This document shows positions 1 through 64,000 of a stretch of 64,000 nucleotides of DNA, piece after piece. Made by a program: the position numbers and the translations under genes. The stretch covers positions 96,001 to 160,000 of the forward strand of contig CAWAGQ010000006.1 of assembly GCA_963781585.1 (NCBI GenBank), read 5' to 3'. This stretch comes from an uncultured Gemmatimonadaceae bacterium. Its GTDB lineage: Bacteria > Gemmatimonadota > Gemmatimonadetes > Gemmatimonadales > Gemmatimonadaceae. The notes below the pieces were generated by a model. The model was not told where the DNA came from. It was given only the letters and a program-made list of their open reading frames with translations, and searched no databases. Positions within the stretch are counted from its first letter, which is position 1; each line of letters begins with the position of its first letter.

Positions 1-118
1 GGGCCGCCTCGATCGCTCGGAGCGTCCCGGGCCGGCCGGCGGCGATCGGCGCGGTCAGTCCCGGGAAGATCACCGTTCCACGCAGCGGAAGAACGGGAAG
101 CGTCTGACGTTGAGCCAT
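1..118 (-). CDS. lon: ATP-dependent Lon protease, 5' end (continues beyond window edge)
   Basis: Manual translation from ATG at 118: MAQRQTLPVLPLRGTVIFPGLTAPIAAGRPGTLRAIEAA, the typical Lon N-domain start (LPxLPLRxxVxFP). Not in the ORF track. Confidence 0.85.
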   Translation of the reverse strand, partial: MAQRQTLPVLPLRGTVIFPGLTAPIAAGRPGTLRAIEAA

Positions 119-506
119 GCTGTCGTGTCCTCGAGATTCGTGCCCCTGGGTCGTATGCTTCGACAGATCCCGATCACCTTCCACGCATGTGCCACCAGCG
201 CGTCACGCGCGAGACGGCGCGGAGTCCGGGCAGCTGGCACCTGATGCAGGTATCGCGCTGCTGAATTACGCCACAGTGGCGGTAATTGCAACTTTCGCGG
301 GCCAATGTGACGTAGGGCCTGTGACAGCCGAAGCGGCGACGAATGTGGCCTCCGGGCTGATGGCCGGCGGCTGACGACTCCATCCTGAACCTGCGGGTTT
401 CGAGTCGCCAGCCGTCAGTCGCGGGACCTCCGAAAGTCGGGCTCGTGGCGCGCGGGTTCGGCGCTCGACATAAGCGCCCGGCTCGTTTCGCTTTACCCTG
501 CAGCAG

Positions 507-2510
507 ATGAGTGCTACACTAATCGACCGCCGGCTTGTCGTACCCACGAATACCAAACGCGTGCCCGATCCCGTCGTCTCGTCGTCCGACCCAGAGCTGC
601 GCGCGCACGTTGAGCGCGTCCTGAGCAACAACTACGAGCTCGACCAAGAGATTGGGCGCGGTGGTATGGGCATTGTCTACAAGGCCCGGGACCGCCGCCT
701 GAAACGCGCCGTCGCCATCAAGGTGCTCCCGCCGGAGCTCGCCTTTCGCTCGGAGATCCGGACCCGCTTTCTGCGCGAGGCCGAAACGGCGGCGCAGCTG
801 AGTCACCCGAATATCGTCCCGATCTACAGCGTGGACGAGCACGACGGAATCGTCTACTTCGTGATGGCCTTCGTGGACGGCGAGAACGTCGCGATGCGGC
901 TCAACCGGGAGGGGGCGCTGCCGCCCGACGAGGTGCGCCGGATCATGCTCGAGGTGGGACGCGCGCTCGCCTACGCCCACGAGCGCCACGTGGTTCACCG
1001 CGACATCAAGCCCGACAACATCCTGATCGAACGCGGCGCAGGCCGGGTCATGGTTACGGATTTCGGGATCGCCCGGGCGATCACCGATGGCGCGGACGCG
1101 CGTCTCACCGCCACCGGGATGGCGATCGGCACTCCCGCGTACATGTCCCCCGAGCAGTCGATGGGGGACCGGGAGATCGACGGTCGTAGCGACCTTTATT
1201 CGTTAGGCGTGGTGGGCTATCAGATGCTCACCGGCGATCTGCCGTTCGAGGCGCAGAGTACGCCCGCCCTGCTGGTGATGCACCTTTCGGAACGTCCGGA
1301 GCCGGTAGGAGAACGATGCCCGGACGCTCCCCCCGACCTCGACCGGGCGGTCATGCTCCTGCTCGAGAAGGAACCGGCCAACCGGTTCCCGAACGCCGGT
1401 GCCCTGGTGACCGCGCTGGAGACCGGCGAGGTGCCCGCGCTCCCGGAGGCGACGTCGCTGCCGGTCGCGACGCCGGCACGCCGGCACGAGCCGTATCAAC
1501 CCGCACCGCTCACGACGGGCGGTTATCAGCCCACAGCTGAGGAGCTGGCACGCTGGAACGCCCCTCCGGTCGTGGCGTTCCGGCGAAAGCTGGCGCCGTT
1601 CTTCGCGTTCAGTGTCGTCTCCATCATTCTGTCCATCTTCAACGTGATGGACGCGCTGGTGAGCATCGCCGGCATCTGGAGCATCTTCATCGCGTTCAAG
1701 TACGCTCGCCTCTGGACCGATAACTACGACTGGCGCGACGTCTTCAAGCAGCCGCGTGACCGGATGTTCTTCGACGTGGTCGCCGAGTGGGTGGACAACG
1801 TACGCGCCCTCTGGGACCGGAAAAAGCGCTCCGAGGTCCGCGAGCGTTCGCGATTGCGTGGCCGGAGCAATGTGGGCCTTTTCGCCCCCGATGACCGGAG
1901 AGGCGCGCTGCCGCCCGGCGGCACGATCCCCACGCATGAGCTGACGGCGCTTGCCGGCTCGCACGCCGCATCGGTGCGCCAGGCGGCGCGCTTGCGCGAT
2001 GACATCCAGCGCCAGTTGGGGACCCTCTCGAAGCGCGATCGCGAAGTCATCCATGACGTACCGGCCACCGCCGAGGCGCTCTATCGCCGCGTGGAAGCGC
2101 TCTCGGTGAATCTCGCCGACCTCGAACGCACCGTATCCCCCAACGCCGCCGAGTCCGTGGAGGTCGAGATTTCCGCGCTGGAGGCGCAGGCAAATCCGCT
2201 CGACCTGCGGGCCAGTGAACAGCGCGTGCGGCGCCTTGCCTATCTCAAGCGACAGCGCCGCGCCATCGTCGACCTGGGCACCAAGCGCGATCAGGCGCGC
2301 GACAAGCTGGACAGCTGTCTCCTGGCGCTCCGCAACATCCAGCTCGATATCGTCCGGCTGAAGGCCGGCGGACAGTCGCTGCAGCAGATCACCCAGGTGG
2401 CCGAGCAGGCGATGGCCCTCGCCCGCGACGTGGACAACGCTGTCTACGTCGCCAACGAGATGGGGAAGTTGAAGTCAGGGTCCCGGGGCTCGCGGCCCGG
2501 GGCTCGCTAG
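507..2510 (+). CDS. Hanks-type Ser/Thr protein kinase with a two-TM hairpin and C-terminal coiled-coil domain
   Basis: GRGGMGIVY, AIKVL, HRDIKPDN, DFG and GTPAYMSPE motifs; hydrophobic segment LAPFFAFSVVSIILSIF...IAGIWSIFIAF; helical C-terminus. Start could be GTG 561. Confidence 0.93.
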   Translation: MSATLIDRRLVVPTNTKRVPDPVVSSSDPELRAHVERVLSNNYELDQEIGRGGMGIVYKARDRRLKRAVAIKVLPPELAFRSEIRTRFLREAETAAQLSHPNIVPIYSVDEHDGIVYFVMAFVDGENVAMRLNREGALPPDEVRRIMLEVGRALAYAHERHVVHRDIKPDNILIERGAGRVMVTDFGIARAITDGADARLTATGMAIGTPAYMSPEQSMGDREIDGRSDLYSLGVVGYQMLTGDLPFEAQSTPALLVMHLSERPEPVGERCPDAPPDLDRAVMLLLEKEPANRFPNAGALVTALETGEVPALPEATSLPVATPARRHEPYQPAPLTTGGYQPTAEELARWNAPPVVAFRRKLAPFFAFSVVSIILSIFNVMDALVSIAGIWSIFIAFKYARLWTDNYDWRDVFKQPRDRMFFDVVAEWVDNVRALWDRKKRSEVRERSRLRGRSNVGLFAPDDRRGALPPGGTIPTHELTALAGSHAASVRQAARLRDDIQRQLGTLSKRDREVIHDVPATAEALYRRVEALSVNLADLERTVSPNAAESVEVEISALEAQANPLDLRASEQRVRRLAYLKRQRRAIVDLGTKRDQARDKLDSCLLALRNIQLDIVRLKAGGQSLQQITQVAEQAMALARDVDNAVYVANEMGKLKSGSRGSRPGAR

Positions 2511-2546
2511 GATTCGAGGCGCCAGGTGTCTCCCGGTCCCGTCTCG

Positions 2547-4604
2547 ATGTCCGATCCGCTTCGCGACCGCGTCACGGTCGCGCTCGGTGACAACTACGCG
2601 CTCGAATCGGAAATTGGACGAGGGGGCATGGGAGTCGTCTACCGATGCCGTGACGTCAAGCTGAGGCGGCACGTGGCCGTCAAGGTCCTGCCGCCCGAGC
2701 TGGCGTTTCGCGAGGAGGTGCGCACCCGGTTCCTCCGGGAAGCGGAGACCGCTGCCCAACTGAACCATCCCAACATCGTCCCCATCTATTCGGTCGACGA
2801 GCGCGAAGGTCTCGTCTGGTTCGTCATGGCGCTGGTGGACGGAGAAAGCCTGGCGGCGAGGCTCGTCCGCGAACCGCGGCCGCCCCTTGACGACGTGTGC
2901 CGCATCCTCCGCGACGTCGCCGATGCGCTCGCCTATGCCCACGCGCACGGCATCGTGCACCGTGACATCAAGCCGGACAACATCCTCATCGATCGCGTGA
3001 CCGGACGGCCAATGGTGACGGATTTCGGGATCGCCCGCGCGATGGAAGGCGATTCGCGACTCACCATTACGGGAAGCACCGTCGGCACGCCGGCGTACAT
3101 GTCACCCGAACAGGCCACCGGAGAACGCGATGTCGACGGTCGCAGCGATCTGTATTCGCTCGCGGTCGTAGGATATCAGATGCTCTCGGGCGGCCTGCCG
3201 TTCAAGGCGACCAACACGCCGGCAATGCTGATGAAGCACATCAGCGAACCCGTGCCGCCGCTGCGCGTTCTTCATCGCGACGTCCCGGAATCGCTCGCGA
3301 CCGCAATCGAGCGGGCGCTGGCGAAAAAACCATCCGATCGTTGGCCTGGCGCCGCGGAATTCCGTGACGCGGTGGCCGCGACCCCGATGCACCACTCGCC
3401 TTCGCCACACGCGGCGCGGTCGCCCGTGGCCCCCGTTTCGATGCCGCGGCCAGCCGACAGAGCGTCCGCAGCATGGAAGCGCCCGGCGCAGCATCCCGTC
3501 GAGCCGGGATCTGGCGTCCGCGACGAGCACCACGAATCCGCCGGGAGCCGTCCGCATGGGTCGTCGCGCGACGCCGTCGAGGCCTCGAACATCGGATGGG
3601 AGCATCGAACGCCGTCGTTCGGCGTGCGTGACGTCGCCACGCCGCTACCTCCGGTTCCACCATGGATGCCCGCTTCCTGGCGCGACGCCCGCCGTCAATG
3701 GCGTGAGCAGAGTCGTGCGAGTCGCAGCGAACGTCGGCGCCAGCGCGGTCGCGACGACTCCCTGGCCCAGTTCGGTGAAATGCCTCGCGAACAGCGGATC
3801 CGCCGTTTCCGCGGCCGCGCAGCGAGCACCCTTCTTACCGTGGGGATGCTGGCCGGCATCAACCTGATGTTTTCGCCCGGATTCCCCTGGTTTCTCTTCC
3901 CGGCTGCCTTCATGTCACTCGGGCTGCTGCGCCGCGGCGCGTCGCTGTGGGCCGATGGGATTCGCGTGCGTGACGTGTTCGGCAGAGAGGCGCGTGATCA
4001 GCTGCGGCGAGAGGCCCACGGCGCGCGCGACGCGCGGCACGCTCTGAACGCGTCTCCTCCCGAGGCGGAGGCAGAAAACCTCGCGCCCCGCGACGTGCTG
4101 GCCGGGCCGTACGGCGAGATCGTTCGGCGCGCCGCCGCCGACCAGGCCGCGGCGAGCGCGGCTTTGGCGAAGCTCGCACCCGCAGACCGCGCCCTCATTC
4201 CGGACGTTGCGCCCACAGTGAAGGCCCTCGCCGAGCGGGTTGGCGGGATCGCCGGCACGCTCCACCGCATGCACGAGGACGTCACGCCCGATGCACTCTC
4301 GTCCATCGAGCGCCGCATCGCAGAGGCCAAGGCACAACCAGAGTCTTCGGAGCGGGAGAAGAAACTGACTTTGCTGGAGCGCCAGCGGGCAACGGTGTCC
4401 GATCTCCTGTCGCGCCGCGACGCGTTGAAGACGCAGCTCGACAGCGCATCGCTGATGCTCGAGAACATGCGACTCGATCTGCTCGCCCTGGGGTCGGCGG
4501 GCGTGCAGTCCGCGATCAACGACGTGTCGAGCGCTACCCAGGAAGCCCGGGCGCTCTCGCGAGACATTCAGATCGCGCTGGAAGCAGCCAAAGAGGTCCG
4601 CTAG
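2547..4604 (+). CDS. Hanks-type Ser/Thr protein kinase with a 2TM-like segment and C-terminal coiled coil (paralog of upstream gene)
   Basis: Same kinase motifs; LAGINLMFSPGFPWFLFPAAFMSLGL resembles a 2TM domain. ORF opens at 2526; ATG 2547 chosen. Confidence 0.93.
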   Translation: MSDPLRDRVTVALGDNYALESEIGRGGMGVVYRCRDVKLRRHVAVKVLPPELAFREEVRTRFLREAETAAQLNHPNIVPIYSVDEREGLVWFVMALVDGESLAARLVREPRPPLDDVCRILRDVADALAYAHAHGIVHRDIKPDNILIDRVTGRPMVTDFGIARAMEGDSRLTITGSTVGTPAYMSPEQATGERDVDGRSDLYSLAVVGYQMLSGGLPFKATNTPAMLMKHISEPVPPLRVLHRDVPESLATAIERALAKKPSDRWPGAAEFRDAVAATPMHHSPSPHAARSPVAPVSMPRPADRASAAWKRPAQHPVEPGSGVRDEHHESAGSRPHGSSRDAVEASNIGWEHRTPSFGVRDVATPLPPVPPWMPASWRDARRQWREQSRASRSERRRQRGRDDSLAQFGEMPREQRIRRFRGRAASTLLTVGMLAGINLMFSPGFPWFLFPAAFMSLGLLRRGASLWADGIRVRDVFGREARDQLRREAHGARDARHALNASPPEAEAENLAPRDVLAGPYGEIVRRAAADQAAASAALAKLAPADRALIPDVAPTVKALAERVGGIAGTLHRMHEDVTPDALSSIERRIAEAKAQPESSEREKKLTLLERQRATVSDLLSRRDALKTQLDSASLMLENMRLDLLALGSAGVQSAINDVSSATQEARALSRDIQIALEAAKEVR

Positions 4605-4608
4605 TTCC

Positions 4609-5220
4609 CTAACGCGGCACCAGCGCTGGCAGCCACTTCTCCCCGCCGAGCGCGAATCCCACCAGTCCGCCGACAACGGCGCCAATGGCGGCACCGGCCG
4701 GAAAGGCGCTGGCAATGTCGCCAAAATCCGGATTGCGTTGTGGAAGATTCCCGAGCCCCCACAACAGCCCGCCGATCAACGACCCGAAGAGCACGCCCCG
4801 AACCGTAGACCGCTGCGCTGAGCGTCCACCGCTCACCTCGATCTCGCGAATTGCGGAGAGGCGAATGCTGACGTGACGATACTGGTCAACGAGCACCGGC
4901 CCCATGTCGAGGCCGAGGCGGGTTCGCTGGCCTGCGGTGTCGAGCACCATTTCCGTCGCGTCGAGCGAATCGACGAGTCCCACGTACCGATCGTCCCGGA
5001 GGTCCGGCGCGAAGACGCGGACGCGCGATCCGACAAACACATCGTGCGGGGCCGATTGCTGCGCCCCGGCGACCACGACCGTGGCCCCCGATCCCAATAC
5101 GGCGATGGCAACCCTCAGAAATCGCCGGACCGTCTTCAATGCGGCCTCCCGTCGGTCGGATCGTTGACGCACGTCCTCGCCTTCATCCGCGTGCGCGCGC
5201 TGCAGGTGCGTGGGCCCCAT
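4609..5220 (-). CDS. Hypothetical exported/membrane protein with C-terminal glycine-zipper-like helices
   Basis: Signal-like VAIAVLGSGATVVVAGAQ; GxxxG repeats (GAAIGAVVGGLVGFALG). True start probably downstream of the ORF start. Confidence 0.65.
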   Translation of the reverse strand: MGPTHLQRAHADEGEDVRQRSDRREAALKTVRRFLRVAIAVLGSGATVVVAGAQQSAPHDVFVGSRVRVFAPDLRDDRYVGLVDSLDATEMVLDTAGQRTRLGLDMGPVLVDQYRHVSIRLSAIREIEVSGGRSAQRSTVRGVLFGSLIGGLLWGLGNLPQRNPDFGDIASAFPAGAAIGAVVGGLVGFALGGEKWLPALVPR

Positions 5221-5224
5221 TTCC

Positions 5225-6046
5225 TCAACGCTCCATAAGGTCGTTCACCACGCTCGCCACACGCTCGGGCGCCTCCTCCGGCGAAAAGTGTCGAACGTTT
5301 TCCACGATGTCGAGCGTGGCATGCGGCATTGCCGCGAGGAGCCGCCGCGCGACGGACGGCGGGCAGAACTTGTCGTCTGATCCCCAGATAATCGAGACCG
5401 GACGCGTGATACGATCGAGATCGGCCGCAATGCCCGTCATCTCGTCCTCGCTGAAGGCCATCAGATGGCGGAGAAAGCACCGCCTCCCCTGGGATGTCGA
5501 GAACGGCCGGAGGAACTGGTCGAGAGAGCGCCGGCCTCGCTCCGCGTCACAGTAGCGGTGGAGCATGTCTGCCTGCACTGCGCGGAGCAGAGCGCGCGTT
5601 GGCATCAGGCGTGTGAACGGGAGGAATGCGCGCATCAGCGCGAGCGTGCCCGTGACGGTCAGGTCGAATCCAATGGAATCTATCAGGCAGAGCCGTGTCA
5701 CCCTTTGGGGCCACCCAAGCGCCATTGCCTGCGCAATGCCGCCACCCATGTGATGGCCCACCAAAGTCGCCGCCTGAATGCCGAGGACATCCATGAAGGC
5801 GACAAGGCGCCGGGAATGGGCGGCAAGCGATAGGGCGGCAGTGCCGGGGAGGTCGCTTCTGCCGAACCCGAGGAGATCGACCACCACTACGCGATGCCCG
5901 GGCGGCATGAGCGGAACGAGCTCACCCCAGAGGTGGCCGGACGTTGGAAAGCCGTGAAGGAGAATCACCGGCTCGCCTGCGCCCCTCGTACCAGACGCGT
6001 AGTAGTAGAGGCGCAGCCCGCCGACATCTATGAACTCGCCACGCAT
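5225..6046 (-). CDS. Alpha/beta fold hydrolase
   Basis: LLHGFP, DLLGFGRS, GHHMGG (His at the usual nucleophile Ser position), WGSDD, HFSPEE. Start at MRGEFID. Confidence 0.88.
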   Translation of the reverse strand: MRGEFIDVGGLRLYYYASGTRGAGEPVILLHGFPTSGHLWGELVPLMPPGHRVVVVDLLGFGRSDLPGTAALSLAAHSRRLVAFMDVLGIQAATLVGHHMGGGIAQAMALGWPQRVTRLCLIDSIGFDLTVTGTLALMRAFLPFTRLMPTRALLRAVQADMLHRYCDAERGRRSLDQFLRPFSTSQGRRCFLRHLMAFSEDEMTGIAADLDRITRPVSIIWGSDDKFCPPSVARRLLAAMPHATLDIVENVRHFSPEEAPERVASVVNDLMER

Positions 6047-6190
6047 GACACGGAGGAATCGGCGCGGGCAGCGCGTCAGAATGCAGCAAAGCCGGTCTCC
6101 GCGACCGTGCGGTTCCGGCAGAGCCAAGATGCGCGCAGTTCGTTGTAGCAACAAGACTTGCGTCTCTGCCACTGGCGCTTTGATTGAAAC

Positions 6191-7414
6191 GTGCTATCCT
6201 TACGCGCCCTTCATTCAGGCGACCCCGGCAGGGTGCATATAGCGTTGTCAAATAACGGCTTATACGCTCCAAGCCCCGTGACCATTCCCACCGCGCCGGA
6301 ATCCCCCGCGCTTCAGCCGACTTCACCCCCCCCTCCCGAAGCAGTCCAGTTTCCACTCAGCTGGATGCTGCAGCACGGGTCGGGGTCGCTACAGTTCCGT
6401 ACGCTGCAGGACGTCGCCCGGTTCGAAAACGCACGGGATCGGTTCTTCACGATGGCATTGTCGTTTCCGCCGGCGCTCATGCTCGCCATTGAGCAGGGGC
6501 CTGATGGAGTGTGGAACGACGCGATGCTTGCCGTACCCTCAACCAGAGCCGTGGCTTTCGAGGGTGTGGGGACGATCCCGGCGTACCGCCGTCTCCTCGA
6601 GTACGGCTGGGATCGTGAGGCTCCGCCGCTGTTGCATGCGCGTCGCGTACTCTTTCGCCTCCTGGCCGAAGACAACGATCCGGCGTTCCTGTTCGAGTTG
6701 GGCGGGAAGGGGAAGATGGACGCCGACCTGATCCATCGGGGCAGAGTGATGCTGCGCGAAGCGGCAGCCGCAGCGCTGGCGCACGCGGGCTACGAAGGAG
6801 ATCCGCGACTTCGCGGAGCCGCCCGCCGAATGCTCAATCGTTCGGACGAGTACCTGCGGTCGCCACTCGCCCAGAAGCCGTGGGTGCGTGTGGGCAACAA
6901 GCAGGTGCTGTCCCCCGAGGCGGCGCCGCCGTCGATCTATCTCCTCTCGATGATCGCCTACATGCCGCTGTTTCGCAGCGAAAACCACTCGACCATCGAG
7001 CACCTTTACGCACATCTGTCTCAGCCCCTCCCCAGACAGGAGTCGCAGCAACTTGTCGGGAAGCACATCGTGGCACAGCCACATCTGGTACTGGGCGACC
7101 TGCTGCCGAATCGGAACGCGGCGGACGCCGACGTTCCGTTTGCCCTCACGTGGTTGGAACTGATGGCGCGGCTCCAATATCTGCGCCGCAACCTGGGATG
7201 GTTGAGCTTGTATGAGCGATTCCTCGATGATCGCGACCGGGATTTCGTCTGGCATCCGCACCGCGGCATGGCGATGCCACGGAGTTTCAATCCGGCGGTG
7301 TGGCCGTACTTCCCGCTGGAGCCTCAGGCCAGCGGTGACGATCGGTGGACCGACGTGACCTTTCGACTCGGCCTGATTGCGCGCATGCTGGGCCGACCGA
7401 TCGAGCTCGTCTGA
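6191..7414 (+). CDS. Hypothetical protein (predicted all-helical)
   Basis: 407-aa ORF with host-like codon usage filling the gap; no motif recognised. Start may be GTG near 6278. Confidence 0.7.
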   Translation: MLSLRALHSGDPGRVHIALSNNGLYAPSPVTIPTAPESPALQPTSPPPPEAVQFPLSWMLQHGSGSLQFRTLQDVARFENARDRFFTMALSFPPALMLAIEQGPDGVWNDAMLAVPSTRAVAFEGVGTIPAYRRLLEYGWDREAPPLLHARRVLFRLLAEDNDPAFLFELGGKGKMDADLIHRGRVMLREAAAAALAHAGYEGDPRLRGAARRMLNRSDEYLRSPLAQKPWVRVGNKQVLSPEAAPPSIYLLSMIAYMPLFRSENHSTIEHLYAHLSQPLPRQESQQLVGKHIVAQPHLVLGDLLPNRNAADADVPFALTWLELMARLQYLRRNLGWLSLYERFLDDRDRDFVWHPHRGMAMPRSFNPAVWPYFPLEPQASGDDRWTDVTFRLGLIARMLGRPIELV

Positions 7415-7680
7415 GCAGCGCCAGCCGCAATCGTCCACGACCATGACGCAGCGGCCTGATTCGCCTGCCGATCGATGCGTGGTCCGCTTGTAGCGCCTGA
7501 CCCATCGCTCCGAGAATTCCCGACAAACCCACCCGCGCCGGCTGATGGCAGTCGCGGCGAGCGGGGTGTAAGAATGAACGAGGAGGAGACTGCGGGATCA
7601 TGCTCGCCCGCAACTTGCTGACCTGCGACTCGAGGCGAGTCGTGATGCGGCCATCGAAAGGCGGTCGGGAGGTCGAGACG

Positions 7681-8820
7681 ATGATGACGTACGAGGAACT
7701 CGTTCAGCTTCGGCGGCGCACCGATGGAAGGCGCGTGCTGAGTGTCTACCTTCCGGGCCCGGCACATGACCCCGCCCAGCGCGACGAGGCCATGACGCTG
7801 CTGGGAGGTGGGGTGTCGCGCATCAGACAGGCGTTGTCCGACGCACCGCACAACGAACGGGAAGCGTTTCTGGCAGCGACCGAGCACGCGGTCCGCGCTT
7901 TGCAATCGGAAACGCGTCCCAGCGGCCGCGAAGGCATCGTGATCTTCTCCCAGGCCGACGGATTGCGGCACGTCGGGTGGTTGTTCGCGACCGCGCCCGC
8001 GGTTGTGGAGTGGCGTGATGGCATTGTCGTCGCGCCGTATCTTCGTTCTCTGGCGGAAACACGGCCGTCGATCGTTGTCGTCGTGGATTCACGCGCCGCG
8101 CGCGTACTCCGTTTCGAGCAAGGTGCACTGGCGCCGCTCGACACCTTCGCGGTGGAGGTGCGCAGTGCGGAGCCGATGCACATGGGAGAAGCGCCTCGGC
8201 CGGGGTTTCATCACGGTGTGCACGGAGCAACGGGCACTGACGAGGCCATGCGTCGAGAAGCGGCGGCATTCGACCGCATGCTCTCTGAGCTGGCCCATCG
8301 CGTCACGAATCTGACGAGCCAGGACGTTTGGCTGGTGGTGGGCGGCATGCCAGAGAGCGTGCAGCACCTGGTGGCCGCGATGCCCAGGGGGATGAACAGC
8401 AGGTTACAGGTGGTGGGTGGTCTGACGACCACATCCAGTGATGCCGGCATTGCCCGCGCAGCGGCTGGCGCGATCGAGGAACTCGCGCGGCGCCGGGACG
8501 GCGTGCTGGTTGAGCTCGTTCTCGATCGGGCGAGGGCCGGTGGACGTTCGGCCAGCGGATGGCGTGAGACCCGAATTGCCCTCGAGGAACGGGCGGCGAG
8601 CGAGGTCCTGCTCTCGCGACGGCTGCTGGAGCGCTCGCTGGACCGGGCCGAGACCCTGGCGCGGAGAGCCATGGATGGGGGTGCGCGCGTTGACATCGTC
8701 TCCGGCGAGGGTGCGCTGCGCCTCGAGCGCGAGTCCGGCGGCGTCGCTGCCGAGTTGCGCTTTCCGGTGCCGTTCGATGTCCTGGTCACTCGATCGGTGA
8801 GCGCTGTGGTGGAAGGCTGA
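7681..8820 (+). CDS. Bacterial eRF1/aeRF1-like (baeRF family) protein
   Basis: N-terminal VLSVYL, central VVVVDSRAARV, C-terminal L7Ae-like domain ending GGVAAELRF, as in baeRF families. Confidence 0.72.
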   Translation: MMTYEELVQLRRRTDGRRVLSVYLPGPAHDPAQRDEAMTLLGGGVSRIRQALSDAPHNEREAFLAATEHAVRALQSETRPSGREGIVIFSQADGLRHVGWLFATAPAVVEWRDGIVVAPYLRSLAETRPSIVVVVDSRAARVLRFEQGALAPLDTFAVEVRSAEPMHMGEAPRPGFHHGVHGATGTDEAMRREAAAFDRMLSELAHRVTNLTSQDVWLVVGGMPESVQHLVAAMPRGMNSRLQVVGGLTTTSSDAGIARAAAGAIEELARRRDGVLVELVLDRARAGGRSASGWRETRIALEERAASEVLLSRRLLERSLDRAETLARRAMDGGARVDIVSGEGALRLERESGGVAAELRFPVPFDVLVTRSVSAVVEG

Positions 8821-8951
8821 ACGCGCGTAGGTCTTTCCCGTTCGCCGAATCCGCAATCGCACGGACAGCGCAGTCGGACGAATCGATGCACAATGAGCGA
8901 GCATGGGAGAAGGCATTCGACACAATGCAGGGAAACAGCAGGGAGGGACAC

Positions 8952-9431
8952 ATGGCAAGGCTGACGTTGACGCGGCCGACGCCGCTCTTCCCGAGCGTCG
9001 CTCGCGAAATGGATGAGATGCAGAATCGGCTCCGCAGGTTCTTCGGCGACACCTTTCCGACCGAGAACCTGGGCTCCGCCGAGCCCCTGGTGTGGCTGCC
9101 GGTCGTCGAGATCGCCGAGCTGGACAACGAGCTCGTTCTGACGGCCGAGCTGCCGGGCATGACGAAGGAGAACGTGGATGTCACGTTCGAGGACGATGTG
9201 CTGACGATTCGCGGAGAGAAGAAGGAGGAGCAGGAGGAGAAGAACGGCGAGAAGCGGTATCATCTGTTCGAGCGCACCTACGGGGCGTTCCAGCGCTCGT
9301 TCACCCTCCCCCGGACGATCGACTCCACCAAGATCGCTGCGGCGTTCAAGGACGGCGTGCTGACCGTGCGCATGCCCAAGACGGAACAGGCCAAGATCAA
9401 GGGACGGAAGATCGACATCCTCGCGAAGTAG
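8952..9431 (+). CDS. Small heat-shock protein, Hsp20/alpha-crystallin family
   Basis: AELPGM, LTIRGEKK, ERTYGAFQRSFTLP, FKDGVLTVRMPK; GGAGG Shine-Dalgarno before ATG 8952. Confidence 0.95.
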   Translation: MARLTLTRPTPLFPSVAREMDEMQNRLRRFFGDTFPTENLGSAEPLVWLPVVEIAELDNELVLTAELPGMTKENVDVTFEDDVLTIRGEKKEEQEEKNGEKRYHLFERTYGAFQRSFTLPRTIDSTKIAAAFKDGVLTVRMPKTEQAKIKGRKIDILAK

Positions 9432-9490
9432 GTGCGCACCTCTCCGAGGAGAGACGGATGAGGGTCTGAGATCCGCATCCATGCGCACGC

Positions 9491-9530
9491 AGCGGCGGGC
9501 TCGTCCAACGATGCCCGCCGCTTAGTTTCT
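9491..9530 (+). terminator. Probable intrinsic terminator after hsp20
   Basis: AGCGGCGGGC...GCCCGCCGCT inverted repeat followed by TAGTTTCT. Confidence 0.55.
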
Positions 9531-9535
9531 GCCGG

Positions 9536-10432
9536 ATGCGGATTCGCCACGAGGCCCCGACGACCCCTCTCCTGCCTGACGAGTGGTATCCGGCGGGAAT
9601 CCAGGGAGTGACGGCGCGGATGGTGGAGATGCCTGGCCACGAGCGCGTGCGGCTGGTGGAAGCGGGGCCGCGCACGGGACGGGGAATCCTGCTGCTCCAC
9701 GGGTGGGGGGCGTCCGCCTACAATTTCCGGCACGTGCTTCCCCTGCTGGCTGCGGCGCAGCTGCGAGGAATTGCCCCCGACCTTCGCGGGCATGGGCTCA
9801 CCGACAAGCCGACCCAACCAGCGCTGTACTCGTCCGCGGAAATGGTCCGGTTCGTCCTCGATGTGATGGACGTGCTGGAACTCGGCACGGTGGTGGTCGT
9901 GGGTCAGTCGATGGCCGGAGCGCTGGCGCTCGACGCCATGCTGGCGGCCCGGAGCCGGTTCGCCGGCGCGGTCCTGCTTGCGCCGATCGGACTCACCAGC
10001 ATCCGTCGGGTTTCCGTCGCGCGTCTCCTTCGCGCCGACCGCTGGCTTCGTGGGCCGGTGTCGCGGATGGCCATCGAACTGCTTCTGCGTCGTGTCTATG
10101 GCACGCTTCGCCCTTTCACCGAGCGGGACGTTGACGAGTATTGGGCGCCATCGCAGCAGCCTGGTTACCTGGCCGCGCTGATGGCCCTGGTGACGCGCTT
10201 CGACTGGTCGCCGCGCGTCCCTGAACCGCTCCATTCGATCGGGGCGAGAGTGCAGATCCTGCTTGGCCAGCGCGACAAGCTGATCCCCGCGCTTCGCGCG
10301 TCCGAAGTTGCACGAAGCGCCGAGGTTGCGTCGGTCGAGATCGTCCCCGGCGCCGGGCACCTCCTCGCCGAGGAGGCGCCGGAATGGGTCGTGCAGGCTG
10401 TTGGCAGAGCGCCGCGCCGAGAGACGGCCTAG
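9536..10432 (+). CDS. Alpha/beta fold hydrolase
   Basis: LLHGWG, PDLRGHG, GQSMAG nucleophile elbow, GAGHLLAEE. Confidence 0.9.
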   Translation: MRIRHEAPTTPLLPDEWYPAGIQGVTARMVEMPGHERVRLVEAGPRTGRGILLLHGWGASAYNFRHVLPLLAAAQLRGIAPDLRGHGLTDKPTQPALYSSAEMVRFVLDVMDVLELGTVVVVGQSMAGALALDAMLAARSRFAGAVLLAPIGLTSIRRVSVARLLRADRWLRGPVSRMAIELLLRRVYGTLRPFTERDVDEYWAPSQQPGYLAALMALVTRFDWSPRVPEPLHSIGARVQILLGQRDKLIPALRASEVARSAEVASVEIVPGAGHLLAEEAPEWVVQAVGRAPRRETA

Positions 10433-11862
10433 CGCGCCACCGTTGTCGCGTTCAATACCGTGACAGGTCCGAGATGCAGGGCTTCGATGTCGCTCCGCAC
10501 TCTGGACAAGTCGCCCACGACGACAACCGTCGCCGCATCCGGCCTCAGATACTCCCGTGCGACACGCTGGACGTCGGCCGCGGTCACCTCGCGCACGCCG
10601 GCCGCGAATCGCGGGATTTCGTCGAGTGTGAGTCCGAAGTCGCCCAACGATGCGATCTGCGAGGCAACTTGCGAGGTGGACTCGAGTCCCGTCGGCAGGC
10701 GAAGCTGGACATAAGCTTTGGCGCGGGCCAGCTCGTCCTCGGGCACCGGCACATCGCGAACCGCCCGGAGCTCCTTGAAGAACTCCACCAGGGAACTGTC
10801 GGTAACATTCGTCCGTACCGATGCCGACGCGGTGAAGGGACCGGGCACCACCCGGTATGCAAATCGCGAATTGGCGCCGTAGGTGAAACCCCTCTTCTCG
10901 CGCAGGTTCATGTTCAGGCGCGACGTGAACGCGCCCCCGAGCAGCGAGTTCATCACCGTGAGGGCTGCGTAATCGGGGGAACGGCGATCCGCACCGGTCC
11001 ATCCGATGATGATCACGCTCTGAGCGGCGTCGGGCTTGTCAACCAGAAGGACGTGCGTCGACGAACCGGGCGGGACGGCTGGCACTGGCGCCGGTGGCGC
11101 GGCCGCACCACGGGCGCGCCAGTCCGCGAAACGCGCCTCGATTAGGGACCGTGCCTTCGCCTCCGTGATATCGCCCACGACGATCATCCGTGCGTGATCC
11201 GGGCGCATGACGCGGGCATAGAACTGCTCGACGCGCGCTGAATCGAACGAAGCCACGGAGGCGCTGTCGCCCTGCGTACTCTGGTGATACGGATGGTCCG
11301 CGGGATAGAGCGTCTGGTTGAACGCGAGATCGGCCAGCGCATTCGGCGAGTCGCGTTGCTGAAGCAGGCCCGTCAGGCGCAGGGCGCGCTGTCGTTCCAC
11401 TTCGGCAGCCTGGAAGGTGGGTCGCAGGACCACATCCCCCATGAGATCCAGCGCGGCTTCCAGCGAGCGCGCCGGCACCTTGAGGCTGATGGTGAAATCG
11501 TCCCAGTCCGCTCCCGTAAAGAAGCTGGCGCCCAGGAAGGCGAATTCGCTCTGCAGGGTCGCTGCATCTCGCGTCCCCGCTCCCTGCCGCATCATGTTGG
11601 CGGTGAATGAGGCGAGGCCTGGGGCATCGCCATCGAGTCGTGATCCCCCCTGCACGACGAGGAGAACCTGTACCAGCGGCAGTTCGTGTTGTTCTACGAC
11701 TTCGAGCTGCAGTCCGCTCGGCATGGTCCGGGTTCGCACCGTCGGCACGGCGAGCCGCGGAGGTGGTGGCAGGACCGGTGGAGTCGGATGCGCGGAAGCC
11801 TGGGCGCGCAGGAGGGTGGGCGCGAGCACGACTGCGGTGACGAGTTGCGGGCGGAATCGCAT
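10429..11862 (-). CDS. M16 (pitrilysin) family peptidase, non-catalytic subunit, exported
   Basis: No HxxEH (GLASFTANMM instead); SRLNMNLREKRGFTYG motif; signal peptide MRFRPQLVTAVVLA. The longer ORF extension overlaps the partner gene. Confidence 0.9.
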   Translation of the reverse strand: MRFRPQLVTAVVLAPTLLRAQASAHPTPPVLPPPPRLAVPTVRTRTMPSGLQLEVVEQHELPLVQVLLVVQGGSRLDGDAPGLASFTANMMRQGAGTRDAATLQSEFAFLGASFFTGADWDDFTISLKVPARSLEAALDLMGDVVLRPTFQAAEVERQRALRLTGLLQQRDSPNALADLAFNQTLYPADHPYHQSTQGDSASVASFDSARVEQFYARVMRPDHARMIVVGDITEAKARSLIEARFADWRARGAAAPPAPVPAVPPGSSTHVLLVDKPDAAQSVIIIGWTGADRRSPDYAALTVMNSLLGGAFTSRLNMNLREKRGFTYGANSRFAYRVVPGPFTASASVRTNVTDSSLVEFFKELRAVRDVPVPEDELARAKAYVQLRLPTGLESTSQVASQIASLGDFGLTLDEIPRFAAGVREVTAADVQRVAREYLRPDAATVVVVGDLSRVRSDIEALHLGPVTVLNATTVAR

Positions 11863-11864
11863 GG

Positions 11865-13229
11865 TCACTGGATGGTCCCCCGGGTTGCCGCCAGGTCCCG
11901 CTTTCCAAGCGGCACAATGCTGAGCGTGACTCGCGGTTTGAGCAGGTAGGTCTGCACGACGCGCTTCACGTCGGCGGCGGAAACGGCCCGCAGCCGGTCG
12001 AGCTCCGCCTGAAATCCGTCGGGCTTGCCGGTGAAGTAGTAATAGGCGTTGAGCTGCTCCGCCTTTCCGTTCACCGACTCCAGGCGATTGAGAAACGATG
12101 CTTCCCTCGAGTTCTTCGCCTGCTCGAGTTCGCGCGAGGTTGGTCCGTCGTCGGCGAGTCTGCGAAGCTCGCGATCGATCGCAGTGCGGAGGGAATCGAG
12201 CACCTGACCAGGGCGCGCTGTGGCGATGACATAGAAGTCGCCGTCGAGCCGTTTGGAGTCGTTCCCGGCAACAACGTCGCGCGCGATTTCCCGCTGATAG
12301 ACGAGGCTGTTCGTGAGGCGCGAATTCCGGGCTCCGGTGAGAAGATACTCCACGATGTCGAGCGCGGGGTCGTCCTCGCTGTATGCCCTGATGGTGTGCC
12401 ACGCCAAATAGATGCGCGGAAGCTGCACGCGGTCCTCGGCCACGATGTTCGTGTCGCGCAGGGCGAACGGAGCGGGAGCGGGGCGCGTGATTGCCGGGCC
12501 TCGCGGGATACCGGAGAAGTACGCCGTCACCAGACGTCGCACCGAATCGGCCCTGACGTCGCCCGAGACAACGATGGACGCGTCGTTCGGCGCATAGTAC
12601 CGGCGGAAGAACGCCTTCACGTCGTCCAACGATGCCGCGGAAAGATCGGTCATCGAGCCGATCGCCGGCCACGAGTACGGATGGTCCTTCGGGTAGATGG
12701 CTCCGGGGAGTATGTCCGTGTCAACTCCATACGGGGCGTTGTCCACACGTTGCCGTCGCTCGTTCTTCACCACGTCGCGCTGGAGGTCGACCTTCGGTGC
12801 GTCCATCGTCGAGAGCAGCCAGCCCATCCGGTCAGCTTCGAGCCAGAGCATCATCGCCAGCGCGCTCGACGGCCCCCATTCGTAGTACGAGGTCCGATCC
12901 TCACTTGTGGTGCCGTTGTTGCTCGCGCCCGCCGCCTCCAGCAACCGATCGAACTGGGGATATGGCGCGTGCTCGGAACCCATGAACATGAGGTGTTCGA
13001 ACAAGTGCGCGAACCCGGTGCGCCCCGGTTTCTCATCACCCGATCCCACGTGGAACCACACGTTCGTCGCCACCATCGGGACCGAGTGGTCCTCGTTCAC
13101 GATCAACGTGAGTCCGTTGGGAAGCGTGTCGACGGTCACCGGCACGCGAATGCGGGTTCCCTGCGCCCCGGCGAGCGATGCAACGAGAGCGAGCAGCATC
13201 CCGCTTGAGACTGTCGTGCGAACGTTCAT
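11865..13229 (-). CDS. M16 family zinc peptidase, catalytic subunit, exported
   Basis: GFAHLFEHLMF (HxxEH), NGTT, VVKNERR; signal peptide. Confidence 0.93.
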   Translation of the reverse strand: MNVRTTVSSGMLLALVASLAGAQGTRIRVPVTVDTLPNGLTLIVNEDHSVPMVATNVWFHVGSGDEKPGRTGFAHLFEHLMFMGSEHAPYPQFDRLLEAAGASNNGTTSEDRTSYYEWGPSSALAMMLWLEADRMGWLLSTMDAPKVDLQRDVVKNERRQRVDNAPYGVDTDILPGAIYPKDHPYSWPAIGSMTDLSAASLDDVKAFFRRYYAPNDASIVVSGDVRADSVRRLVTAYFSGIPRGPAITRPAPAPFALRDTNIVAEDRVQLPRIYLAWHTIRAYSEDDPALDIVEYLLTGARNSRLTNSLVYQREIARDVVAGNDSKRLDGDFYVIATARPGQVLDSLRTAIDRELRRLADDGPTSRELEQAKNSREASFLNRLESVNGKAEQLNAYYYFTGKPDGFQAELDRLRAVSAADVKRVVQTYLLKPRVTLSIVPLGKRDLAATRGTIQ

Positions 13230-13407
13230 CGCGTTTCCTCACATGGACGGTCGGGTACCTGTGTCAGGCGCTCCCGGAAAATGGTACGTCGGGCCGGGAA
13301 GTGCCGGAACCCGCGCCCGCCGCCCAAGGGACGAACCCATTACGTTTCGTCAATGTATTCGTGCGTGACGTCATCACGCCGGAAGTCGTGACGCTTTCCC
13401 GAACCGC

Positions 13408-14616
13408 ATGAACGTACTCGAAACGCCTACATCTGGTTTCCTTTCTACCGCCGTCGATGAGGCTGGTACCGAAGCGCCGTCCTTTTCGTTCGATGACCTC
13501 GGCTTGGGCCCGGAGCTGTTGCGGGCCGTGCGTGATGCCGGCTACACGGAGCCGACCCCGATCCAGCGCGACGCCATCCCGCTCGTGATGGCCGGACGGG
13601 ACGTCATTGGCCTGGCACAAACGGGTACTGGAAAGACCGCGGCCTTCACGCTCCCGATAGCCCAACGCCTTTCGCGTGGACCGAGCCGCATACGGACGCT
13701 GGTTCTCACGCCGACGCGGGAACTTTGTCAACAAGTGGAGCGGAGCTTCAAGGCCTACGCCAGCCATACCAATCTGCGCATCTCTTCCATATATGGCGGG
13801 GTTCCCATGGGTCCGCAGGAACGCGCCCTGCAGGCGGGTCTGGATGTGGTCGTTGCCACGCCGGGACGCCTGATCGACCATATCGAGCGACGCAACGTGT
13901 CACTGGAGTACCTCGAGATCCTGGTGCTGGACGAAGCCGATCGGATGCTCGACATGGGCTTTGCTCCGCAGATCAACCGGATTGTGGCGGCCATTCCTCC
14001 GTATCGTCAAACCCTGCTGTTCAGTGCGACCATGCCTCCCGAAGTGGAGGTGCTCGCCAGAAAGTACATGCGTCGGCCGGTTGTGGTGCAGGTAGGACGC
14101 CGATCCATGGCGGCCACCACCGTGAGCCATGCGGTGTACCCCGTGCGGCGTGACCGGAAGAGCGACCTCCTTGTCGAATTGCTCAACAAGCCGGAGATGG
14201 ACGCCGTCCTGGTATTCACGCGAACGAAGATCGGCGCCGACCGGGTAGTCAGACACCTTCACCGCGCCGGGGTCGAGGCGACCGCGTTGCATGCAGACAA
14301 GCGGCAGGCGGAACGCGACCGGGCGCTTGACGATTTCAAGCAGGGTCGGATCCGTGTTCTGGTGGCGACCGACATCGCGCAGCGCGGCCTGGATATCAGC
14401 GGCATCTCGCACGTGATCAACTACGACGTGCCACAGCAGGTCGAAGACTACGTACATCGGATTGGCCGCACCGGGCGAGCTGCCCAGACCGGTGATGCCT
14501 ATACCTTCATGGCACCGGACGAGATCGCCATGGTACGACTGATCGAGCGGGTGATCGGCCAGGAGATCGAGCGCGTTTCGGTTCCGGGGTTCGATTTCGG
14601 GACCATCGCCGAATAG
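13408..14616 (+). CDS. rhlE: DEAD-box RNA helicase (RhlE-like)
   Basis: Q motif (PTPIQ), AQTGTGKT, PTREL, TPGR, DEAD, SAT, HRIGRTGR. Confidence 0.9.
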   Translation: MNVLETPTSGFLSTAVDEAGTEAPSFSFDDLGLGPELLRAVRDAGYTEPTPIQRDAIPLVMAGRDVIGLAQTGTGKTAAFTLPIAQRLSRGPSRIRTLVLTPTRELCQQVERSFKAYASHTNLRISSIYGGVPMGPQERALQAGLDVVVATPGRLIDHIERRNVSLEYLEILVLDEADRMLDMGFAPQINRIVAAIPPYRQTLLFSATMPPEVEVLARKYMRRPVVVQVGRRSMAATTVSHAVYPVRRDRKSDLLVELLNKPEMDAVLVFTRTKIGADRVVRHLHRAGVEATALHADKRQAERDRALDDFKQGRIRVLVATDIAQRGLDISGISHVINYDVPQQVEDYVHRIGRTGRAAQTGDAYTFMAPDEIAMVRLIERVIGQEIERVSVPGFDFGTIAE

Positions 14617-14704
14617 TCGAACCCGGGTCGCTCGCGGTCGGACTGTCGTGGCGCGGTTGTCTGGTTGGTCTGTCGCGCCGCCGTCATTGCCTGACGGCAC
14701 GATG

Positions 14705-15124
14705 CTATCGACGGACGCGCCCCAGTCTGGACACCGTGATGGTGTCGGCGGCTCCTCCCTTTGACACGATCAGTCGAGTGTTGGCCGCTCCAAATCCCAT
14801 GCCATTGGGAGCGTACGCGATGGAGTCGCGCGTTGCGGCGAGGCGCACGCCATGCACGACACCCAGCGGCCGGCGCGCTATGGTGTCCGGCCCCGCGAAC
14901 ACCGTGAGGGTGGCGGTGGTCGAGTCGGCGGTGACGGCGGTAGTGAGTCCGCGACGGATGGCGGCATGCCGCGCGGTCGAGAGCAACGCCACGACCGATG
15001 CCGCGGCCGCGTCAGTGGCAACGCGGTCGCGGAGGGCGGCGAACCGCGGCACAGCGATGACGGTCATGAGGCCGATCACCGAGAGTGCCACTCCAAGCTC
15101 TAGCAATGTTGTACCGCGTCGCAT
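14705..15124 (-). CDS. FimT/GspH-like minor pilin or pseudopilin
   Basis: Prepilin peptidase site RRG|TTLLEL plus a hydrophobic helix; C-terminal ITVSRLGRVR typical of FimT/GspH. Confidence 0.85.
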   Translation of the reverse strand: MRRGTTLLELGVALSVIGLMTVIAVPRFAALRDRVATDAAAASVVALLSTARHAAIRRGLTTAVTADSTTATLTVFAGPDTIARRPLGVVHGVRLAATRDSIAYAPNGMGFGAANTRLIVSKGGAADTITVSRLGRVRR

Positions 15125-15322
15125 GATGTCGCTCCGAGGGGGGCGGCCAAGATGCCACGGCTGGCCGCCGCGAGCGACATCATCAAAGCGCACGCGGTAC
15201 CTTGAGCACGCAAGGCTGACGCCCTCCCGTAGGGCGGGCTCCCGCCGGGCACGCCTGGCGGGTATCCTCTGAAGGGGCCGAAGGCGAAAGGCCCTGGTTC
15301 GACGTCGCCAACACACCCCATC

Positions 15323-15559
15323 ATGCGCATACGTCCGGCAGTTCCGCTCCTCGTACTCGTGGCGTGGTCGTGCCTGCCCTCGAAACAGGACGTGGACTCG
15401 GCGCAGGCGATCATCGAAATCGGTGACGCACTGAACGACATACGGCAGACTCAGTCAGACCTCCAGGAGCAGATCGACTCGCTGCGTGTCGAGGTCGCAA
15501 AGCGCGATTCTGTTGTCCGGCAGTTGGCGAACCTGGCGGGTGTGGTAATACCACCCTGA
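15323..15559 (+). CDS. Small putative lipoprotein with coiled coil
   Basis: Lipobox-like LVAWSC; heptad-rich LNDIRQTQSDLQEQIDSLRVEV. Confidence 0.65.
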   Translation: MRIRPAVPLLVLVAWSCLPSKQDVDSAQAIIEIGDALNDIRQTQSDLQEQIDSLRVEVAKRDSVVRQLANLAGVVIPP

Positions 15560-15606
15560 GAAATAGGTTTCTCTCGACAGGTGTTCACCTTCGTCAACGC
15601 GTGGCC

Positions 15607-15843
15607 ATGCACATAACCATCCGCTATTGCGTCGTCTGACACTACGAACCACGGGCCACCAGTTTGGCGGCCGAGATTCGCGAACGGTATCCCGACGCCA
15701 GGGTCGATCTGTTCGAAGGAAGTGGCGGTGTCTTCGAGGTGACCCGCGACGGCGTGCTGATCTTCTCGAAACGGGAACTGCGTCGTCACGCGGTCCCCGG
15801 CGAGGTGATGGCGCTCCTGGCTTCGGGCGGCTCGGCGAATTGA
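15607..15843 (+). CDS. SelW/SelT/SelH-like (Rdx family) selenoprotein, CxxU
   Basis: Manual translation MHITIRYCVV(U)HYEPRATSLAAEIRERYPDARVDLFEGSGGVFEVTRDGVLIFSKRELRRHAVPGEVMALLASGGSAN*; in-frame TGA at 15637-15639 in the CxxC/U position; Rdx GxFEV...IFSK motif. Confidence 0.88.
15652..15673 (+). promoter_or_regulatory. Candidate bacterial SECIS element
   Basis: GGCC-A-CCA-GTT-TGG-C-GGCC hairpin starting about 14 nt after the UGA, with a G-initiated apical loop. Confidence 0.6.
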
Positions 15844-15922
15844 CGCGACGCGGCGCCGGGTTCAGAGCGGATCTGCCTCGCGCGGGGCGCCCGCCGCACA
15901 TGGTCCGAAGGATCTGAGTCCG

Positions 15923-17002
15923 ATGCGTATCGCGATCTCGACCGGCGGCGGCGACGCGCCCGGACTCAACGCGGTGATTCGCGCGGCCGCCCTCTCTGCC
16001 ATCAGCCGCGGCTGGGAGGTCCTCGGGATCTGTCGCGGATACTACGGCCTCCTGGGCGAGGACGAGATCATACCGCTGACGCGCGAACGGGTGCGTGGCA
16101 TCGCGCATCTCGGCGGTACCATCCTCCGAACGACCAATCGTGGCAACCCGTTCCTCTTTCCCGTCCGACAGGCCGATGGCACGCATCGATCGGTCGACCG
16201 CTCGGACGACATCCTCAGCAACGCACGCGGGCTCGGTATCGAGGCGCTGATCTCCATTGGTGGGGATGGATCGTTGGCGATTGCGCAGCGGCTTTTCGAA
16301 AAGGGGATGCACGTGGTTGGCGTGCCCAAGACGATCGATAACGACGTGAGCGGTACGATCACGACTTTCGGATTCGACACCGCGGTCAACACCGCGATCG
16401 AAGCGATCGACAAGCTTCACACCACCGCCGAGAGTCACGACCGCGTGATCGTGATGGAGGTCATGGGTCGGAATGCGGGATTCATCGCGTTGCACGCGGG
16501 TGTGGCGGGAACGGCGGACGTCATCCTCATTCCCGAGATCCCCTATCAGATAGAGAGTGTCTGCGACAAGATCTGGTCCCGGGATCGCAGTGGACGGCAC
16601 TTTTCGATCGTGGTTGTAGCAGAGGGAGCCTTCCCGGTGGGCGGGCAGGCGGCCCTTGTGGGAGACGAGGTGCCCGGAGAGGAGCGCCGCGTGGGAGGTA
16701 TCGCGGGCCGCATTGCGTGGGAGATTCAGGAACGAACCGGGAAGGAGGCGCGTTCGCTGGTCCTGGGCCACCTGCAGCGCGGTGGACCGCCCACGGGTTA
16801 CGATCGGTTGCTGGCCACCCGCTTCGGTGGTGCGGCGGTGGAGGCGGTCGAACTGGAGCAGTGGGGGTTCATGGTGGCACTGCAGTCGCCACATATCGTC
16901 GCCATTCCCATCGCGGAGGCGATTCGCGAGCCGAAACGCGTGGATCCGCAGCACGATGTGGTGCGCACCGCTCGGGCGACGGGGATCTCGTTTGGCGACT
17001 GA
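15923..17002 (+). CDS. pfkA: 6-phosphofructokinase
   Basis: TGGGDAPGLNA, GGTILRT, GGDGS, PKTIDND, EVMGR, LGHLQRGG. Confidence 0.93.
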   Translation: MRIAISTGGGDAPGLNAVIRAAALSAISRGWEVLGICRGYYGLLGEDEIIPLTRERVRGIAHLGGTILRTTNRGNPFLFPVRQADGTHRSVDRSDDILSNARGLGIEALISIGGDGSLAIAQRLFEKGMHVVGVPKTIDNDVSGTITTFGFDTAVNTAIEAIDKLHTTAESHDRVIVMEVMGRNAGFIALHAGVAGTADVILIPEIPYQIESVCDKIWSRDRSGRHFSIVVVAEGAFPVGGQAALVGDEVPGEERRVGGIAGRIAWEIQERTGKEARSLVLGHLQRGGPPTGYDRLLATRFGGAAVEAVELEQWGFMVALQSPHIVAIPIAEAIREPKRVDPQHDVVRTARATGISFGD

Positions 17003-17284
17003 GGACCCTCGTCGCGGCTGTGTCGGGTTCCCGGGACGCGGAGCGAGGACCCCAGCCCGAGAGCCGGTGTACAGCCGAACGAGCCCGAGGACGGGTGTCC
17101 TGCTTGACCGATCGCACTGTCCCCCGGTGCGGACGTCCTCGGGCTCGACCTTTTTCCCCGCCTGTCTGGAAGTAACTGCCGCCACTATGTTTGCAGCGCG
17201 ACGGCCGGGGATCAGGGATCGGCACCGATCGTGCGGAACCAGAAGCGCCGGTATTCTCAGTCGATGGGTCGCTGGAGCAAGCCG

Positions 17285-17668
17285 ATGCCGCACCGAATAC
17301 TGAAGATCGCGAGCAGCGCCGGAGTTTTCTGGTTGGCGGTCCCCGCCGCGGTCGCGCAGAAACCTGTGCCCAAGCCGCTCGTGCCGACGCCACCGCCGTC
17401 AAAGGTGGAGATTCCCCGCGACTTCCGGCCGCCTCAGGGCATGTGCCGGGTCTGGATCGACAAGGTGCCGGCCGGTCAGCAGCCCGCGCCCACGGACTGC
17501 GCCAGCGCGATTCGCAACCGGCCGCCTAACGCGCGGGTGATATTCAGCGAGGATTCGCTGCGGCGTGTCAGGTCGAGGGGGCGGGATAGCGTGCAGGACG
17601 GCAAGGCAGCCGCGCGCAAGCCCGACCGCAAACCGGTGAAGAAGCCTCCCGAGCCGCCGGGATCCTGA
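17285..17668 (+). CDS. Hypothetical exported proline-rich protein (CRVW...PTDC motif)
   Basis: Signal-like AGVFWLAVPAAVAQ; PPQGMCRVWIDKVPAGQQPAPTDC. Confidence 0.65.
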   Translation: MPHRILKIASSAGVFWLAVPAAVAQKPVPKPLVPTPPPSKVEIPRDFRPPQGMCRVWIDKVPAGQQPAPTDCASAIRNRPPNARVIFSEDSLRRVRSRGRDSVQDGKAAARKPDRKPVKKPPEPPGS

Positions 17669-17701
17669 AAGGCGGCGCCCCATTTCCGGACTCCCAGGAC
17701 G

Positions 17702-17733
17702 CGCCGGCGCGAGCATCGAGACTCGCGCCGGCG
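17702..17733. terminator. 12-bp GC-rich stem-loop (terminator or REP-like)
   Basis: CGCCGGCGCGAG-8nt-CTCGCGCCGGCG perfect inverted repeat between genes. Confidence 0.45.
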
Positions 17734-17757
17734 GGTTCGTCTGCGCACCTTGGGATC

Positions 17758-20448
17758 GTGCTGCGCGACGTCCACGACCACGCTCTTCCGTCCGATCACG
17801 GAGCCTTCGTCGCCGGCGGGCCGCCCGGCGGTCGGATCATCGTCATCGCGCCCACGCGCGCGGCCTGCGAGACGATCGAGCTCGCGCTGGCCCTGCGTCT
17901 CGACACGGTCCTGGAGCGGGAGCACGGTGCCGAAATCCGCGCCCTGGCACGGGACCGCCGCGCCTTCGGCATCGTCGCTGGCACGGGGACGGGCAAGACG
18001 CTCGCCATCCGGCCCATCGCCGAAGAGCTCCTGGGGACCACCGGGCTGCGAGTGGGGGTGGTGAATCGCGAGCGGGAGGCGACACCCGAGACGCCGACCT
18101 GGAACGTCATCATCGTGACCACCGGCATCGCGAGGCGCTGGTTCGAGGATGGAGACATCCTCCCCGCCGACACGCTGGTGGTCGACGAGATCCACCAGAC
18201 GTCCGCCGAGCTCGAACTGTGCCTCGCCCTCGGCCGGCGCGTGGGATGTCGCTTCATCTGGCTCTCGGCCACCGTCGACCCGCGGTTCTACGCGCGATAC
18301 CTGAATTCGGCGGCGGTGATCGACAGTCGCGCGTTCGATGCCGCAAGAGCCGCCACCGTAAGAGTTGTGCGAGACGACGTCGCCGCGTTCTTGAGTGATC
18401 GCTTTCTGCAACACGTCGTGCGGCGCCGTCGCGGCGTTGGCGTGTTCCTTCCAACCCGAGCCGCGGTGGAGAGCGTCGCGGCCGACGTTGCGGCGCGCTT
18501 TCCACGCATCACCGCCGCGTTCTACCACGGCGGCGAGCCGATTCGCGTCATCCGTCCTTTTCTCGAGGACGGGGTGGCGAAACCCTACCTGCTCGCAATG
18601 ACCGCGGCGGGGCAGAGTTCCATCAACGTGAAGGGGCTGGATACCGTCGTCATAGACGATTCGCGCTTTGCCAACGTAGTCGAGAAGGGGCGCAACGTGC
18701 TCACGCGCCTGCATCTGGGCGCCAACGAAATCCTGCAGATGGCCGGGCGCGTTCATGGGCGGGTCGAGAACGGGGAAGTCTTCATCCTCAGCGATCGCGA
18801 CCTTCATTTCGACGCGCTGCAACCGACCGAGCCGGAGTTTCAGCTGGCTGGCGACTCGGAGCGCGTGGCGATCACCTGCGCGGCACTCGGCGTGCGAGCC
18901 GATGCGCTCGAGTTGCCGGTCCCCCTCGATCGCCGCGCCTACCGGAGTGCGCTGGCGTTGCTCGAGGAGCGCGGCATCGTGTCGGAAGGACGGCTCACGC
19001 GCTACGGCCGGCTGGTCGAAGCAACGCCGGTGGAGCGACCATGGGCGGAGCTGCTCGTCCATGCCGACGACGGTCTGCTGCCGTATGTCGCCGTCATGGC
19101 GTCGACCGAGTCACTTCACCGCATGACTCGTGAAGACCGGGACCTGAGCGGCCTGGTTGTCCCGGGGAGCGATCACCTCACGGCGTACAACGTATACGCA
19201 GACGCGTACACCCGGTCCGGATACGTCGGTCAGGTTTATGGCCTCGCGCGACATCTCTTCGACGAAGGGACGATCGCACAGTGGGCAGAGCGCCGCGGGG
19301 TGCTGGTTCGCGCGATCGAGGACTCGGCGCTCGCCGTGGCCAGTGTATGTCGCGCGCTGGAGGTGGAGCTCCCGCGCACGCTGCCGCGGGCGACCGATGA
19401 GGTGCGCCGCGGCTTCTGCGAGCTGGTGGCGCGGGTCATGCCGTTCGCGCTGGTGATCGACGAGGAAACGGTCGACGGCCAGGAGGCACGCGTCTCGAGG
19501 AGCAGCGTCTGTGGCTCGTGGGGAGCGATTGCGGGCGATCTGCGCTACTTCGCCGACCGTTTCGGCATCCCTCGCGCGAGCATCGAAGGCACGCAGCTTC
19601 CAATGTCCCTGGTACGGAAACACGCAGTTCGGGAGTCCGCCGAGTTGGCGTTCGACCCGACCGGAAAGAGGGACAGGCTCGTGCTGCGGAGCCGAGTGAG
19701 CTATTTCGGTTTCGAGCTCGAGCGGGCGGAGCAGCCGGTGGGGACATTCCCGGTCGACCAGGGGGCCCGGGCCCGCCGCCTTCTGGCTGAGGCGCTGGCC
19801 AGTGGAGAAGCGCGACACCCAGCCGTGCGGAGATACCGTCAGGTGATCGAGGAGACGCGTGAGCTGTTCCGCCGTTCTGGCGGGACCACGCCGCGGCTGG
19901 GCATCGCCGAGCTCGCGGCGATGTACGAGACGGCGCTGTCGGGCGTGATGTCGATGGAGGAATACCGTGCGGCGCCGCTGCGTCTTCGCCTGGACGAGCT
20001 GGTGCCCGAGGCAGAGCGCGAGCGGTTGCGTGATCTTCCGGACGCGGTCGAGCTGCGCGGCAAGTGGATCGGCATCGAATACGATCTCGAGGAGTCCGGT
20101 GCGGCGGAACAGGCGGACGCGAGTGAGTCGGGGCGCGGTGGTGCCGGAGATGCCGGCGGCAGCGGAGTGACGGCCGTCGCGCGGTTGCGGCTGCCGGAGA
20201 AGCTTGCTCGCGTGCTGACGGCCGACGAGCTGCCGGCGCTGGACCGGCCGCTGCGCTTCGTCGTGACGCGCGGGGCGCGGGGCGCGGTGCGCGCACCGAC
20301 GCTGGAGGCGATTCGTCGGGCGCTCGACGAGCCATCTTCGACGGAACGACCCGCTGTCGCCGGTCCTGTGGCGCGTCCCACCCACCCTCGGCGTCAGCGG
20401 CCGGAGGAGCGACGTCTGCCGCGCGGCCGCGGGCGCCGTCGTCGTTAG
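17758..20448 (+). CDS. DEAH/RHA-type (HrpB-like) SF2 helicase
   Basis: GTGTGKT, VDEIH, LSAT, FLPTR, QMAGRVHGR; HA2-like LTRYGR and SDHLTAYNVY. Confidence 0.85.
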   Translation: MLRDVHDHALPSDHGAFVAGGPPGGRIIVIAPTRAACETIELALALRLDTVLEREHGAEIRALARDRRAFGIVAGTGTGKTLAIRPIAEELLGTTGLRVGVVNREREATPETPTWNVIIVTTGIARRWFEDGDILPADTLVVDEIHQTSAELELCLALGRRVGCRFIWLSATVDPRFYARYLNSAAVIDSRAFDAARAATVRVVRDDVAAFLSDRFLQHVVRRRRGVGVFLPTRAAVESVAADVAARFPRITAAFYHGGEPIRVIRPFLEDGVAKPYLLAMTAAGQSSINVKGLDTVVIDDSRFANVVEKGRNVLTRLHLGANEILQMAGRVHGRVENGEVFILSDRDLHFDALQPTEPEFQLAGDSERVAITCAALGVRADALELPVPLDRRAYRSALALLEERGIVSEGRLTRYGRLVEATPVERPWAELLVHADDGLLPYVAVMASTESLHRMTREDRDLSGLVVPGSDHLTAYNVYADAYTRSGYVGQVYGLARHLFDEGTIAQWAERRGVLVRAIEDSALAVASVCRALEVELPRTLPRATDEVRRGFCELVARVMPFALVIDEETVDGQEARVSRSSVCGSWGAIAGDLRYFADRFGIPRASIEGTQLPMSLVRKHAVRESAELAFDPTGKRDRLVLRSRVSYFGFELERAEQPVGTFPVDQGARARRLLAEALASGEARHPAVRRYRQVIEETRELFRRSGGTTPRLGIAELAAMYETALSGVMSMEEYRAAPLRLRLDELVPEAERERLRDLPDAVELRGKWIGIEYDLEESGAAEQADASESGRGGAGDAGGSGVTAVARLRLPEKLARVLTADELPALDRPLRFVVTRGARGAVRAPTLEAIRRALDEPSSTERPAVAGPVARPTHPRRQRPEERRLPRGRGRRRR

Positions 20449-20960
20449 GCGTCGGGTACGTCGGCGGCGTAGGTTTCGGAGCGCCAGGGCCGGAATCCGC
20501 GGGCGAGGTAGTTCGGAAGGGCGGCCGGGTGGTCGAGGGTACAGGTGTGGAGCCAGACGCGTCGCGCGCCGAGTGCCCAGGCTTCGTCGGCTGCCCGGGA
20601 GAGGAGGAACCTGCCCAATCCGCGGCCGATGTAGGGTTGCGCGAGGCCGAAGTAGGCGATTTCCACCGAACCGTCCTGGTGTCGCACGAGCTCGAAATAG
20701 CCGGCGGGATCGTTCGCTACGCGAAGGATCCAGATGGCCACGTCGGGACGCGCCAGGTAGGCCGCCAACTGTCGGTGCGACCAGTGGTCCCGGTCGTGCC
20801 AGTGAAACGCGCGCCCCACCGACGCGTACAGGGCGCGGTAGAGGGCGACATCACAACGCACGTGATCCAGCGCCGCGGAAGGCTCGGGGGACGGGGCCCG
20901 GCGCAGCTGCTCGGGACTGTGCATCTCGAGCCAGGTACGGATCACGGTCACCGCGGGCAT
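20445..20960 (-). CDS. GNAT family N-acetyltransferase
   Basis: FGLAQPYIGRGLG acetyl-CoA motif; WLHTCTLDHPAALPNYLARGF. Confidence 0.9.
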   Translation of the reverse strand: MPAVTVIRTWLEMHSPEQLRRAPSPEPSAALDHVRCDVALYRALYASVGRAFHWHDRDHWSHRQLAAYLARPDVAIWILRVANDPAGYFELVRHQDGSVEIAYFGLAQPYIGRGLGRFLLSRAADEAWALGARRVWLHTCTLDHPAALPNYLARGFRPWRSETYAADVPDA

Positions 20961-21056
20961 GCGACCGGAGCGCCGATCGATTCCTGGTGCGAGCCGTGTA
21001 TCGGCGGGCGGAGCGTGGTTCGCAACGGACCGGCGCCCGCGCCAGGCGCCATCTCG

Positions 21057-21773
21057 TTAGGCGCTGACTTCTTCGCCCGGTAGCACCGGCGGGACATTCG
21101 TGGGGTGGCGGTCGTCGGCGCGTCCACGGGCGCGGAACCGCGCGGCCTTGGCGCGGTTCCCGCAGGTCGCCATGTCGCACCATCGCCGCCGTCCGTTCCG
21201 GGTGGAGTCGTAGAAGACCCGCGGACACCGCGGGTCGGCGCACTGTCGCACACGCACCAGCTCATTGTGGACCAGCGCCTCGGCGGCCGACTCGACCACC
21301 GGAATCATCAGCCCGGCGAAGGCGTCGCCGACGGGAACGAAGCTCTGCCGAAACGAACCGTCCGACCGCCACTCCACCCGGCGGGTGCCGGCGCTTCTGC
21401 CCAGGACCCGATTGATCTCCAGCAGCGCGTCGGCGCGGGTGCGCTCCGAGGTGGCGCCACGCTCCGCCAACGTGCGGAGGGCGGCCCGTACCCGGCGCGC
21501 ATCGACGAGGGCGGCGGCGGCGCCAGCGGGCTGCTGGACGGCGCGCCGAGCGATGCCGACGGCGCGCTCCGCATCCAGAACGCGCGTCGTCTCGAGCCAT
21601 CGCACGAGCGTGTCAAAATCGCGAAGCACGTCGACTCGCACGCCTCGGCGCGCGTCGTCGGTGTTCACGAAGTCGAGCCAGAGGCGCTCGCCGACGAAGA
21701 CGAACGGTACCTCCGACGAGTCGACGGACAACAGGGCGTGGCTCACAGGATCGTGGCGCAGGAGGAGCGACAT
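21057..21773 (-). CDS. ABATE/CGNR zinc-finger protein
   Basis: LDFVNT N-terminus; CADPRC...FYDSTRNGRRRWCDMATCGNRAK. Confidence 0.92.
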   Translation of the reverse strand: MSLLLRHDPVSHALLSVDSSEVPFVFVGERLWLDFVNTDDARRGVRVDVLRDFDTLVRWLETTRVLDAERAVGIARRAVQQPAGAAAALVDARRVRAALRTLAERGATSERTRADALLEINRVLGRSAGTRRVEWRSDGSFRQSFVPVGDAFAGLMIPVVESAAEALVHNELVRVRQCADPRCPRVFYDSTRNGRRRWCDMATCGNRAKAARFRARGRADDRHPTNVPPVLPGEEVSA

Positions 21774-21977
21774 TCCGGCCAAGCTTACGTGTCGATCCAA
21801 CGGCGTGCAAGCGAAGTCTCCCCCATTCCCGCCCGGCGCTAGATTTCCTCGCCGGCACCGCTCCGGTTCCCCTTGCCTCGAGCTGCGCACGCCTGATTCC
21901 CCACATCGATTCGTGACGGCTGAGAACGCGATTGTCGGTTCGGCGCACGCGATTCGGGCCGATGGCCGGAGAACCGC

Positions 21978-22451
21978 GTGAATCCCCCGCGCCCCTTCGT
22001 GGTGCACGAGTATGTGCGGTGGAGCGACGTCGATCCGATGGGCATTATCCGATACGACGCCTACACGCGCTTCTTCGAGCTCGCCGAGTCCGAACTGTTC
22101 CGTGCCGTGGGCGTGCCGCTCAGCGCGCTCCATGAGCGTTTCCGCATATCGATTCCGCGACGGGTGATGCACATGGAGTTCGTGTCGCCGCCGGTGCTCG
22201 ACGAGCGACTCGAGGTCCGCGCGTACGTGAGCAAAGTCGGAACCACGTCGCTGACTCTCAGCTTCGACATCCACGGCAGTGGCGGCCAGTTGCGATGTAC
22301 CGGCTATCTGGTGCTGGTGTGCGCGCAATCAAGTGGAGCGCGGATCACCAGGCGGGCATGGCCGCCGGAGCTTCTGACGCTGCTGGCCCCGTTCCGGCTT
22401 GCCACCGAGCAGGCTCGTGCCAGCGCCGTCTCATCACCGGGAGCGTCCTGA
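21978..22451 (+). CDS. Acyl-CoA thioesterase (4HBT/YbgC hot-dog family)
   Basis: VRWSDVDPMGIIRYDAYTRFFE motif. Confidence 0.85.
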   Translation: MNPPRPFVVHEYVRWSDVDPMGIIRYDAYTRFFELAESELFRAVGVPLSALHERFRISIPRRVMHMEFVSPPVLDERLEVRAYVSKVGTTSLTLSFDIHGSGGQLRCTGYLVLVCAQSSGARITRRAWPPELLTLLAPFRLATEQARASAVSSPGAS

Positions 22452-22524
22452 GTGTGGCAGGCGCCGTCTCGGGTCAGCCAACTGTTTCTCGGCCCGGGCG
22501 ACCTGCGTCTATATTCCACACGCG

Positions 22525-23790
22525 ATGGTGTCCCCTCTTCCCGACACGTACTACCGCAAGGGCCTAGGCCTCAAGGCCGAGGTGCAGGGCGACCTGTCTG
22601 CGGATTATGCGGGCTGGATCGTCGATGTTCTCCGGGAACGCGAGGGGGTGCTCACGGTAGGCGAGGTGACGGTGCAGTTGGCGCGCGAGTTCGGCTTCTG
22701 CTATGGCGTGGAGCGGGCAGTGGAATACGCGTACCAGGCGCGCCGCAAGTTTCCCGACCGTCGCATTTTCCTGGCCGGCGAGATCATCCACAATCCGCAC
22801 GTGAACGAGAAGCTGCGGCGCATGGGGATCGTGATTCTGGGCCCGCACGACCAGCGAGAGGACGAGCCGCGGTTCGACTACGCGGAGGTCGGGACCGATG
22901 ACGTGGTGGTGCTGCCGGCGTTTGGCGTTACCATCCGCGACTTCGAGGCACTGCGTGCACGCGGCTGCATCGTGGTCGACACGACGTGCGGGTCGGTGCT
23001 GAACGTCTGGAAGCGGGTCGAGAGTTATGCCCGCGACGGCTTCACCGCGCTGATCCACGGGAAGTGGTACCACGAGGAGACGCGGGCGACGGCATCGCAG
23101 GTGCGGCGTTTTGCCGACGGACACTACGTCATCGTGCGCGACATGAGTGAGACGCGGCTGGTCTGCGAGTTCATTGAAGCGCTGGGTGGCGGTGAACCGG
23201 ATGCGTCGCGGGTGGCCGCGTTTCGCGCGCGATTTGCCCACGCGGTGTCGCCGGGATTCGAGCCGGTGCAGCATCTGCGGCAAATCGGTGTGGCCAACCA
23301 GACCACCATGCTGGCGCGCGAATCGCTCGCGATCGGCGAGGAGGTGGGCCGAGCGGTGGAACGCGCCTTTGGCGCCCCCTACCGGGAGCGGCACTTCCGC
23401 ACCTTCGACACCATCTGCTCGGCGACGCAGGATCGCCAGGACGCCGTGTTGGCGCTCTTGAACGAGCCGCTGCACGCGATGGTGGTGGTGGGCGGGTTCA
23501 ATTCGAGCAATACGCTGTCGTTGGCCGCGTTGTGCGCCGAGAAGGTGACCACCTATCATGTCGAGGACGCCGCGAACATCGATCCGGCCGCGAACGAGAT
23601 CCGATATCGACCCACCGGCCGCCACGACGACGAGGCGGTGGCGCGGGACTGGATGCCGCGCACCGGGCCGGTGCGGGTGGGAATCACGGCCGGTGCGAGC
23701 ACCCCGAACAATCGCATCGGCGAGGCGGTGGCGAACATATTTGGTACCCGCGGGATCGCGCTCGACCGGCGAGCGCTGGATCCGGAGTAG
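22525..23790 (+). CDS. ispH: 4-hydroxy-3-methylbut-2-enyl diphosphate reductase
   Basis: FGFCYGVERA, IIHNPHV, DTTC, HEET, NQTT, TICSATQDRQ, SSNT, GITAGASTP. Confidence 0.95.
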   Translation: MVSPLPDTYYRKGLGLKAEVQGDLSADYAGWIVDVLREREGVLTVGEVTVQLAREFGFCYGVERAVEYAYQARRKFPDRRIFLAGEIIHNPHVNEKLRRMGIVILGPHDQREDEPRFDYAEVGTDDVVVLPAFGVTIRDFEALRARGCIVVDTTCGSVLNVWKRVESYARDGFTALIHGKWYHEETRATASQVRRFADGHYVIVRDMSETRLVCEFIEALGGGEPDASRVAAFRARFAHAVSPGFEPVQHLRQIGVANQTTMLARESLAIGEEVGRAVERAFGAPYRERHFRTFDTICSATQDRQDAVLALLNEPLHAMVVVGGFNSSNTLSLAALCAEKVTTYHVEDAANIDPAANEIRYRPTGRHDDEAVARDWMPRTGPVRVGITAGASTPNNRIGEAVANIFGTRGIALDRRALDPE

Positions 23791-23809
23791 CCCGACGCCC
23801 ACGCTTCCC

Positions 23810-24853
23810 GTGCGGTTTCCATTTCGTGCCAGACCGGAGAGGCACTTTCCGGCGCCTTCGGACTTCGGGTACGTGGAAGTGCGCGGCGGCGACAGCCGGG
23901 TGGTCTGTATCCCGTCGCTGGCCGGGAAGATCGTGGAACTCGAGCTCGCCGGCCGGCAATGGCTCTGGCACAGCGACAGCATTCCGTTCGCGCCGCCCAA
24001 GGAGGGCGCGAGTTACGCGGAGACAGCGGACAGCGGCGGAATGGACGAGTGTTTCCCGACGGTCAGCGCCTGCCGGATCCCAGGCTGGGTGCGCGCCTGG
24101 GGCGGGGTGGAGCTTCCCGACCATGGCGAGCTGTGGTCGCAGGTCCCGGAGCTCGAAATCGAGACCGGCCCCGAGGGTCAGGCGATCGTGACCACCTGGG
24201 AAGGGCGGCGGATGCCGTACCGCCTAACGCGAGTGGCGCGGGTGGCGCCGGACGGTGCGGTAGTGATGACCTACCATGCGGTCAACGACGCCACCGATCG
24301 CGTGCCCTTCATCTGGGCGGGGCATCCGCTCATTCCGCTCACGCCGCAGACCCAGCTGTTGCTGCCCGAGGGCGCCCCGATGCGCGTCTACGCCGCGCAT
24401 CGGGTGGTGATGGGAGACGCGCGTTCGCTCCACCACTGGCCGTTCGTGCGCGCGGCGGGACGGGTGCTCGACTTCCTCACCCCCTACAACGTGGCGAAGG
24501 AGTACGCCTGCAAGCTGTTCGTCGACATGCCGGCGGGGCGGGGGTACGCGCGGTTGCGAGAGGGCAGCGTGGAGCTCGAAGTGGCGTTCGATACGAAAGA
24601 GGTCGGTCAGTTCGGTCTCTGGATCAACCGGGGGGGCTGGAGTCCGAACAAGCGGCAGCGTCCGAACACCAACCTGGCGTTTCAGCCGTGCCTCGGCGCC
24701 CCCGACTCGCTGACCGACGCGCTGGGGGACTGGAAGCGTGCCCAGTGGCTCGATCCCGGACAGGTGCGTACGTGGTCGGTGACCTGGCGGGGTCGCGTGG
24801 TGCCGCCCGAGCCCGACGGCGACGGGATCGGCCCGTCGACGACCACCGAGTAA
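23810..24853 (+). CDS. Galactose mutarotase/aldose 1-epimerase-like protein
   Basis: GGMDECFPTV, LPDHGELWS, FIWAGHP motifs. Start uncertain; GTG 23810 chosen. Confidence 0.75.
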   Translation: MRFPFRARPERHFPAPSDFGYVEVRGGDSRVVCIPSLAGKIVELELAGRQWLWHSDSIPFAPPKEGASYAETADSGGMDECFPTVSACRIPGWVRAWGGVELPDHGELWSQVPELEIETGPEGQAIVTTWEGRRMPYRLTRVARVAPDGAVVMTYHAVNDATDRVPFIWAGHPLIPLTPQTQLLLPEGAPMRVYAAHRVVMGDARSLHHWPFVRAAGRVLDFLTPYNVAKEYACKLFVDMPAGRGYARLREGSVELEVAFDTKEVGQFGLWINRGGWSPNKRQRPNTNLAFQPCLGAPDSLTDALGDWKRAQWLDPGQVRTWSVTWRGRVVPPEPDGDGIGPSTTTE

Positions 24854-24903
24854 TCCCCGGGGCCGACCTAGAAAACGGCGTCCGCGGCGTCGATCTTACA
24901 GTC

Positions 24904-25983
24904 ATGTCGTCGCAGGAGCTGCCGCGATCGCGCGCCGCCGTGGCCACGCTCATCGGGACCGAGGGGAGCTCGCCCAAACGCCCGGGGGCCAAGATGTGGG
25001 TGGACGCCGACGGACGGATCCTCGGTTCAGTGACCATCGGCGGCTGCGTCGACGCGCGGGTGATCGAGGAATCGGCCCGCGTGCTCGCGGCGCGCGTGCC
25101 CTCGCTCGTTTCCATGTCGTTAGGCGACGAGGACGCGTGGGCGCTCGGAATGACGTGCGGCGGCACCGTGGAGGTGCTGGTGGAGCCGGTGGACCCGACC
25201 GATCCCGCCGACCCGGTGGCGCGCGCGCTCGATGAAGCAGGCCGGGAGGCCGACGCCGGTCGCCGCACGGTGGTGGTCGCCCCGCTCGATGGCGCCGTCA
25301 CGCGCCTGGTGATCCGCGAACACGAGCCACGAACCGGCACGCTGGGATCGTCGGCGCTGGACGACGCGGCCGAGGCCGCGGCGCGCGAGCTGCTGGCGGG
25401 CGGCGTGCCGGTGGTGCGCAGCGTCAGCGCCGAAGGGCAGGCGCATCGGCTGTATTTCGAGCCCCACGCGCCGCCGATCACGCTGATCGTGTTCGGCGCG
25501 ACCCATGTGGCGATGCCCCTGGTGGCGATGGCCAGGGTGCTGGGCCTCCGCACAGTGGTGGTGGATGGGCGCGAACGGTTCGCGACCCGCGAACGCTTCC
25601 CCGATGCCGACGAGATCATCGTCGGCATGCCGTCCGAGATCGCAGGCCGATTGCCGTTAGGCAGCGGGTCGCTGGTGGTGCTGCTGTCGCACGACTACAA
25701 GTACGACCTGCCGGTGTTGCGAGCCGTGCTGGCGAGCGACGCGGCCTACGTCGGGCTGCTGGGCAGCCGCCGACGTGGTGGTGCGCTGCTCGACTTCCTC
25801 GCCGACGACGGGGTACCCCCCGACCAACTGGCGCGCGTCCGGGTTCCGGTCGGGCTCGACATCGGCGCCGCCACGGCCGAGGAAATCGCGCTCAGCGTGC
25901 TGGCCGAAGCCTACGCCGTACACCGGCGGCGCCCGGGTGGTGCGATGCGCGATCGCGATCGGGGACGCGCGTCGACCGCGTGA
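24904..25983 (+). CDS. xdhC: XdhC/CoxI family molybdoenzyme maturation chaperone
   Basis: GSSPKRPGAKM, GSVTIGGCVD, GMTCGG, SHDYKYD, YVGLLGSRRR, PVGLDIGA..EEIALS. Confidence 0.9.
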   Translation: MSSQELPRSRAAVATLIGTEGSSPKRPGAKMWVDADGRILGSVTIGGCVDARVIEESARVLAARVPSLVSMSLGDEDAWALGMTCGGTVEVLVEPVDPTDPADPVARALDEAGREADAGRRTVVVAPLDGAVTRLVIREHEPRTGTLGSSALDDAAEAAARELLAGGVPVVRSVSAEGQAHRLYFEPHAPPITLIVFGATHVAMPLVAMARVLGLRTVVVDGRERFATRERFPDADEIIVGMPSEIAGRLPLGSGSLVVLLSHDYKYDLPVLRAVLASDAAYVGLLGSRRRGGALLDFLADDGVPPDQLARVRVPVGLDIGAATAEEIALSVLAEAYAVHRRRPGGAMRDRDRGRASTA

Positions 25984-27020
25984 AGACCGTCCGCGTCAGG
26001 CGCGCCGCGTTCGATGACGCCGCGATGGAAGGGTGGGTCCTGGCGCGCGACGTCGCCGACGCCTCCGGCCGCGTCGCTCTGTCCAAGGGCCGCATCCTCG
26101 CCCCGGACGACAACGCCCGACTTCGCGAACTGCCGTGGGACGAACTGCACCTGCTCGCGCCAGAGCCCGACGACCTGCACGAGAGCGACGCCGGATCGCG
26201 ACTGGCGCGCGCCGCCGCAGGCCCCGGTGTCGCACCGGGCCAGCTGAGCGCCGGACACTGGCCGCTCGTGGCGCAGCACCGGGGCATCCTCCAGGTGAAC
26301 GTGGCGGGGCTGATGGACGTGAACCGGCTCTGCGGCCTCGGCCTGTACACATTGTTCGACGGTCAGGTGGTGGATTCCGGTGAACACGTGGGACGTGCCA
26401 AGATCGTTCCGTTCCTGATTGCGGAGGAAATAGTTGTGCAGGCCGAGTCGCTGGCCTCGAGCGCCAATGGGCTGGTTGCGGTCAGGCCGTTCGGCCCTGT
26501 CACGGTGGGAGCCGTCGTCCAGGAGTCGCTGGGGGAGCGCGCATCGGCCCGGTTTCGCGACGCGTTGGCCGAAAAGGTCGAGTGGTTCGGGGCGCGACTC
26601 CTCGAGCCGCGGTTCGTCGCCCCAGAGGCGGACGCGGTTGCATCGGCGATCCGCGACATCGTGGCCGCCGGTGCCTCGGTGGTTACCGTGGCCGGTTCTC
26701 GTCCGATGGATCCGCTCGACCCGGCGTTCGAGGCACTCGACCGCGTTGGCGCGCGGGTGGAACGACACGGCGTGCCCGCGCATCCGGGCAGCCTGCTGTG
26801 GATGGCACGGCTGGGCGACATTCCGGTGATTGGCGTGCCGTCGTGTGGCCTGTTCTCGCGCGCCACCGTCGTGGATCTGGTGCTGCCGCGTCTGCTGGCT
26901 GGATTGCCGGTTGACGCGGCCTGGATGGCCGGACTCGGTCACGGCGGGTTTCTCACGCGCGACATGGCGTTCCGGTTCCCGCCGTACCGCCCGGCGCGCG
27001 ATCGGGGAGCGGTCACCTAG
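25980..27020 (+). CDS. Molybdopterin-binding (MoeA/MogA-like C-domain) protein
   Basis: DPLD..., GVPAHPGSLLW, IGVPSC, DLVLPRLLAG, LGHGG; typical neighbour of xdhC and mocA. Confidence 0.8.
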   Translation: MKTVRVRRAAFDDAAMEGWVLARDVADASGRVALSKGRILAPDDNARLRELPWDELHLLAPEPDDLHESDAGSRLARAAAGPGVAPGQLSAGHWPLVAQHRGILQVNVAGLMDVNRLCGLGLYTLFDGQVVDSGEHVGRAKIVPFLIAEEIVVQAESLASSANGLVAVRPFGPVTVGAVVQESLGERASARFRDALAEKVEWFGARLLEPRFVAPEADAVASAIRDIVAAGASVVTVAGSRPMDPLDPAFEALDRVGARVERHGVPAHPGSLLWMARLGDIPVIGVPSCGLFSRATVVDLVLPRLLAGLPVDAAWMAGLGHGGFLTRDMAFRFPPYRPARDRGAVT

Positions 27021-27023
27021 CAG

Positions 27024-28025
27024 ATGACGAATCCCTACAGTCCGACCCTCATCGCCCACTTCCGCAAGCCGCGGAATCGTGGATCCCTGGTCGCGCCAAC
27101 GATTGCGGAGGAAGGGACCAACCCACTGTGCGGCGATCGCGTGCGCATCGAACTGCTGGTGGAGGGTGGGATGGTGCGCGACGCCCGGTTCACGGCGAAT
27201 GCGTGCGCGATCTGCGTCGCGTCGGCATCGGTCCTGACCGATCTGGTCCGGAATGCGCCGCTCGATGAGGTCGAGACGCTCACCGTGGACGACCTGCTCA
27301 AGACGCTCAAGGCGACCGTACCATCGGCACGCATGAACTGCGTTCGGCTGCCGCTCACAGTGCTTCACGCGGGGGTCCGCCTCCATCGCCAGCGGCCCAG
27401 CGAGGGCGGGGCGGCGCCGGGTCGCCGGAGCAGCGCGGCCGGGATCGTCCTGGCGGCGGGGCTGGCGCGCCGCTTCGGCGCCCAGAAACTCGTTGCTCCG
27501 TTCGCCGGATCGACCGTGATCCGTACCACGGTGGATCGCTTGCGGGCGGCGCAGATCGACCCGGTGGTGGTGGTCGTGGGCCCCGACGGAGGCGCGATTC
27601 GGTCCGCGCTCAGCGGGATCGAGGTGTTGTGGGCGGTGAATCCGGAGCCGGCCCGCGGCATGTCGTCGTCGCTGGGTGCGGGGGTGGCCGCGCTGCCCCC
27701 GCATGTGGCGGCCGCGTTCGTCGCACTCGGCGATCAGCCGATGGTTGATGGGCTGGTGCTGGACCAGTTGATGGAGGCGTGGTGGCGCGGGGAGCGTCCG
27801 ATCGTGGCGCCGCGCTATCGGGGGCGGCGCGGCAACCCGGTGTTGTTCGATCGTTCGCTGTTCGCCGATCTGCAGGCGCTCGAGGGGGACCGCGGTGCAC
27901 GCGACTACATCGACGCGAACCGGGAACGGTTACAGGTCGTGGATGTGGATGACGCGATGCCGCTCGACGTGGATACGCCGGCCGACTACGATACGCTGCT
28001 GCGCGAGCAGCGCCCACCGCGTTAG
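27024..28025 (+). CDS. Fusion of an IscU/SufU-like domain and a MocA-like molybdenum cofactor nucleotidyltransferase
   Basis: N-terminal HFRKPRNRG, NPLCGD, ACAICVASAS, RMNC; C-terminal VLAAGLARRFG..K, GMSSSL, LGDQP, GNPVLF, GDRGAR, DVDTPADY. Confidence 0.85.
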   Translation: MTNPYSPTLIAHFRKPRNRGSLVAPTIAEEGTNPLCGDRVRIELLVEGGMVRDARFTANACAICVASASVLTDLVRNAPLDEVETLTVDDLLKTLKATVPSARMNCVRLPLTVLHAGVRLHRQRPSEGGAAPGRRSSAAGIVLAAGLARRFGAQKLVAPFAGSTVIRTTVDRLRAAQIDPVVVVVGPDGGAIRSALSGIEVLWAVNPEPARGMSSSLGAGVAALPPHVAAAFVALGDQPMVDGLVLDQLMEAWWRGERPIVAPRYRGRRGNPVLFDRSLFADLQALEGDRGARDYIDANRERLQVVDVDDAMPLDVDTPADYDTLLREQRPPR

Positions 28026-28062
28026 GCAGGACCGGGCCGCAGGCCCGGCCCTGGCTGACGCG

Positions 28063-30900
28063 TCAGTTGGCGGGGATCACCATGCTGGTGATCTTGCCGA
28101 TTCCGCATCCGGAGGGATTCTGGTCCGCGAACGGGCCGAACGTCCCTCCGGAGTTGATGAAGAACGACGGGCCGTGGATGTGGTCGCTGTCGCAATTTGG
28201 GAGATGGGGGTGCGCGATCGTGACGCCGGAGAACGCCGACAGCGGGATTTGCGTTCCGGCCGGGAAAGGACCGTAGGCATTGCCCAGGGTCACGACCTTG
28301 ACGCTCACCGTGCCGTGCACATCGACCGTGAGGTCGACGCTTTCCGACCCCTGGGTGGCAGTGACCTTGACCTGACCGGTGAACGACTTGGCCTGTGAAC
28401 AGTTGAACTTCACCGTGACCGTGCGACTCTCCCCCGGAGGAATGGTGACCGTTCCTCCCACGATGTCGATGACCGTCGAGCCGACCACGACGCTGCTGAT
28501 GTCCATGGGAGTGGTGCCGTTGTTGGTGACGGTGAACGTGCCGAGGGTTTGCGGGCACGCCGTGTCGCCGACGACGTGAACTGCATCGATGGTCTGGGTG
28601 CTGAGTTGCGCGCAGTCCTTGCCGTCCACGCCGTCATTGAAGCTGCTGGTGACGGTACCTGCGCCATGGAGAGTGGTCGACTGCGCCCCTTTTGTTCCTT
28701 TGACGCCGTGAGTCTGTCCGTCGCGTCCGTTCCCGCCATTGGCGGTGGTGATGATCGTGTAGCCTCCGTCGGCAGCCTTGCCTCCCAGTCCCATGCCTCC
28801 CAGGCCGTCCTCTCCGCTGGCCGGCCCACCGTTGCCGCCGCGCCCCCCGTGTTGCAGGTCGGGGCATTCCTTCCATCCCAGGCCGCCGTTCCCATTGGAC
28901 CACGCGCCGAATCCTCCCGCACCCCCCGGGGCGATCAGCGGAGCGCCGGTTCCCAGTCCCTTGGCCAGCGCGTCACCGCCCATGCCGCCGAAGGTCTTGA
29001 TCGCACCACCGTAGCCCGCGTCCTTGAGGGCGTCGGTGCCGTCGCCTCCATTGCCGCCGGCGGAGGTGGCTGCTCCGCCCATCCCTCCGACGCCGCCGGT
29101 GACGGTTGCATTGCCGGCACCGATCACGTTGCCAAACGCGGTGAGCGACACGGCCGGCACGCTTCCGCCCTTGCCACCGTGCGACTCGGCATCACCACCG
29201 TCCTGCGTGCGCGCGGTCCCGACGCCCGGCGTGCCGTTCGCGCCCGTCGCGGTCGCCACGCCGCCCTGGCCGCCACTCCCGAGTTCGATCGTGAACGGGT
29301 CCGTGACCTGAATTCCGCCGCTGCCCGAGATCTGGACCAGGCCCGGGGACGCGCCGTCGCCACCTACCGCTTTCCCGTTCGCAGCCTTGGCCGGATTCAC
29401 GGTGCCCGGCACGCCGGTCGCAATGGCCGACCCCCCGATGCCCCCGTTACCCGACTTGATCCGGTTGCCGCTTCCCACGAACACCAGCTTTCCGGTCGAC
29501 CGCACGCGGATCAAACCGCCCTTGCCTCCGTTCCCGCCTGACGCATCGGCGGATGTCTGGCTGTTGTGCGTGCCCGGGCCACCGTTGCCACCGTTCTGCC
29601 CTTCGACATCGGCGCCTCCTGCCAGTGCGAGATCGGCGCCGCGGCACTGCAGGGTGAACGTCGCGCCATCGCTCCCGTTACCACCATGTTGCCCCGCCGA
29701 GCCGCTCGGAGCGTCAGGCGGCGCCGGGAAATTCGAGTGACCCACGCTGCCGCAGACCAGTGGCGTGCCCGCCGCACCGGTGTTTTGCGAGTGGGCCTCC
29801 AAGCCGACGCTCGAGCCCGCGATGAAGAAGTCGTTGTCGGTGAGCGAGGAGTCGTTCTCGATCTCGAGCGCACCAGCCCGTCGGATCGTAGCCCCCTCGA
29901 TGGTGAAACCACCGCCCGCGTAGATCTTGAGGCGGGGAGGATTCTCAGGCTGCACGGCGCAGCTGTTGTCCAGCGTACCGGTCACGCTGACGGCCTGCTC
30001 ACTGTTGATCGCGATCGCAACGCAGTTCCCCTGCATCGTCCCGGAGACGTCGACCGCTTCGTCCGCATCGATTGTCACGTCGCCGGAAACGGTGACCGTG
30101 CGCCCCGCAGCGATCGTCATGCTGGTCACCTGCACCGTCCCAGTTGTGAACGTCGTATCCTTGGACGGATTCAGAACCACCACCTGCCCCTGGGCCGAAA
30201 AGGTCGCGGGATTCCCGGTGATACCGGAGCCCGTCACGCTGGCGGTCATTGTGTTCGCTCCCTGCGCAGGACCGAGCGTCCACGAATCGAGAGTCGCAAC
30301 GCCATCCGCCGCCGTCTGAGCGCTCCCGGGAGTGACGCTCCCGCCGCCGGCCGTGACGGCAAACGTCACCGTCGCGCCCGCGATCGGATTGTCGAACTGG
30401 TCGGTGACCCGAACGGCTGGCCGCACGGTCACCGCATGGTGCGCAACCGCGGTCTGATTGTCGCCGGCAGTCTTTTCCAGCTTGGCCGGCGGTCCGGCAG
30501 CCGCCGTCGCCGTGAACGTGATCGGGCTTCCGGAGGCGCCGGAAACCGTCGCGGAAAGTGTGTTCGCGCCGGTGGTGTGCCCCAGGACCCACGAGCCGAC
30601 GGCCGCAACGCCGCTCGCGTTTGTCGTCGAGGTCGCGCCGGTAACTGTCCCACCGCCGGACGCGACGGCGAACGTGACGGCAACGCCGGAAACGGGCTGA
30701 GACGATCGGGTGACCTTCACGGAGGGCGCGGTGCCTACCGCCTGCCCCACCGTTCCGTTCTGGCCGTCTCCCGACGCCAGTGCGACGGCCAGGGGACCGG
30801 ACGGTCCGGTCGATTTGTCTCCACCGCCACCGCATCCGGACGATAGCAGAAGGCAGGCAATGCCAAGCGCGCCAAGCGGCGCGAACGTGACTCGTCGCAT
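28063..30900 (-). CDS. Large surface lipoprotein with Ig-like (Big) repeats, a glycine-rich region and a C-terminal Ig-like domain
   Basis: Lipobox LSSGC; two GD(G/N)Q...VTFAV..GGG...W.LG repeats; long GGxGG-rich tract; FTVTNNG Ig-like domain. Confidence 0.8.
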   Translation of the reverse strand: MRRVTFAPLGALGIACLLLSSGCGGGGDKSTGPSGPLAVALASGDGQNGTVGQAVGTAPSVKVTRSSQPVSGVAVTFAVASGGGTVTGATSTTNASGVAAVGSWVLGHTTGANTLSATVSGASGSPITFTATAAAGPPAKLEKTAGDNQTAVAHHAVTVRPAVRVTDQFDNPIAGATVTFAVTAGGGSVTPGSAQTAADGVATLDSWTLGPAQGANTMTASVTGSGITGNPATFSAQGQVVVLNPSKDTTFTTGTVQVTSMTIAAGRTVTVSGDVTIDADEAVDVSGTMQGNCVAIAINSEQAVSVTGTLDNSCAVQPENPPRLKIYAGGGFTIEGATIRRAGALEIENDSSLTDNDFFIAGSSVGLEAHSQNTGAAGTPLVCGSVGHSNFPAPPDAPSGSAGQHGGNGSDGATFTLQCRGADLALAGGADVEGQNGGNGGPGTHNSQTSADASGGNGGKGGLIRVRSTGKLVFVGSGNRIKSGNGGIGGSAIATGVPGTVNPAKAANGKAVGGDGASPGLVQISGSGGIQVTDPFTIELGSGGQGGVATATGANGTPGVGTARTQDGGDAESHGGKGGSVPAVSLTAFGNVIGAGNATVTGGVGGMGGAATSAGGNGGDGTDALKDAGYGGAIKTFGGMGGDALAKGLGTGAPLIAPGGAGGFGAWSNGNGGLGWKECPDLQHGGRGGNGGPASGEDGLGGMGLGGKAADGGYTIITTANGGNGRDGQTHGVKGTKGAQSTTLHGAGTVTSSFNDGVDGKDCAQLSTQTIDAVHVVGDTACPQTLGTFTVTNNGTTPMDISSVVVGSTVIDIVGGTVTIPPGESRTVTVKFNCSQAKSFTGQVKVTATQGSESVDLTVDVHGTVSVKVVTLGNAYGPFPAGTQIPLSAFSGVTIAHPHLPNCDSDHIHGPSFFINSGGTFGPFADQNPSGCGIGKITSMVIPAN

Positions 30901-31078
30901 GGGAACCCCTGGAGGAGAGTCTGGCCACATTAGCCCGCTTTAACGCTCGGTGCAAGAAGTGCACGAGGTCGGTTTGGTATCGACAATCGCGTCCTCGACG
31001 GAGCAGGGGCGGCGCGCCGTGCGGGCGACTTTCAAGTCATTGTCAGCAATCCGGATCCAGGGTGTGGACTGGTGCAGG

Positions 31079-34000
31079 TCAGTGGAAGTCGTGACCCTTG
31101 GCCCAGCCCTCGCCGGCGTCCGCGCGTAATGCCCGGAACTGTTCGCCGCGGAGATTCACCACGCGGCTTTCCACCTGCAGCGTGCCGCGCACCAGCAGGA
31201 GCGGCGACGTCGAGATGAGCAGCGCCTGCCGCTCGAAGCGTTTGGGTGTGACGACGACATTGAGGATTCCGGTCTCGTCCTCGAGCGAGAGGAATACGAA
31301 TCCCTTGGCGGTTCCCGGTCGCTGCCGGCAGATGACGAGCCCGGCGTGCGCGACGCGTTCGCCGTTCTTTCCGCGCCGCAGGAGGTCGGCTGCCGACCGA
31401 ATCCCGTTAGGCGCGAGATGCGGCCGCAGGTGGCGCAGCGGATGGCCGTTGAGGGAGAGGCCGGTCATGCGGTAGTCGGCGTCGGTGAGCTCGATCCGGG
31501 AGAGGGGAGGGAGGGCGGGGCCGGGTGCCTGACGGGACGAGGTACCGGGTGGGCGCGAGTGGGTTGTCGTACGCACGGCGCGCGGCAGCAGCGGATCGGT
31601 GTGGGGCCGCTCTCCGACATCCGTGTTTCGCTGCGGCGCCAGCGGCCCCGCGTCTCCGCGCATCGCATCCAGCACACGCCAGAGCGCCACCCGCCGCCGC
31701 TGCGCGGGCGGCACGTCGGCCACCATCGTATCGAACGCCCCGGCCTCGCACAGCGCGCGCAACGCGCCCTGGTCGAGGGCCGCGCGTCGAACGACATCCG
31801 GAATGTCCGCGAACGATCCGTCGCGCAGCGCGCGCTCCAGTTTCTCGCGCGCTGCCGCGCCCAGGCCGCGGACCAGGCGGAGGCCGAGGCGGACCACAGG
31901 AGCCGCAGTGCCGGGTGCGGAACGCGTGGTGCGCGGAGGACTTCCCGTCGGCGTCGGTCGGGCCTGTGGCCTGTGGCCTGTGGCCTGTGGCCTCTGGACT
32001 CCGGGCTCCGGGCTCTGGCCTCTGGCCATTGGCCTCTGGCCTCTGGCCTGCCGTATCACGCCATCATGCGGTACGACCATCGTCCCATCGGAACATTCCA
32101 GCGCGTGATCCCACGCCGAGCGTGTGAGATCCACCGGGCGCACCGTGACGCCGTGCCGTTTCGCGTCCTCGACCAGCGTGCCCACCGAATAGAACCCCAT
32201 GGGTTGCGCGTTGAGGATGGCGGCGGTGAACTCGGGCGCGTAGTAGTGCCGCAGGTACGCCGAGGCGTAGACGATGAGCGCGAAGCTGGCGGCGTGCGAT
32301 TCGGGGAAGCCGTAGTCGGCGAAGGCATTGATCTGGTTGTAAATACGCCGGGCGACGTCTTCGGCGATGCCGTTGCGCTGCATCCCGGTGATGAGCTTTT
32401 CGCAGATCGCCGCCATCCGTTCGCGCGACCGTTTGTGGCCCATCGCCCGGCGCAGGATGTCGGCCTCGCCCGGCGTGAATCCCGCGGCCACGATCGCCAC
32501 CTGCATGCCCTGCTCCTGAAAGAGCGGGATGCCTAACGTGCGCTTGAGCACCGGCTCGAGCGATGGGTGCGGGTACTCGATCTGCTCGGTGCCCATCCGC
32601 CGGCGCAGATACGGATTCACCATCTCGCCCTGGATGGGCCCGGGGCGGATGATCGCGACCTCCACCACCACGTCGTAAAACGACCGCGGCTTGAGGCGGG
32701 GGAGCGTATTCATCTGCGCCCGGCTCTCCACCTGGAACACGCCGATCGTGTCGGCGGCACAGAGGTCGTCGTACACTGCCTGATCGGTCATGTCGAGGGC
32801 CCCCAGGTCGATCGTCACGCCGCGGGTGGCCCGGATGTACTTGAGACAATCCTGGAGCACGGTGAGCATGCCGAGACCCAGCAGATCGATCTTCACCAGG
32901 CCGGCGGCATCGAGATCGTCGCGCTCCCACTGGATCACCGTGCGTCCCGGCATCGACGCCGGCTCGATAGGCACCACGGTGCGCAGCGGTTCCTTCGTGA
33001 GCACGAACCCGCCCACGTGGATCGATCGATGACGCGGCGCCTGGTGCAGTCCCTCGACGATATCCGGCAGCACCCGCACCCGGCGGTCGGCGGGATCGAG
33101 ACCGGCCTGCGCCAGAATGGAGGAGGGATCGGGCGCCACGGAGGAGCGGTTCTCGCCGGCGGCATTCTGATCTTCGATTTCTGGGCTCTGGCCTTTCGCC
33201 TCGGGCCTTTCACCTCTGGCCTTTGGCCTCTGACCTGTCGTACTCCGCCGCTCCGATTCCTTCATCGCCCGCGCCCGCGCCGCCGCCTCCGTGCCGGGCA
33301 CCATGTCCTGGCCAAGCCGCTCGGCGAGCAGCTTCTCGGCGTTCCATTCTTCGGGGCGTTTGCGCGGATCGTCGGGAATGCCGGGACGATCGCTTTGCGG
33401 ATCGAGGTCGTAGTGTCGGCCGAGCATCGTCTCGGCGGTGGTCCCGGCACGCAACGCGTCGGCGGTGGCCCGCGCCGAAAAGCGATCGGAGAGCGCGCTC
33501 AATACGTCGGCCTGTTCCACCGAGAACCCCAGCACCCGCGCCGTGTCGCGCACCGCCGACCGCCCGCGATAGGTGATGTGCTCGCAGACCATCGCGGCGT
33601 GCTCACGCCCGTACCGTTCGTAGACGTACTGGAGCACGGTCTCGCGATCGCGATGGGCGAAATCGAGGTCGATGTCGGGGGCTTCGGGGCGCTCCTCGCT
33701 CAGAAAGCGCTCGAAGAGCAGCTCCATGCGGATCGGATCGATGGCGGTGATGCCCAGGCAGTAGCAGACCACCGAATTCGCGGCCGAGCCGCGTCCCTGG
33801 CAGAGTACCCCGGCGCGCCGGGCGAAGCGGACGATGTCCCAGACGATGAGGAAGTATCCGGCGAGGCCGAGCCGGCGGATGAGGTCCAGCTCGTGCGCGA
33901 TCTGCGCGCGGTGGCGCGCGGGAAGCGTCTCGAAGATGGCGATGCGATCGGGGGGAGCGGCAGACGGTGGCGGCACTCCGCGTGCGCGCATCGCGGCGCT

Positions 34001-34912
34001 CGCGCCGATGCGTTCGCACGCCCCCTGTTCCACCAGCCGCGCCAGGTACTCGTCGGCCGAGACGCCGGGAGGAAGCGGGAATTCCGGCAGCGTGGGTTTC
34101 AGGTCCGCGAGCCGGAAGCCGCACCGCTCGGCAATGCCTGACGTGGCGCGGAGCCCCGTCTCATCCTGTTGCCAGCGGCGCCGCATCTGGGCCGCGCTCT
34201 TCAGATACCACTCGCCGTTGGGGCGGAGCCGGGTGCCCATCTCGTCCAGCCGGCGCTGGTGCCTGATGGCGCCGAGCACGTCGTGCACGATCCGCTCCGT
34301 CGGCTGGGCGTAGTGCACGTCGTTGGTCACGACCCACGGCACCCCCAGCGACCTGGCGAGGGGAATGAGATGCCTGACGAGGGAGCGTTCCTCGGGCAGA
34401 TGGTGATCCCAGCATTCGATGGCCAGGCGCCCCTCGAAGAGATCCAGCAGAGCCGCCGCGGCCTCGCACGCCCCGTCGAGATCTCCGGCGGCGATGCGCG
34501 ATGGTACCCACCCACGCGGACATCCGGTGAGGGCGAAGATGCCGCGCGCATGCCGCGCCAGCGTGTCGAGCGTGACCGTGGGTTCGCCGCGGGGCGTGTC
34601 CATGCGGGCACGGGTGATGAGGGTCGCGATGTTGCCGTATCCCTCGCGCGTCTCGGCGAGCAGGACGAGATGGCCAGGGGTGTCGTCCACCGAAACCGTG
34701 AGCTCGACGCCGATGATCCCGCCGACGCCAAGTTCCCTCGCCGCCTGCGCAAACCGGACCGCGCCGCCCAGGTCGTCGTGGTCGGTGAGCGCGAGCGACG
34801 ACATGCCGAGCGCCGCCGCCCGCGCCAGGAGCGCCTCCGGTTCGGACGCACCGTCGAGGAGGGAGAAGACGGAGTGACAGTGGAGTTCGACGTAATCAGA
34901 AGAACCGGTCAT
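31079..34912 (-). CDS. dnaE2: Error-prone DNA polymerase III alpha (DnaE2/ImuC) with low-complexity insertions
   Basis: PHP ELHCHS, GRGSAANS, PDIDLD, SIHVGG, KIDLLGLGML, GFPESHA, RQRPGTAKGFVF; C-terminal GHDFH resembles the DnaE2 SRDFH tail. Confidence 0.95.
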   Translation of the reverse strand: MTGSSDYVELHCHSVFSLLDGASEPEALLARAAALGMSSLALTDHDDLGGAVRFAQAARELGVGGIIGVELTVSVDDTPGHLVLLAETREGYGNIATLITRARMDTPRGEPTVTLDTLARHARGIFALTGCPRGWVPSRIAAGDLDGACEAAAALLDLFEGRLAIECWDHHLPEERSLVRHLIPLARSLGVPWVVTNDVHYAQPTERIVHDVLGAIRHQRRLDEMGTRLRPNGEWYLKSAAQMRRRWQQDETGLRATSGIAERCGFRLADLKPTLPEFPLPPGVSADEYLARLVEQGACERIGASAAMRARGVPPPSAAPPDRIAIFETLPARHRAQIAHELDLIRRLGLAGYFLIVWDIVRFARRAGVLCQGRGSAANSVVCYCLGITAIDPIRMELLFERFLSEERPEAPDIDLDFAHRDRETVLQYVYERYGREHAAMVCEHITYRGRSAVRDTARVLGFSVEQADVLSALSDRFSARATADALRAGTTAETMLGRHYDLDPQSDRPGIPDDPRKRPEEWNAEKLLAERLGQDMVPGTEAAARARAMKESERRSTTGQRPKARGERPEAKGQSPEIEDQNAAGENRSSVAPDPSSILAQAGLDPADRRVRVLPDIVEGLHQAPRHRSIHVGGFVLTKEPLRTVVPIEPASMPGRTVIQWERDDLDAAGLVKIDLLGLGMLTVLQDCLKYIRATRGVTIDLGALDMTDQAVYDDLCAADTIGVFQVESRAQMNTLPRLKPRSFYDVVVEVAIIRPGPIQGEMVNPYLRRRMGTEQIEYPHPSLEPVLKRTLGIPLFQEQGMQVAIVAAGFTPGEADILRRAMGHKRSRERMAAICEKLITGMQRNGIAEDVARRIYNQINAFADYGFPESHAASFALIVYASAYLRHYYAPEFTAAILNAQPMGFYSVGTLVEDAKRHGVTVRPVDLTRSAWDHALECSDGTMVVPHDGVIRQARGQRPMARGQSPEPGVQRPQATGHRPQARPTPTGSPPRTTRSAPGTAAPVVRLGLRLVRGLGAAAREKLERALRDGSFADIPDVVRRAALDQGALRALCEAGAFDTMVADVPPAQRRRVALWRVLDAMRGDAGPLAPQRNTDVGERPHTDPLLPRAVRTTTHSRPPGTSSRQAPGPALPPLSRIELTDADYRMTGLSLNGHPLRHLRPHLAPNGIRSAADLLRRGKNGERVAHAGLVICRQRPGTAKGFVFLSLEDETGILNVVVTPKRFERQALLISTSPLLLVRGTLQVESRVVNLRGEQFRALRADAGEGWAKGHDFH
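31961..32051. repeat. Tandem degenerate heptamer array (GGCCTGT/GGCCTCT, about 13 units) inside dnaE2
   Basis: ggcctgt x4, ggcctct, ggactcc, gggctcc, gggctct, ggcctct, ggccatt, ggcctct x2, ggcctgc. Confidence 0.9.
33183..33238. repeat. Tandem degenerate heptamer array (about 8 units) inside dnaE2
   Basis: gggctct ggccttt cgcctcg ggccttt cacctct ggccttt ggcctct gacctgt. Confidence 0.8.
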
Positions 34913-34961
34913 AGCGCCGAGCGCTCATGGCTCACAGCCAGAAGACGAGGAGTTGCGGCGA

Positions 34962-37073
34962 TCAGTCGTACCAGCCCTGCACATACCAGCCGCCTTCCGC
35001 GGCTGCGCCATCGCGAAAGAGCACGAGATCGCCTTCTCCCTCTGCTTCCTCGCACCGCCAGTAATCGCGCGCATATCCGTCCTTCCACCAATCGCCCGAC
35101 AGGCGCTCGGGTCCGACGGTGCGCTCGATGCGCACCCGTCGACCGCGCCACCAGAGCACGCGCGGTGCACCGTCTTCACACTCGACCTCCACGGACTCGG
35201 GAGGCTCGAGTTGGCGGAGTGCCCGGGCGAGGTGTGGCAGGGAGCCGTCACCGGGCGACGGGTTTGCGCTTCGCCCCACGCCGTCGATCTCGAGGATCCG
35301 CCGGTGTCGCAACACGCCGGGTTTCCGGTTGTCTCTCGTACCACGGTGCGGTTCCCGGTGTGGCCGGTCTCTCCCTGGCATCGGGGGCTCATCGTCCGGT
35401 GTTTCGATTCCCACCCATGCGCCAGCGCGTTCCGGCCGGTGCTCATCGCGCACCACGGGGAAGACCACCGCGTCGGAGCCGAGTTCCGCGCGCAGGCGCG
35501 CGAAGGCGGCATCGGCGGCCGCCGGGTCGCGCCATGAGGGGTCGAGCAGGTCGCCCTGCTCGCCGGTGAGTGGTGCGGTGGCGGAGATGGCCACGGTCAC
35601 GCCGCACACCGGTGCCGAGAGCGTCCAGCGGTCGAGGAGGGCGCGGCATCGTTCGAGCAGCGGCACCGGCCGTGCGAGCGGGCGGGCGAGGCGCACTTCG
35701 CGCGTGATCGTATGCGCCGGTGAACCGCCGGGGAGGGCGCTGCGCGGGTCGTCGAGCGTGAGGGTGATCGCCACCGTTGCCGCAGCCCGTCCGTCGGCAA
35801 CGAGCTCACGCACCAGCCGGTCGAGGGCGGCCCGGACCAGGAAGAGCACGGGTTGCATCGCGGTCACGCTCGGGGCGAGATCGGCCGACGCGGACCGTGG
35901 CGCGTCGGCGCGGGCCAGCAGCGGACGGCGGTGGTCCTCGCCGTGTGACAGGCGCCAGGCGGCGAGTCCGGTGTTTCCCCATCGCCGTTCGACGTCCTCC
36001 GCGGAAAAGGCGGCGAACGCGCCGGCGGTAGGGATGCCTAACGCCTTGAGCGTGTCTCGCAGCTCCTCGTCCATGGGGAGGAGTCCGAGCGGGACGTTGG
36101 CCAGGTAGGCGGCGCACTGGCCGGGGGGCACGATGACGATCGGGTCGGGCGTCCGGGATCGGGAATCCGGGGGGAGGCCGGAAGCGCGGGCCGGGGGTCG
36201 GAGGGGAGGCGGAGGCGTTTCCGGTGCGTGCGGGGCGTTGGCGGCTTCCGGTCTCCGTCCCGCCAGTTCCCAGGTGCCGGCGCGTGCGGCGACACACGAG
36301 TCAGCGATGGCCACGCGGGCGCGTGGGTGCCAGCGGCGCGCGCGATGCAGCAGGGCGGCTGCCAGCGCGCGTTCACCGCCTAACGCTTCGAGTCCGGCGG
36401 CGCCGACCCACCAGAGTCCCGGCGCACCGGCGACGGGAGTGACCTGGGGGCTGGCGGCGAGGAAGGCGGCGGTGGCGCGCCGGACTTCGTCGGCGATGGC
36501 GGTGGCATCCCACGGGAGCACGGTCAGGGTGGCGCATCGCGCCCGTGCTTCGGTGGTTGTCATGCCGGCGCGGACCCGGTTGTGCGCGGCGGCGGTGGTG
36601 ACTGTACAGAGCCGTGGCCCCTCGGCGAGGGCGATGGGGAGATCATCCCAGTGCGGCGATGGAACGATGGGAGACGCGTTGGAATGGTGACGCGCCGCGG
36701 TGATGGAAGCGGTATGCTGAATAGCGGGGGGGGGGCCCAGTGGCCGTCCGTTACCGCCCGGTTTCCCCAGCGAGGAGGAATCCGTCGCGCCCGACGACCG
36801 GCTCGGCACATCGGCGCTTGCGGGGGAGCGAGAAGCCGGTGTCCCGGGATCGCAGTCCGACATCGGACTGGCCGACGGGTTCGCTTCTTCCTGCCGTTTC
36901 CGGCTGCTGGACGGCGCCTTCCGGTCGTCTGTCTCCAGCTCGAGCGCCAACTGGCCGCCTGGCGCCAGGAACGCCGGGAGCGGCGCGTTCCCCTCGGCGA
37001 TTGCGCGGTGCCACACCGCGCCGATCGGGAACCTCGGAATACGCACACAGGCGATGCGTCCTGTCGATCGCAC
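34962..37073 (-). CDS. imuB: ImuB (inactive Y-family polymerase-like)
   Basis: RIACVRIPRF start, GMTTTEARARC, LKALGI..., C-terminal GPERLSGDWW...RDYW; lies between imuA and dnaE2. Start GTG 37073 inferred. Confidence 0.85.
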   Translation of the reverse strand: MRSTGRIACVRIPRFPIGAVWHRAIAEGNAPLPAFLAPGGQLALELETDDRKAPSSSRKRQEEANPSASPMSDCDPGTPASRSPASADVPSRSSGATDSSSLGKPGGNGRPLGPPPAIQHTASITAARHHSNASPIVPSPHWDDLPIALAEGPRLCTVTTAAAHNRVRAGMTTTEARARCATLTVLPWDATAIADEVRRATAAFLAASPQVTPVAGAPGLWWVGAAGLEALGGERALAAALLHRARRWHPRARVAIADSCVAARAGTWELAGRRPEAANAPHAPETPPPPLRPPARASGLPPDSRSRTPDPIVIVPPGQCAAYLANVPLGLLPMDEELRDTLKALGIPTAGAFAAFSAEDVERRWGNTGLAAWRLSHGEDHRRPLLARADAPRSASADLAPSVTAMQPVLFLVRAALDRLVRELVADGRAAATVAITLTLDDPRSALPGGSPAHTITREVRLARPLARPVPLLERCRALLDRWTLSAPVCGVTVAISATAPLTGEQGDLLDPSWRDPAAADAAFARLRAELGSDAVVFPVVRDEHRPERAGAWVGIETPDDEPPMPGRDRPHREPHRGTRDNRKPGVLRHRRILEIDGVGRSANPSPGDGSLPHLARALRQLEPPESVEVECEDGAPRVLWWRGRRVRIERTVGPERLSGDWWKDGYARDYWRCEEAEGEGDLVLFRDGAAAEGGWYVQGWYD

Positions 37074-37788
37074 AACTGACCTCCACCGGGTGATGCCGTC
37101 CGCCCTTTTCCACCGCGACGCACAGCATGCTCGCCGAGCGCCGGGACACCGAGACCGACCGGAGGGGAGGAGCGTGGCCACGACCGTCCGCCCTCCGACT
37201 TCCACCCGGTCGTCGCCTGCTCATTCGTAATCGCACCGCGCTTCCCACTCCTCCTCCGGCGCGGGTAGCCGGGTCCGCCCGCTCGTCACCCACCACCACC
37301 AGCGCGGCGTCGTGATCGCGTGCCAGCCGCGTGAGGCGAACGGCAACCGGCCGTGAGAGCGGGGGCCCGCCGTCGAGCACCACCAGGCCGAACGCCCCGC
37401 TTCGCAACAGGACGTCCGCGCACCAGGCACTCCGGCTGGCATCCGGCGGCCGGATGACCCACAGATGTTTCTCCGCCTCTCCCCGCTTCCGCTTCCCGGT
37501 TCTCCGCTCCTCGTTGAAGGCGGTCCAGTCGCGCGGCGCCAGTGTCCGCGTTGCGTCGACATAGGCTACCCAGCGCCGGGCCGCGATGGCCCCGGCCACG
37601 ATCTGCCTGACGAGGGTCGTCTTCCCGCTTCCCCGTGCGCCGATGATCTCGGTGAGCCGGCCGTACGGGACGCCGCCGTCCGACAGCGCTCGATCGAGCG
37701 CCGCGATGCCGGTGGGTATCGCCGCTCCGCCGGCGCGCGGCGGGGCGAGGAAGACAGCGAGCTGCTGACGAAGCGCGGCGAGAGACAT
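36751..37788 (-). CDS. imuA: ImuA (RecA/SulA-like)
   Basis: IPTGIAALDRAL..GGVPYGRLTEIIGARGSGKTT, AYVDA, LLRSGAFGLVVLD. Confidence 0.85.
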   Translation of the reverse strand: MSLAALRQQLAVFLAPPRAGGAAIPTGIAALDRALSDGGVPYGRLTEIIGARGSGKTTLVRQIVAGAIAARRWVAYVDATRTLAPRDWTAFNEERRTGKRKRGEAEKHLWVIRPPDASRSAWCADVLLRSGAFGLVVLDGGPPLSRPVAVRLTRLARDHDAALVVVGDERADPATRAGGGVGSAVRLRMSRRRPGGSRRADGRGHAPPLRSVSVSRRSASMLCVAVEKGGRHHPVEVSCAIDRTHRLCAYSEVPDRRGVAPRNRRGERAAPGVPGARRPVGARAGDRRPEGAVQQPETAGRSEPVGQSDVGLRSRDTGFSLPRKRRCAEPVVGRDGFLLAGETGR

Positions 37789-37800
37789 GGGTTGTTGGGA

Positions 37801-37866
37801 GGCCAGAGGTCATGGGTCATAGGCCAAAGGCCATCGGTCATAGGCCAAAGGGTCAAAGGCCATGGC
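37801..37866. repeat. Intergenic heptamer array (GGYCANN)
   Basis: ggccaga ggtcatg ggtcata ggccaaa ggccatc ggtcata ggccaaa ... Confidence 0.8.
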
Positions 37867-37881
37867 CTTCGACGCGAACGC

Positions 37882-39102
37882 CTAACGCGTGACATCGGCC
37901 GGCCCGAAATGGAACTCGCCCTGTACCCCGGCGTCCGGCGCCGGGGGCGTGTGCGGCGCCCCAACGCGCTCACCGACTCCAGCCGCCCGCCCGCCGGGCA
38001 CGATCGCCGTGGCCCGAAATGCCAGCGGCTCCTCCGCACCCTCCTTCTCCACACCGTAGCGGATGCCAGCCTCCCGGCACTGCCGGCGCAGAAAGCGCCG
38101 CAGCCCATCCCGATACCGGTCGCTCATCTGATGGCTCTCGGCGTACGCGGCCCGATACCGGGCGGCCAGATCGGGAAACTCCGCTTCGATGAACGGGAGA
38201 TAGCGATGCCGCGCCGTGGCCTGCAGCCGGAGCGCGCAGGCGCTGACGTGGGAGGCGCCCGCGCCGGCCACGCGCCTGACGAGCTCGCGCAACATCCCGG
38301 GCCGGTCGGTCAGGCCAGGCAGCACCGGCATGATGTTCACCCCCGTGTCGATGCCGGCGGCCGACAGGCGCGCCACGGCCCGGAGCCGCGCTTCCGGCGT
38401 CGGCGCCCGCGGTTCGATGCGGCGGGCCAGCGCGCGATCGAGCGTGATCAGCGACACGTGCACGGTGAGCGTCGACCGCGACATGAGCGCCGTCAGGATG
38501 TCGATGTCGCGCGTAATGAGCGGACTCTTGGTGACGATGCCGACCGAGAGACCACGCTCCGCCGCCAGAACCTCGAGGATCGCGCGAGTGACGCGAAAGG
38601 TCCGTTCCGCCGGTTGATAAGGATCGGTCGCCGTGCCGATCGCGATTCGCTCCCCGGTGGTCAATCGTGTGAGACGATCGGCGAACGCGCGCCGACTCCG
38701 CGAATGGCGCGCAGCATCCCGGGCGCGCAACTGCGCGCGCAACACCTCGGGTGCGTTCCGCTTGACGAAGATCCGCCGCTCGAATGCCAGCCAGGGCGGC
38801 AACTCGGTGAGTTCCTCGGCCACCGCCGCGGCCGGCGCAATCGCCACCGTGCGCTCGGCGGCATACCGGTGCGCATACCGCGCATAACAGTAGGCGCACC
38901 CGAACGCGCAGCCCACGTACGGGTTGATCGACCAGAATCCCATTCCGGTCGATTCCGGCGCATTGAGCACCCCCTTCGCCAATGTGTCGTAGTAGCGAAT
39001 GTCCTTGCGAGTGCCGATCAGACCGGGGACCGGACGATGCCGGCCGGCATCGTCAACCTGGCTTATGGGAAAGAGGGAAGGGTTCACCAAGTCGTAGCTC
39101 AT
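37882..39102 (-). CDS. Radical SAM DNA-repair protein (SplB/Rv2578c-like)
   Basis: INPYVGCAFGCAYCYA (CxxxCxxC), GTATDPYQPAE, TKSPLI.RD, IEPRAP, MPVLPGLTD. Confidence 0.92.
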   Translation of the reverse strand: MSYDLVNPSLFPISQVDDAGRHRPVPGLIGTRKDIRYYDTLAKGVLNAPESTGMGFWSINPYVGCAFGCAYCYARYAHRYAAERTVAIAPAAAVAEELTELPPWLAFERRIFVKRNAPEVLRAQLRARDAARHSRSRRAFADRLTRLTTGERIAIGTATDPYQPAERTFRVTRAILEVLAAERGLSVGIVTKSPLITRDIDILTALMSRSTLTVHVSLITLDRALARRIEPRAPTPEARLRAVARLSAAGIDTGVNIMPVLPGLTDRPGMLRELVRRVAGAGASHVSACALRLQATARHRYLPFIEAEFPDLAARYRAAYAESHQMSDRYRDGLRRFLRRQCREAGIRYGVEKEGAEEPLAFRATAIVPGGRAAGVGERVGAPHTPPAPDAGVQGEFHFGPADVTR

Positions 39103-39178
39103 AGTTCATTGCTCATAGGCGGAGACCGGAGGTCGGAGACTCGCATCCGCACTCAGCCAACCGGAGATTCCGACTCAC

Positions 39179-39206
39179 ATATACCGAACAAATACCGAAG
39201 ATGCAA
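39179..39206 (-). promoter_or_regulatory. Candidate sigma70 promoter with an overlapping direct-repeat operator (putative SOS box)
   Basis: Minus strand TTGCAT-17nt-TATATG; the spacer holds ATACCGAA-caa-ATACCGAA (11-bp period; CTTC-N7-GTTC on minus). Confidence 0.55.
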
Positions 39207-39307
39207 GACGGCGCTTTCCGCGGTACTCTGTCTGGTAATGCAGGAAGTAGTTGGGCCTCAAAGGCTTCCGTGAGGCGAACCCGGCGTCGAACTTCAACTT
39301 CCGAGCT

Positions 39308-40684
39308 ATGAGCTATGCTTCCGGCCCCACCGATGCCCGCACGCTGGCGCGCGCCATTCGACAACGCCGCGTGTCACCGGTCGAGATTGTCGACGCGGTG
39401 CTGGAACGCATCGCGGAGCTCAATCCGATCCTGAACGCGTATCTCTCGGTGTTCGAGGAGCCTGCACGGGAGGCCGCGAAACGCGCTGAACGCCGGACCG
39501 CCCGGAAAGGAGAGCTGGGTTCCCTCCACGGTGTTCCGGTCTCGCTCAAGGATCTGATTCTCACGACCGAAGCGCCGACCACCGCCGGGTCCCTGATCTT
39601 CGGCGATGGTCTGGTGGCCGAGCGCGACGCGCCGGTGGTGCGACGCCTGCGTCGCGCCGGGGCAATCATCGTCGGCAAGACGAATCTCCACGAGGTCGCG
39701 TTAGGCGTCACCAGCGACAACGAACACTTCGGCCCGGTGCGGAATCCCTGGGACCTCACGCGAGTGGCGGGCGGCTCGTCAGGCGGTTCGGCGGCGGCGG
39801 TGGCGGCCGGGCTCGGCCCGCTGTCGGTTGGCAGCGATACCCGCGGCTCGATCCGTATTCCGGCTGCCTGCTGCGGCGTGACCGGGCTCAAGCCCACCCG
39901 CGGCCGGGTGTCGACCGACGATGTGGTGCCACTCAGTCTCACCCTCGACCATGCGGGTCCGATCGCGCGAAGCGCCGAGGACTGCGCCCTGCTGCTGGAT
40001 GCGATGCTGGGCCGCCACGCCGGTGGCACAACCGCACGCGGGAGTGTGCGGGGAATGCGGATCGGCATCTCCGAATACCACCTGCGTGATCTGGATACCG
40101 CCGTACAGACGCTGGTGGAGGGGGCGCTCACCCGTCTGCGACGTCTCGGCGGCCGGCTGCAGGCGGTCGACGTCTCCGGCCTGGATCCCGTCCAGGAAGC
40201 ATCCGTCGTGATCACGGCATCCGAGGCGCTGGCGTACCACGATCCGATGTTGCGCGCGCGTCCGGAGGGGTACGGTCCGCTGGTGCGAAAGCGGCTCGAG
40301 GGGGGATCCCGCTGGAGTGCGGTCGACTATCTGCGCGCGATGACGGTGCGTGAAGCGGCCTGTTCCGTGTTCGCGCGCATCTTCGCGCGGGTCGATTTTC
40401 TGGTCGGTGCCACGATTCCGGCCCCGCCACCCCACATCGGTGAGCACGTCGCCCACATCAACGGGCGCGAGGCTCACCTGGTCGACAGCTTCACGCGACT
40501 CAACTCGCCGCAGAACATGGCGGGCGTGCCGGCGCTCGCGCTTCCCTGCGGCTTCTCGGCGGACGGACTTCCGGTGGGCTTTCAGCTCATCGCGGCGCGC
40601 GGGCGGGACGAGCGCCTGCTCCGGCTCGGGGCGGCGTACCAGCGCGAAACCGACTGGCACACGCGCCTGCCGCCGTCGGCCTGA
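39308..40684 (+). CDS. Amidase signature family protein
   Basis: LHGVPVSLKD, GKTNLHE, GGSSGGSAAAV, GSDTRGSIRIPAACCG. Confidence 0.92.
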   Translation: MSYASGPTDARTLARAIRQRRVSPVEIVDAVLERIAELNPILNAYLSVFEEPAREAAKRAERRTARKGELGSLHGVPVSLKDLILTTEAPTTAGSLIFGDGLVAERDAPVVRRLRRAGAIIVGKTNLHEVALGVTSDNEHFGPVRNPWDLTRVAGGSSGGSAAAVAAGLGPLSVGSDTRGSIRIPAACCGVTGLKPTRGRVSTDDVVPLSLTLDHAGPIARSAEDCALLLDAMLGRHAGGTTARGSVRGMRIGISEYHLRDLDTAVQTLVEGALTRLRRLGGRLQAVDVSGLDPVQEASVVITASEALAYHDPMLRARPEGYGPLVRKRLEGGSRWSAVDYLRAMTVREAACSVFARIFARVDFLVGATIPAPPPHIGEHVAHINGREAHLVDSFTRLNSPQNMAGVPALALPCGFSADGLPVGFQLIAARGRDERLLRLGAAYQRETDWHTRLPPSA

Positions 40685-40799
40685 CGGCGCAAGCGGACGG
40701 GTCTCTCCCGGCGTATCTTGGGACGACCGCGGTGCCGGGAGGGGCCGCGGCTCGACTGCCTAACGCTGTAGTTGCTGCCACGCCTTGCCGGAATCCGCG

Positions 40800-41090
40800 A
40801 TGGCTCATCCGCTGTCGGACATCGAAGTCCAGCGCGAGCTGGGGACCCTCTCCGGCTGGTCCCGCCGCGGCGCGGCCATCACCCGCACGTTCGAGTTCGC
40901 CGGCTTCCGGGACGCCATCGCGTTCGTGAACCGGATCGCCGATGCCGCCGAGCGGATGGATCATCATCCGGATATCGACATCCGCTACACCCGGGTCACG
41001 TGCCAGCTCAGCACGCATTCGGCGGGAGGCATCACCCGCCGCGATTTCATGCTGGCGGCGGCGATCGACCAGGCGATCGAGCCGTCCTGA
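40800..41090 (+). CDS. phhB: Pterin-4-alpha-carbinolamine dehydratase
   Basis: AERMDHHPDI, LSTHSAGGIT..DF.LA. Confidence 0.9.
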   Translation: MAHPLSDIEVQRELGTLSGWSRRGAAITRTFEFAGFRDAIAFVNRIADAAERMDHHPDIDIRYTRVTCQLSTHSAGGITRRDFMLAAAIDQAIEPS

Positions 41091-41140
41091 CCGGGCCGGA
41101 AGCGCGATCGCCTCGGCGGCGCGCTCCCGACCGACAAGCG

Positions 41141-41824
41141 TCAGGAGTTCCGGCGGCCTCCTCCCAGCAGACTCAGGATCGCGACGAACATGTTCAGCAG
41201 ATCCAGATAGATCGCGACCGCGGCCAGAACGTAGTCGTCGGGCCCGAATCGATTCCGCAGCCGCCAGGTGTCGAAGATCAGCAGCCCGCCGAACACCAGC
41301 ACCGCCGCCGCCGAGAGCCAGAGCGACGCCGTCGCGCTCCGCACGAAGATGTTGATGAACGACGTGATGACCAGCACCCAGAGCCCGATCGTGAAGAACC
41401 CGCCCCAGGCGCTGAAATCGCGGCGGCTGGTCCAGGCGTAGACGGTGAGCACGCCAAACGTGCTGGCGGTGATGAGCGCGGCCTGCCCCACGACCCCGGG
41501 CTGCGACTGCCCGTACACGTAGATCAACGGCGAGATCATCATCCCCGCGATGAACGTGAACAGGAACACCAGGCCGATGTTGGCCGGGAACGCGTCACGG
41601 AAACGCTGGGCGGCGAACAACGGCGCGAACATGCAGATGAACGTGATGATCGGGTGGGCCGCAACCGCCTGGAGGACGGCCGGCTGACTGAGCGCGAACC
41701 CGGTGCCGGCCATCGTGACCAGCACGCTCGCCAGGACGAGCAGGTAGGTGCGCCGCACCAGCGTCGCTCGCTCCTCGCCGGTGCGAATTCCCGTGGCATC
41801 AATGGGCCGATACGAGACACCCAT
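41141..41824 (-). CDS. Bax inhibitor-1/YccA family membrane protein
   Basis: About 7 TM helices; RRDFS, FDT, IYLDLLNMF. Confidence 0.9.
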   Translation of the reverse strand: MGVSYRPIDATGIRTGEERATLVRRTYLLVLASVLVTMAGTGFALSQPAVLQAVAAHPIITFICMFAPLFAAQRFRDAFPANIGLVFLFTFIAGMMISPLIYVYGQSQPGVVGQAALITASTFGVLTVYAWTSRRDFSAWGGFFTIGLWVLVITSFINIFVRSATASLWLSAAAVLVFGGLLIFDTWRLRNRFGPDDYVLAAVAIYLDLLNMFVAILSLLGGGRRNS

Positions 41825-41899
41825 GGTTACTCCTCGGATGGTGGACCTCTCGCCGCAATATAAGGGCGCGGTAGGCCCACCCGAATACACCGAAGCGAC

Positions 41900-41940
41900 T
41901 CGCGGGAGCCGCGGGCGCGGCACGCCCACGACTCCCGCGA
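41900..41940 (-). terminator. Stem-loop after the DUF4097 operon
   Basis: TCGCGGGAG...CTCCCGCGA inverted repeat with an inner GGGCG/CGCCC stem. Confidence 0.45.
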
Positions 41941-41957
41941 AGGCGTCGAGCGAACTG

Positions 41958-42779
41958 CTAGCGCTTCCGGATGTCGACGCTTCCGTTCACCGTGTGAAGC
42001 TGCAGCGTGCGTCCCCCTTTGCCGATGGTCGCGCGGATGTGCCGCGGATTGATCCGGCCATTGAGGGTCAGCGGGAAATCGGATCCGATCGACCCGTTCA
42101 CCGTGGTCAGGTCGACGTCGGCGTCCACGCCGTCAGGTACGTACAGGGTGATCGACCCGTTCACGGTGCTGAACCGCTGGTCCCGGTCTCCGAGCGTGCC
42201 CATGCGCACCTCGACGTCGCCATTCACCGTCCCCGCGGTGACCGGGCCGCCTGACGACGTGGCCGTCACCCGGCCGTTCACGGTGTGCGCGTCGACGTCC
42301 GAAGTCGCGCCGTCGATATCCAGCGCGCCATTGACCGAGCTCACGACGAGCTTCACCCCTTCCGGCAGGTGGACGGTGAACTCGACCGACACGTCGTCGT
42401 CACGGTAGCGCCTGTTGTTTCCGTGCACGTCGTACCCGTCCTCGTCGCAGTTCGTGTTGTCGTACCAGATCGCGCAGACGATGACGTCGCCGGCGGAACC
42501 CACCTGGCGCTCTTCGATCCGCACGTCAGGCGAATTGCTGCGGCGCCGCGTGTCGGATGACCGGCGAGAGTCGTCGACCCACTTCACGCCTGTCACCTCG
42601 GCGCGGTTTCCCGATGCGCGGTCCACCTGGATCGGGCCATTGAGGTTGCGCACGTAGAGCCGCCGTCCCGCCGGGATGACGCCGGTCCAGTGGAACGTGG
42701 AGTCGGTGGAGCGTTCCTGAGCGCCGAGGACCGGCGCGGCAGCGAGGAGCGCGGCGACGAGGAGGGAAGAAGATCTCAC
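41958..42779 (-). CDS. DUF4097 family (adhesin-like beta-repeat) exported protein
   Basis: Repeated TVNG.I motifs; signal peptide. Confidence 0.85.
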   Translation of the reverse strand: MRSSSLLVAALLAAAPVLGAQERSTDSTFHWTGVIPAGRRLYVRNLNGPIQVDRASGNRAEVTGVKWVDDSRRSSDTRRRSNSPDVRIEERQVGSAGDVIVCAIWYDNTNCDEDGYDVHGNNRRYRDDDVSVEFTVHLPEGVKLVVSSVNGALDIDGATSDVDAHTVNGRVTATSSGGPVTAGTVNGDVEVRMGTLGDRDQRFSTVNGSITLYVPDGVDADVDLTTVNGSIGSDFPLTLNGRINPRHIRATIGKGGRTLQLHTVNGSVDIRKR

Positions 42780-42793
42780 GGGCAGTCTCCGGT

Positions 42794-43861
42794 TCAGCGC
42801 CGGCTGTCGCGGTGGAGCACGATGTCGCCGCTGAACGTCTCGGCGACGACGCGGGCATCACCCCCCGACCCGAGGGTGAACTCGAGGCGCTGTCCGCGTT
42901 GCCGGTTTCTGGATGGTTGCAGTGTGATGGGAAAGCCGCCGGAGTCCAGGTCGCCGTTGAAGGTGGCGACGCTGAACTGGGCGTTCACGTTCGCCGGGAT
43001 GTAGAGCGAAACGCTCCCGGAGTGTGAGTGAAAATCGTACTGGCCGCCGGACTCGATCGTCCCGTGGTACTCGACGTCCCCGCTGACGGTGGAGGCCGAC
43101 GCGCTCCTGGTGCGCACGTTCCGGAACACCAGATCGCCGCTGGTGGAGCCGAGCTGGATCGATTGCGCCTCCACGTCCTCGAGCTGGATCGTGCCGTTCA
43201 CCGATCCGGCCTCGATGTCGCCGGCCAGGCGCGAGGCGTGGATGTCGCCGGACAGGCTGCGGAGCCCCACCCGATCGATCGCATCGGTGACCTCGACATC
43301 GCCGTTGATGGTGTTGGCGTCTACCGGGCCGTGGATGTTGTTCGCCGTGAGATCACCGGAGGTACTGCGAAGGACGACCCGTACGCCCTGCGGCACCGAC
43401 AGCTCGTAGCGGGTATCGCCGGTACGGCCGCGAACGCTTTCGGTTTGGATGGTGACGCGCGACGACGTGAGGCGCCAGCCGAGGCGTCCGTGCTCGGTCC
43501 GGGCGTTCACGCGCACCTGGTCGCGATTCCATCCGGTGACGACGATGTCGCCGGACACGCTCGTCAGGTCGATCAGGCCGGTCCGTGAGAAGGCGAACGT
43601 GGTGTCGATCCGCTGACCGCCATCCTGGAGGTCGCGGTCGTGGAGTCGGTACGGCAGGTCGTGGTCGCCCACGCGATACGGCAGATCGCGGAGCGCCAGC
43701 GCGACCGAGCGAATCGCCTGTTCGACGCTCCGCTCCAGTTCGCGGCTGATCCGGTCCGCGAGGCGGTCCAGGTTGCGCTCGGTGCCGGACTGGGCCGGCA
43801 GTACGGGCGCGGTGAGGAGCGCGATCGCGGTCAGGGCGAGCAGAGCTCTGGTTCTGTTCAT
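42794..43861 (-). CDS. DUF4097 family exported protein
   Basis: Repeated S(V/T)SGD(I/V) motifs; signal peptide. Confidence 0.85.
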   Translation of the reverse strand: MNRTRALLALTAIALLTAPVLPAQSGTERNLDRLADRISRELERSVEQAIRSVALALRDLPYRVGDHDLPYRLHDRDLQDGGQRIDTTFAFSRTGLIDLTSVSGDIVVTGWNRDQVRVNARTEHGRLGWRLTSSRVTIQTESVRGRTGDTRYELSVPQGVRVVLRSTSGDLTANNIHGPVDANTINGDVEVTDAIDRVGLRSLSGDIHASRLAGDIEAGSVNGTIQLEDVEAQSIQLGSTSGDLVFRNVRTRSASASTVSGDVEYHGTIESGGQYDFHSHSGSVSLYIPANVNAQFSVATFNGDLDSGGFPITLQPSRNRQRGQRLEFTLGSGGDARVVAETFSGDIVLHRDSRR

Positions 43862-43874
43862 CGTCGGGAATTCG

Positions 43875-44657
43875 TTAGGCGCGCGGCGGCAGCAGGGCCA
43901 CCGTACGCAGGAGCCCGAGTTTCTTCTCGAGCACCTTGTTGAGTTGATCGGTCAGGTACGCGCTGGCCGGATCACCGGCCAGGGCGGTGCGGGCGTCGTT
44001 GATCGCCCGGTCGATCGTCGCCAGGCTGTTCTCGACCACCGCGACGGTGGCCGGATCGAGATCCTGGCGTCGCACGTCGAGGATGCCGCGGAGCTGGCCG
44101 ATGGCCTGATCATACGTGACCGTGGCCGGGACGGAAGTGCGCGTCGCGGAAACCATGGTGCCGCGCGCACCGGCGCCGGACGGAGCAATGGTCGGCGACA
44201 GGGACGCGCGACCGGATCCGGCGATGCCGACTGCGGTGTCACCGGTTGGCAGTCCACGTTCGGTCGACGCGACCGGAGACTCCGGGGCGAGTCCCGCGTG
44301 TCGCGTCGCCAGGAGATAGGTCAGCGTCGCGGTGGCGGCGATCAGGGCCGCAGCGGCTACGCCCAGCCCAACCGAACGTGACACGTGGAACCGCGCCCGC
44401 GTGCGCGCTTCGAGCACCATCACTGGTGCCGCGATCCGCTCGGCGATGCCTTCCCACAAATCGCGGGACGGCTCCAGTGCGGAAAGCGCGTCGGCGTCGT
44501 GCCGGATGCTCTGGAGATCGCGCACCAGCCCGGCGCACCGCCGGCACGCGCTCAGGTGTGCGTCCACTGATGCGCGTGCCGGCGCGTCCAGTTCGTCTTC
44601 GAGATAGCGGGCGAGCACGCTGTCGAGCTGCGCGCAGGTCATCGCATTGTCGGTCAT
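43875..44657 (-). CDS. Zinc-binding (zf-HC2) transmembrane anti-sigma factor
   Basis: HLSACRRC (HxxxCxxC); one TM helix; directly downstream of the ECF sigma. Confidence 0.88.
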   Translation of the reverse strand: MTDNAMTCAQLDSVLARYLEDELDAPARASVDAHLSACRRCAGLVRDLQSIRHDADALSALEPSRDLWEGIAERIAAPVMVLEARTRARFHVSRSVGLGVAAAALIAATATLTYLLATRHAGLAPESPVASTERGLPTGDTAVGIAGSGRASLSPTIAPSGAGARGTMVSATRTSVPATVTYDQAIGQLRGILDVRRQDLDPATVAVVENSLATIDRAINDARTALAGDPASAYLTDQLNKVLEKKLGLLRTVALLPPRA

Positions 44658-45223
44658 CGATCGAGTGCCTCCCTCAAGAGAAGCCGGGCACGATGCAGCT
44701 GCGCCTTGCTTCCACCGGCGGTGATGCCGAGCATCTCCGCGATTTCTTCATGCTTGTAGCCTTCCACGTCGTGCAGAACGAAGATCCGACGCGCCCCCGG
44801 TGGCAGCAGCCCGATCGCCGCCTCGAGATCCACTGCGTCGCCCGGTGAAGCCGCGGGAGTCGCCGCCGGAAACTCGTTCTCGTCGTCCGAATCACCGGTG
44901 CCGAATCGGCTCCGCTGCCGTCCCTCCGCCTTTCTCGCGTTGAGCACCACGTTGACCGCCAGGCGATGCAGCCAGGTTCCGAACGCGCTGTCGCCGCGAA
45001 ACTGCTCCAGCTTCTGCCACGCCCGCACGAAGACATCCTGCGTCAGCTCCTCGGCGAGCCCCCGGTCTCCACTCATTCTGACGCAGAGCGAAAAGACCCG
45101 AGTCACGTTGCCGCGATACAGCCGCTCGAACGCCCGCCGGTCGCCGGCCGCAGCCAGCGCGACGTCGGACGCGTTGCGGTCGTCCTGCTGAAGATCGTTG
45201 TCGATTCTGATCGGCACCGTCAT
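44654..45223 (-). CDS. ECF RNA polymerase sigma factor
   Basis: AEELTQDVF, FGTWLHRLAVN, LHDVEGYKHEEIA, SKAQLHRAR. Confidence 0.93.
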   Translation of the reverse strand: MTVPIRIDNDLQQDDRNASDVALAAAGDRRAFERLYRGNVTRVFSLCVRMSGDRGLAEELTQDVFVRAWQKLEQFRGDSAFGTWLHRLAVNVVLNARKAEGRQRSRFGTGDSDDENEFPAATPAASPGDAVDLEAAIGLLPPGARRIFVLHDVEGYKHEEIAEMLGITAGGSKAQLHRARLLLREALDR

Positions 45224-45298
45224 GCGTTGGTCGGCCTTCAACGCTCGTGGGGTCAGATGGTCTGGCCGGCCGAAAGGTTTGAAGAGCGCGGCTCGGTT

Positions 45299-45970
45299 CT
45301 ACGGCGCGCGCCGACGGAGCCGGCGCACCAGACGCGGGAGCTCCGCCGCCTCGTCGAGCGCGTAGCGGGCCCCGGCGTCCTCGAGCACCCTACGGGGGAA
45401 TGCGCCCCAGAGTGCCGCCACCGGAGTGACACCCGCGGCACGTCCCGCCGCCATGTCGTAGGGGGAATCGCCGACAAAGACCGCGTCGCTCGCGGAGGCA
45501 CCGAGTCGCTCCAGTGCCAGAAGGACCGGTTCGGGCTCGGGCTTGTGCCGCTCGGTGGCGTCGCACCCGATGACCAGCGCGATGTCTGCGTGCAGTCCGA
45601 CGTGGATGAGCGCGCGCTGCGCCATCGCGGTCATCTTGCTGGTCACCACCGCCAGCGTGCACTGTTCGCGGCCGAGGACGCGCACGGCGTCCACGATTCC
45701 CGGGTACGCGCTCGTCAGGCGGTCGTGGTGCGCGAGCTGGTATTCCCGATAGGTGGCGATGAGCGCCTCCATCTCTTCGGGTGTGGAGGCGTACGGGCCG
45801 AACTGGTCGACCAGTGGGCGGCCGATTCCGGCGGCGAATTCCGCGGTACTCGGCGCGGGGCCCGGTCGTGAGGCGAACGCGTGCCGCGCCGCGTTCAGAA
45901 TGAGCTGGATGGAATCGACAAGGGTGCCGTCGAGATCGAACAGGACAGCGAACGGGCGAGCGTGAGGCAT
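45299..45970 (-). CDS. HAD family phosphatase (PpaX/Gph-like)
   Basis: FDLDGTLVDS, VTSK, KPEPEP, VGDSPYD. Confidence 0.9.
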   Translation of the reverse strand: MPHARPFAVLFDLDGTLVDSIQLILNAARHAFASRPGPAPSTAEFAAGIGRPLVDQFGPYASTPEEMEALIATYREYQLAHHDRLTSAYPGIVDAVRVLGREQCTLAVVTSKMTAMAQRALIHVGLHADIALVIGCDATERHKPEPEPVLLALERLGASASDAVFVGDSPYDMAAGRAAGVTPVAALWGAFPRRVLEDAGARYALDEAAELPRLVRRLRRRAP

Positions 45971-46081
45971 GCGGCAACGTTAGCGCATGCCGCGGCCAAG
46001 GGCAGGTTCTGGCAGACACTGCGCGGCAGAGTCGACGCGATCCGACAGAGCTGGATGGGACGGCCGGCCAGGCTGCGCGCC

Positions 46082-48484
46082 TCAGGTCCGCACCAGACAG
46101 ACGAACGCGAGCTCGGCATCGGCTTCGAAGCCTGGAGAGGCCGGCGTCACGAGGCCGGTGATTGGTTCGACCAGCGTCGAGAGGGCGACCAGGAGGTCCT
46201 CGGCGCCACCGCTTGCACCAGCGCGATCGGCGGAATCCACCCATTCGCCGATCATGCGTTCGGCGCCGGCACCTCGCGCGGCCAGCACCAGCTCCCGGCA
46301 TCTCGCCGCCAGTTCGGTCAATCGTGCCCGCCGGTGGCGCGGCACCTGCGCGCGCAGCTCCGCAATGCGCCGCAGCGCGTGCAGGTGCTCGCGTGAGGGC
46401 GCTTCGGTGACCGGCGCCGCGAGCGCCGCGCCCCGCGCTGCGTCGAGCCATCGAGTGAGCGCCTGACGAGCGGCGCGCATGGATCGGGAATACGGTGCGT
46501 CCGCTGGCGTGTCGACACCGCCCGTGTCGCGCGCCGAATGCTGATGGTGAGCGACGCGGATCCGCCGTGCCACCTCCAGCAGGTCGCGCGGATGCTCGCT
46601 CACCTTGTCGGGCGCCACGGCGAGTAGCCGGGCGCGCGACCCCAATCGCACCAAAGCGAGCGCCTGCCAGGGCCGGTCAAGCCAGTCGGCGGCGAGGGCA
46701 GTCGCCTCCGCCGGCGAGCGCGCCGGAGCGCCCGCGATCCCGCGGCACGGATCCGTGGATCGGGAGGCAGGGACGAGCGCGGCAGGTACCGCGCCTGCAC
46801 TCTGACGGCAATCGTCGAGGGCATGCCCGGGCCCGCGACGCCAGGCGGCCAGCACGGTCCCAAGCGCCTCATTCCAGCCGGTCAGATCGCTCTCCGGTGG
46901 ACGGTTCGTCCGACTGAGGCGTTGGCCGAAGAGCGGTTCCTGGGACGCCACCTCGTTGGCGCCGAGCAGGGATCCGATGACTCTCGCTTTTCGCTGGAGC
47001 GCACGAATCACGGTGACGAGGGAACGGGTCTGCACGGGGGGACCGATTGCGTAGACGTGCACGCGTTCGTGCGCAGCGCCCAGCCGCCTGATGCGGCCCA
47101 GTCGCTGCTCGAGTCGCGCGATGGTCCACGGCATGTCGAGGTGAACCAGCACCGCGGCACCGTGGAGATTCAGCCCCTCGCTGAGTACGTCGGTGGAGAT
47201 GAGCAATGTGAGCGGCAATCGCCCGCTCGTGTCGGCTGCGCCGCTGCCGAACTGCCGGATGATCTCGGCGCGTGGAATGGCCCCCGACGCGATGCGCGCC
47301 CCGCTCGCGGTCACCAGCGCCACGGCACCGTCGCTCTCCATGGCCCGGTACAGCGCGCGTACCGTCTCCGCGAATTGCGAAAAGGCGACGATACGGTCGA
47401 ACGGATGCCGCGCGCGCAGGCGTCGAAGCATGGCGGCCCGCGCCGCATCGCCGTCGCCTGACGAGTCCAGGGCGCGGAGCGTCTCACGGATTCCCTGCAC
47501 GTGCGCGTCGATCGCGGCACGCACGGCGCCGGCATCGGCCACCGCTTGCTCGCGCGCCACCAGCTCCGGGAAGGCCAGCTGCATGGCATCATCGAACAGG
47601 GTCCACGCGGTGAGTTCGCGACGGGTTGGGAATCGGCCCGCGTCGAGCGCCTGACGCAAGGCCGCGGCTCGATGGACGCGCCGGTGCAGCGCAGCGCGAA
47701 GCGCCGCATCTGACGACGTCCACGTGCGGATGAGGCCGAGGCGGATCAGCGCCGCGGCGGCGCCGCCGTCCGCCGGCGGGACTGGCGGCGCGAGTTGCTG
47801 GAGCGCCCGCAACACCGCGGGGGCTCCCGGGATCGGCAGCCACCGAGGGTGAGAGAGGCGCGGCAGCGTCGCTCCACTGGTGAGCGCAGCGTGTCCGCGT
47901 CGGACGATCAGCCGGGGCAGCTGTGCTTCGCCTAACGTGTAGGCGCGCGAGCCGAGAAACAGCGCCAGTTGCGCGCGCAACTCGCCCGGACGGTTGTGGA
48001 TGGGCGTTGCCGACAGAAGGAGAACGCGCGCTCCGGCGACGAATCGCGCCAGCGCGTCATAGCGTCGGGTGCGCGGATTCCGCACGTGATGGGCTTCGTC
48101 GACGATCACGATCGCATCGCGTGGCGCCACGTCCGGCCGGCTCCGGCTCAGCGACTCGAAGGACAGGAAGCGGCCCCTCAGTCCGCTGAGGCCGAGGGCG
48201 TCGGCCCACAGGCCGCGCAGCGACGCCGGACCGACCACGAAGAACGAGGCGAACGTCCTGGCGACCGCAAGCGCAGTGTAGGTCTTGCCCATCCCGACTT
48301 CGTCCGCCAGCATGGCGCCGCGGTAGTCGGCGATGATCTCGCGCAGCCTCGCGACGGCGTCCGCCTGGTGCGGTGCCAACGTGATCGCACCCAGCGAGGC
48401 CTGAGCGCATGGTGCACCGATCCAGGCGCGCGCCATGCGATCCAGCAGCGCGGGCAGATCCGACGACTTCAGCGCGTCATCCAT
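46082..48484 (-). CDS. SNF2-like SF2 helicase/ATPase
   Basis: LAPHQ, ADEVGMGKT, VDEAHH, LSATP, FSQF, STDVLSEGLNL, EQRLGRIRR. Start ATG 48484 overlaps the MTase stop. Confidence 0.87.
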   Translation of the reverse strand: MDDALKSSDLPALLDRMARAWIGAPCAQASLGAITLAPHQADAVARLREIIADYRGAMLADEVGMGKTYTALAVARTFASFFVVGPASLRGLWADALGLSGLRGRFLSFESLSRSRPDVAPRDAIVIVDEAHHVRNPRTRRYDALARFVAGARVLLLSATPIHNRPGELRAQLALFLGSRAYTLGEAQLPRLIVRRGHAALTSGATLPRLSHPRWLPIPGAPAVLRALQQLAPPVPPADGGAAAALIRLGLIRTWTSSDAALRAALHRRVHRAAALRQALDAGRFPTRRELTAWTLFDDAMQLAFPELVAREQAVADAGAVRAAIDAHVQGIRETLRALDSSGDGDAARAAMLRRLRARHPFDRIVAFSQFAETVRALYRAMESDGAVALVTASGARIASGAIPRAEIIRQFGSGAADTSGRLPLTLLISTDVLSEGLNLHGAAVLVHLDMPWTIARLEQRLGRIRRLGAAHERVHVYAIGPPVQTRSLVTVIRALQRKARVIGSLLGANEVASQEPLFGQRLSRTNRPPESDLTGWNEALGTVLAAWRRGPGHALDDCRQSAGAVPAALVPASRSTDPCRGIAGAPARSPAEATALAADWLDRPWQALALVRLGSRARLLAVAPDKVSEHPRDLLEVARRIRVAHHQHSARDTGGVDTPADAPYSRSMRAARQALTRWLDAARGAALAAPVTEAPSREHLHALRRIAELRAQVPRHRRARLTELAARCRELVLAARGAGAERMIGEWVDSADRAGASGGAEDLLVALSTLVEPITGLVTPASPGFEADAELAFVCLVRT

Positions 48485-51400
48485 CCCAGGAGTGGTGCCA
48501 CGGTCCCGAGTCGCAGTCGGTACGCCTCGAGCACCGCCTCGAGCAGCGCACTGCGGGATGGTGGATTCCCGGCAACGCCCTGGGCGCCCAGCGGTGCCAG
48601 CAGGGTGCGTGCCCGCTGCCAGTCGTCGGGGACGGGCAGTCGCGCCACGGTCCAGGCGAGGAAGCGGTGATAGCCTCCGCGCGCGGGCTCCGCGATCGCG
48701 CCCAGCCACGCCGCCGCCAGCGTCGAGTTCAGCAGCGCCGCCAGCGCAAGCGCATCCTCCAGGTCGCGACAGACAACGACGTAGCAGGAGTTGATTGGCA
48801 CCGTTCGATTCCCGGCTGGGAGGACGAGCGCCTGGGGTGCGCGCCCCACGTCCGCCCAGACGACTCGCGGGCGGTCGAAGACAGCGGCGGCCGTTCTGAA
48901 CAGCGACCACCACGCCTTTCCATCGCGCACGTCGGCTCGTTGCAGCAGCTGCCGGCGGTAGGGCAGCAGCCAGGCGCGCACGCCGGGTGGCAGCGAGCGC
49001 AGCACGCGACCGTCATCGCCGTATGGAAAAAGGATGCTCCGGTCAGGCGTCGCGCCGGCGCGCCACGGTCGAACGTCCTCTCCGCGCAACACCGGTCGGA
49101 CGAGATCGGCTTCCACCTCTGCCGTCCTCGTCCCGCTTCGCACCCCGGCGCGGCGCCCCACGCCGTCGACGCGACGAACGAGAAAGGCCTCGTTACAGCC
49201 GCACTTCACGCCAAGGCTCGGCTGGCCAATGCCGCTCTCCGTCAGCGGGACGCCATGGCGCACCACGCGATCGAACGCCTGCCGCGCGTCAGGCGGAAGC
49301 ACCAGCCAGGGTGCGCCGGGCGTATGGTCCAGCGGGATGGTGCTCCTCGCGGCCTTCCACGAGATAGCCAGCGATCCGCGGTGGACGGCCACACGCACGT
49401 CGCCCGGGCGATCCGGCGGCAGCGGCTCCGAGACCCGGCGCGCCACCACGAGCGCGGGATACACAGCGGCATCGAAGACCGCTGGGGCCTCGCTCCAATC
49501 CTCCAGCACCCGCAGATCGTGACCCTCGTGCAGCAGGCGACGCACGCCCCCTCCCGCCAGGGAGCGCCACAGCTTCGACGGGACCAGGAGCGAGATGGCG
49601 CCGTTCGGTCTCGCGAGGGAGACGCTGCGCTCGAGGAACAGAGAGGCGAGATCGACCTGGGCGGCGAATCCGCGCCCGGCCCGCGCGTCGCGTGCGCCGG
49701 ACTCCCACGCCGCCTCCCGATAGACGAGGAAATCACGCCGGAGTCGATCACGCGCATCGGAGGAGATGCGATGGAGACGCACCCACGGCGGATTGCCGAT
49801 GACGATATCGAACCCGCCTCGCGCCGCGACGTCGGGGAAGTGCGCGGCGAACGCGAAGGGAATCGCGCCTCCGGCTTCCAGCGCGGTGAGCTGATGGCGG
49901 ATTTCGCGTCCGCGCGCCCGCAGGATCGCGAGCGCGCGTCTCTCGCCGGCGAGCACCCCCCGTCGCGCACCGAAGAGATCGCGCCCACGGGCCGCGGCGA
50001 GCAGCGATCGGCGCTCCTGGGCGATGGCCCCGAGGCGTCCTTCGAGCCAGGCCCGGGCTTCGGCGCGCTCGGCTCGATCGAGCGCGCGGGCCAGCGTCCG
50101 CTTGCGGCCAGCCGTGGCGTGTGCGTACCGGGTGCGCAGGCGGGCGAGTGCCGCGACACCATGCGCGGCACTCGCCCCGGGAGATCGCGATCGCTGGGAG
50201 ACGATGGTGAAATCGCCACCCGCCAGTGCGTCGCCGCATCGCACGTTGTGATCGAGGTTGGGGAGGGGCGTCACGCGCAGCGGATCCGTCTCGTCGTAGT
50301 CGATCACGACCGCCAGCCAGAGACGCAGCTCGCAGAGCCAGACCGCGATGGGGTTCACATCGACGCCGAAGACGCTCTCGGTCAGAACAACCCGTCGCAC
50401 GTGGTGGCGCTCACGCGCGTCGCCCGCGGCGCACCGCAGCGTCGTCAGGACCTCCAGCGCGTGAACCAGCAGCGCGCCCGAGCCGCACGCCGGATCGAGG
50501 ATGCGCATCGTGGGCAGCACCGCGCGCAGCGTCGCGGCGACGTCGGGATCGGGTTCCTGCCCGCGCAAGGCGCGCGAGACCGGGTCGGCGCCAATCCCGT
50601 GAGCGTCCAGGCTGGCCTCCAGCGCGGTTTCGGTGATGCGCTCTACCAGCGGCTGCGGAGTGAAATACGCGCCACTGTTCCGGCGTTCGCGTGACGCCAT
50701 GAGCGACTCGAACGCCCGCCCGAGCATCTCGGGATCGATGGCCGCCTCGTTCCAGTCTCCGCTCTGCTCGCGAGCCGTGAAGCGATAGCGCAGCAGGAGC
50801 TCGTCGTAGAATCGCGCCCAGTCCTCGTCGCGAATGAGAACGGTGCGCGCCCGCGCTTCACCGGCCGACCGCTGGAACAGACCGCCATTGAGAAACGGAA
50901 TCCGGCCGAAGGCACGCGCCGACGCAGCGCGCCTGGCGGGCCTGGTGTTCAGCGTCCCGAAGAAGAGCGGCCACAAGACGCGCCGATGGAAGCCCCCGCC
51001 GCTGCGCATGCAGTCGTCGAACACTCGCGCCAGGAATGACCGGTCGCCGGCCAGCCAGCCCTTGCTCTCGAGAAACGCGAGAAACAGGAGGCGCGACACG
51101 TTGAGGAGCGCGATCTCGCGGCGGTCGTCGTCCCGGGCCCGGCCCGACGCCGCGCGCGCCATGTCGCCCACGAGGTGCTCGAGCGCGGCGTAGAAGCGAC
51201 CCGACAGCATTTCCCGACCGAGCAGCTCGTGCCATCGCGCGTGGATGCAGAGATCGTTCCCGCCCACGGCGGCGGCCAACGCGGCGATGGTCTCCACATC
51301 GCTGCCGAGGATACGGGTCCGGTCCACCAGCAGCGCCGCCACCTTGGGCGGCAATCGATCGCTCGTCCAGGTGGCCACCGCGAGCTCGGCGCTGGCGGCG

Positions 51401-51699
51401 TCTGACACCAGGACCAGCCAGAGCAGGTGCGGGGCGCGTGCGGCCAGGCGGGCGGCCAGTCGCCCCAGCTGGTGGCGCAGCGAACCGCCATCCCTCGACC
51501 GGAGGAGCAGCGCACGAGTGGCGCCCGGGCCGGCGGCCAGATGGGCGTCGTACAGGTCGTGCGGAAACCCGAAGGCCTCACGCGACGCGTCGTCGAGCGG
51601 CGCATGATCGCCGAAGCCCAGGGTACGCGCCAGGGCCGCGAGTGAGGCGATGGAATCGGCGCCGGCCAGAAGCGGCAGCCAGGAGCGGCGGGGGAGCAC
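48469..51699 (-). CDS. Large N6-adenine DNA methyltransferase (Eco57I/type IIG-like architecture with TaqI_C-like TRD)
   Basis: PFLNGGLF, GAYFTP, LDPACGSG (motif I), FGVDVN, IGNPPW (motif IV); C-terminal LRGEDV..W...ALLNS. Confidence 0.88.
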   Translation of the reverse strand: MLPRRSWLPLLAGADSIASLAALARTLGFGDHAPLDDASREAFGFPHDLYDAHLAAGPGATRALLLRSRDGGSLRHQLGRLAARLAARAPHLLWLVLVSDAASAELAVATWTSDRLPPKVAALLVDRTRILGSDVETIAALAAAVGGNDLCIHARWHELLGREMLSGRFYAALEHLVGDMARAASGRARDDDRREIALLNVSRLLFLAFLESKGWLAGDRSFLARVFDDCMRSGGGFHRRVLWPLFFGTLNTRPARRAASARAFGRIPFLNGGLFQRSAGEARARTVLIRDEDWARFYDELLLRYRFTAREQSGDWNEAAIDPEMLGRAFESLMASRERRNSGAYFTPQPLVERITETALEASLDAHGIGADPVSRALRGQEPDPDVAATLRAVLPTMRILDPACGSGALLVHALEVLTTLRCAAGDARERHHVRRVVLTESVFGVDVNPIAVWLCELRLWLAVVIDYDETDPLRVTPLPNLDHNVRCGDALAGGDFTIVSQRSRSPGASAAHGVAALARLRTRYAHATAGRKRTLARALDRAERAEARAWLEGRLGAIAQERRSLLAAARGRDLFGARRGVLAGERRALAILRARGREIRHQLTALEAGGAIPFAFAAHFPDVAARGGFDIVIGNPPWVRLHRISSDARDRLRRDFLVYREAAWESGARDARAGRGFAAQVDLASLFLERSVSLARPNGAISLLVPSKLWRSLAGGGVRRLLHEGHDLRVLEDWSEAPAVFDAAVYPALVVARRVSEPLPPDRPGDVRVAVHRGSLAISWKAARSTIPLDHTPGAPWLVLPPDARQAFDRVVRHGVPLTESGIGQPSLGVKCGCNEAFLVRRVDGVGRRAGVRSGTRTAEVEADLVRPVLRGEDVRPWRAGATPDRSILFPYGDDGRVLRSLPPGVRAWLLPYRRQLLQRADVRDGKAWWSLFRTAAAVFDRPRVVWADVGRAPQALVLPAGNRTVPINSCYVVVCRDLEDALALAALLNSTLAAAWLGAIAEPARGGYHRFLAWTVARLPVPDDWQRARTLLAPLGAQGVAGNPPSRSALLEAVLEAYRLRLGTVAPLLGWMTR

Positions 51700-51820
51700 G
51701 CGCCCACGCTACCCGACGTGGTTTGCCGCTCCGTCATCATGGCATTGCGCACCCGGGCAAAATCACGGCGGGTCATCGCTGAACCCCGTCGCGACCTGTG
51801 AGCCGTTCTCTTCGATCTTT

Positions 51821-51870
51821 GCGCTCTGGCCTCTGGCCTCTGGAGGCTGGACTGCGGCCTCTGGACTGAC
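51821..51870. repeat. Intergenic heptamer array (GGCCTCT-type)
   Basis: gcgctct ggcctct ggcctct ggaggct ggactgc ggcctct ggactga. Confidence 0.7.
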
Positions 51871-51980
51871 TCCACGCTCGCCAAACCCCGTGGCACACGT
51901 TATCGTCGAGGCGGTCTCACCTTGGACAGACGCTCGTGACCAGCCCCTCGACCGGTTCCGAATCCAGGACGACCGCGTCG

Positions 51981-53048
51981 ATGCCGGTGGCCCTGTCGAA
52001 GCTGCAGCAGAACATCGTCTTCGGCGTCCTGGTCTACTACGCGGCCCTGTTGGCCCTGGCGTTCGCGCTCTGGCGTTTTCTGCCCGGGCCGTTGCATGAT
52101 CGCCTGGCGGCGGCAGTAAGACCGCTTACCGGCCAGATCGGCGACAGCGGGGGCCTGCTCACGTCGGGACCACCGGGCGCGAAGGTACCGCCCCAGGCCG
52201 CGTTGCTCATGACGATCATCGCGGGCCTCTCGGGCCTCCTGCTCGCCCTGCCGATGTCCTGGGTGTACATGTTCACGCGGCAGAAGAAGGGATACTCACA
52301 GTCGGTGGTCCACAGCCTGGTGATGCTGCCCGTGGTGGTGGCCATCATCGCGGCCCTGGTGCGGAGCAGCGTGGCGCTGGCGTTCAGCCTGGCCGGCGTG
52401 GTGGCCGCGGTCAGGTTCCGCACCAACCTCGAAGACAGCAAGGATGCGGTGTTCGTCTTCGCGGTCATGGCGTTAGGCCTGGCGTGCGGCGTGGAGCTCG
52501 AGGTTGCCGCCGTCCTGTCCATGCTCTGGGTCGCGATCACGCTGGGCCTCTGGTACACCGATTACGCGCGTACGCCGCCGTCGCTGGAAGGGGCGCGCGC
52601 CGAGCAGCACATGCAGCGCGCGCTGGCCATCGCCAACCGCACCAGCCAGTTCGTGGCCCGCCTTGACCGCGAGATCCTGGAGGCGATGGCGCCGGCCCAG
52701 CTCGATGCGCTCCAGTCGCGCGTGGAGAAGCGGAAATCGGAACTCGAGGACAAGAAGAAGAAAAAGAAGGACGGCGCCGAGACCGGTGACGAGGAAGGGC
52801 CGCGGTTCGACGGCCGCCTCACGATTACCGTCAGCGATCCCGATGCGGCGCAGCCAGCCATCGAAGCGCTGTTCGAAACGCAGCTCAAGCGCTGGAAGGT
52901 GATCCGGCTCGAGCGCGAGGACGGCGTGGCCAGAATCGTGTATGCCGTGCGACCGAAGAAGGGCGGAACGCTCGAAACTGTTGCGGCGACCGTTGAGCGC
53001 GATGGCGCTCCCTACGTGTCGGGTACGGAGGTGGAACGATGGATCTGA
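51981..53048 (+). CDS. DUF4956-like membrane protein
   Basis: SVALAFSLAGVVAAVRFRTNLEDSKDAVFVF..MALGLACG is characteristic of DUF4956. Confidence 0.8.
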   Translation: MPVALSKLQQNIVFGVLVYYAALLALAFALWRFLPGPLHDRLAAAVRPLTGQIGDSGGLLTSGPPGAKVPPQAALLMTIIAGLSGLLLALPMSWVYMFTRQKKGYSQSVVHSLVMLPVVVAIIAALVRSSVALAFSLAGVVAAVRFRTNLEDSKDAVFVFAVMALGLACGVELEVAAVLSMLWVAITLGLWYTDYARTPPSLEGARAEQHMQRALAIANRTSQFVARLDREILEAMAPAQLDALQSRVEKRKSELEDKKKKKKDGAETGDEEGPRFDGRLTITVSDPDAAQPAIEALFETQLKRWKVIRLEREDGVARIVYAVRPKKGGTLETVAATVERDGAPYVSGTEVERWI

Positions 53049-54208
53049 CGACGACTTCGGTCGCGCGCGCCATCTGGCGCGCCGGCATGCTCGCCGCGCT
53101 CCTCGGCGTCAGCGCACCGCTCGCCCTCGGAGCTCAGGCCGGCGGCACCAAGGACGCGAAGGCCAAGCAGGCGAAAGCCAAGGAACCCAAGGCGCCGCCC
53201 GACAGCGCTACGATCGCCAAGTGGAAGGTCGCGGCCGAGGCCCTTCCGCTGTTCAAGAGCGCCGACCCGGTCGTGTTCACGCTCGTGGCGGACTTCAAGA
53301 CGGTGCTCAAGGACCGGGATACCCTGAGCACCAAGGAGTATCCCGCCACCGTGATCCTCGGCGACAGCGGGGAGAGTCAACGCAAGATCCCGGTGACGCT
53401 GCGCACCCGCGGCCACTTTCGTCTGTCCAACCGCAACTGCTCCTTCGTCCCCCTGCGCATCAATTTCCCCAAGGGCGAGTTGAAGGGCACGGTCTTCGAT
53501 GGACAGGACAAGGTCAAGCTCGGAACGCATTGCCAGGATCGGTCCGACTACGAGCAGTACGTGCTGCGCGAGCAGGCCGCGTATCGCGTGCAGAACATCC
53601 TCACCGAGCGAAGCTTCCGCACGCGTCTGGCGCGCGTGACCTACGTCGATTCCGTGGCCGGGAAGTCGCTCGGCACCCACAACGGGATTCTGTTCGAGGA
53701 CGCCGCCGACGTCGCGAGCCGGATGGGAGGGCAAGTCGTCGATCTGCGCGGCGCGTTGTTCGACGACGTCGATCACGCCCAGATGAACGCCGTGTCGATC
53801 TTCGAGTATTTCGTGGGCAACACCGACTGGTCGTTGTACGCGCTCCACAACATCAGACTGGTGCGGACCCCGAAGGGAGTGATCTATCCGCTTGCTTACG
53901 ACCTCGACTTCTCGGGGCTGGTGGGCACCCGGTACGCAACGCCCGACTACCACCTGCCGATTCACAACGTGAAGGACCGGATGTACCGCGGGCCGTGCCG
54001 GACGGTGGAGGACCTCGATCCGCAGCTCGGCGTGTATCGCGAAAAGCAGGCGCAGGTCCTGGCGGTGTACGACAGCGTCCCGGACCTCGATCCGCGGTAC
54101 GCGAAGGACGCGCAGAGCTACCTGACCGAATTCTTCAAGTTGATCGAGAAGCCGCGGGACGTGAAATTCAAGTTGGTCGACGCCTGCGAGGGGAAACCGA
54201 CCGCCTGA
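53039..54208 (+). CDS. Exported CotH-like atypical kinase-fold protein
   Basis: Signal peptide; RTRG..R, KLGTHC, LRE..AY, FVGNTDW, HNI, YDLDFS. Confidence 0.65.
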   Translation: MDLTTTSVARAIWRAGMLAALLGVSAPLALGAQAGGTKDAKAKQAKAKEPKAPPDSATIAKWKVAAEALPLFKSADPVVFTLVADFKTVLKDRDTLSTKEYPATVILGDSGESQRKIPVTLRTRGHFRLSNRNCSFVPLRINFPKGELKGTVFDGQDKVKLGTHCQDRSDYEQYVLREQAAYRVQNILTERSFRTRLARVTYVDSVAGKSLGTHNGILFEDAADVASRMGGQVVDLRGALFDDVDHAQMNAVSIFEYFVGNTDWSLYALHNIRLVRTPKGVIYPLAYDLDFSGLVGTRYATPDYHLPIHNVKDRMYRGPCRTVEDLDPQLGVYREKQAQVLAVYDSVPDLDPRYAKDAQSYLTEFFKLIEKPRDVKFKLVDACEGKPTA

Positions 54209-54275
54209 ACGCACCCGGGCCGTCAGGAGCCGGGGCAGGCGTCTCTGCGAGATCGTCTTGTTCGCGAGACCGCCG

Positions 54276-55541
54276 TCAGGGCGGCGAGGCCGCAAGCACC
54301 GGCGCACGCGCCCGGCCACTCAAGGCAACCGCCGCCGCCAGGTCGCCCGTGACGTTCGCGGCGGTGCGGAACATGTCCGGAATGGTGTCCACGCCGAGGA
54401 GGATGCCGAGTCCATCGAGCGGGAGCCCGGCACTCATCAGTACAGGGGCCATGATCACGATCGACCCGCCAGGGATGCCGGGTACGCTGAAGCTGGTGAG
54501 GACACCCGTGACAACGACGCTCGCGAGCTGGGCGGGCGAGAGGTCCACGCCATAGATCCGCGCGATGAAGATCACGCCGGCGGTCTGGCCCAACCCGGCC
54601 CCCACGCGATACATCGATGCGGCCAGAGGAAGAAAGAAGCTCGACATCTGCTCGGGGAGGTGAAGCCGCGTTCGGGCGCACTCGATCATCGCCGGCAGCG
54701 TCGCCAGCGACGAACGCGAACTGAAGGCGACGGCCTGGGCGGGGAAAATGGCGCGCGCGAACTGGCCAACCGGGATTCCACCTGACGACGAGGCCAGAGG
54801 ATAGAGAACCACCAGCGCGAACACGGTGGTGACCACCGCGATCACAACGATGTAGCCCGCGAGCGCGCCGGCGGCCGACAACCCCAGCCTGGCGCCAAGC
54901 GCCAGCGACAGGGCGAAGACGCCGATCGGTGCCAACGCGAGGATCCAGCGGACCAGAAGCAGGGCCACGTCGCGGATGGCCTCGAACACACGCACTACTG
55001 CCTGACGAGCCTCGCCCTGTTGCGTGGCCAGCGCGAGACCAAACGCCAGCGAAAACACGATCAGCGGCAGCATCGCGGCGTCGGTTGCGGCGCGAACCGG
55101 ATTGGTGGGCACCAGACTTACGAGCCACTGCACAAGCGTGGGAATCCGGTTGACTGCCTCCGGCGCTCCCGCGCTCGACCCCGAGCGCAGCGCAGCCGTC
55201 GTCGCCGCGTCGATGTGGAACGCGTTCAGGAGCGACGGGGCGACCAGTGCCGTGGCAATCGCCGCCACGAAGCAGGTCGCGAGAATGAACAGCAGCGCGC
55301 GCGAGCCGAGGCGGCCCAGAGTGCGGGGGCTCGGCACAGACGCCACGCCGGCGATCAGGCTGCCCACCACCAGCGGAATCACCGTCATCCGGATGGCGTT
55401 GATCCAGAGCGTTCCCAGAGGCGCGACGTACCCCACCGCGGCCTGGAGGCCGGGCGAACCGGACACCGAGATGGCCACCCCGGCGGCAAGCCCGACGCTG
55501 AGGGCGATGAGCACTCTGGTCGTCAGCGACATGTGCCCCAA
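54276..55541 (-). CDS. Dicarboxylate/amino acid:cation symporter (DAACS/GltP family)
   Basis: AFSSRSSLATLP, DMFRTAANVTGD; multiple TM helices. Confidence 0.92.
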   Translation of the reverse strand: MGHMSLTTRVLIALSVGLAAGVAISVSGSPGLQAAVGYVAPLGTLWINAIRMTVIPLVVGSLIAGVASVPSPRTLGRLGSRALLFILATCFVAAIATALVAPSLLNAFHIDAATTAALRSGSSAGAPEAVNRIPTLVQWLVSLVPTNPVRAATDAAMLPLIVFSLAFGLALATQQGEARQAVVRVFEAIRDVALLLVRWILALAPIGVFALSLALGARLGLSAAGALAGYIVVIAVVTTVFALVVLYPLASSSGGIPVGQFARAIFPAQAVAFSSRSSLATLPAMIECARTRLHLPEQMSSFFLPLAASMYRVGAGLGQTAGVIFIARIYGVDLSPAQLASVVVTGVLTSFSVPGIPGGSIVIMAPVLMSAGLPLDGLGILLGVDTIPDMFRTAANVTGDLAAAVALSGRARAPVLAASPP

Positions 55542-55786
55542 GGTAGAGCTGTTGAGCGGCTGCCGGGAGGCGGGCCTCGTGTCTCGATCGCGGGCGACCA
55601 GCCGCCCGAACTCGAGAGAGGTTTCACTTGCGGCCGGAGGCGCACGGCGTTGCCGCCGGCGGGTGCAGCGTCGATCTTAGCTTCGGACGCCCCGGTGAGT
55701 GGGCGGGGTCGTGCGCGTCGCTCGTTCGCCCGACCCGCGAGAAGCGCTCACGCCGCTCACGCCTCCCCTAACAGTGAAACACCATC

Positions 55787-56149
55787 ATGGCCAACAAGAG
55801 CTATGACGATCTGGTCCGCGAATCGAAGACCCGGATCCGCGAGTTCACGCCGCGTCAGACCCAGGAATTGTTGCAGCGCGAACCGGACACAGTGCTGATC
55901 GACTGTCGCGAGCCGAACGAGTTCGCCTTGGGTCATATCCCCGGCGCAGTGTTCATTCCGCGCGGCGTTCTGGAGCAGACCATCGAGCGGGCCGCGTCGC
56001 GCGAGCGCCGGATCGTGCTCTACTGCGCCAGCGGAAACCGCTCGGCGCTTGCCGCCGACGTGCTCCAGCAAATGGGCTACCAGGATGTGGCATCGATGTC
56101 GGAAGGAATCCGGGGCTGGGTGGACCAGGGAGGGGAGGTGGCGGAGTGA
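55787..56149 (+). CDS. Rhodanese-like sulfurtransferase domain protein
   Basis: IDCRE..E...GHIPGA, YCASGNRS. Confidence 0.9.
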   Translation: MANKSYDDLVRESKTRIREFTPRQTQELLQREPDTVLIDCREPNEFALGHIPGAVFIPRGVLEQTIERAASRERRIVLYCASGNRSALAADVLQQMGYQDVASMSEGIRGWVDQGGEVAE

Positions 56150-56222
56150 GGCCATAGGCCATAGGTCAGTGGGCCAAAGGTCATAAGGCCACAGGTCAAA
56201 GGCCAAAGGTCATGGGCCAGGG
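56150..56222. repeat. Intergenic heptamer array (GGYCANN)
   Basis: ggccata ggccata ggtcagt ... aggccac aggtcaa aggccaa aggtcat gggccag. Confidence 0.8.
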
Positions 56223-56282
56223 GCGCAGCCCGCGACTCCTAGTTTTTCGCTGATCGCTGATAGCTGCCTGCTCCGTTATCAC

Positions 56283-56885
56283 GTGCCAGAGTCCCTACTC
56301 CACTCCCATCCGCTTCTGGAGCGGCTCGCCGCGAGTCTTGCGGCAAGGCCCGGAGAGCCGGCGCCTGACGACGGCGCGCCGCGTCGGGCGGCCGTCGCGG
56401 TCGTCTTCCGGGTGCCCGCATCCGGCGCCCTCGAGCTGTTGCTCATCCGGCGCGCCGAGTATGAAGGCGATCCGTGGAGCGGACAGGTGGCGCTTCCCGG
56501 TGGCCGGTGGCACGCGTCGGACACGTCGCTCCAGGACACCGCAGTGCGGGAAACCTTCGAGGAGACCGCCGTCGATATCGCCCACCAGGGGGTCATCCTC
56601 GGTCCGCTCGACGAACTGCGCCCGCGAACACCCGTTCTCCCCCCGATCATCGTCACGCCATTCGCCACTGTCGTGCGGCCCGAGGTCCGGATCGTGCCGA
56701 GTGAGGAAGTAGCCGAAGCGTTCTGGGTGCCCTGGTCGCTGCTGGAAGATCCCGCCACCAGCCGGGAAAGCGCCGTTCGGATACGGGGCGCCGAACGACT
56801 GGTGGAGAGTTACCTCGTCGGCCCGCACGTGGTGTGGGGCATGACCGAGCGGATACTGCGCCAGCTGGCCGGCCGATTGCGATAG
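56283..56885 (+). CDS. Nudix hydrolase, CoA pyrophosphatase (NudL-like)
   Basis: RAAVAV, LLIRRA, WSGQVALPGG, TAVRETFEETA, VWGMT. Confidence 0.88.
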   Translation: MPESLLHSHPLLERLAASLAARPGEPAPDDGAPRRAAVAVVFRVPASGALELLLIRRAEYEGDPWSGQVALPGGRWHASDTSLQDTAVRETFEETAVDIAHQGVILGPLDELRPRTPVLPPIIVTPFATVVRPEVRIVPSEEVAEAFWVPWSLLEDPATSRESAVRIRGAERLVESYLVGPHVVWGMTERILRQLAGRLR

Positions 56886-57028
56886 CGATCCGGACCGCGG
56901 CTGCTTCGACGACAATCACCAATAGTTCGGTGGCGGAATCCTTGAAGATCCCCACCGATGCCCAGTCGGTCCGCGGCGGGTGATTGACGGCACGCGCCGC
57001 TTGCGGTTGGCTGGTGCGTCGCCTAAAG

Positions 57029-57042
57029 TTAGGTTAACCTAA
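57029..57042. promoter_or_regulatory. DtxR/MntR-family operator
   Basis: Perfect palindrome TTAGGTTAACCTAA about 50 nt upstream of mntH, resembling DtxR-family boxes; the regulator lies in the same operon. Confidence 0.8.
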
Positions 57043-57092
57043 ATCCAAAGTTTTACGACACGAATTTCAACGAGCGTGACGGCCTTGGCGCG

Positions 57093-58487
57093 ATGACCGG
57101 ACAACCTTCTCGCGGGACCGATCCCGGTCCGGCCTCCTCCGCTGTCACCGCGCCAGTGGCCGCTCCCCGCGGCTGGCGCCGCGCCCGCCTCACGCCGAGC
57201 CTCGCCGACGTCTACCGCACCATCCCGGTCAGTGGGCTGGTCTGGTGGCGCAAGCTCCTGGCCTTCGCCGGCCCGGGCTATCTGGTCGCCGTCGGCTACA
57301 TGGATCCCGGAAACTGGGCCACCGACCTGGCCGGAGGCTCCCGCTTCGGCTACACGCTGCTCAGCGTCATCCTGCTCTCCAACCTGATCGCGGTCCTGCT
57401 GCAGGGACTGGCCTCGAAGCTCGGCATCGTTACCGGCCGTGACCTGGCGCAGGCGTGCCGCGACCACTACTCCCGGCCGGTCAATCTCGCGCAGTGGGTT
57501 CTGTGCGAGATCGCGATCGCTGCTTGCGACCTCGCCGAAGTCATCGGTTCCGCCATCGCCCTCAACCTGCTGTTCGGCCTGCCCGTCACCTGGGGCATCA
57601 TGGTGACGGCGCTGGACGTCATGCTCGTGCTCCTCCTGCAGCACCGGGGCTTCCGGCTGCTCGAGGCCGTGGTGGTCGCGCTCATCGCGACCATCGGAAT
57701 CTGCTTCGGCTTCGAGCTCTTCATCTCGCGACCGGACATCGGGGTCATGGCTCGGGGGTTTCTCCCCTCGGTGCAGACGGTGGCGGATCCGGCGCAACTC
57801 TACATCGCGATCGGCATCCTCGGCGCGACGGTCATGCCCCACAACCTGTATCTGCATTCCTCGATCGTGCAGACGCGCCGCTACGAGGAGCACGCCGCCG
57901 GCAAGCGCGAAGCCGTGCGATACGCGTTCATCGACTCCACTATCGCGCTCACCCTCGCGCTGTTCATCAATGGGGCGATCCTGGTGGTTGCGGCCGCGAC
58001 GTTCTTCCGGACCGGGCACCACGAAGTGGCGGAGATCCAGGACGCCTATAAACTTCTGACGCCGCTCCTCGGCGTGGGTGGGGCCAGCACGGTCTTCGCG
58101 CTCGCGCTGCTGGCGAGTGGACAGAATTCCACGTTGACGGGCACGCTCGCCGGACAGATCGTCATGGAGGGGTTCCTGAATATCCGGCTGCGCCCGTGGC
58201 TGCGGCGGCTCATTACCCGCGCCATCGCCATCGTCCCGGCTGCCATCGTCTCCGCCGTCGCCGGTGCGCATGGGACGGCGCAGCTGCTGGTGCTCAGCCA
58301 GGTCATCCTGTCGCTACAGCTCTCGTTCGCCGTCGTGCCCCTGGTGCAATTCACAAGCGAGAAGGCCAAGATGGGGGAGTTCGTGAATCCGGGATGGGTC
58401 AAAGCGCTGGCCTGGACGGCGACCGTCTTCATTGGGGTCCTGAACGCCTGGCTGCTCGTGCAGGCGGTGCGAGGGTGGCTGACCTGA
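57093..58487 (+). CDS. mntH: Nramp family Mn2+ transporter
   Basis: [44 protein letters not shown]. Confidence 0.95.
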
Positions 58488-58933
58488 TGTATCAGCGGAT
58501 CCTGATGGCACTCGAGAATTCGCCGACCGACCCATCCATCGTCGAGCACGTGCGCAATCTGGCGCAGTTCTGCCACGCGTCGGTGGTGCTGATCCACGTG
58601 GCCGACGGCTGGGCCGCGCGCAACATCAAGCAGCTCAACCTGCGCGAGTCGGAGGAGATGCGGCGCGACCGCGAGTACCTGGAGCGCATGGCGAACGAAC
58701 TGACGCGGGATGGGGTCCCGGCCGAGGCCGTGCTGGCCACGGGGGACCCCGGGACCGAAATCAGCGCGGCCGCCGAGCGCGAACGCTGCGACCTGATTGC
58801 CATGGCCACCCACGGCCACAAGCTCATCGGCGATGTGGTGTATGGTAGCGTCGCCAACGCGGTGCGTCACCGGTCGATGGTACCGGTGCTGCTGGTGCGG
58901 GCGCCCTCCACCGGGAAGAAGACGCCGTCATGA
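58487..58933 (+). CDS. Universal stress protein
   Basis: [30 protein letters not shown]...VPVLLVR. Confidence 0.9.
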   Translation: MYQRILMALENSPTDPSIVEHVRNLAQFCHASVVLIHVADGWAARNIKQLNLRESEEMRRDREYLERMANELTRDGVPAEAVLATGDPGTEISAAAERERCDLIAMATHGHKLIGDVVYGSVANAVRHRSMVPVLLVRAPSTGKKTPS

Positions 58934-59610
58934 CCGCAGTGCGGAAACGCGCGCTCACCGCTCCGGTGGAGGACTATCTCAAGGTCATCTACGACGTGGA
59001 GCTCGCGGGCGCGGCGGCGGCAACGAACGACATTGCTCAGCGCCTCGAGATCGCGCCGGCCTCGGTGAGCGGCATGGTGCGCCGTCTGGCGGAGCAGGGA
59101 CTGCTGGCATATGAACCGTATCGTGGTGCGCGCCTCACGCCGGCCGGGCGCCGCGCCGCCCTGCGCACGATCCGCCGTCACCGCGTGATCGAAGCCTATC
59201 TGGTGCGCGCGCTGGGTTTTCCCTGGGACGGCGTGCACGAGGAGGCCGAGCGGCTGGAGCACGCGGCCAGCGACGCGCTGATCGATCGCATGGCGCACGC
59301 CATCGGCGAGCCGCTCACCGATCCGCACGGTGCGCCGATCCCGACGCGTGAGGGGCGGGTGGACGAGACGCGGTACGGCACTCTGGCCGACGTGGCCGTA
59401 GGGGGGCGCGCGCGTCTCATCCGGGTCGGCGACGAGGACGCGGCATTGCTGCGGCACCTCTCCTCGTTAGGCCTCCGGCCCGAGGCCACGGTGTCGGTTC
59501 GCGGCCGTGCGCCGTACGACGGGCCGATCACACTCGACGTGGGCGGGCGGCGGCGTCAGGTCGGGGCGGCGCTGGCCGCGCGGCTCCAGGTGGAGCTGCT
59601 GTCGGACTGA
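58930..59610 (+). CDS. mntR: DtxR/MntR family metal-dependent regulator with FeoA domain
   Basis: EDYLKVIY, SVSGMVRRL, RRHRVIE.YL, HEEAERLEH, DPHGAPIP. Confidence 0.92.
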   Translation: MTAVRKRALTAPVEDYLKVIYDVELAGAAAATNDIAQRLEIAPASVSGMVRRLAEQGLLAYEPYRGARLTPAGRRAALRTIRRHRVIEAYLVRALGFPWDGVHEEAERLEHAASDALIDRMAHAIGEPLTDPHGAPIPTREGRVDETRYGTLADVAVGGRARLIRVGDEDAALLRHLSSLGLRPEATVSVRGRAPYDGPITLDVGGRRRQVGAALAARLQVELLSD

Positions 59611-59641
59611 GCGCCGCGCCGTCCCGCGAACGGGGCATGCG

Positions 59642-59668
59642 CTGAACCCTGAACCCTGAACCCTGAAC
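59642..59668. repeat. CTGAACC tandem heptamer (about 4 units) between convergent genes
   Basis: ctgaacc ctgaacc ctgaacc ctgaac. Confidence 0.75.
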
Positions 59669-59691
59669 GCCGTTAGCGGAAATGCGGATTC

Positions 59692-59886
59692 CTAACGAGC
59701 CTTGGAGGCCGGTCGCCCCGCCTCCCCGCCCGCCTTCTTCATCAGCCGCCCGGCGCGGGCCAGTGCGTCCCGCAGCACGAATTCGATCTGTCCATTGAGA
59801 CTGCGCAGGTCATCGTTGGCCCAGCGCTGCATCGCCTGCAGCACCTCCGCATCCACGCGCAGCAGAAACGGGCGCCGGTCAGCCAT
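59692..59886 (-). CDS. Arc-like ribbon-helix-helix DNA-binding protein
   Basis: RRPFLLRVD...WANDDLRSLNGQIEFVL, the small RHH typically found downstream of SPFH genes. Confidence 0.85.
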   Translation of the reverse strand: MADRRPFLLRVDAEVLQAMQRWANDDLRSLNGQIEFVLRDALARAGRLMKKAGGEAGRPASKAR

Positions 59887-59978
59887 GACATCGACCGGCG
59901 CCGCCGTGCCCCCTCACGCCGCTCCAGCTCATCCGCCAACTCCCACCGCGGCGCGCCACGACGCCTCCGGGCTCCGAC

Positions 59979-60849
59979 TCACTGGTAGATCGTCCCGGCG
60001 TTGACGATCGGCTGCGCGTCACGGTCGGAGCAGAGCACTACCAGCAGGTTGCTGATCATCGCCGCCTTGCGCTCCTCATCGAGCTGCACGAGCGAGCGAT
60101 CAGAGATCATCGACAGCGCATTCTCGACCATGCCCACGGCCCCTTCGACGATCTTCTGCCGGGCTGCGATGATCGCGCTCGCCTGCTGGCGACGCAGCAT
60201 CGCCGACGCGATTTCCGGTGCGTAGGCGAGATGGCTGATGCGTGCCTCGATGACTTCCACCCCCGCCTTGTCGAGCCGATCCTGGATCGCCTTCTTGAGC
60301 GACGACGCGATCTCGTCGGGGTGCGTACTGAGCGCCTTCTCCCCCTCCACGTGGGCATCATATGGATACGACTGCGCCAGCGCCCGCACCGCCGACTCGC
60401 TCTGGGTCTGGACGATAGTTCTGGTAGTCGTCCACCTCGAACATCGCCTCTGCCGAGTCGATCACCTTCCACACCACGATGGCCCCGATCTCGATCGGGT
60501 TGGAGTGGATGTCGTTCACCTTGAGCTTCCCGGTCTCGAAATTCCGCACCCGGAGCGAGATCCGCTTCTTGGCGTAGAACGGGTTGGCCCACCAGAGGCC
60601 GGCGTCGCGCACCGTGCCGACATACCGGCCGAAGAGCGTCAGCACCTTGGCCTCGTTAGGCTGGACGGTGAACAGCCCGCCGGCGCCGAGGGCCACCAGG
60701 CCGAACACGAGAGCCCAGGTGACCGCGAGCCCGGGACGCTCGGCGCCCGCGGCCGCGATCAGCCGCCAGATCGCCACTGCGCCCGGACAGAGAAGAGCAC
60801 AAGGGCGGCAAGCCCGTTGGTCGGCCTTCAATCGGATTTCGCGGAACAT
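59979..60849 (-). pseudogene. SPFH/band 7 membrane protein split by a +1 frameshift near 60414 (or a sequencing error)
   Basis: The first frame gives VQPNEAKVL..FG.Y.GT...KVND...NPIEI...DDYQNY. After one extra C (AAC TAT C GTC CAG) the next frame gives [19 protein letters not shown]...[19 protein letters not shown]. Confidence 0.8.
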
Positions 60850-60876
60850 GCGATGCTGCTCCTGATAGTGGGATGT

Positions 60877-60914
60877 GCTATCGGGATGATATCACTTCGA
60901 TATCTTACTGTCAA
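60877..60914 (-). promoter_or_regulatory. Sigma70 promoter of the SPFH operon with three GATATC-like boxes
   Basis: Minus strand TTGACA (60914-60909), 17 nt, TATCAT (60891-60886); GCTATC/GATATC/GATATC at 60877, 60888 and 60899 (11-bp period). Confidence 0.7.
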
Positions 60915-60949
60915 GTTCGATAGCGGGCCTCTGCGGCGTGCAGCGCGCC

Positions 60950-61100
60950 CGGAGTCCAGAAGCCAGAATCCGGAGCCCGGAGTCCAGAGATGCCTGTTGC
61001 CGGGATCGGTGTCCGTCAGACGCTCCACTGCGGGAGGAGACGGAGCTCTGCCAGGCGTGGGCTATGGCCTGTGGCCTTTGGCCTATGCCCTCCGGCCTCG
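60950..61100. repeat. Two oppositely oriented degenerate heptamer arrays in the divergent intergenic region
   Basis: ggagtcc agaagcc agaatcc ggagccc ggagtcc and gggctat ggcctgt ggccttt ggcctat. Confidence 0.65.
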
Positions 61101-61144
61101 GCATCGCTTGACAGCCCGCGACGAGTCGTACCGATTCCGCTTCC

Positions 61145-61954
61145 ATGGAAGGTCGCGTCCGAATCGGCTGTCAGGGGTGGAACTACGACGCATGGGTGGG
61201 ACCGTTCTATCCGAGCGGAACCAGGCCTGCCGATTACCTCTCCGTATACGCCCGCGCGTTCGACACGGTCGAGGTCGACTCGACCTTCTACGCCGTCCCG
61301 CCGGTGAAGACCTTCCGGAGCTGGGCAGAACGGGTGCCCGCGGGATTCACCTTTGCGCTCAAGCTCCCGCAGGAGATCACCCACGAGAATCGCCTCCGAC
61401 GTGCCGATGATCTCACCAACCTGTTCTTCGAGCGGGCGCGTGAACTGGGGGACAAGCTCGGGCCTATCCTCGTGCAGCTGGGACCGGACTTCGGTCCCGC
61501 CGAACTTCCGGGGCTCGCGCAGTTTCTCCCCAAACTGCCGCGCGACCTCGCCATCGCCGTGGAGTTCCGGCAGCGGGCGTGGATGCACGAGGGCATTCTG
61601 GCGCTGCTGGCCGAGCATAACGTGGCGCTCGCCCTGAGCGACGGGCGGTGGGTACCGCGCAAGACGATGCTCACCCTGGCCGATCACCCGACCTCGAACC
61701 TGGCCTACATCAGATGGATGGGTCCCAACCGCGACCTGGTTGACTACTCGCGGATTCAGGTGGACCGGCGACGTGAGCTGGAGGCATGGGCCGCCGTGCT
61801 GCCGGAACTCGCGCGGCGCGTCGAAGTGGCCTACGGATACGTCAACAACCACTTCGCCGGTCATGCGCCTGCGTCGGCGCGCGAGCTCCAGCGCCGGCTC
61901 GGTCAGGCCGTGGTCGAGCCAAGCCAGCTCGGCGAGCAAATGAGTTTGTTCTAG
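61145..61954 (+). CDS. DUF72 family protein
   Basis: IGCQGWNYDAWVGPFYP, VEVDSTFY, KLPQEITHE, VEFR, YVNNH. Confidence 0.92.
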   Translation: MEGRVRIGCQGWNYDAWVGPFYPSGTRPADYLSVYARAFDTVEVDSTFYAVPPVKTFRSWAERVPAGFTFALKLPQEITHENRLRRADDLTNLFFERARELGDKLGPILVQLGPDFGPAELPGLAQFLPKLPRDLAIAVEFRQRAWMHEGILALLAEHNVALALSDGRWVPRKTMLTLADHPTSNLAYIRWMGPNRDLVDYSRIQVDRRRELEAWAAVLPELARRVEVAYGYVNNHFAGHAPASARELQRRLGQAVVEPSQLGEQMSLF

Positions 61955-62037
61955 GGCCGGGGACGATGTCGCGGAGCCGTGGACCCTACCGCGCTCCGTT
62001 ATCCTCCGACGTCCTGCTCCCGAACTCCTCTTTCACC

Positions 62038-62778
62038 ATGTCCCGCCGTCTCATCGGCTTCGCGGTCTTTGCACTCGCCATTTCGTCAGGGTGCGCCCGC
62101 CTCGGCTTCTGGCAGATCTCACGATTGCACGAGCGCCAGGCGCGGAACGCGATGATCGTCGGTCGTCTGGACGCGCCGCCGATGCGCGCTGCGGCGCTCG
62201 CAGGCGACACCGGCATTCGCTTCCGCCGCGCGACCGCGTCCGGACGCTACGATTACGGTCACGAGCTCCTCTACGCCACGAGGCCTCGTCAGGGATCGCC
62301 CGGCGTGAACTTTCTCACGCCACTGCTGATCGGTTCCGGGGACACGGCCCTGCTTGTGAATCGGGGATGGGTCTACTCTCCCGACGGCATGACGGTGGAC
62401 GCAGCCCGTTGGCGGGAAGCGGAGGGGGACTCGGCGCGCGTCGACGGCTTCGTGGAGGAATTCACCCGAGCCGATGAACCGGTGTCGACCCACACCGCGC
62501 CCACCGCCGTTCGACGCCTGGACTTCGACTCGATTCAGGCGCGAATGCCCTATCCCATTCTGCGGCTCATCCTCGTTCAACAGATCCCGCCCGACTCGGC
62601 TGCCGTGCAGCGCGTCCCCGTTCGCATCGACCCGCCGCCGCTGAGCGAGGGGCCGCACCGGTCATACGCGATACAGTGGTTCGGATTTGCCCTGATCGGA
62701 ATCGTGGGCACGGTGATGGTGATAGAACGCGACCGTCGCCGGTCGCGCGAGCGGGCCGAACCTGGGCAAACAGGGTAG
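62038..62778 (+). CDS. SURF1 family (cytochrome c oxidase assembly) protein
   Basis: LGFWQ..R, LLVNRGWV, H.SYAIQWFGFA. Confidence 0.9.
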   Translation: MSRRLIGFAVFALAISSGCARLGFWQISRLHERQARNAMIVGRLDAPPMRAAALAGDTGIRFRRATASGRYDYGHELLYATRPRQGSPGVNFLTPLLIGSGDTALLVNRGWVYSPDGMTVDAARWREAEGDSARVDGFVEEFTRADEPVSTHTAPTAVRRLDFDSIQARMPYPILRLILVQQIPPDSAAVQRVPVRIDPPPLSEGPHRSYAIQWFGFALIGIVGTVMVIERDRRRSRERAEPGQTG

Positions 62779-62886
62779 AATTCGGCAGTCGTCAAAGCGC
62801 ATCGCGCTGACCCCGCCGTCGCCAGGTTCGTCAATCTCCGGGAGATGGCCGCACGCGCCGGACGCGCTTTCATACACGAGACTCTC

Positions 62887-64000
62887 ATGACCGATACGCC
62901 GCACGGACACGCCACCGAAAAGGAAGCTCGCGATGTCGCCGAAGCGGCGCGCGAGACCGAGTGGCAGCATCCGAGTTTCGTCCGCGAGCTCTTTCTGGGT
63001 CGCTTCCGACTCGATCTGGTTCATCCGCATCCCGAGCGGCACGATCCCGATGAGGAGGCGCGGGCTGCGGAGTTCATGGCCCGGCTGCGCGAGTTCCTGG
63101 AGCGCGTCGATTCCGAAGAGATCGACCGGACGGGCGAGATTCCAGAGTCGCTGGTGCAGGAGCTGCGCGACATGGGCGCGTTCGGGATCAAGATCCCGCG
63201 CGAGTACGGCGGCCTCGGGCTCTCGCAGATGACGTACATCCGCGCCATGGAGCTGGTCACGTCGAAGGACGGCAGCCTCACGGCGCTCTTGTCGGCGAGT
63301 CAATCCATCGGCGTGCCGCAGCCGCTCAAGCTGTTCGGCTCCGAGGAACAGAAGCACAAGTACTTTCCCCGGCTGGCGAAGGGAGCGATCAGCGCGTTCG
63401 CGCTCACCGAAGTGAATGCCGGTTCCGATCCGGCCAACATGGCGACCACGGCGACGCCGGTGGACGGCGGACGGTCCTTTGTGCTCAATGGGGAGAAGCT
63501 CTGGTGCACGAACGGGACGCGCGCCGAGCTGTTCGTGGTGATGGCGCGCACGCCCGACCTGGAGATGCCGGACGGGAAGAACCGCAAGCAGATCACGGCA
63601 TTCATCGTCGACGCGGCGATGCCGGGAGTGGAAGTCGCTCACCGATGCCGATTCATGGGGCTCAAGGCGATCGAGAACGGGCTGATCCGGTTCCGGGACG
63701 TGAAAGTGCCGGCCGAGAACATTCTGTGGGGCGAGGGAAAGGGACTGAAACTGGCGCTGATCACGCTGAACACGGGACGGCTCACGCTGCCGGCGGGGTC
63801 GGCGGGAGTGGCGAAGGCGATGCTCCGGATCTGCCGTGATTGGGCGAACGAGCGCGTGCAGTGGGGGCAGCCGATCGGGAAGCACGACGCGATCGCGCAG
63901 AAGATCGGGCACATGGCGGCCGATGCGTTCGCGATGGAGGCGGTGGCCGAGTTGTCGACGGCGCTGTACGAGCAGGGCGGGTACGACATCCGGCTCGAGG
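62887..64000 (+). CDS. Acyl-CoA dehydrogenase (runs off window end)
   Basis: Manual translation MTDTPHGH...[13 protein letters not shown]...SQSIG...[12 protein letters not shown]...[11 protein letters not shown]...TLNTGR...RVQWGQPIG. Absent from the ORF track because there is no stop in the window. Confidence 0.93.

Follow-up and report, generated by a model that had tools for sequence, protein, structure and literature searches.

The 64-kb stretch of DNA analysed here (the window) is part of a Gemmatimonadaceae chromosome with a lineage-specific, double-stranded DNA word, CGTBAGGC, whose degenerate fourth base (B) may be T, C or G but not A. Found in a soil Gemmatimonadaceae genome and so far without a description in this family, the word is reminiscent of the 'self' tags by which a few bacteria distinguish their own DNA. 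The window holds 54 copies on both strands, i.e., about 1 per 1.2 kb: 20 of the T form (CGTTAGGC), 22 of the C form (CGTCAGGC), 12 of the G form (CGTGAGGC) and none of the A form (CGTAAGGC) (Table 1). The analysis covered 64 kb of the source genome and 2.5–24 kb per relative.

Abundance of CGTBAGGC in the window

The preliminary description had proposed a single exact octamer, CGTTAGGC/GCCTAACG, as the signal. The window contains exactly the 20 copies claimed, each at the coordinate given, with 12 on the + strand and 8 on the – strand. The octamer is indeed enriched, but it is only part of the signal, whose degeneracy, density of about 1 per 1.2 kb and lineage dialects had been missed. The two copies matching at seven of eight bases, placed at 4608 and 59691, also exist, but each starts one base earlier, at 4607–4614 (CGTTAGGG, –) and 59690–59697 (CGTTAGGA, –). 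Relative to Markov expectations of order 0, 1, 2 and 3 (2.39, 0.90, 0.49 and 0.87 copies), the T form with its 20 copies is the top-ranked 8-mer of the window, at ~23-fold over the Markov model. Dinucleotide-preserving shuffles (n=100) gave a mean of 0.92 and a maximum of 3, none reaching 20, and the Poisson tail for at least 20 copies at a mean of 0.92 is 3e-20. Most TTAG/CTAA tetramers do lie inside the word, as had been noticed (20 of the 33 in the window).

A codon-aware null had been named beforehand as a check. Here, synonymous codons were shuffled within each of the 47 called genes, with stops and intergenic DNA held fixed. The T form was again strongly enriched (20 copies; null mean 4.37, maximum 9; 0/300 shuffles reaching 20), and the C form (22 observed vs 6.2) and the G form (12 vs 5.3) are enriched too, with 0/300 shuffles reaching the observed count for either.

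Coding context and occurrence in relatives

Genes were called by ourselves, from GC3 and Pfam. With these calls ten T-form copies read as nCG-TTA-GGC (x-Leu-Gly), as described earlier; three read as CCT-AAC (Pro-Asn), of which the one at 24222, in the 5' part of a long ORF where coding character is weak, is uncertain; and five sites act as stop codons that supply the stops of six genes, the site at 20443 ending two convergent genes as claimed. An Arg-Leu-Thr reading assigned to one T-form copy was not reproduced, and where one intergenic copy had been counted there are two (17524 and 40758). A census of TTA codons, a further check named beforehand, also upheld the signal: in the window 18 of the 1957 Leu codons are TTA, and 10 of these 18 lie in the word. 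The synonymous choices that create the word, i.e., TTA, TCA, AGG and CCT, go against codon bias. Copies of CGTBAGGC in the window fall in five coding phases, on either strand, and also form stops or sit between genes; the sixth phase is used by the G form only, in pooled carriers. Together with the rare codons found in conserved peptides of carriers, this bears out the earlier proposal that DNA, rather than protein, is the level at which the signal acts.

The T form is present in 26 of the 80 related loci, with 197 copies in 366,092 bp where 8.2 are expected, and 52 others are non-carriers, with 4 copies in 743,056 bp; the rate per base in carriers is 83 times that in non-carriers. The A form is not enriched in the related loci (3 copies vs 2.0 expected). 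Carrier lineages use 'dialects' that differ mainly at position 4: T only, T and C, or C and G, the last in L044 (20 C-form and 30 G-form copies) and L022 (9 and 13), over ~24 kb each. Total density is ~0.5–2 per kb in every dialect, and is similar in and outside dnaE2 (1.25, 1.02 and 0.80 per kb, with 1.25 in dnaE2 and 0.80 downstream). Carriers are scattered on two gene trees, with at least six changes of state among 68 scored rows. Many close relatives are word-free, and in these no dispersed hyper-abundant 8-mer was found once tandem arrays were collapsed, i.e., no substitute word.

Retention of the word at synonymous positions, the third check named beforehand, was seen in the dnaE2 orthologues. 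The peptide [SPTA]-Leu-Gly is written nCG-TTA-GGC in 49/63 cases in T-form carriers (18/25 in T-only and 31/38 in T and C users), compared to 0/6 in C and G users and 0/111 in the 52 non-carrier rows. As a control, A-L-R is written GCC-TTA-CG (A form) in 1/64 cases in all carriers (1/60 in the T-form groups) and 0/115 in non-carriers. Thus, carriers use rare codons to write the word into conserved peptides that non-carrier orthologues encode without it. Some copies are created by replacement of residues at otherwise conserved dnaE2 positions: CPRG to SPNG in L018, ICRQ to IVRQ in L009 and L029, and TLAI to TSGI or TLGI in five rows. Because the word is imposed through rare codons, stop codons and replaced residues, and is varied or absent in relatives, a sequence-reading factor with evolving specificity must favour it on DNA.

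Table 1. Copies of CGTBAGGC in the window and genes considered for its origin
Feature	Position	Strand	Context
T form	1201..1208	+	Ser/Thr kinase gene 507-2510(+), TCG-TTA-GGC (S-L-G)
T form	17524..17531	-	intergenic by own calls; inside unassigned 145-aa ORF 17231-17668+
T form	20443..20450	+	TAG stop of helicase gene 17758-20448(+); TAA stop of GNAT gene 20445-20960(-)
T form	21055..21062	+	TAA stop of ABATE/zf-CGNR gene 21057-22328(-)
T form	24222..24229	-	uncertain: Pro-Asn in weakly coding 5' part of ORF 23959-25983+, or stop of small - ORF 24224-24436
T form	25118..25125	+	XdhC-family gene, TCG-TTA-GGC (S-L-G)
T form	25655..25662	+	XdhC-family gene, CCG-TTA-GGC (P-L-G)
T form	28020..28027	+	TAG stop of NifU/MocA-like gene 27024-28025(+)
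T form	31405..31412	+	antisense in dnaE2 (31079-34912-), CCT-AAC (A-P-N-G); word in seven rows at alignment column
T form	32531..32538	-	dnaE2, ACG-TTA-GGC (T-L-G-I); conserved T-L-G column, word in 18 carrier rows
T form	36036..36043	-	imuB-like gene, GCG-TTA-GGC (A-L-G)
T form	36378..36385	-	imuB-like gene, GCG-TTA-GGC (A-L-G)
T form	37880..37887	-	TAG stop of radical SAM gene 37882-39102(-)
T form	39699..39706	+	amidase gene, GCG-TTA-GGC (A-L-G)
T form	40758..40765	-	intergenic, amidase gene / pterin dehydratase gene
T form	43873..43880	+	TAA stop of anti-sigma-like gene 43875-44657(-)
T form	47930..47937	-	SNF2 helicase gene, ACG-TTA-GGC (T-L-G)
T form	52471..52478	+	DUF4956 gene, GCG-TTA-GGC (A-L-G)
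T form	59465..59472	+	DtxR-family gene, TCG-TTA-GGC (S-L-G)
T form	60654..60661	+	antisense in Band-7 gene piece 60358-60849(-), CCT-AAC (P-N)
C form	9574..9581	-	antisense in hydrolase gene (P-D)
C form	11371..11378	+	antisense in M16 peptidase gene (R-L-T)
C form	14689..14696	-	intergenic, 9 bases past stop of FimT-like pilin gene
C form	25994..26001	+	gene 25980-27020 (V-R)
C form	29536..29543	-	Big_1/DUF1573 gene (A-S-G)
C form	29712..29719	+	antisense in Big_1/DUF1573 gene (P-D)
C form	31527..31534	-	dnaE2 (R-Q-A)
C form	34136..34143	-	dnaE2 (T-S-G-I); non-carriers mostly T-L-A-I/V at column
C form	34372..34379	-	dnaE2 (L-V-R-H); word in seven rows at column
C form	37605..37612	-	imuA-like gene (V-R)
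C form	38274..38281	-	radical SAM gene (V-R)
C form	39777..39784	+	amidase gene (S-S-G)
C form	40679..40686	-	overlaps end (stop) of amidase gene 39251-40684(+)
C form	42249..42256	-	DUF4097 gene (S-S-G)
C form	42524..42531	+	antisense in DUF4097 gene (P-D)
C form	45713..45720	+	antisense in HAD gene (R-L-T)
C form	46461..46468	-	SNF2 gene (R-Q-A)
C form	47456..47463	-	SNF2 gene (S-S-G)
C form	47649..47656	-	SNF2 gene (R-Q-A)
C form	49287..49294	+	antisense in methyltransferase gene (P-D)
C form	55000..55007	-	dicarboxylate symporter gene (R-Q-A)
C form	56363..56370	-	antisense in NUDIX gene (P-D)
G form	6614..6621	+	gene 6191-7414 (R-E-A)
G form	12312..12319	+	antisense in M16 peptidase gene (R-L-T)
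G form	37330..37337	+	antisense in imuA-like gene (R-L-T)
G form	39269..39276	+	amidase gene (R-E-A)
G form	43466..43473	+	antisense in DUF4097 gene (R-L-T)
G form	45867..45874	+	antisense in HAD gene (A-S-R)
G form	45961..45968	+	antisense in HAD gene (P-H)
G form	51575..51582	-	methyltransferase gene (R-E-A)
G form	52816..52823	-	antisense in DUF4956 gene (R-L-T)
G form	57187..57194	-	antisense in Nramp gene (R-L-T)
G form	59132..59139	-	antisense in DtxR gene (R-L-T)
G form	63275..63282	-	antisense in acyl-CoA dehydrogenase gene (S-L-T)
Candidate lone GspH/FimT-family minor pilin, 139 aa	14705..15124	-	type IV pilin N-terminus; C-terminal ...VSRLGRVRR (GRxR motif)
SNF2-family helicase, adjoins methyltransferase	46082..48472	-	weak DpdE/DrmD-like matches, far below curated cut-offs
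Candidate type IIG-like N6-adenine methyltransferase	48469..51699	-	Eco57I, N6_Mtase, MmeI_Mtase domains

Resemblance to DNA uptake sequences

We tentatively favour the reading, by analogy, that CGTBAGGC may be a DUS/USS-like tag for recognising self DNA, kept by biased uptake and recombination. DUS belong to the Neisseriaceae, where the minor pilin ComP recognises them, and USS to the Pasteurellaceae. Like these, the word is short and non-palindromic, occurs about once per kb in both orientations, has many intragenic copies in protein-tolerated reading frames, is strong enough to influence which codons and amino acids are used, and comes in lineage dialects with single-base differences; dialects of DUS are likewise described in the available part of PMC3630211. 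On such a reading, a type IV pilus uptake machine would have a surface DNA receptor that prefers word-bearing fragments, and these would recombine into the chromosome more often, so that copies spread and lost ones are restored (molecular drive), until most protein-tolerated positions carry the word. The T form holds a tetramer very rare in this high-GC DNA and could thereby separate own DNA from that of neighbouring Gemmatimonadaceae ~80-fold. Changes of the receptor would give rise to dialects, and its loss to word-free lineages. One-off variants show leakiness at the two ends of the word (positions 1 and 8) and at position 6, which is what recognition by a protein would predict.

The candidate pilin in the window gives circumstantial support for uptake machinery, as judged from its sequence. 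It scores 30 bits against Pfam GspH (cut-off 21), and its C-terminal VSRLGRxRR is kept across 22 aligned homologues, with the G and first R invariant and the rest at least 90% conserved. FimT binds DNA through a GRxR motif, and its gene commonly stands alone, in the portion of PMC8897410 at hand. The same portion describes Legionella FimT as binding DNA without sequence preference, so that the candidate pilin would account for uptake capacity and not for specificity. The 80 related loci gave one distant match to it, in the non-carrier L014, and no report of natural competence in the phylum Gemmatimonadota was found in the literature searched.

Several features set the word apart from DUS and USS or argue against an uptake tag. 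The word belongs to another phylum and is unrelated in sequence; its eight bases, one degenerate, carry ~14.4 bits, less than DUS (10–12 bases) or USS (9 plus flanks), and the flanks of the 20 T-form copies show no consensus except a weak G after the word (12/20). Nor are the copies in the window spaced with clearly greater regularity than random placement would give (CV 0.89 over 53 gaps), which we also count against the reading. According to the accessible text of a preprint (10.1101/2025.10.24.684340), transcription terminators hold roughly half of all DUS/USS copies, frequently in inverted pairs. In contrast, across 29 sources, neighbouring copies less than 100 bp apart were 16 direct and only 8 inverted, with neither a pattern of terminator-type inverted pairs nor a terminator association, and in the window the 3 intergenic copies of 54 are no excess over the non-coding share of 9%. 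DUS and USS are family-wide, whereas the present word is scattered among close relatives, with the changes of state counted above; a mobile or fast-evolving methyltransferase would fit this distribution equally well.

Other explanations for the word

The word might instead be selected for a function on the chromosome with no DNA uptake, e.g., as the site of an abundant nucleoid or chromosome-organising protein, in the manner of HIP1 (GCGATCGC) of cyanobacteria; we regard this as possible but rather unlikely. Both are octamers over-represented tens- to hundreds-fold in genic and intergenic DNA, with variant words in some lineages: the 23-fold excess over the Markov model and 83-fold excess over non-carriers are of the same order as the 15- to 300-fold over-representation of HIP1 in the available sections of PMC5861425, which also describe HIP1 copies common to several genomes, as for the present word at identical alignment columns in many genomes, and a periodicity on the 10–90 kb scale as a HIP1 hallmark. 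Genic and intergenic copies in proportion to the available space, the lack of terminator association, and a total density that stays at ~0.5–2 per kb across dialects, as a functional set-point would predict, point the same way. However, HIP1 is a palindrome containing methyltransferase sites and CGTBAGGC is asymmetric; shared positions may also result when the small number of compatible peptides becomes saturated (49/63 [SPTA]-L-G filled in T-form carriers); and HIP1 occurs in most cyanobacteria, whereas many close relatives here lack any dispersed hyper-abundant 8-mer, which is hard to square with an essential organising role.

It is unlikely, though worth weighing, that the word is functionless in itself and a by-product of methylation and repair, in which an asymmetric-site methyltransferase (that at 48469–51699, proposed in the preliminary description, or another) marks it and linked mismatch or short-patch repair converts near-matches. 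Type IIG/IIL enzymes recognise short sites that lack symmetry and frequently include one degenerate position, and CGTBAGGC looks like such a site, as it does like type III and BREX targets; single-position specificity switches and scattered distribution are typical of type IIG-class enzymes, and the window holds a large candidate of this kind with an SNF2 partner. A methylation-dependent repair model was reportedly proposed for HIP1 by Elhai in 2015. Among one-off variants, bottom-strand transitions at positions 2, 6 and 7 are rare (3, 1 and 1 copies) compared to C-to-T at positions 1 and 8 (19 and 26), which could reflect strand-specific correction, although weaker recognition of outer positions also explains it. 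Conversely, restriction-modification targets are normally avoided or neutral, and we know of no enrichment of asymmetric-site methyltransferase targets, whereas the word is enriched 20- to 80-fold. The window has no Vsr-like or other repair gene beside the methyltransferase, and the deamination-repair route proposed for HIP1 is not available to an adenine methyltransferase. The N-terminal ~150 aa of the enzyme lie outside the type IIG profile match; the 120 matches listed are all taken up by full-length relatives, uniformly ~1060 aa and 52–90% identical, those named being Gemmatimonadaceae. Given these homologues and the six copies of the word in the 5.6 kb of the methyltransferase and SNF2 genes, an ordinary density, the methyltransferase looks like an old resident, which does not by itself explain a word confined to some lineages, and neither gene is present in any of the 80 related loci.

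It is very improbable that a helicase-nuclease or translocase reads the word as a Chi-like recombination hotspot or as a polar architecture signal of another kind (KOPS, AIMS). Like the word, Chi (e.g., GCTGGTGG) and KOPS (GGGNAGGG) are octamers that lack symmetry and lie on resident DNA; the fourth position of KOPS is likewise free, and Chi differs between taxa, as the word varies between lineages. Resident genes contain the word in excess, and its density is somewhat raised in the imuA-imuB-dnaE2 region (dnaE2 1.25 vs downstream 0.80 per kb). But Chi and KOPS are co-oriented with replication, and known sites fall far below the word in density (about 1 per kb here) and fold-enrichment. CGTBAGGC has no strand polarity in the window (26 copies on +, 28 on –), where cumulative GC skew rises almost monotonically, and over the 29 sources, counting those with clear skew, 167 copies are on the G-rich and 228 on the C-rich strand; the earlier argument against a polar Chi/KOPS role is therefore upheld. 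Word-free relatives also show no replacement word.

As a further likeness, the NTS/dRS3 repeats of Neisseria are genome-wide and read by a sequence-specific protein, the single-strand nuclease Ssn, and modulate transformation, in the part of PMC11893778 available. NTS is, however, a ~30-base hairpin with 2% of copies inside genes, whereas CGTBAGGC has eight bases, forms no hairpin and is mostly intragenic.

The possibility that there is no real signal, and that the word simply results from codon usage, amino-acid composition or a repeated element, can practically be discounted: half of the T-form copies do encode the common dipeptide Leu-Gly, but copies stand on both strands and at stop codons, their flanks are unrelated, and a codon-usage or composition artefact is refuted by the codon-preserving shuffle (4.4 vs 20 observed) and by the same dnaE2 peptides written without the word in the 52 non-carrier rows (0/111).

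An over-represented octamer and its position-4 forms

The T form of the word CGTBAGGC (B = T, C or G; each form is named by its position-4 base), CGTTAGGC/GCCTAACG, occurs exactly 20 times in the window, 12 times on the + strand and 8 times on the – strand. The preliminary description had counted the same 20 copies, and all of its coordinates for them were recovered; the two 7/8 copies that it listed also exist, but each starts one base earlier than it had placed them (4607 and 59690). No other 8-mer of the window is as over-represented as the T form, which stands 23-fold above an order-3 Markov model. Markov models of order 0 to 3 give expectations of 2.39, 0.90, 0.49 and 0.87 copies, and dinucleotide-preserving shuffles (n=100) averaged 0.92 copies, with a maximum of 3. 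As had been claimed, most TTAG/CTAA tetramers of the window lie within the T form (20 of 33). In a gene-by-gene shuffle of synonymous codons that left stop codons and intergenic DNA unchanged, the T form averaged 4.37 copies with a maximum of 9 over 300 shuffles; the C form was observed 22 times against 6.2 and the G form 12 times against 5.3, and none of the 300 shuffles reached either count. TTA accounts for 18 of the 1957 Leu codons in window genes, and 10 of these 18 are held by the word. The excess therefore stands against a codon-aware null, and TTA codons outside the context of the word are rare. A compositional artefact is refuted by the codon shuffle and by the codon choice of dnaE2 genes from loci that lack the word.

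Gene calling from third-position GC and Pfam matches gave 47 genes covering 91% of the window. The T form is read as nCG-TTA-GGC (x-Leu-Gly) in 10 copies and as CCT-AAC (Pro-Asn) in 3, and 5 sites supply the stop codons of 6 genes, counts that agree with the preliminary description; two copies fall between called genes, where one had been claimed, and one of the three Pro-Asn copies, at 24222, lies in doubtful coding sequence. Of the [SPTA]-Leu-Gly tripeptides in the window, 10/52 are written with the word. Both sense (26) and antisense (19) window copies are found, in several frames, by which a function at the RNA or peptide level is rejected. After the T-form word there is a weak G in 12 of the 20 copies; otherwise no consensus is seen over 20 bases on each side, nor any conserved extended sequence or hairpin of the REP/MITE type, and in conserved dnaE2 proteins the copies lie in frame, without insertions. 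The signal is a bare octamer and not the core of a longer repeat.

All four position-4 words (CGTNAGGC) were counted. The C and G forms are also enriched, which brings CGTBAGGC to 54 copies in the window (+ 26, – 28), with a mean gap of 1171 bases (CV 0.89); 3 of the 54 are intergenic, against 9% non-coding DNA. The base at position 4 follows the reading frame: phase 1 permits only TTA (Leu) or TCA (Ser), the choices in phase 0 are CAG or GAG, and where position 4 falls on a silent third base, as it does in two phases, the codons are the common GTC, CTC and CTG. The lack of the A form is genuine and is not explained by coding constraints: Ala-Leu-Arg could be spelled GCC-TTA-CG, yet the dnaE2 genes of carriers do so in only 1 of 64 cases (carriers being loci with the word; 1 of 60 in the T-form groups), against 49 of 63 [SPTA]-Leu-Gly cases written with the T form in the T-form groups. 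Carriers often have one-off variants with a change at an outer position (TGTTAGGC, 19; CGTTAGGT, 26) or at position 6 (CGTTATGC, 27), and seldom at positions 2 and 7. A site read by a protein, with a strict inner core, would show this pattern.

Observed / expected copies of the four position-4 words (window expectation from the order-3 Markov model)
Sample	T	C	G	A
Window	20 / 0.9	22 / 5.5	12 / 5.3	0 / 0.4
26 T-form carrier loci (366,092 bp)	197 / 8.2	107 / 28.5	36 / 34.4	3 / 2.0
52 remaining loci (743,056 bp)	4 / 1.4	38 / 36.7	41 / 57.7	2 / 6.1

The word in dnaE2 orthologues and related loci

The comparison covered 64 kb of the window genome and up to 24 kb per relative. The best matches of the window dnaE2, up to 78% identical, are named Gemmatimonadaceae; 14 of these proteins formed the alignment (A1) for a profile search of genome contigs. 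The search yielded 80 loci (1,156,519 bp), all from Gemmatimonadaceae, Gemmatimonadales or Gemmatimonadota metagenome genomes, except one titled ‘bacterium’. The T form reaches ≥2 per 10 kb, and so counts as frequent, in 26 of these loci and hardly occurs in the rest, and its number per base is 83 times higher in carriers than in non-carriers. Two loci without the T form carry dispersed C and G forms instead in ~24 kb each, 20+30 copies in L044 and 9+13 in L022. The T-only carriers L015, L017 and L018 have T/C/G counts of 15/0/0, 12/0/1 and 8/0/0, and T and C forms are found together in the window and its closest relatives. Locus L042 is also enriched in CGTTTGGC (8 copies), and L061 and L015 in CGTTAGGT (7 copies each), which suggests that there are also dialects differing at positions 5 and 8.

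When dnaE2 was aligned and mapped to codons (81 genes, some partial), the word was seen at 50 distinct positions. At the column of the window copy at 32531 (Thr-Leu-Gly), 18 carrier rows have the T form and 3 more carrier rows have the peptide without the word; in non-carriers the word never occurs there, and their commonest contexts include TLGV (28) and TLGI (9). The prediction that the word would be retained at synonymous positions in relatives was thus borne out. Columns common to several rows hold the word in, for example, 18, 12, 9 and 7 rows. The word also occurs where conserved residues have been replaced. SPNG in L018 stands against CPRG in 43 non-carrier and 16 carrier rows; IVRQ in L009 and L029 stands against ICRQ in 37 and 16 rows; and TSGI or TLGI in five rows, the window among them, stands against mostly TLAI or TLAV in non-carriers. 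Together with the spelling counts, these alignments show a DNA-level force strong enough to fill most tolerated sites, and to change proteins.

dnaE2 peptides written with the word, by position-4 group (loci were assigned to groups after the counts had been seen)
Peptide and spelling	T-only (12 rows)	T+C (15 rows)	C+G (2 rows)	Non-carriers (52 rows)
[SPTA]-L-G as nCG-TTA-GGC	18/25	31/38	0/6	0/111
V-R-x as GTB-AGG-C	0/17	14/53	3/7	5/130
P-N-x as CCT-AAC-G	9/30	9/39	0/4	0/130

Carrier loci have 0.8-1.25 word copies per kb: 1.25 in dnaE2, 1.02 upstream and 0.80 downstream. A special enrichment in genome-maintenance genes is rejected, since this difference is small and the loci were chosen around dnaE2. 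T-form copies are more numerous on the dnaE2 strand than on the other strand (133 vs 64), in keeping with a preference for reading them in the sense phase nCG-TTA-GGC: of 154 T-form copies whose frame was assigned, 109 are in this phase.

Trees were built for dnaE2 (FastTree, 81 rows) and for the neighbouring radical SAM gene (31 rows). On the dnaE2 tree the window lies within a 22-row clade (local support 99), all rows of which are carriers; a second carrier group (L042, L017, L061 and L025) is sister to a six-row word-free clade, and L034, L044 and L022 stand alone. The radical SAM tree agrees, with a 14-row carrier clade (95) and one clade (97) that unites L042 and L017/L061 with L064 and four word-free rows. 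With 31 rows scored as carriers, 37 as non-carriers and 13 short or intermediate rows left unscored, the dnaE2 tree requires at least 6 changes of state among the scored rows. The presence of the word is scattered on these trees, which do not amount to a species tree because the two genes share one neighbourhood and the trees are quick ones. In word-free loci of at least 12 kb, with tandem arrays collapsed, no comparably abundant dispersed 8-mer was found: no top word exceeded 11 copies or ~18-fold, and most were below 10-fold. ‘Dialects’ of unrelated sequence in non-carriers were rejected, as the top 8-mers there belonged to tandem arrays of 7-9 base units.

Possible functions and candidate reader proteins

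CGTBAGGC is a lineage-specific word of double-stranded DNA that saturates the sites where it is tolerated. We tentatively favour, as a real possibility, that it is a self tag of the type of the DNA uptake sequences of Neisseriaceae and Pasteurellaceae (DUS/USS), which would be upheld by preferential uptake and recombination. This reading is preferred because of the density of the word, its lack of polarity, its asymmetry, its dialects, its effect on proteins and its ~80-fold discrimination from related DNA; the same logic is applied to DUS in PMC3630211. As with DUS/USS, there is about one copy per kb, far above expectation and on both strands, and related lineages have dialects (T-only, T+C and C+G). 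Placement differs: about half of DUS/USS copies lie in terminators, according to 10.1101/2025.10.24.684340, whereas no terminator-like pairs of word copies were found among 29 sources, where adjacent copies at most 100 bases apart were direct in 16 cases and inverted in 8. The shortness of the word, its scattered distribution and the lack of reported competence for the phylum in the literature searched also count against a self tag.

The window encodes one protein that bears on uptake, a GspH/FimT-family minor pilin, the only competence component found there when type IV pilus genes, ComEA, ComEC and DprA were sought. It has the GspH/FimT fold, an N-terminus that matches type IV pilins in the PDB, and a C-terminal GRxR; the surrounding VSRLGRxRR stretch is kept in 22 of 22 aligned homologues, with the G and the first R invariant and the rest at least 90% conserved. 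Homologues numbered 320, most among the matches listed being exactly 139 aa long. By sequence the protein is a FimT-family member, for which DNA binding is predicted. According to PMC8897410, FimT binds DNA in natural transformation through a conserved C-terminal GRxR motif and without sequence specificity, and its gene often stands alone. The pilin is therefore evidence for a capacity for DNA uptake and not for specificity, and suggests that the lineage may take up DNA. A more far-reaching proposal, which we consider rather doubtful, is that Gemmatimonadaceae have a third, independently evolved family of uptake (‘self’) sequences, the 8-base CGTBAGGC with its dialects, and the first outside Proteobacteria. 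A component of the type IV pilus, perhaps the FimT-like pilin or one of its partners, would recognise such a tag at the cell surface, and soil lineages would have acquired, retuned and lost the tag time and again.

Less expected, though still to be reckoned with, is a chromosomal function like that of HIP1, the cyanobacterial octamer. The function of HIP1, the one other hyper-abundant octamer, has been open for decades. Its 15- to 300-fold enrichment and shared positions, as given in PMC5861425, resemble the 23-fold (Markov) and 83-fold (versus non-carriers) excess seen here and the shared dnaE2 positions. HIP1 is, however, a palindrome and near-universal in its phylum, whereas CGTBAGGC is not its own reverse complement and is scattered.

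Accumulation driven by methylation or repair is improbable in our judgement. The candidate enzyme is an adenine methyltransferase resembling type IIG enzymes, and its gene adjoins that of an SNF2 helicase. Over residues 154-1025 it is matched best by a type IIG restriction-methylase profile, the nuclease part of which is unmatched. Its 120 homologues among the matches listed have 975-1127 residues and are 52-90% identical, the named ones being Gemmatimonadaceae, in which the gene is conserved at full length. The gene itself carries the word at ordinary density. The methyltransferase, SNF2 and pilin genes lie outside all 80 loci, and papers on Gemmatimonadota methylomes gave no motif for the phylum in the text examined.

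A Chi-like role is highly improbable, as no polarity is seen. In the window the + and – copies are balanced while the cumulative GC skew climbs almost monotonically, and the earlier argument against a polar Chi/KOPS role holds. Across the 29 sources (those with clear GC skew counted), the G-rich strand has 167 copies and the C-rich strand has 228, GC skew being only a proxy for replication direction; the strong co-orientation with replication of Chi/KOPS is absent.

To our knowledge, only two bacterial families tag their own DNA for uptake. Beside the DUS/USS families and HIP1, the word would be the third clear-cut case, in a soil phylum rich in uncultured members. No description of this word, or of an uptake-type or hyper-abundant word, in Gemmatimonadota was found in the literature searched, whose coverage excluded subscription journals. 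A search for ‘DNA uptake sequence’ with Gemmatimonadetes found nothing, the matches listed for the exact word were primers or unrelated by title, and no report among the matches listed for Gemmatimonas transformation or competence named the genus. Carriers, non-carriers and dialects are adjacent on the tree and form a natural comparative experiment; a gene that follows the word in both presence and dialect should reveal its reader protein and thereby distinguish uptake from methylation or repair and from chromosome organisation. If the proposed third family of uptake sequences is real, transformation bounded by species-level barriers would rank as a major force in a soil phylum that is abundant but poorly cultured, and the word could mark resident against imported DNA in Gemmatimonadaceae genomes. 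Because the word is strong enough to override codon bias and replace conserved residues, it has consequences for codon-usage models, for gene calling (6 of the 46 stop codons in the window gene calls come from it) and for the detection of horizontally acquired DNA.

Other features of the window

Features of the window
Feature	Position	Strand	Description
Minor pilin, GspH/FimT family	14705-15124	–	139 residues, lone gene; Pfam GspH 30 bits vs cut-off 21
Type IIG-like adenine methyltransferase (candidate)	48469-51699	–	Eco57I, N6_Mtase and MmeI_Mtase domains
SNF2 helicase and methyltransferase pair	46082-51699	–	
dnaE2	31079-34912	–	Error-prone polymerase gene
imuA-like, imuB-like, dnaE2	31079-37788	–	Mutagenesis cassette
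Band-7/SPFH gene	59979-60849	–	Overlapping ORFs 59979-60389 and 60358-60849, matching different halves of the Pfam model
baeRF gene	7600-8820	+	baeRF family-10 domain; weak match to MSMEG_1130 ribosome hibernation factor, far below cut-off
(AGGCCAN)n or complement	31961-32049, 33186-33240, 37800-37863, 51824-51865, 56149-56219, 61057-61084		Tandem arrays of a 7-base unit
(CTGAACC)n	59642-59668		Separate tandem array

In 30 of the 80 loci the mutagenesis cassette is syntenic with the radical SAM gene. The split of the Band-7/SPFH gene may be a frameshift or a sequencing error. Stop codons in the 47 gene calls are TGA (24), TAG (18) and TAA (4), TAG being unusually common for 68% GC; the octamer supplies three TAG stops and three of the four TAA stops. 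Octamer density is low in window positions 1-17700, with 5 copies in 15.2 kb of genes vs 40 in 43 kb elsewhere, and several genes there have lower third-position GC. That this segment is a recent island was considered and dropped, as its [SPTA]-L-G sites are filled in 1 of 9 cases vs 9 of 44, no real difference. Word density in the window does not correlate with GC3 (Spearman 0.13, p 0.37).

Lineage-specific tandem arrays are separate from the dispersed octamer. In the window, AGGCCANAGG has 19 matches vs 0.21 expected; two of the (AGGCCAN)n arrays lie inside a variable insert of dnaE2 and the others between genes. Nine related loci (L033, L068, L038, L046, L031, L022, L075, L076 and L008) each have a 7-9 base tandem unit of their own, examples in relatives being ACTCCCG, CCGAGTC, CCCATTC, AAACGAG and GAGAGGAC, and the arrays of relatives often occur as nearby + and – pairs.
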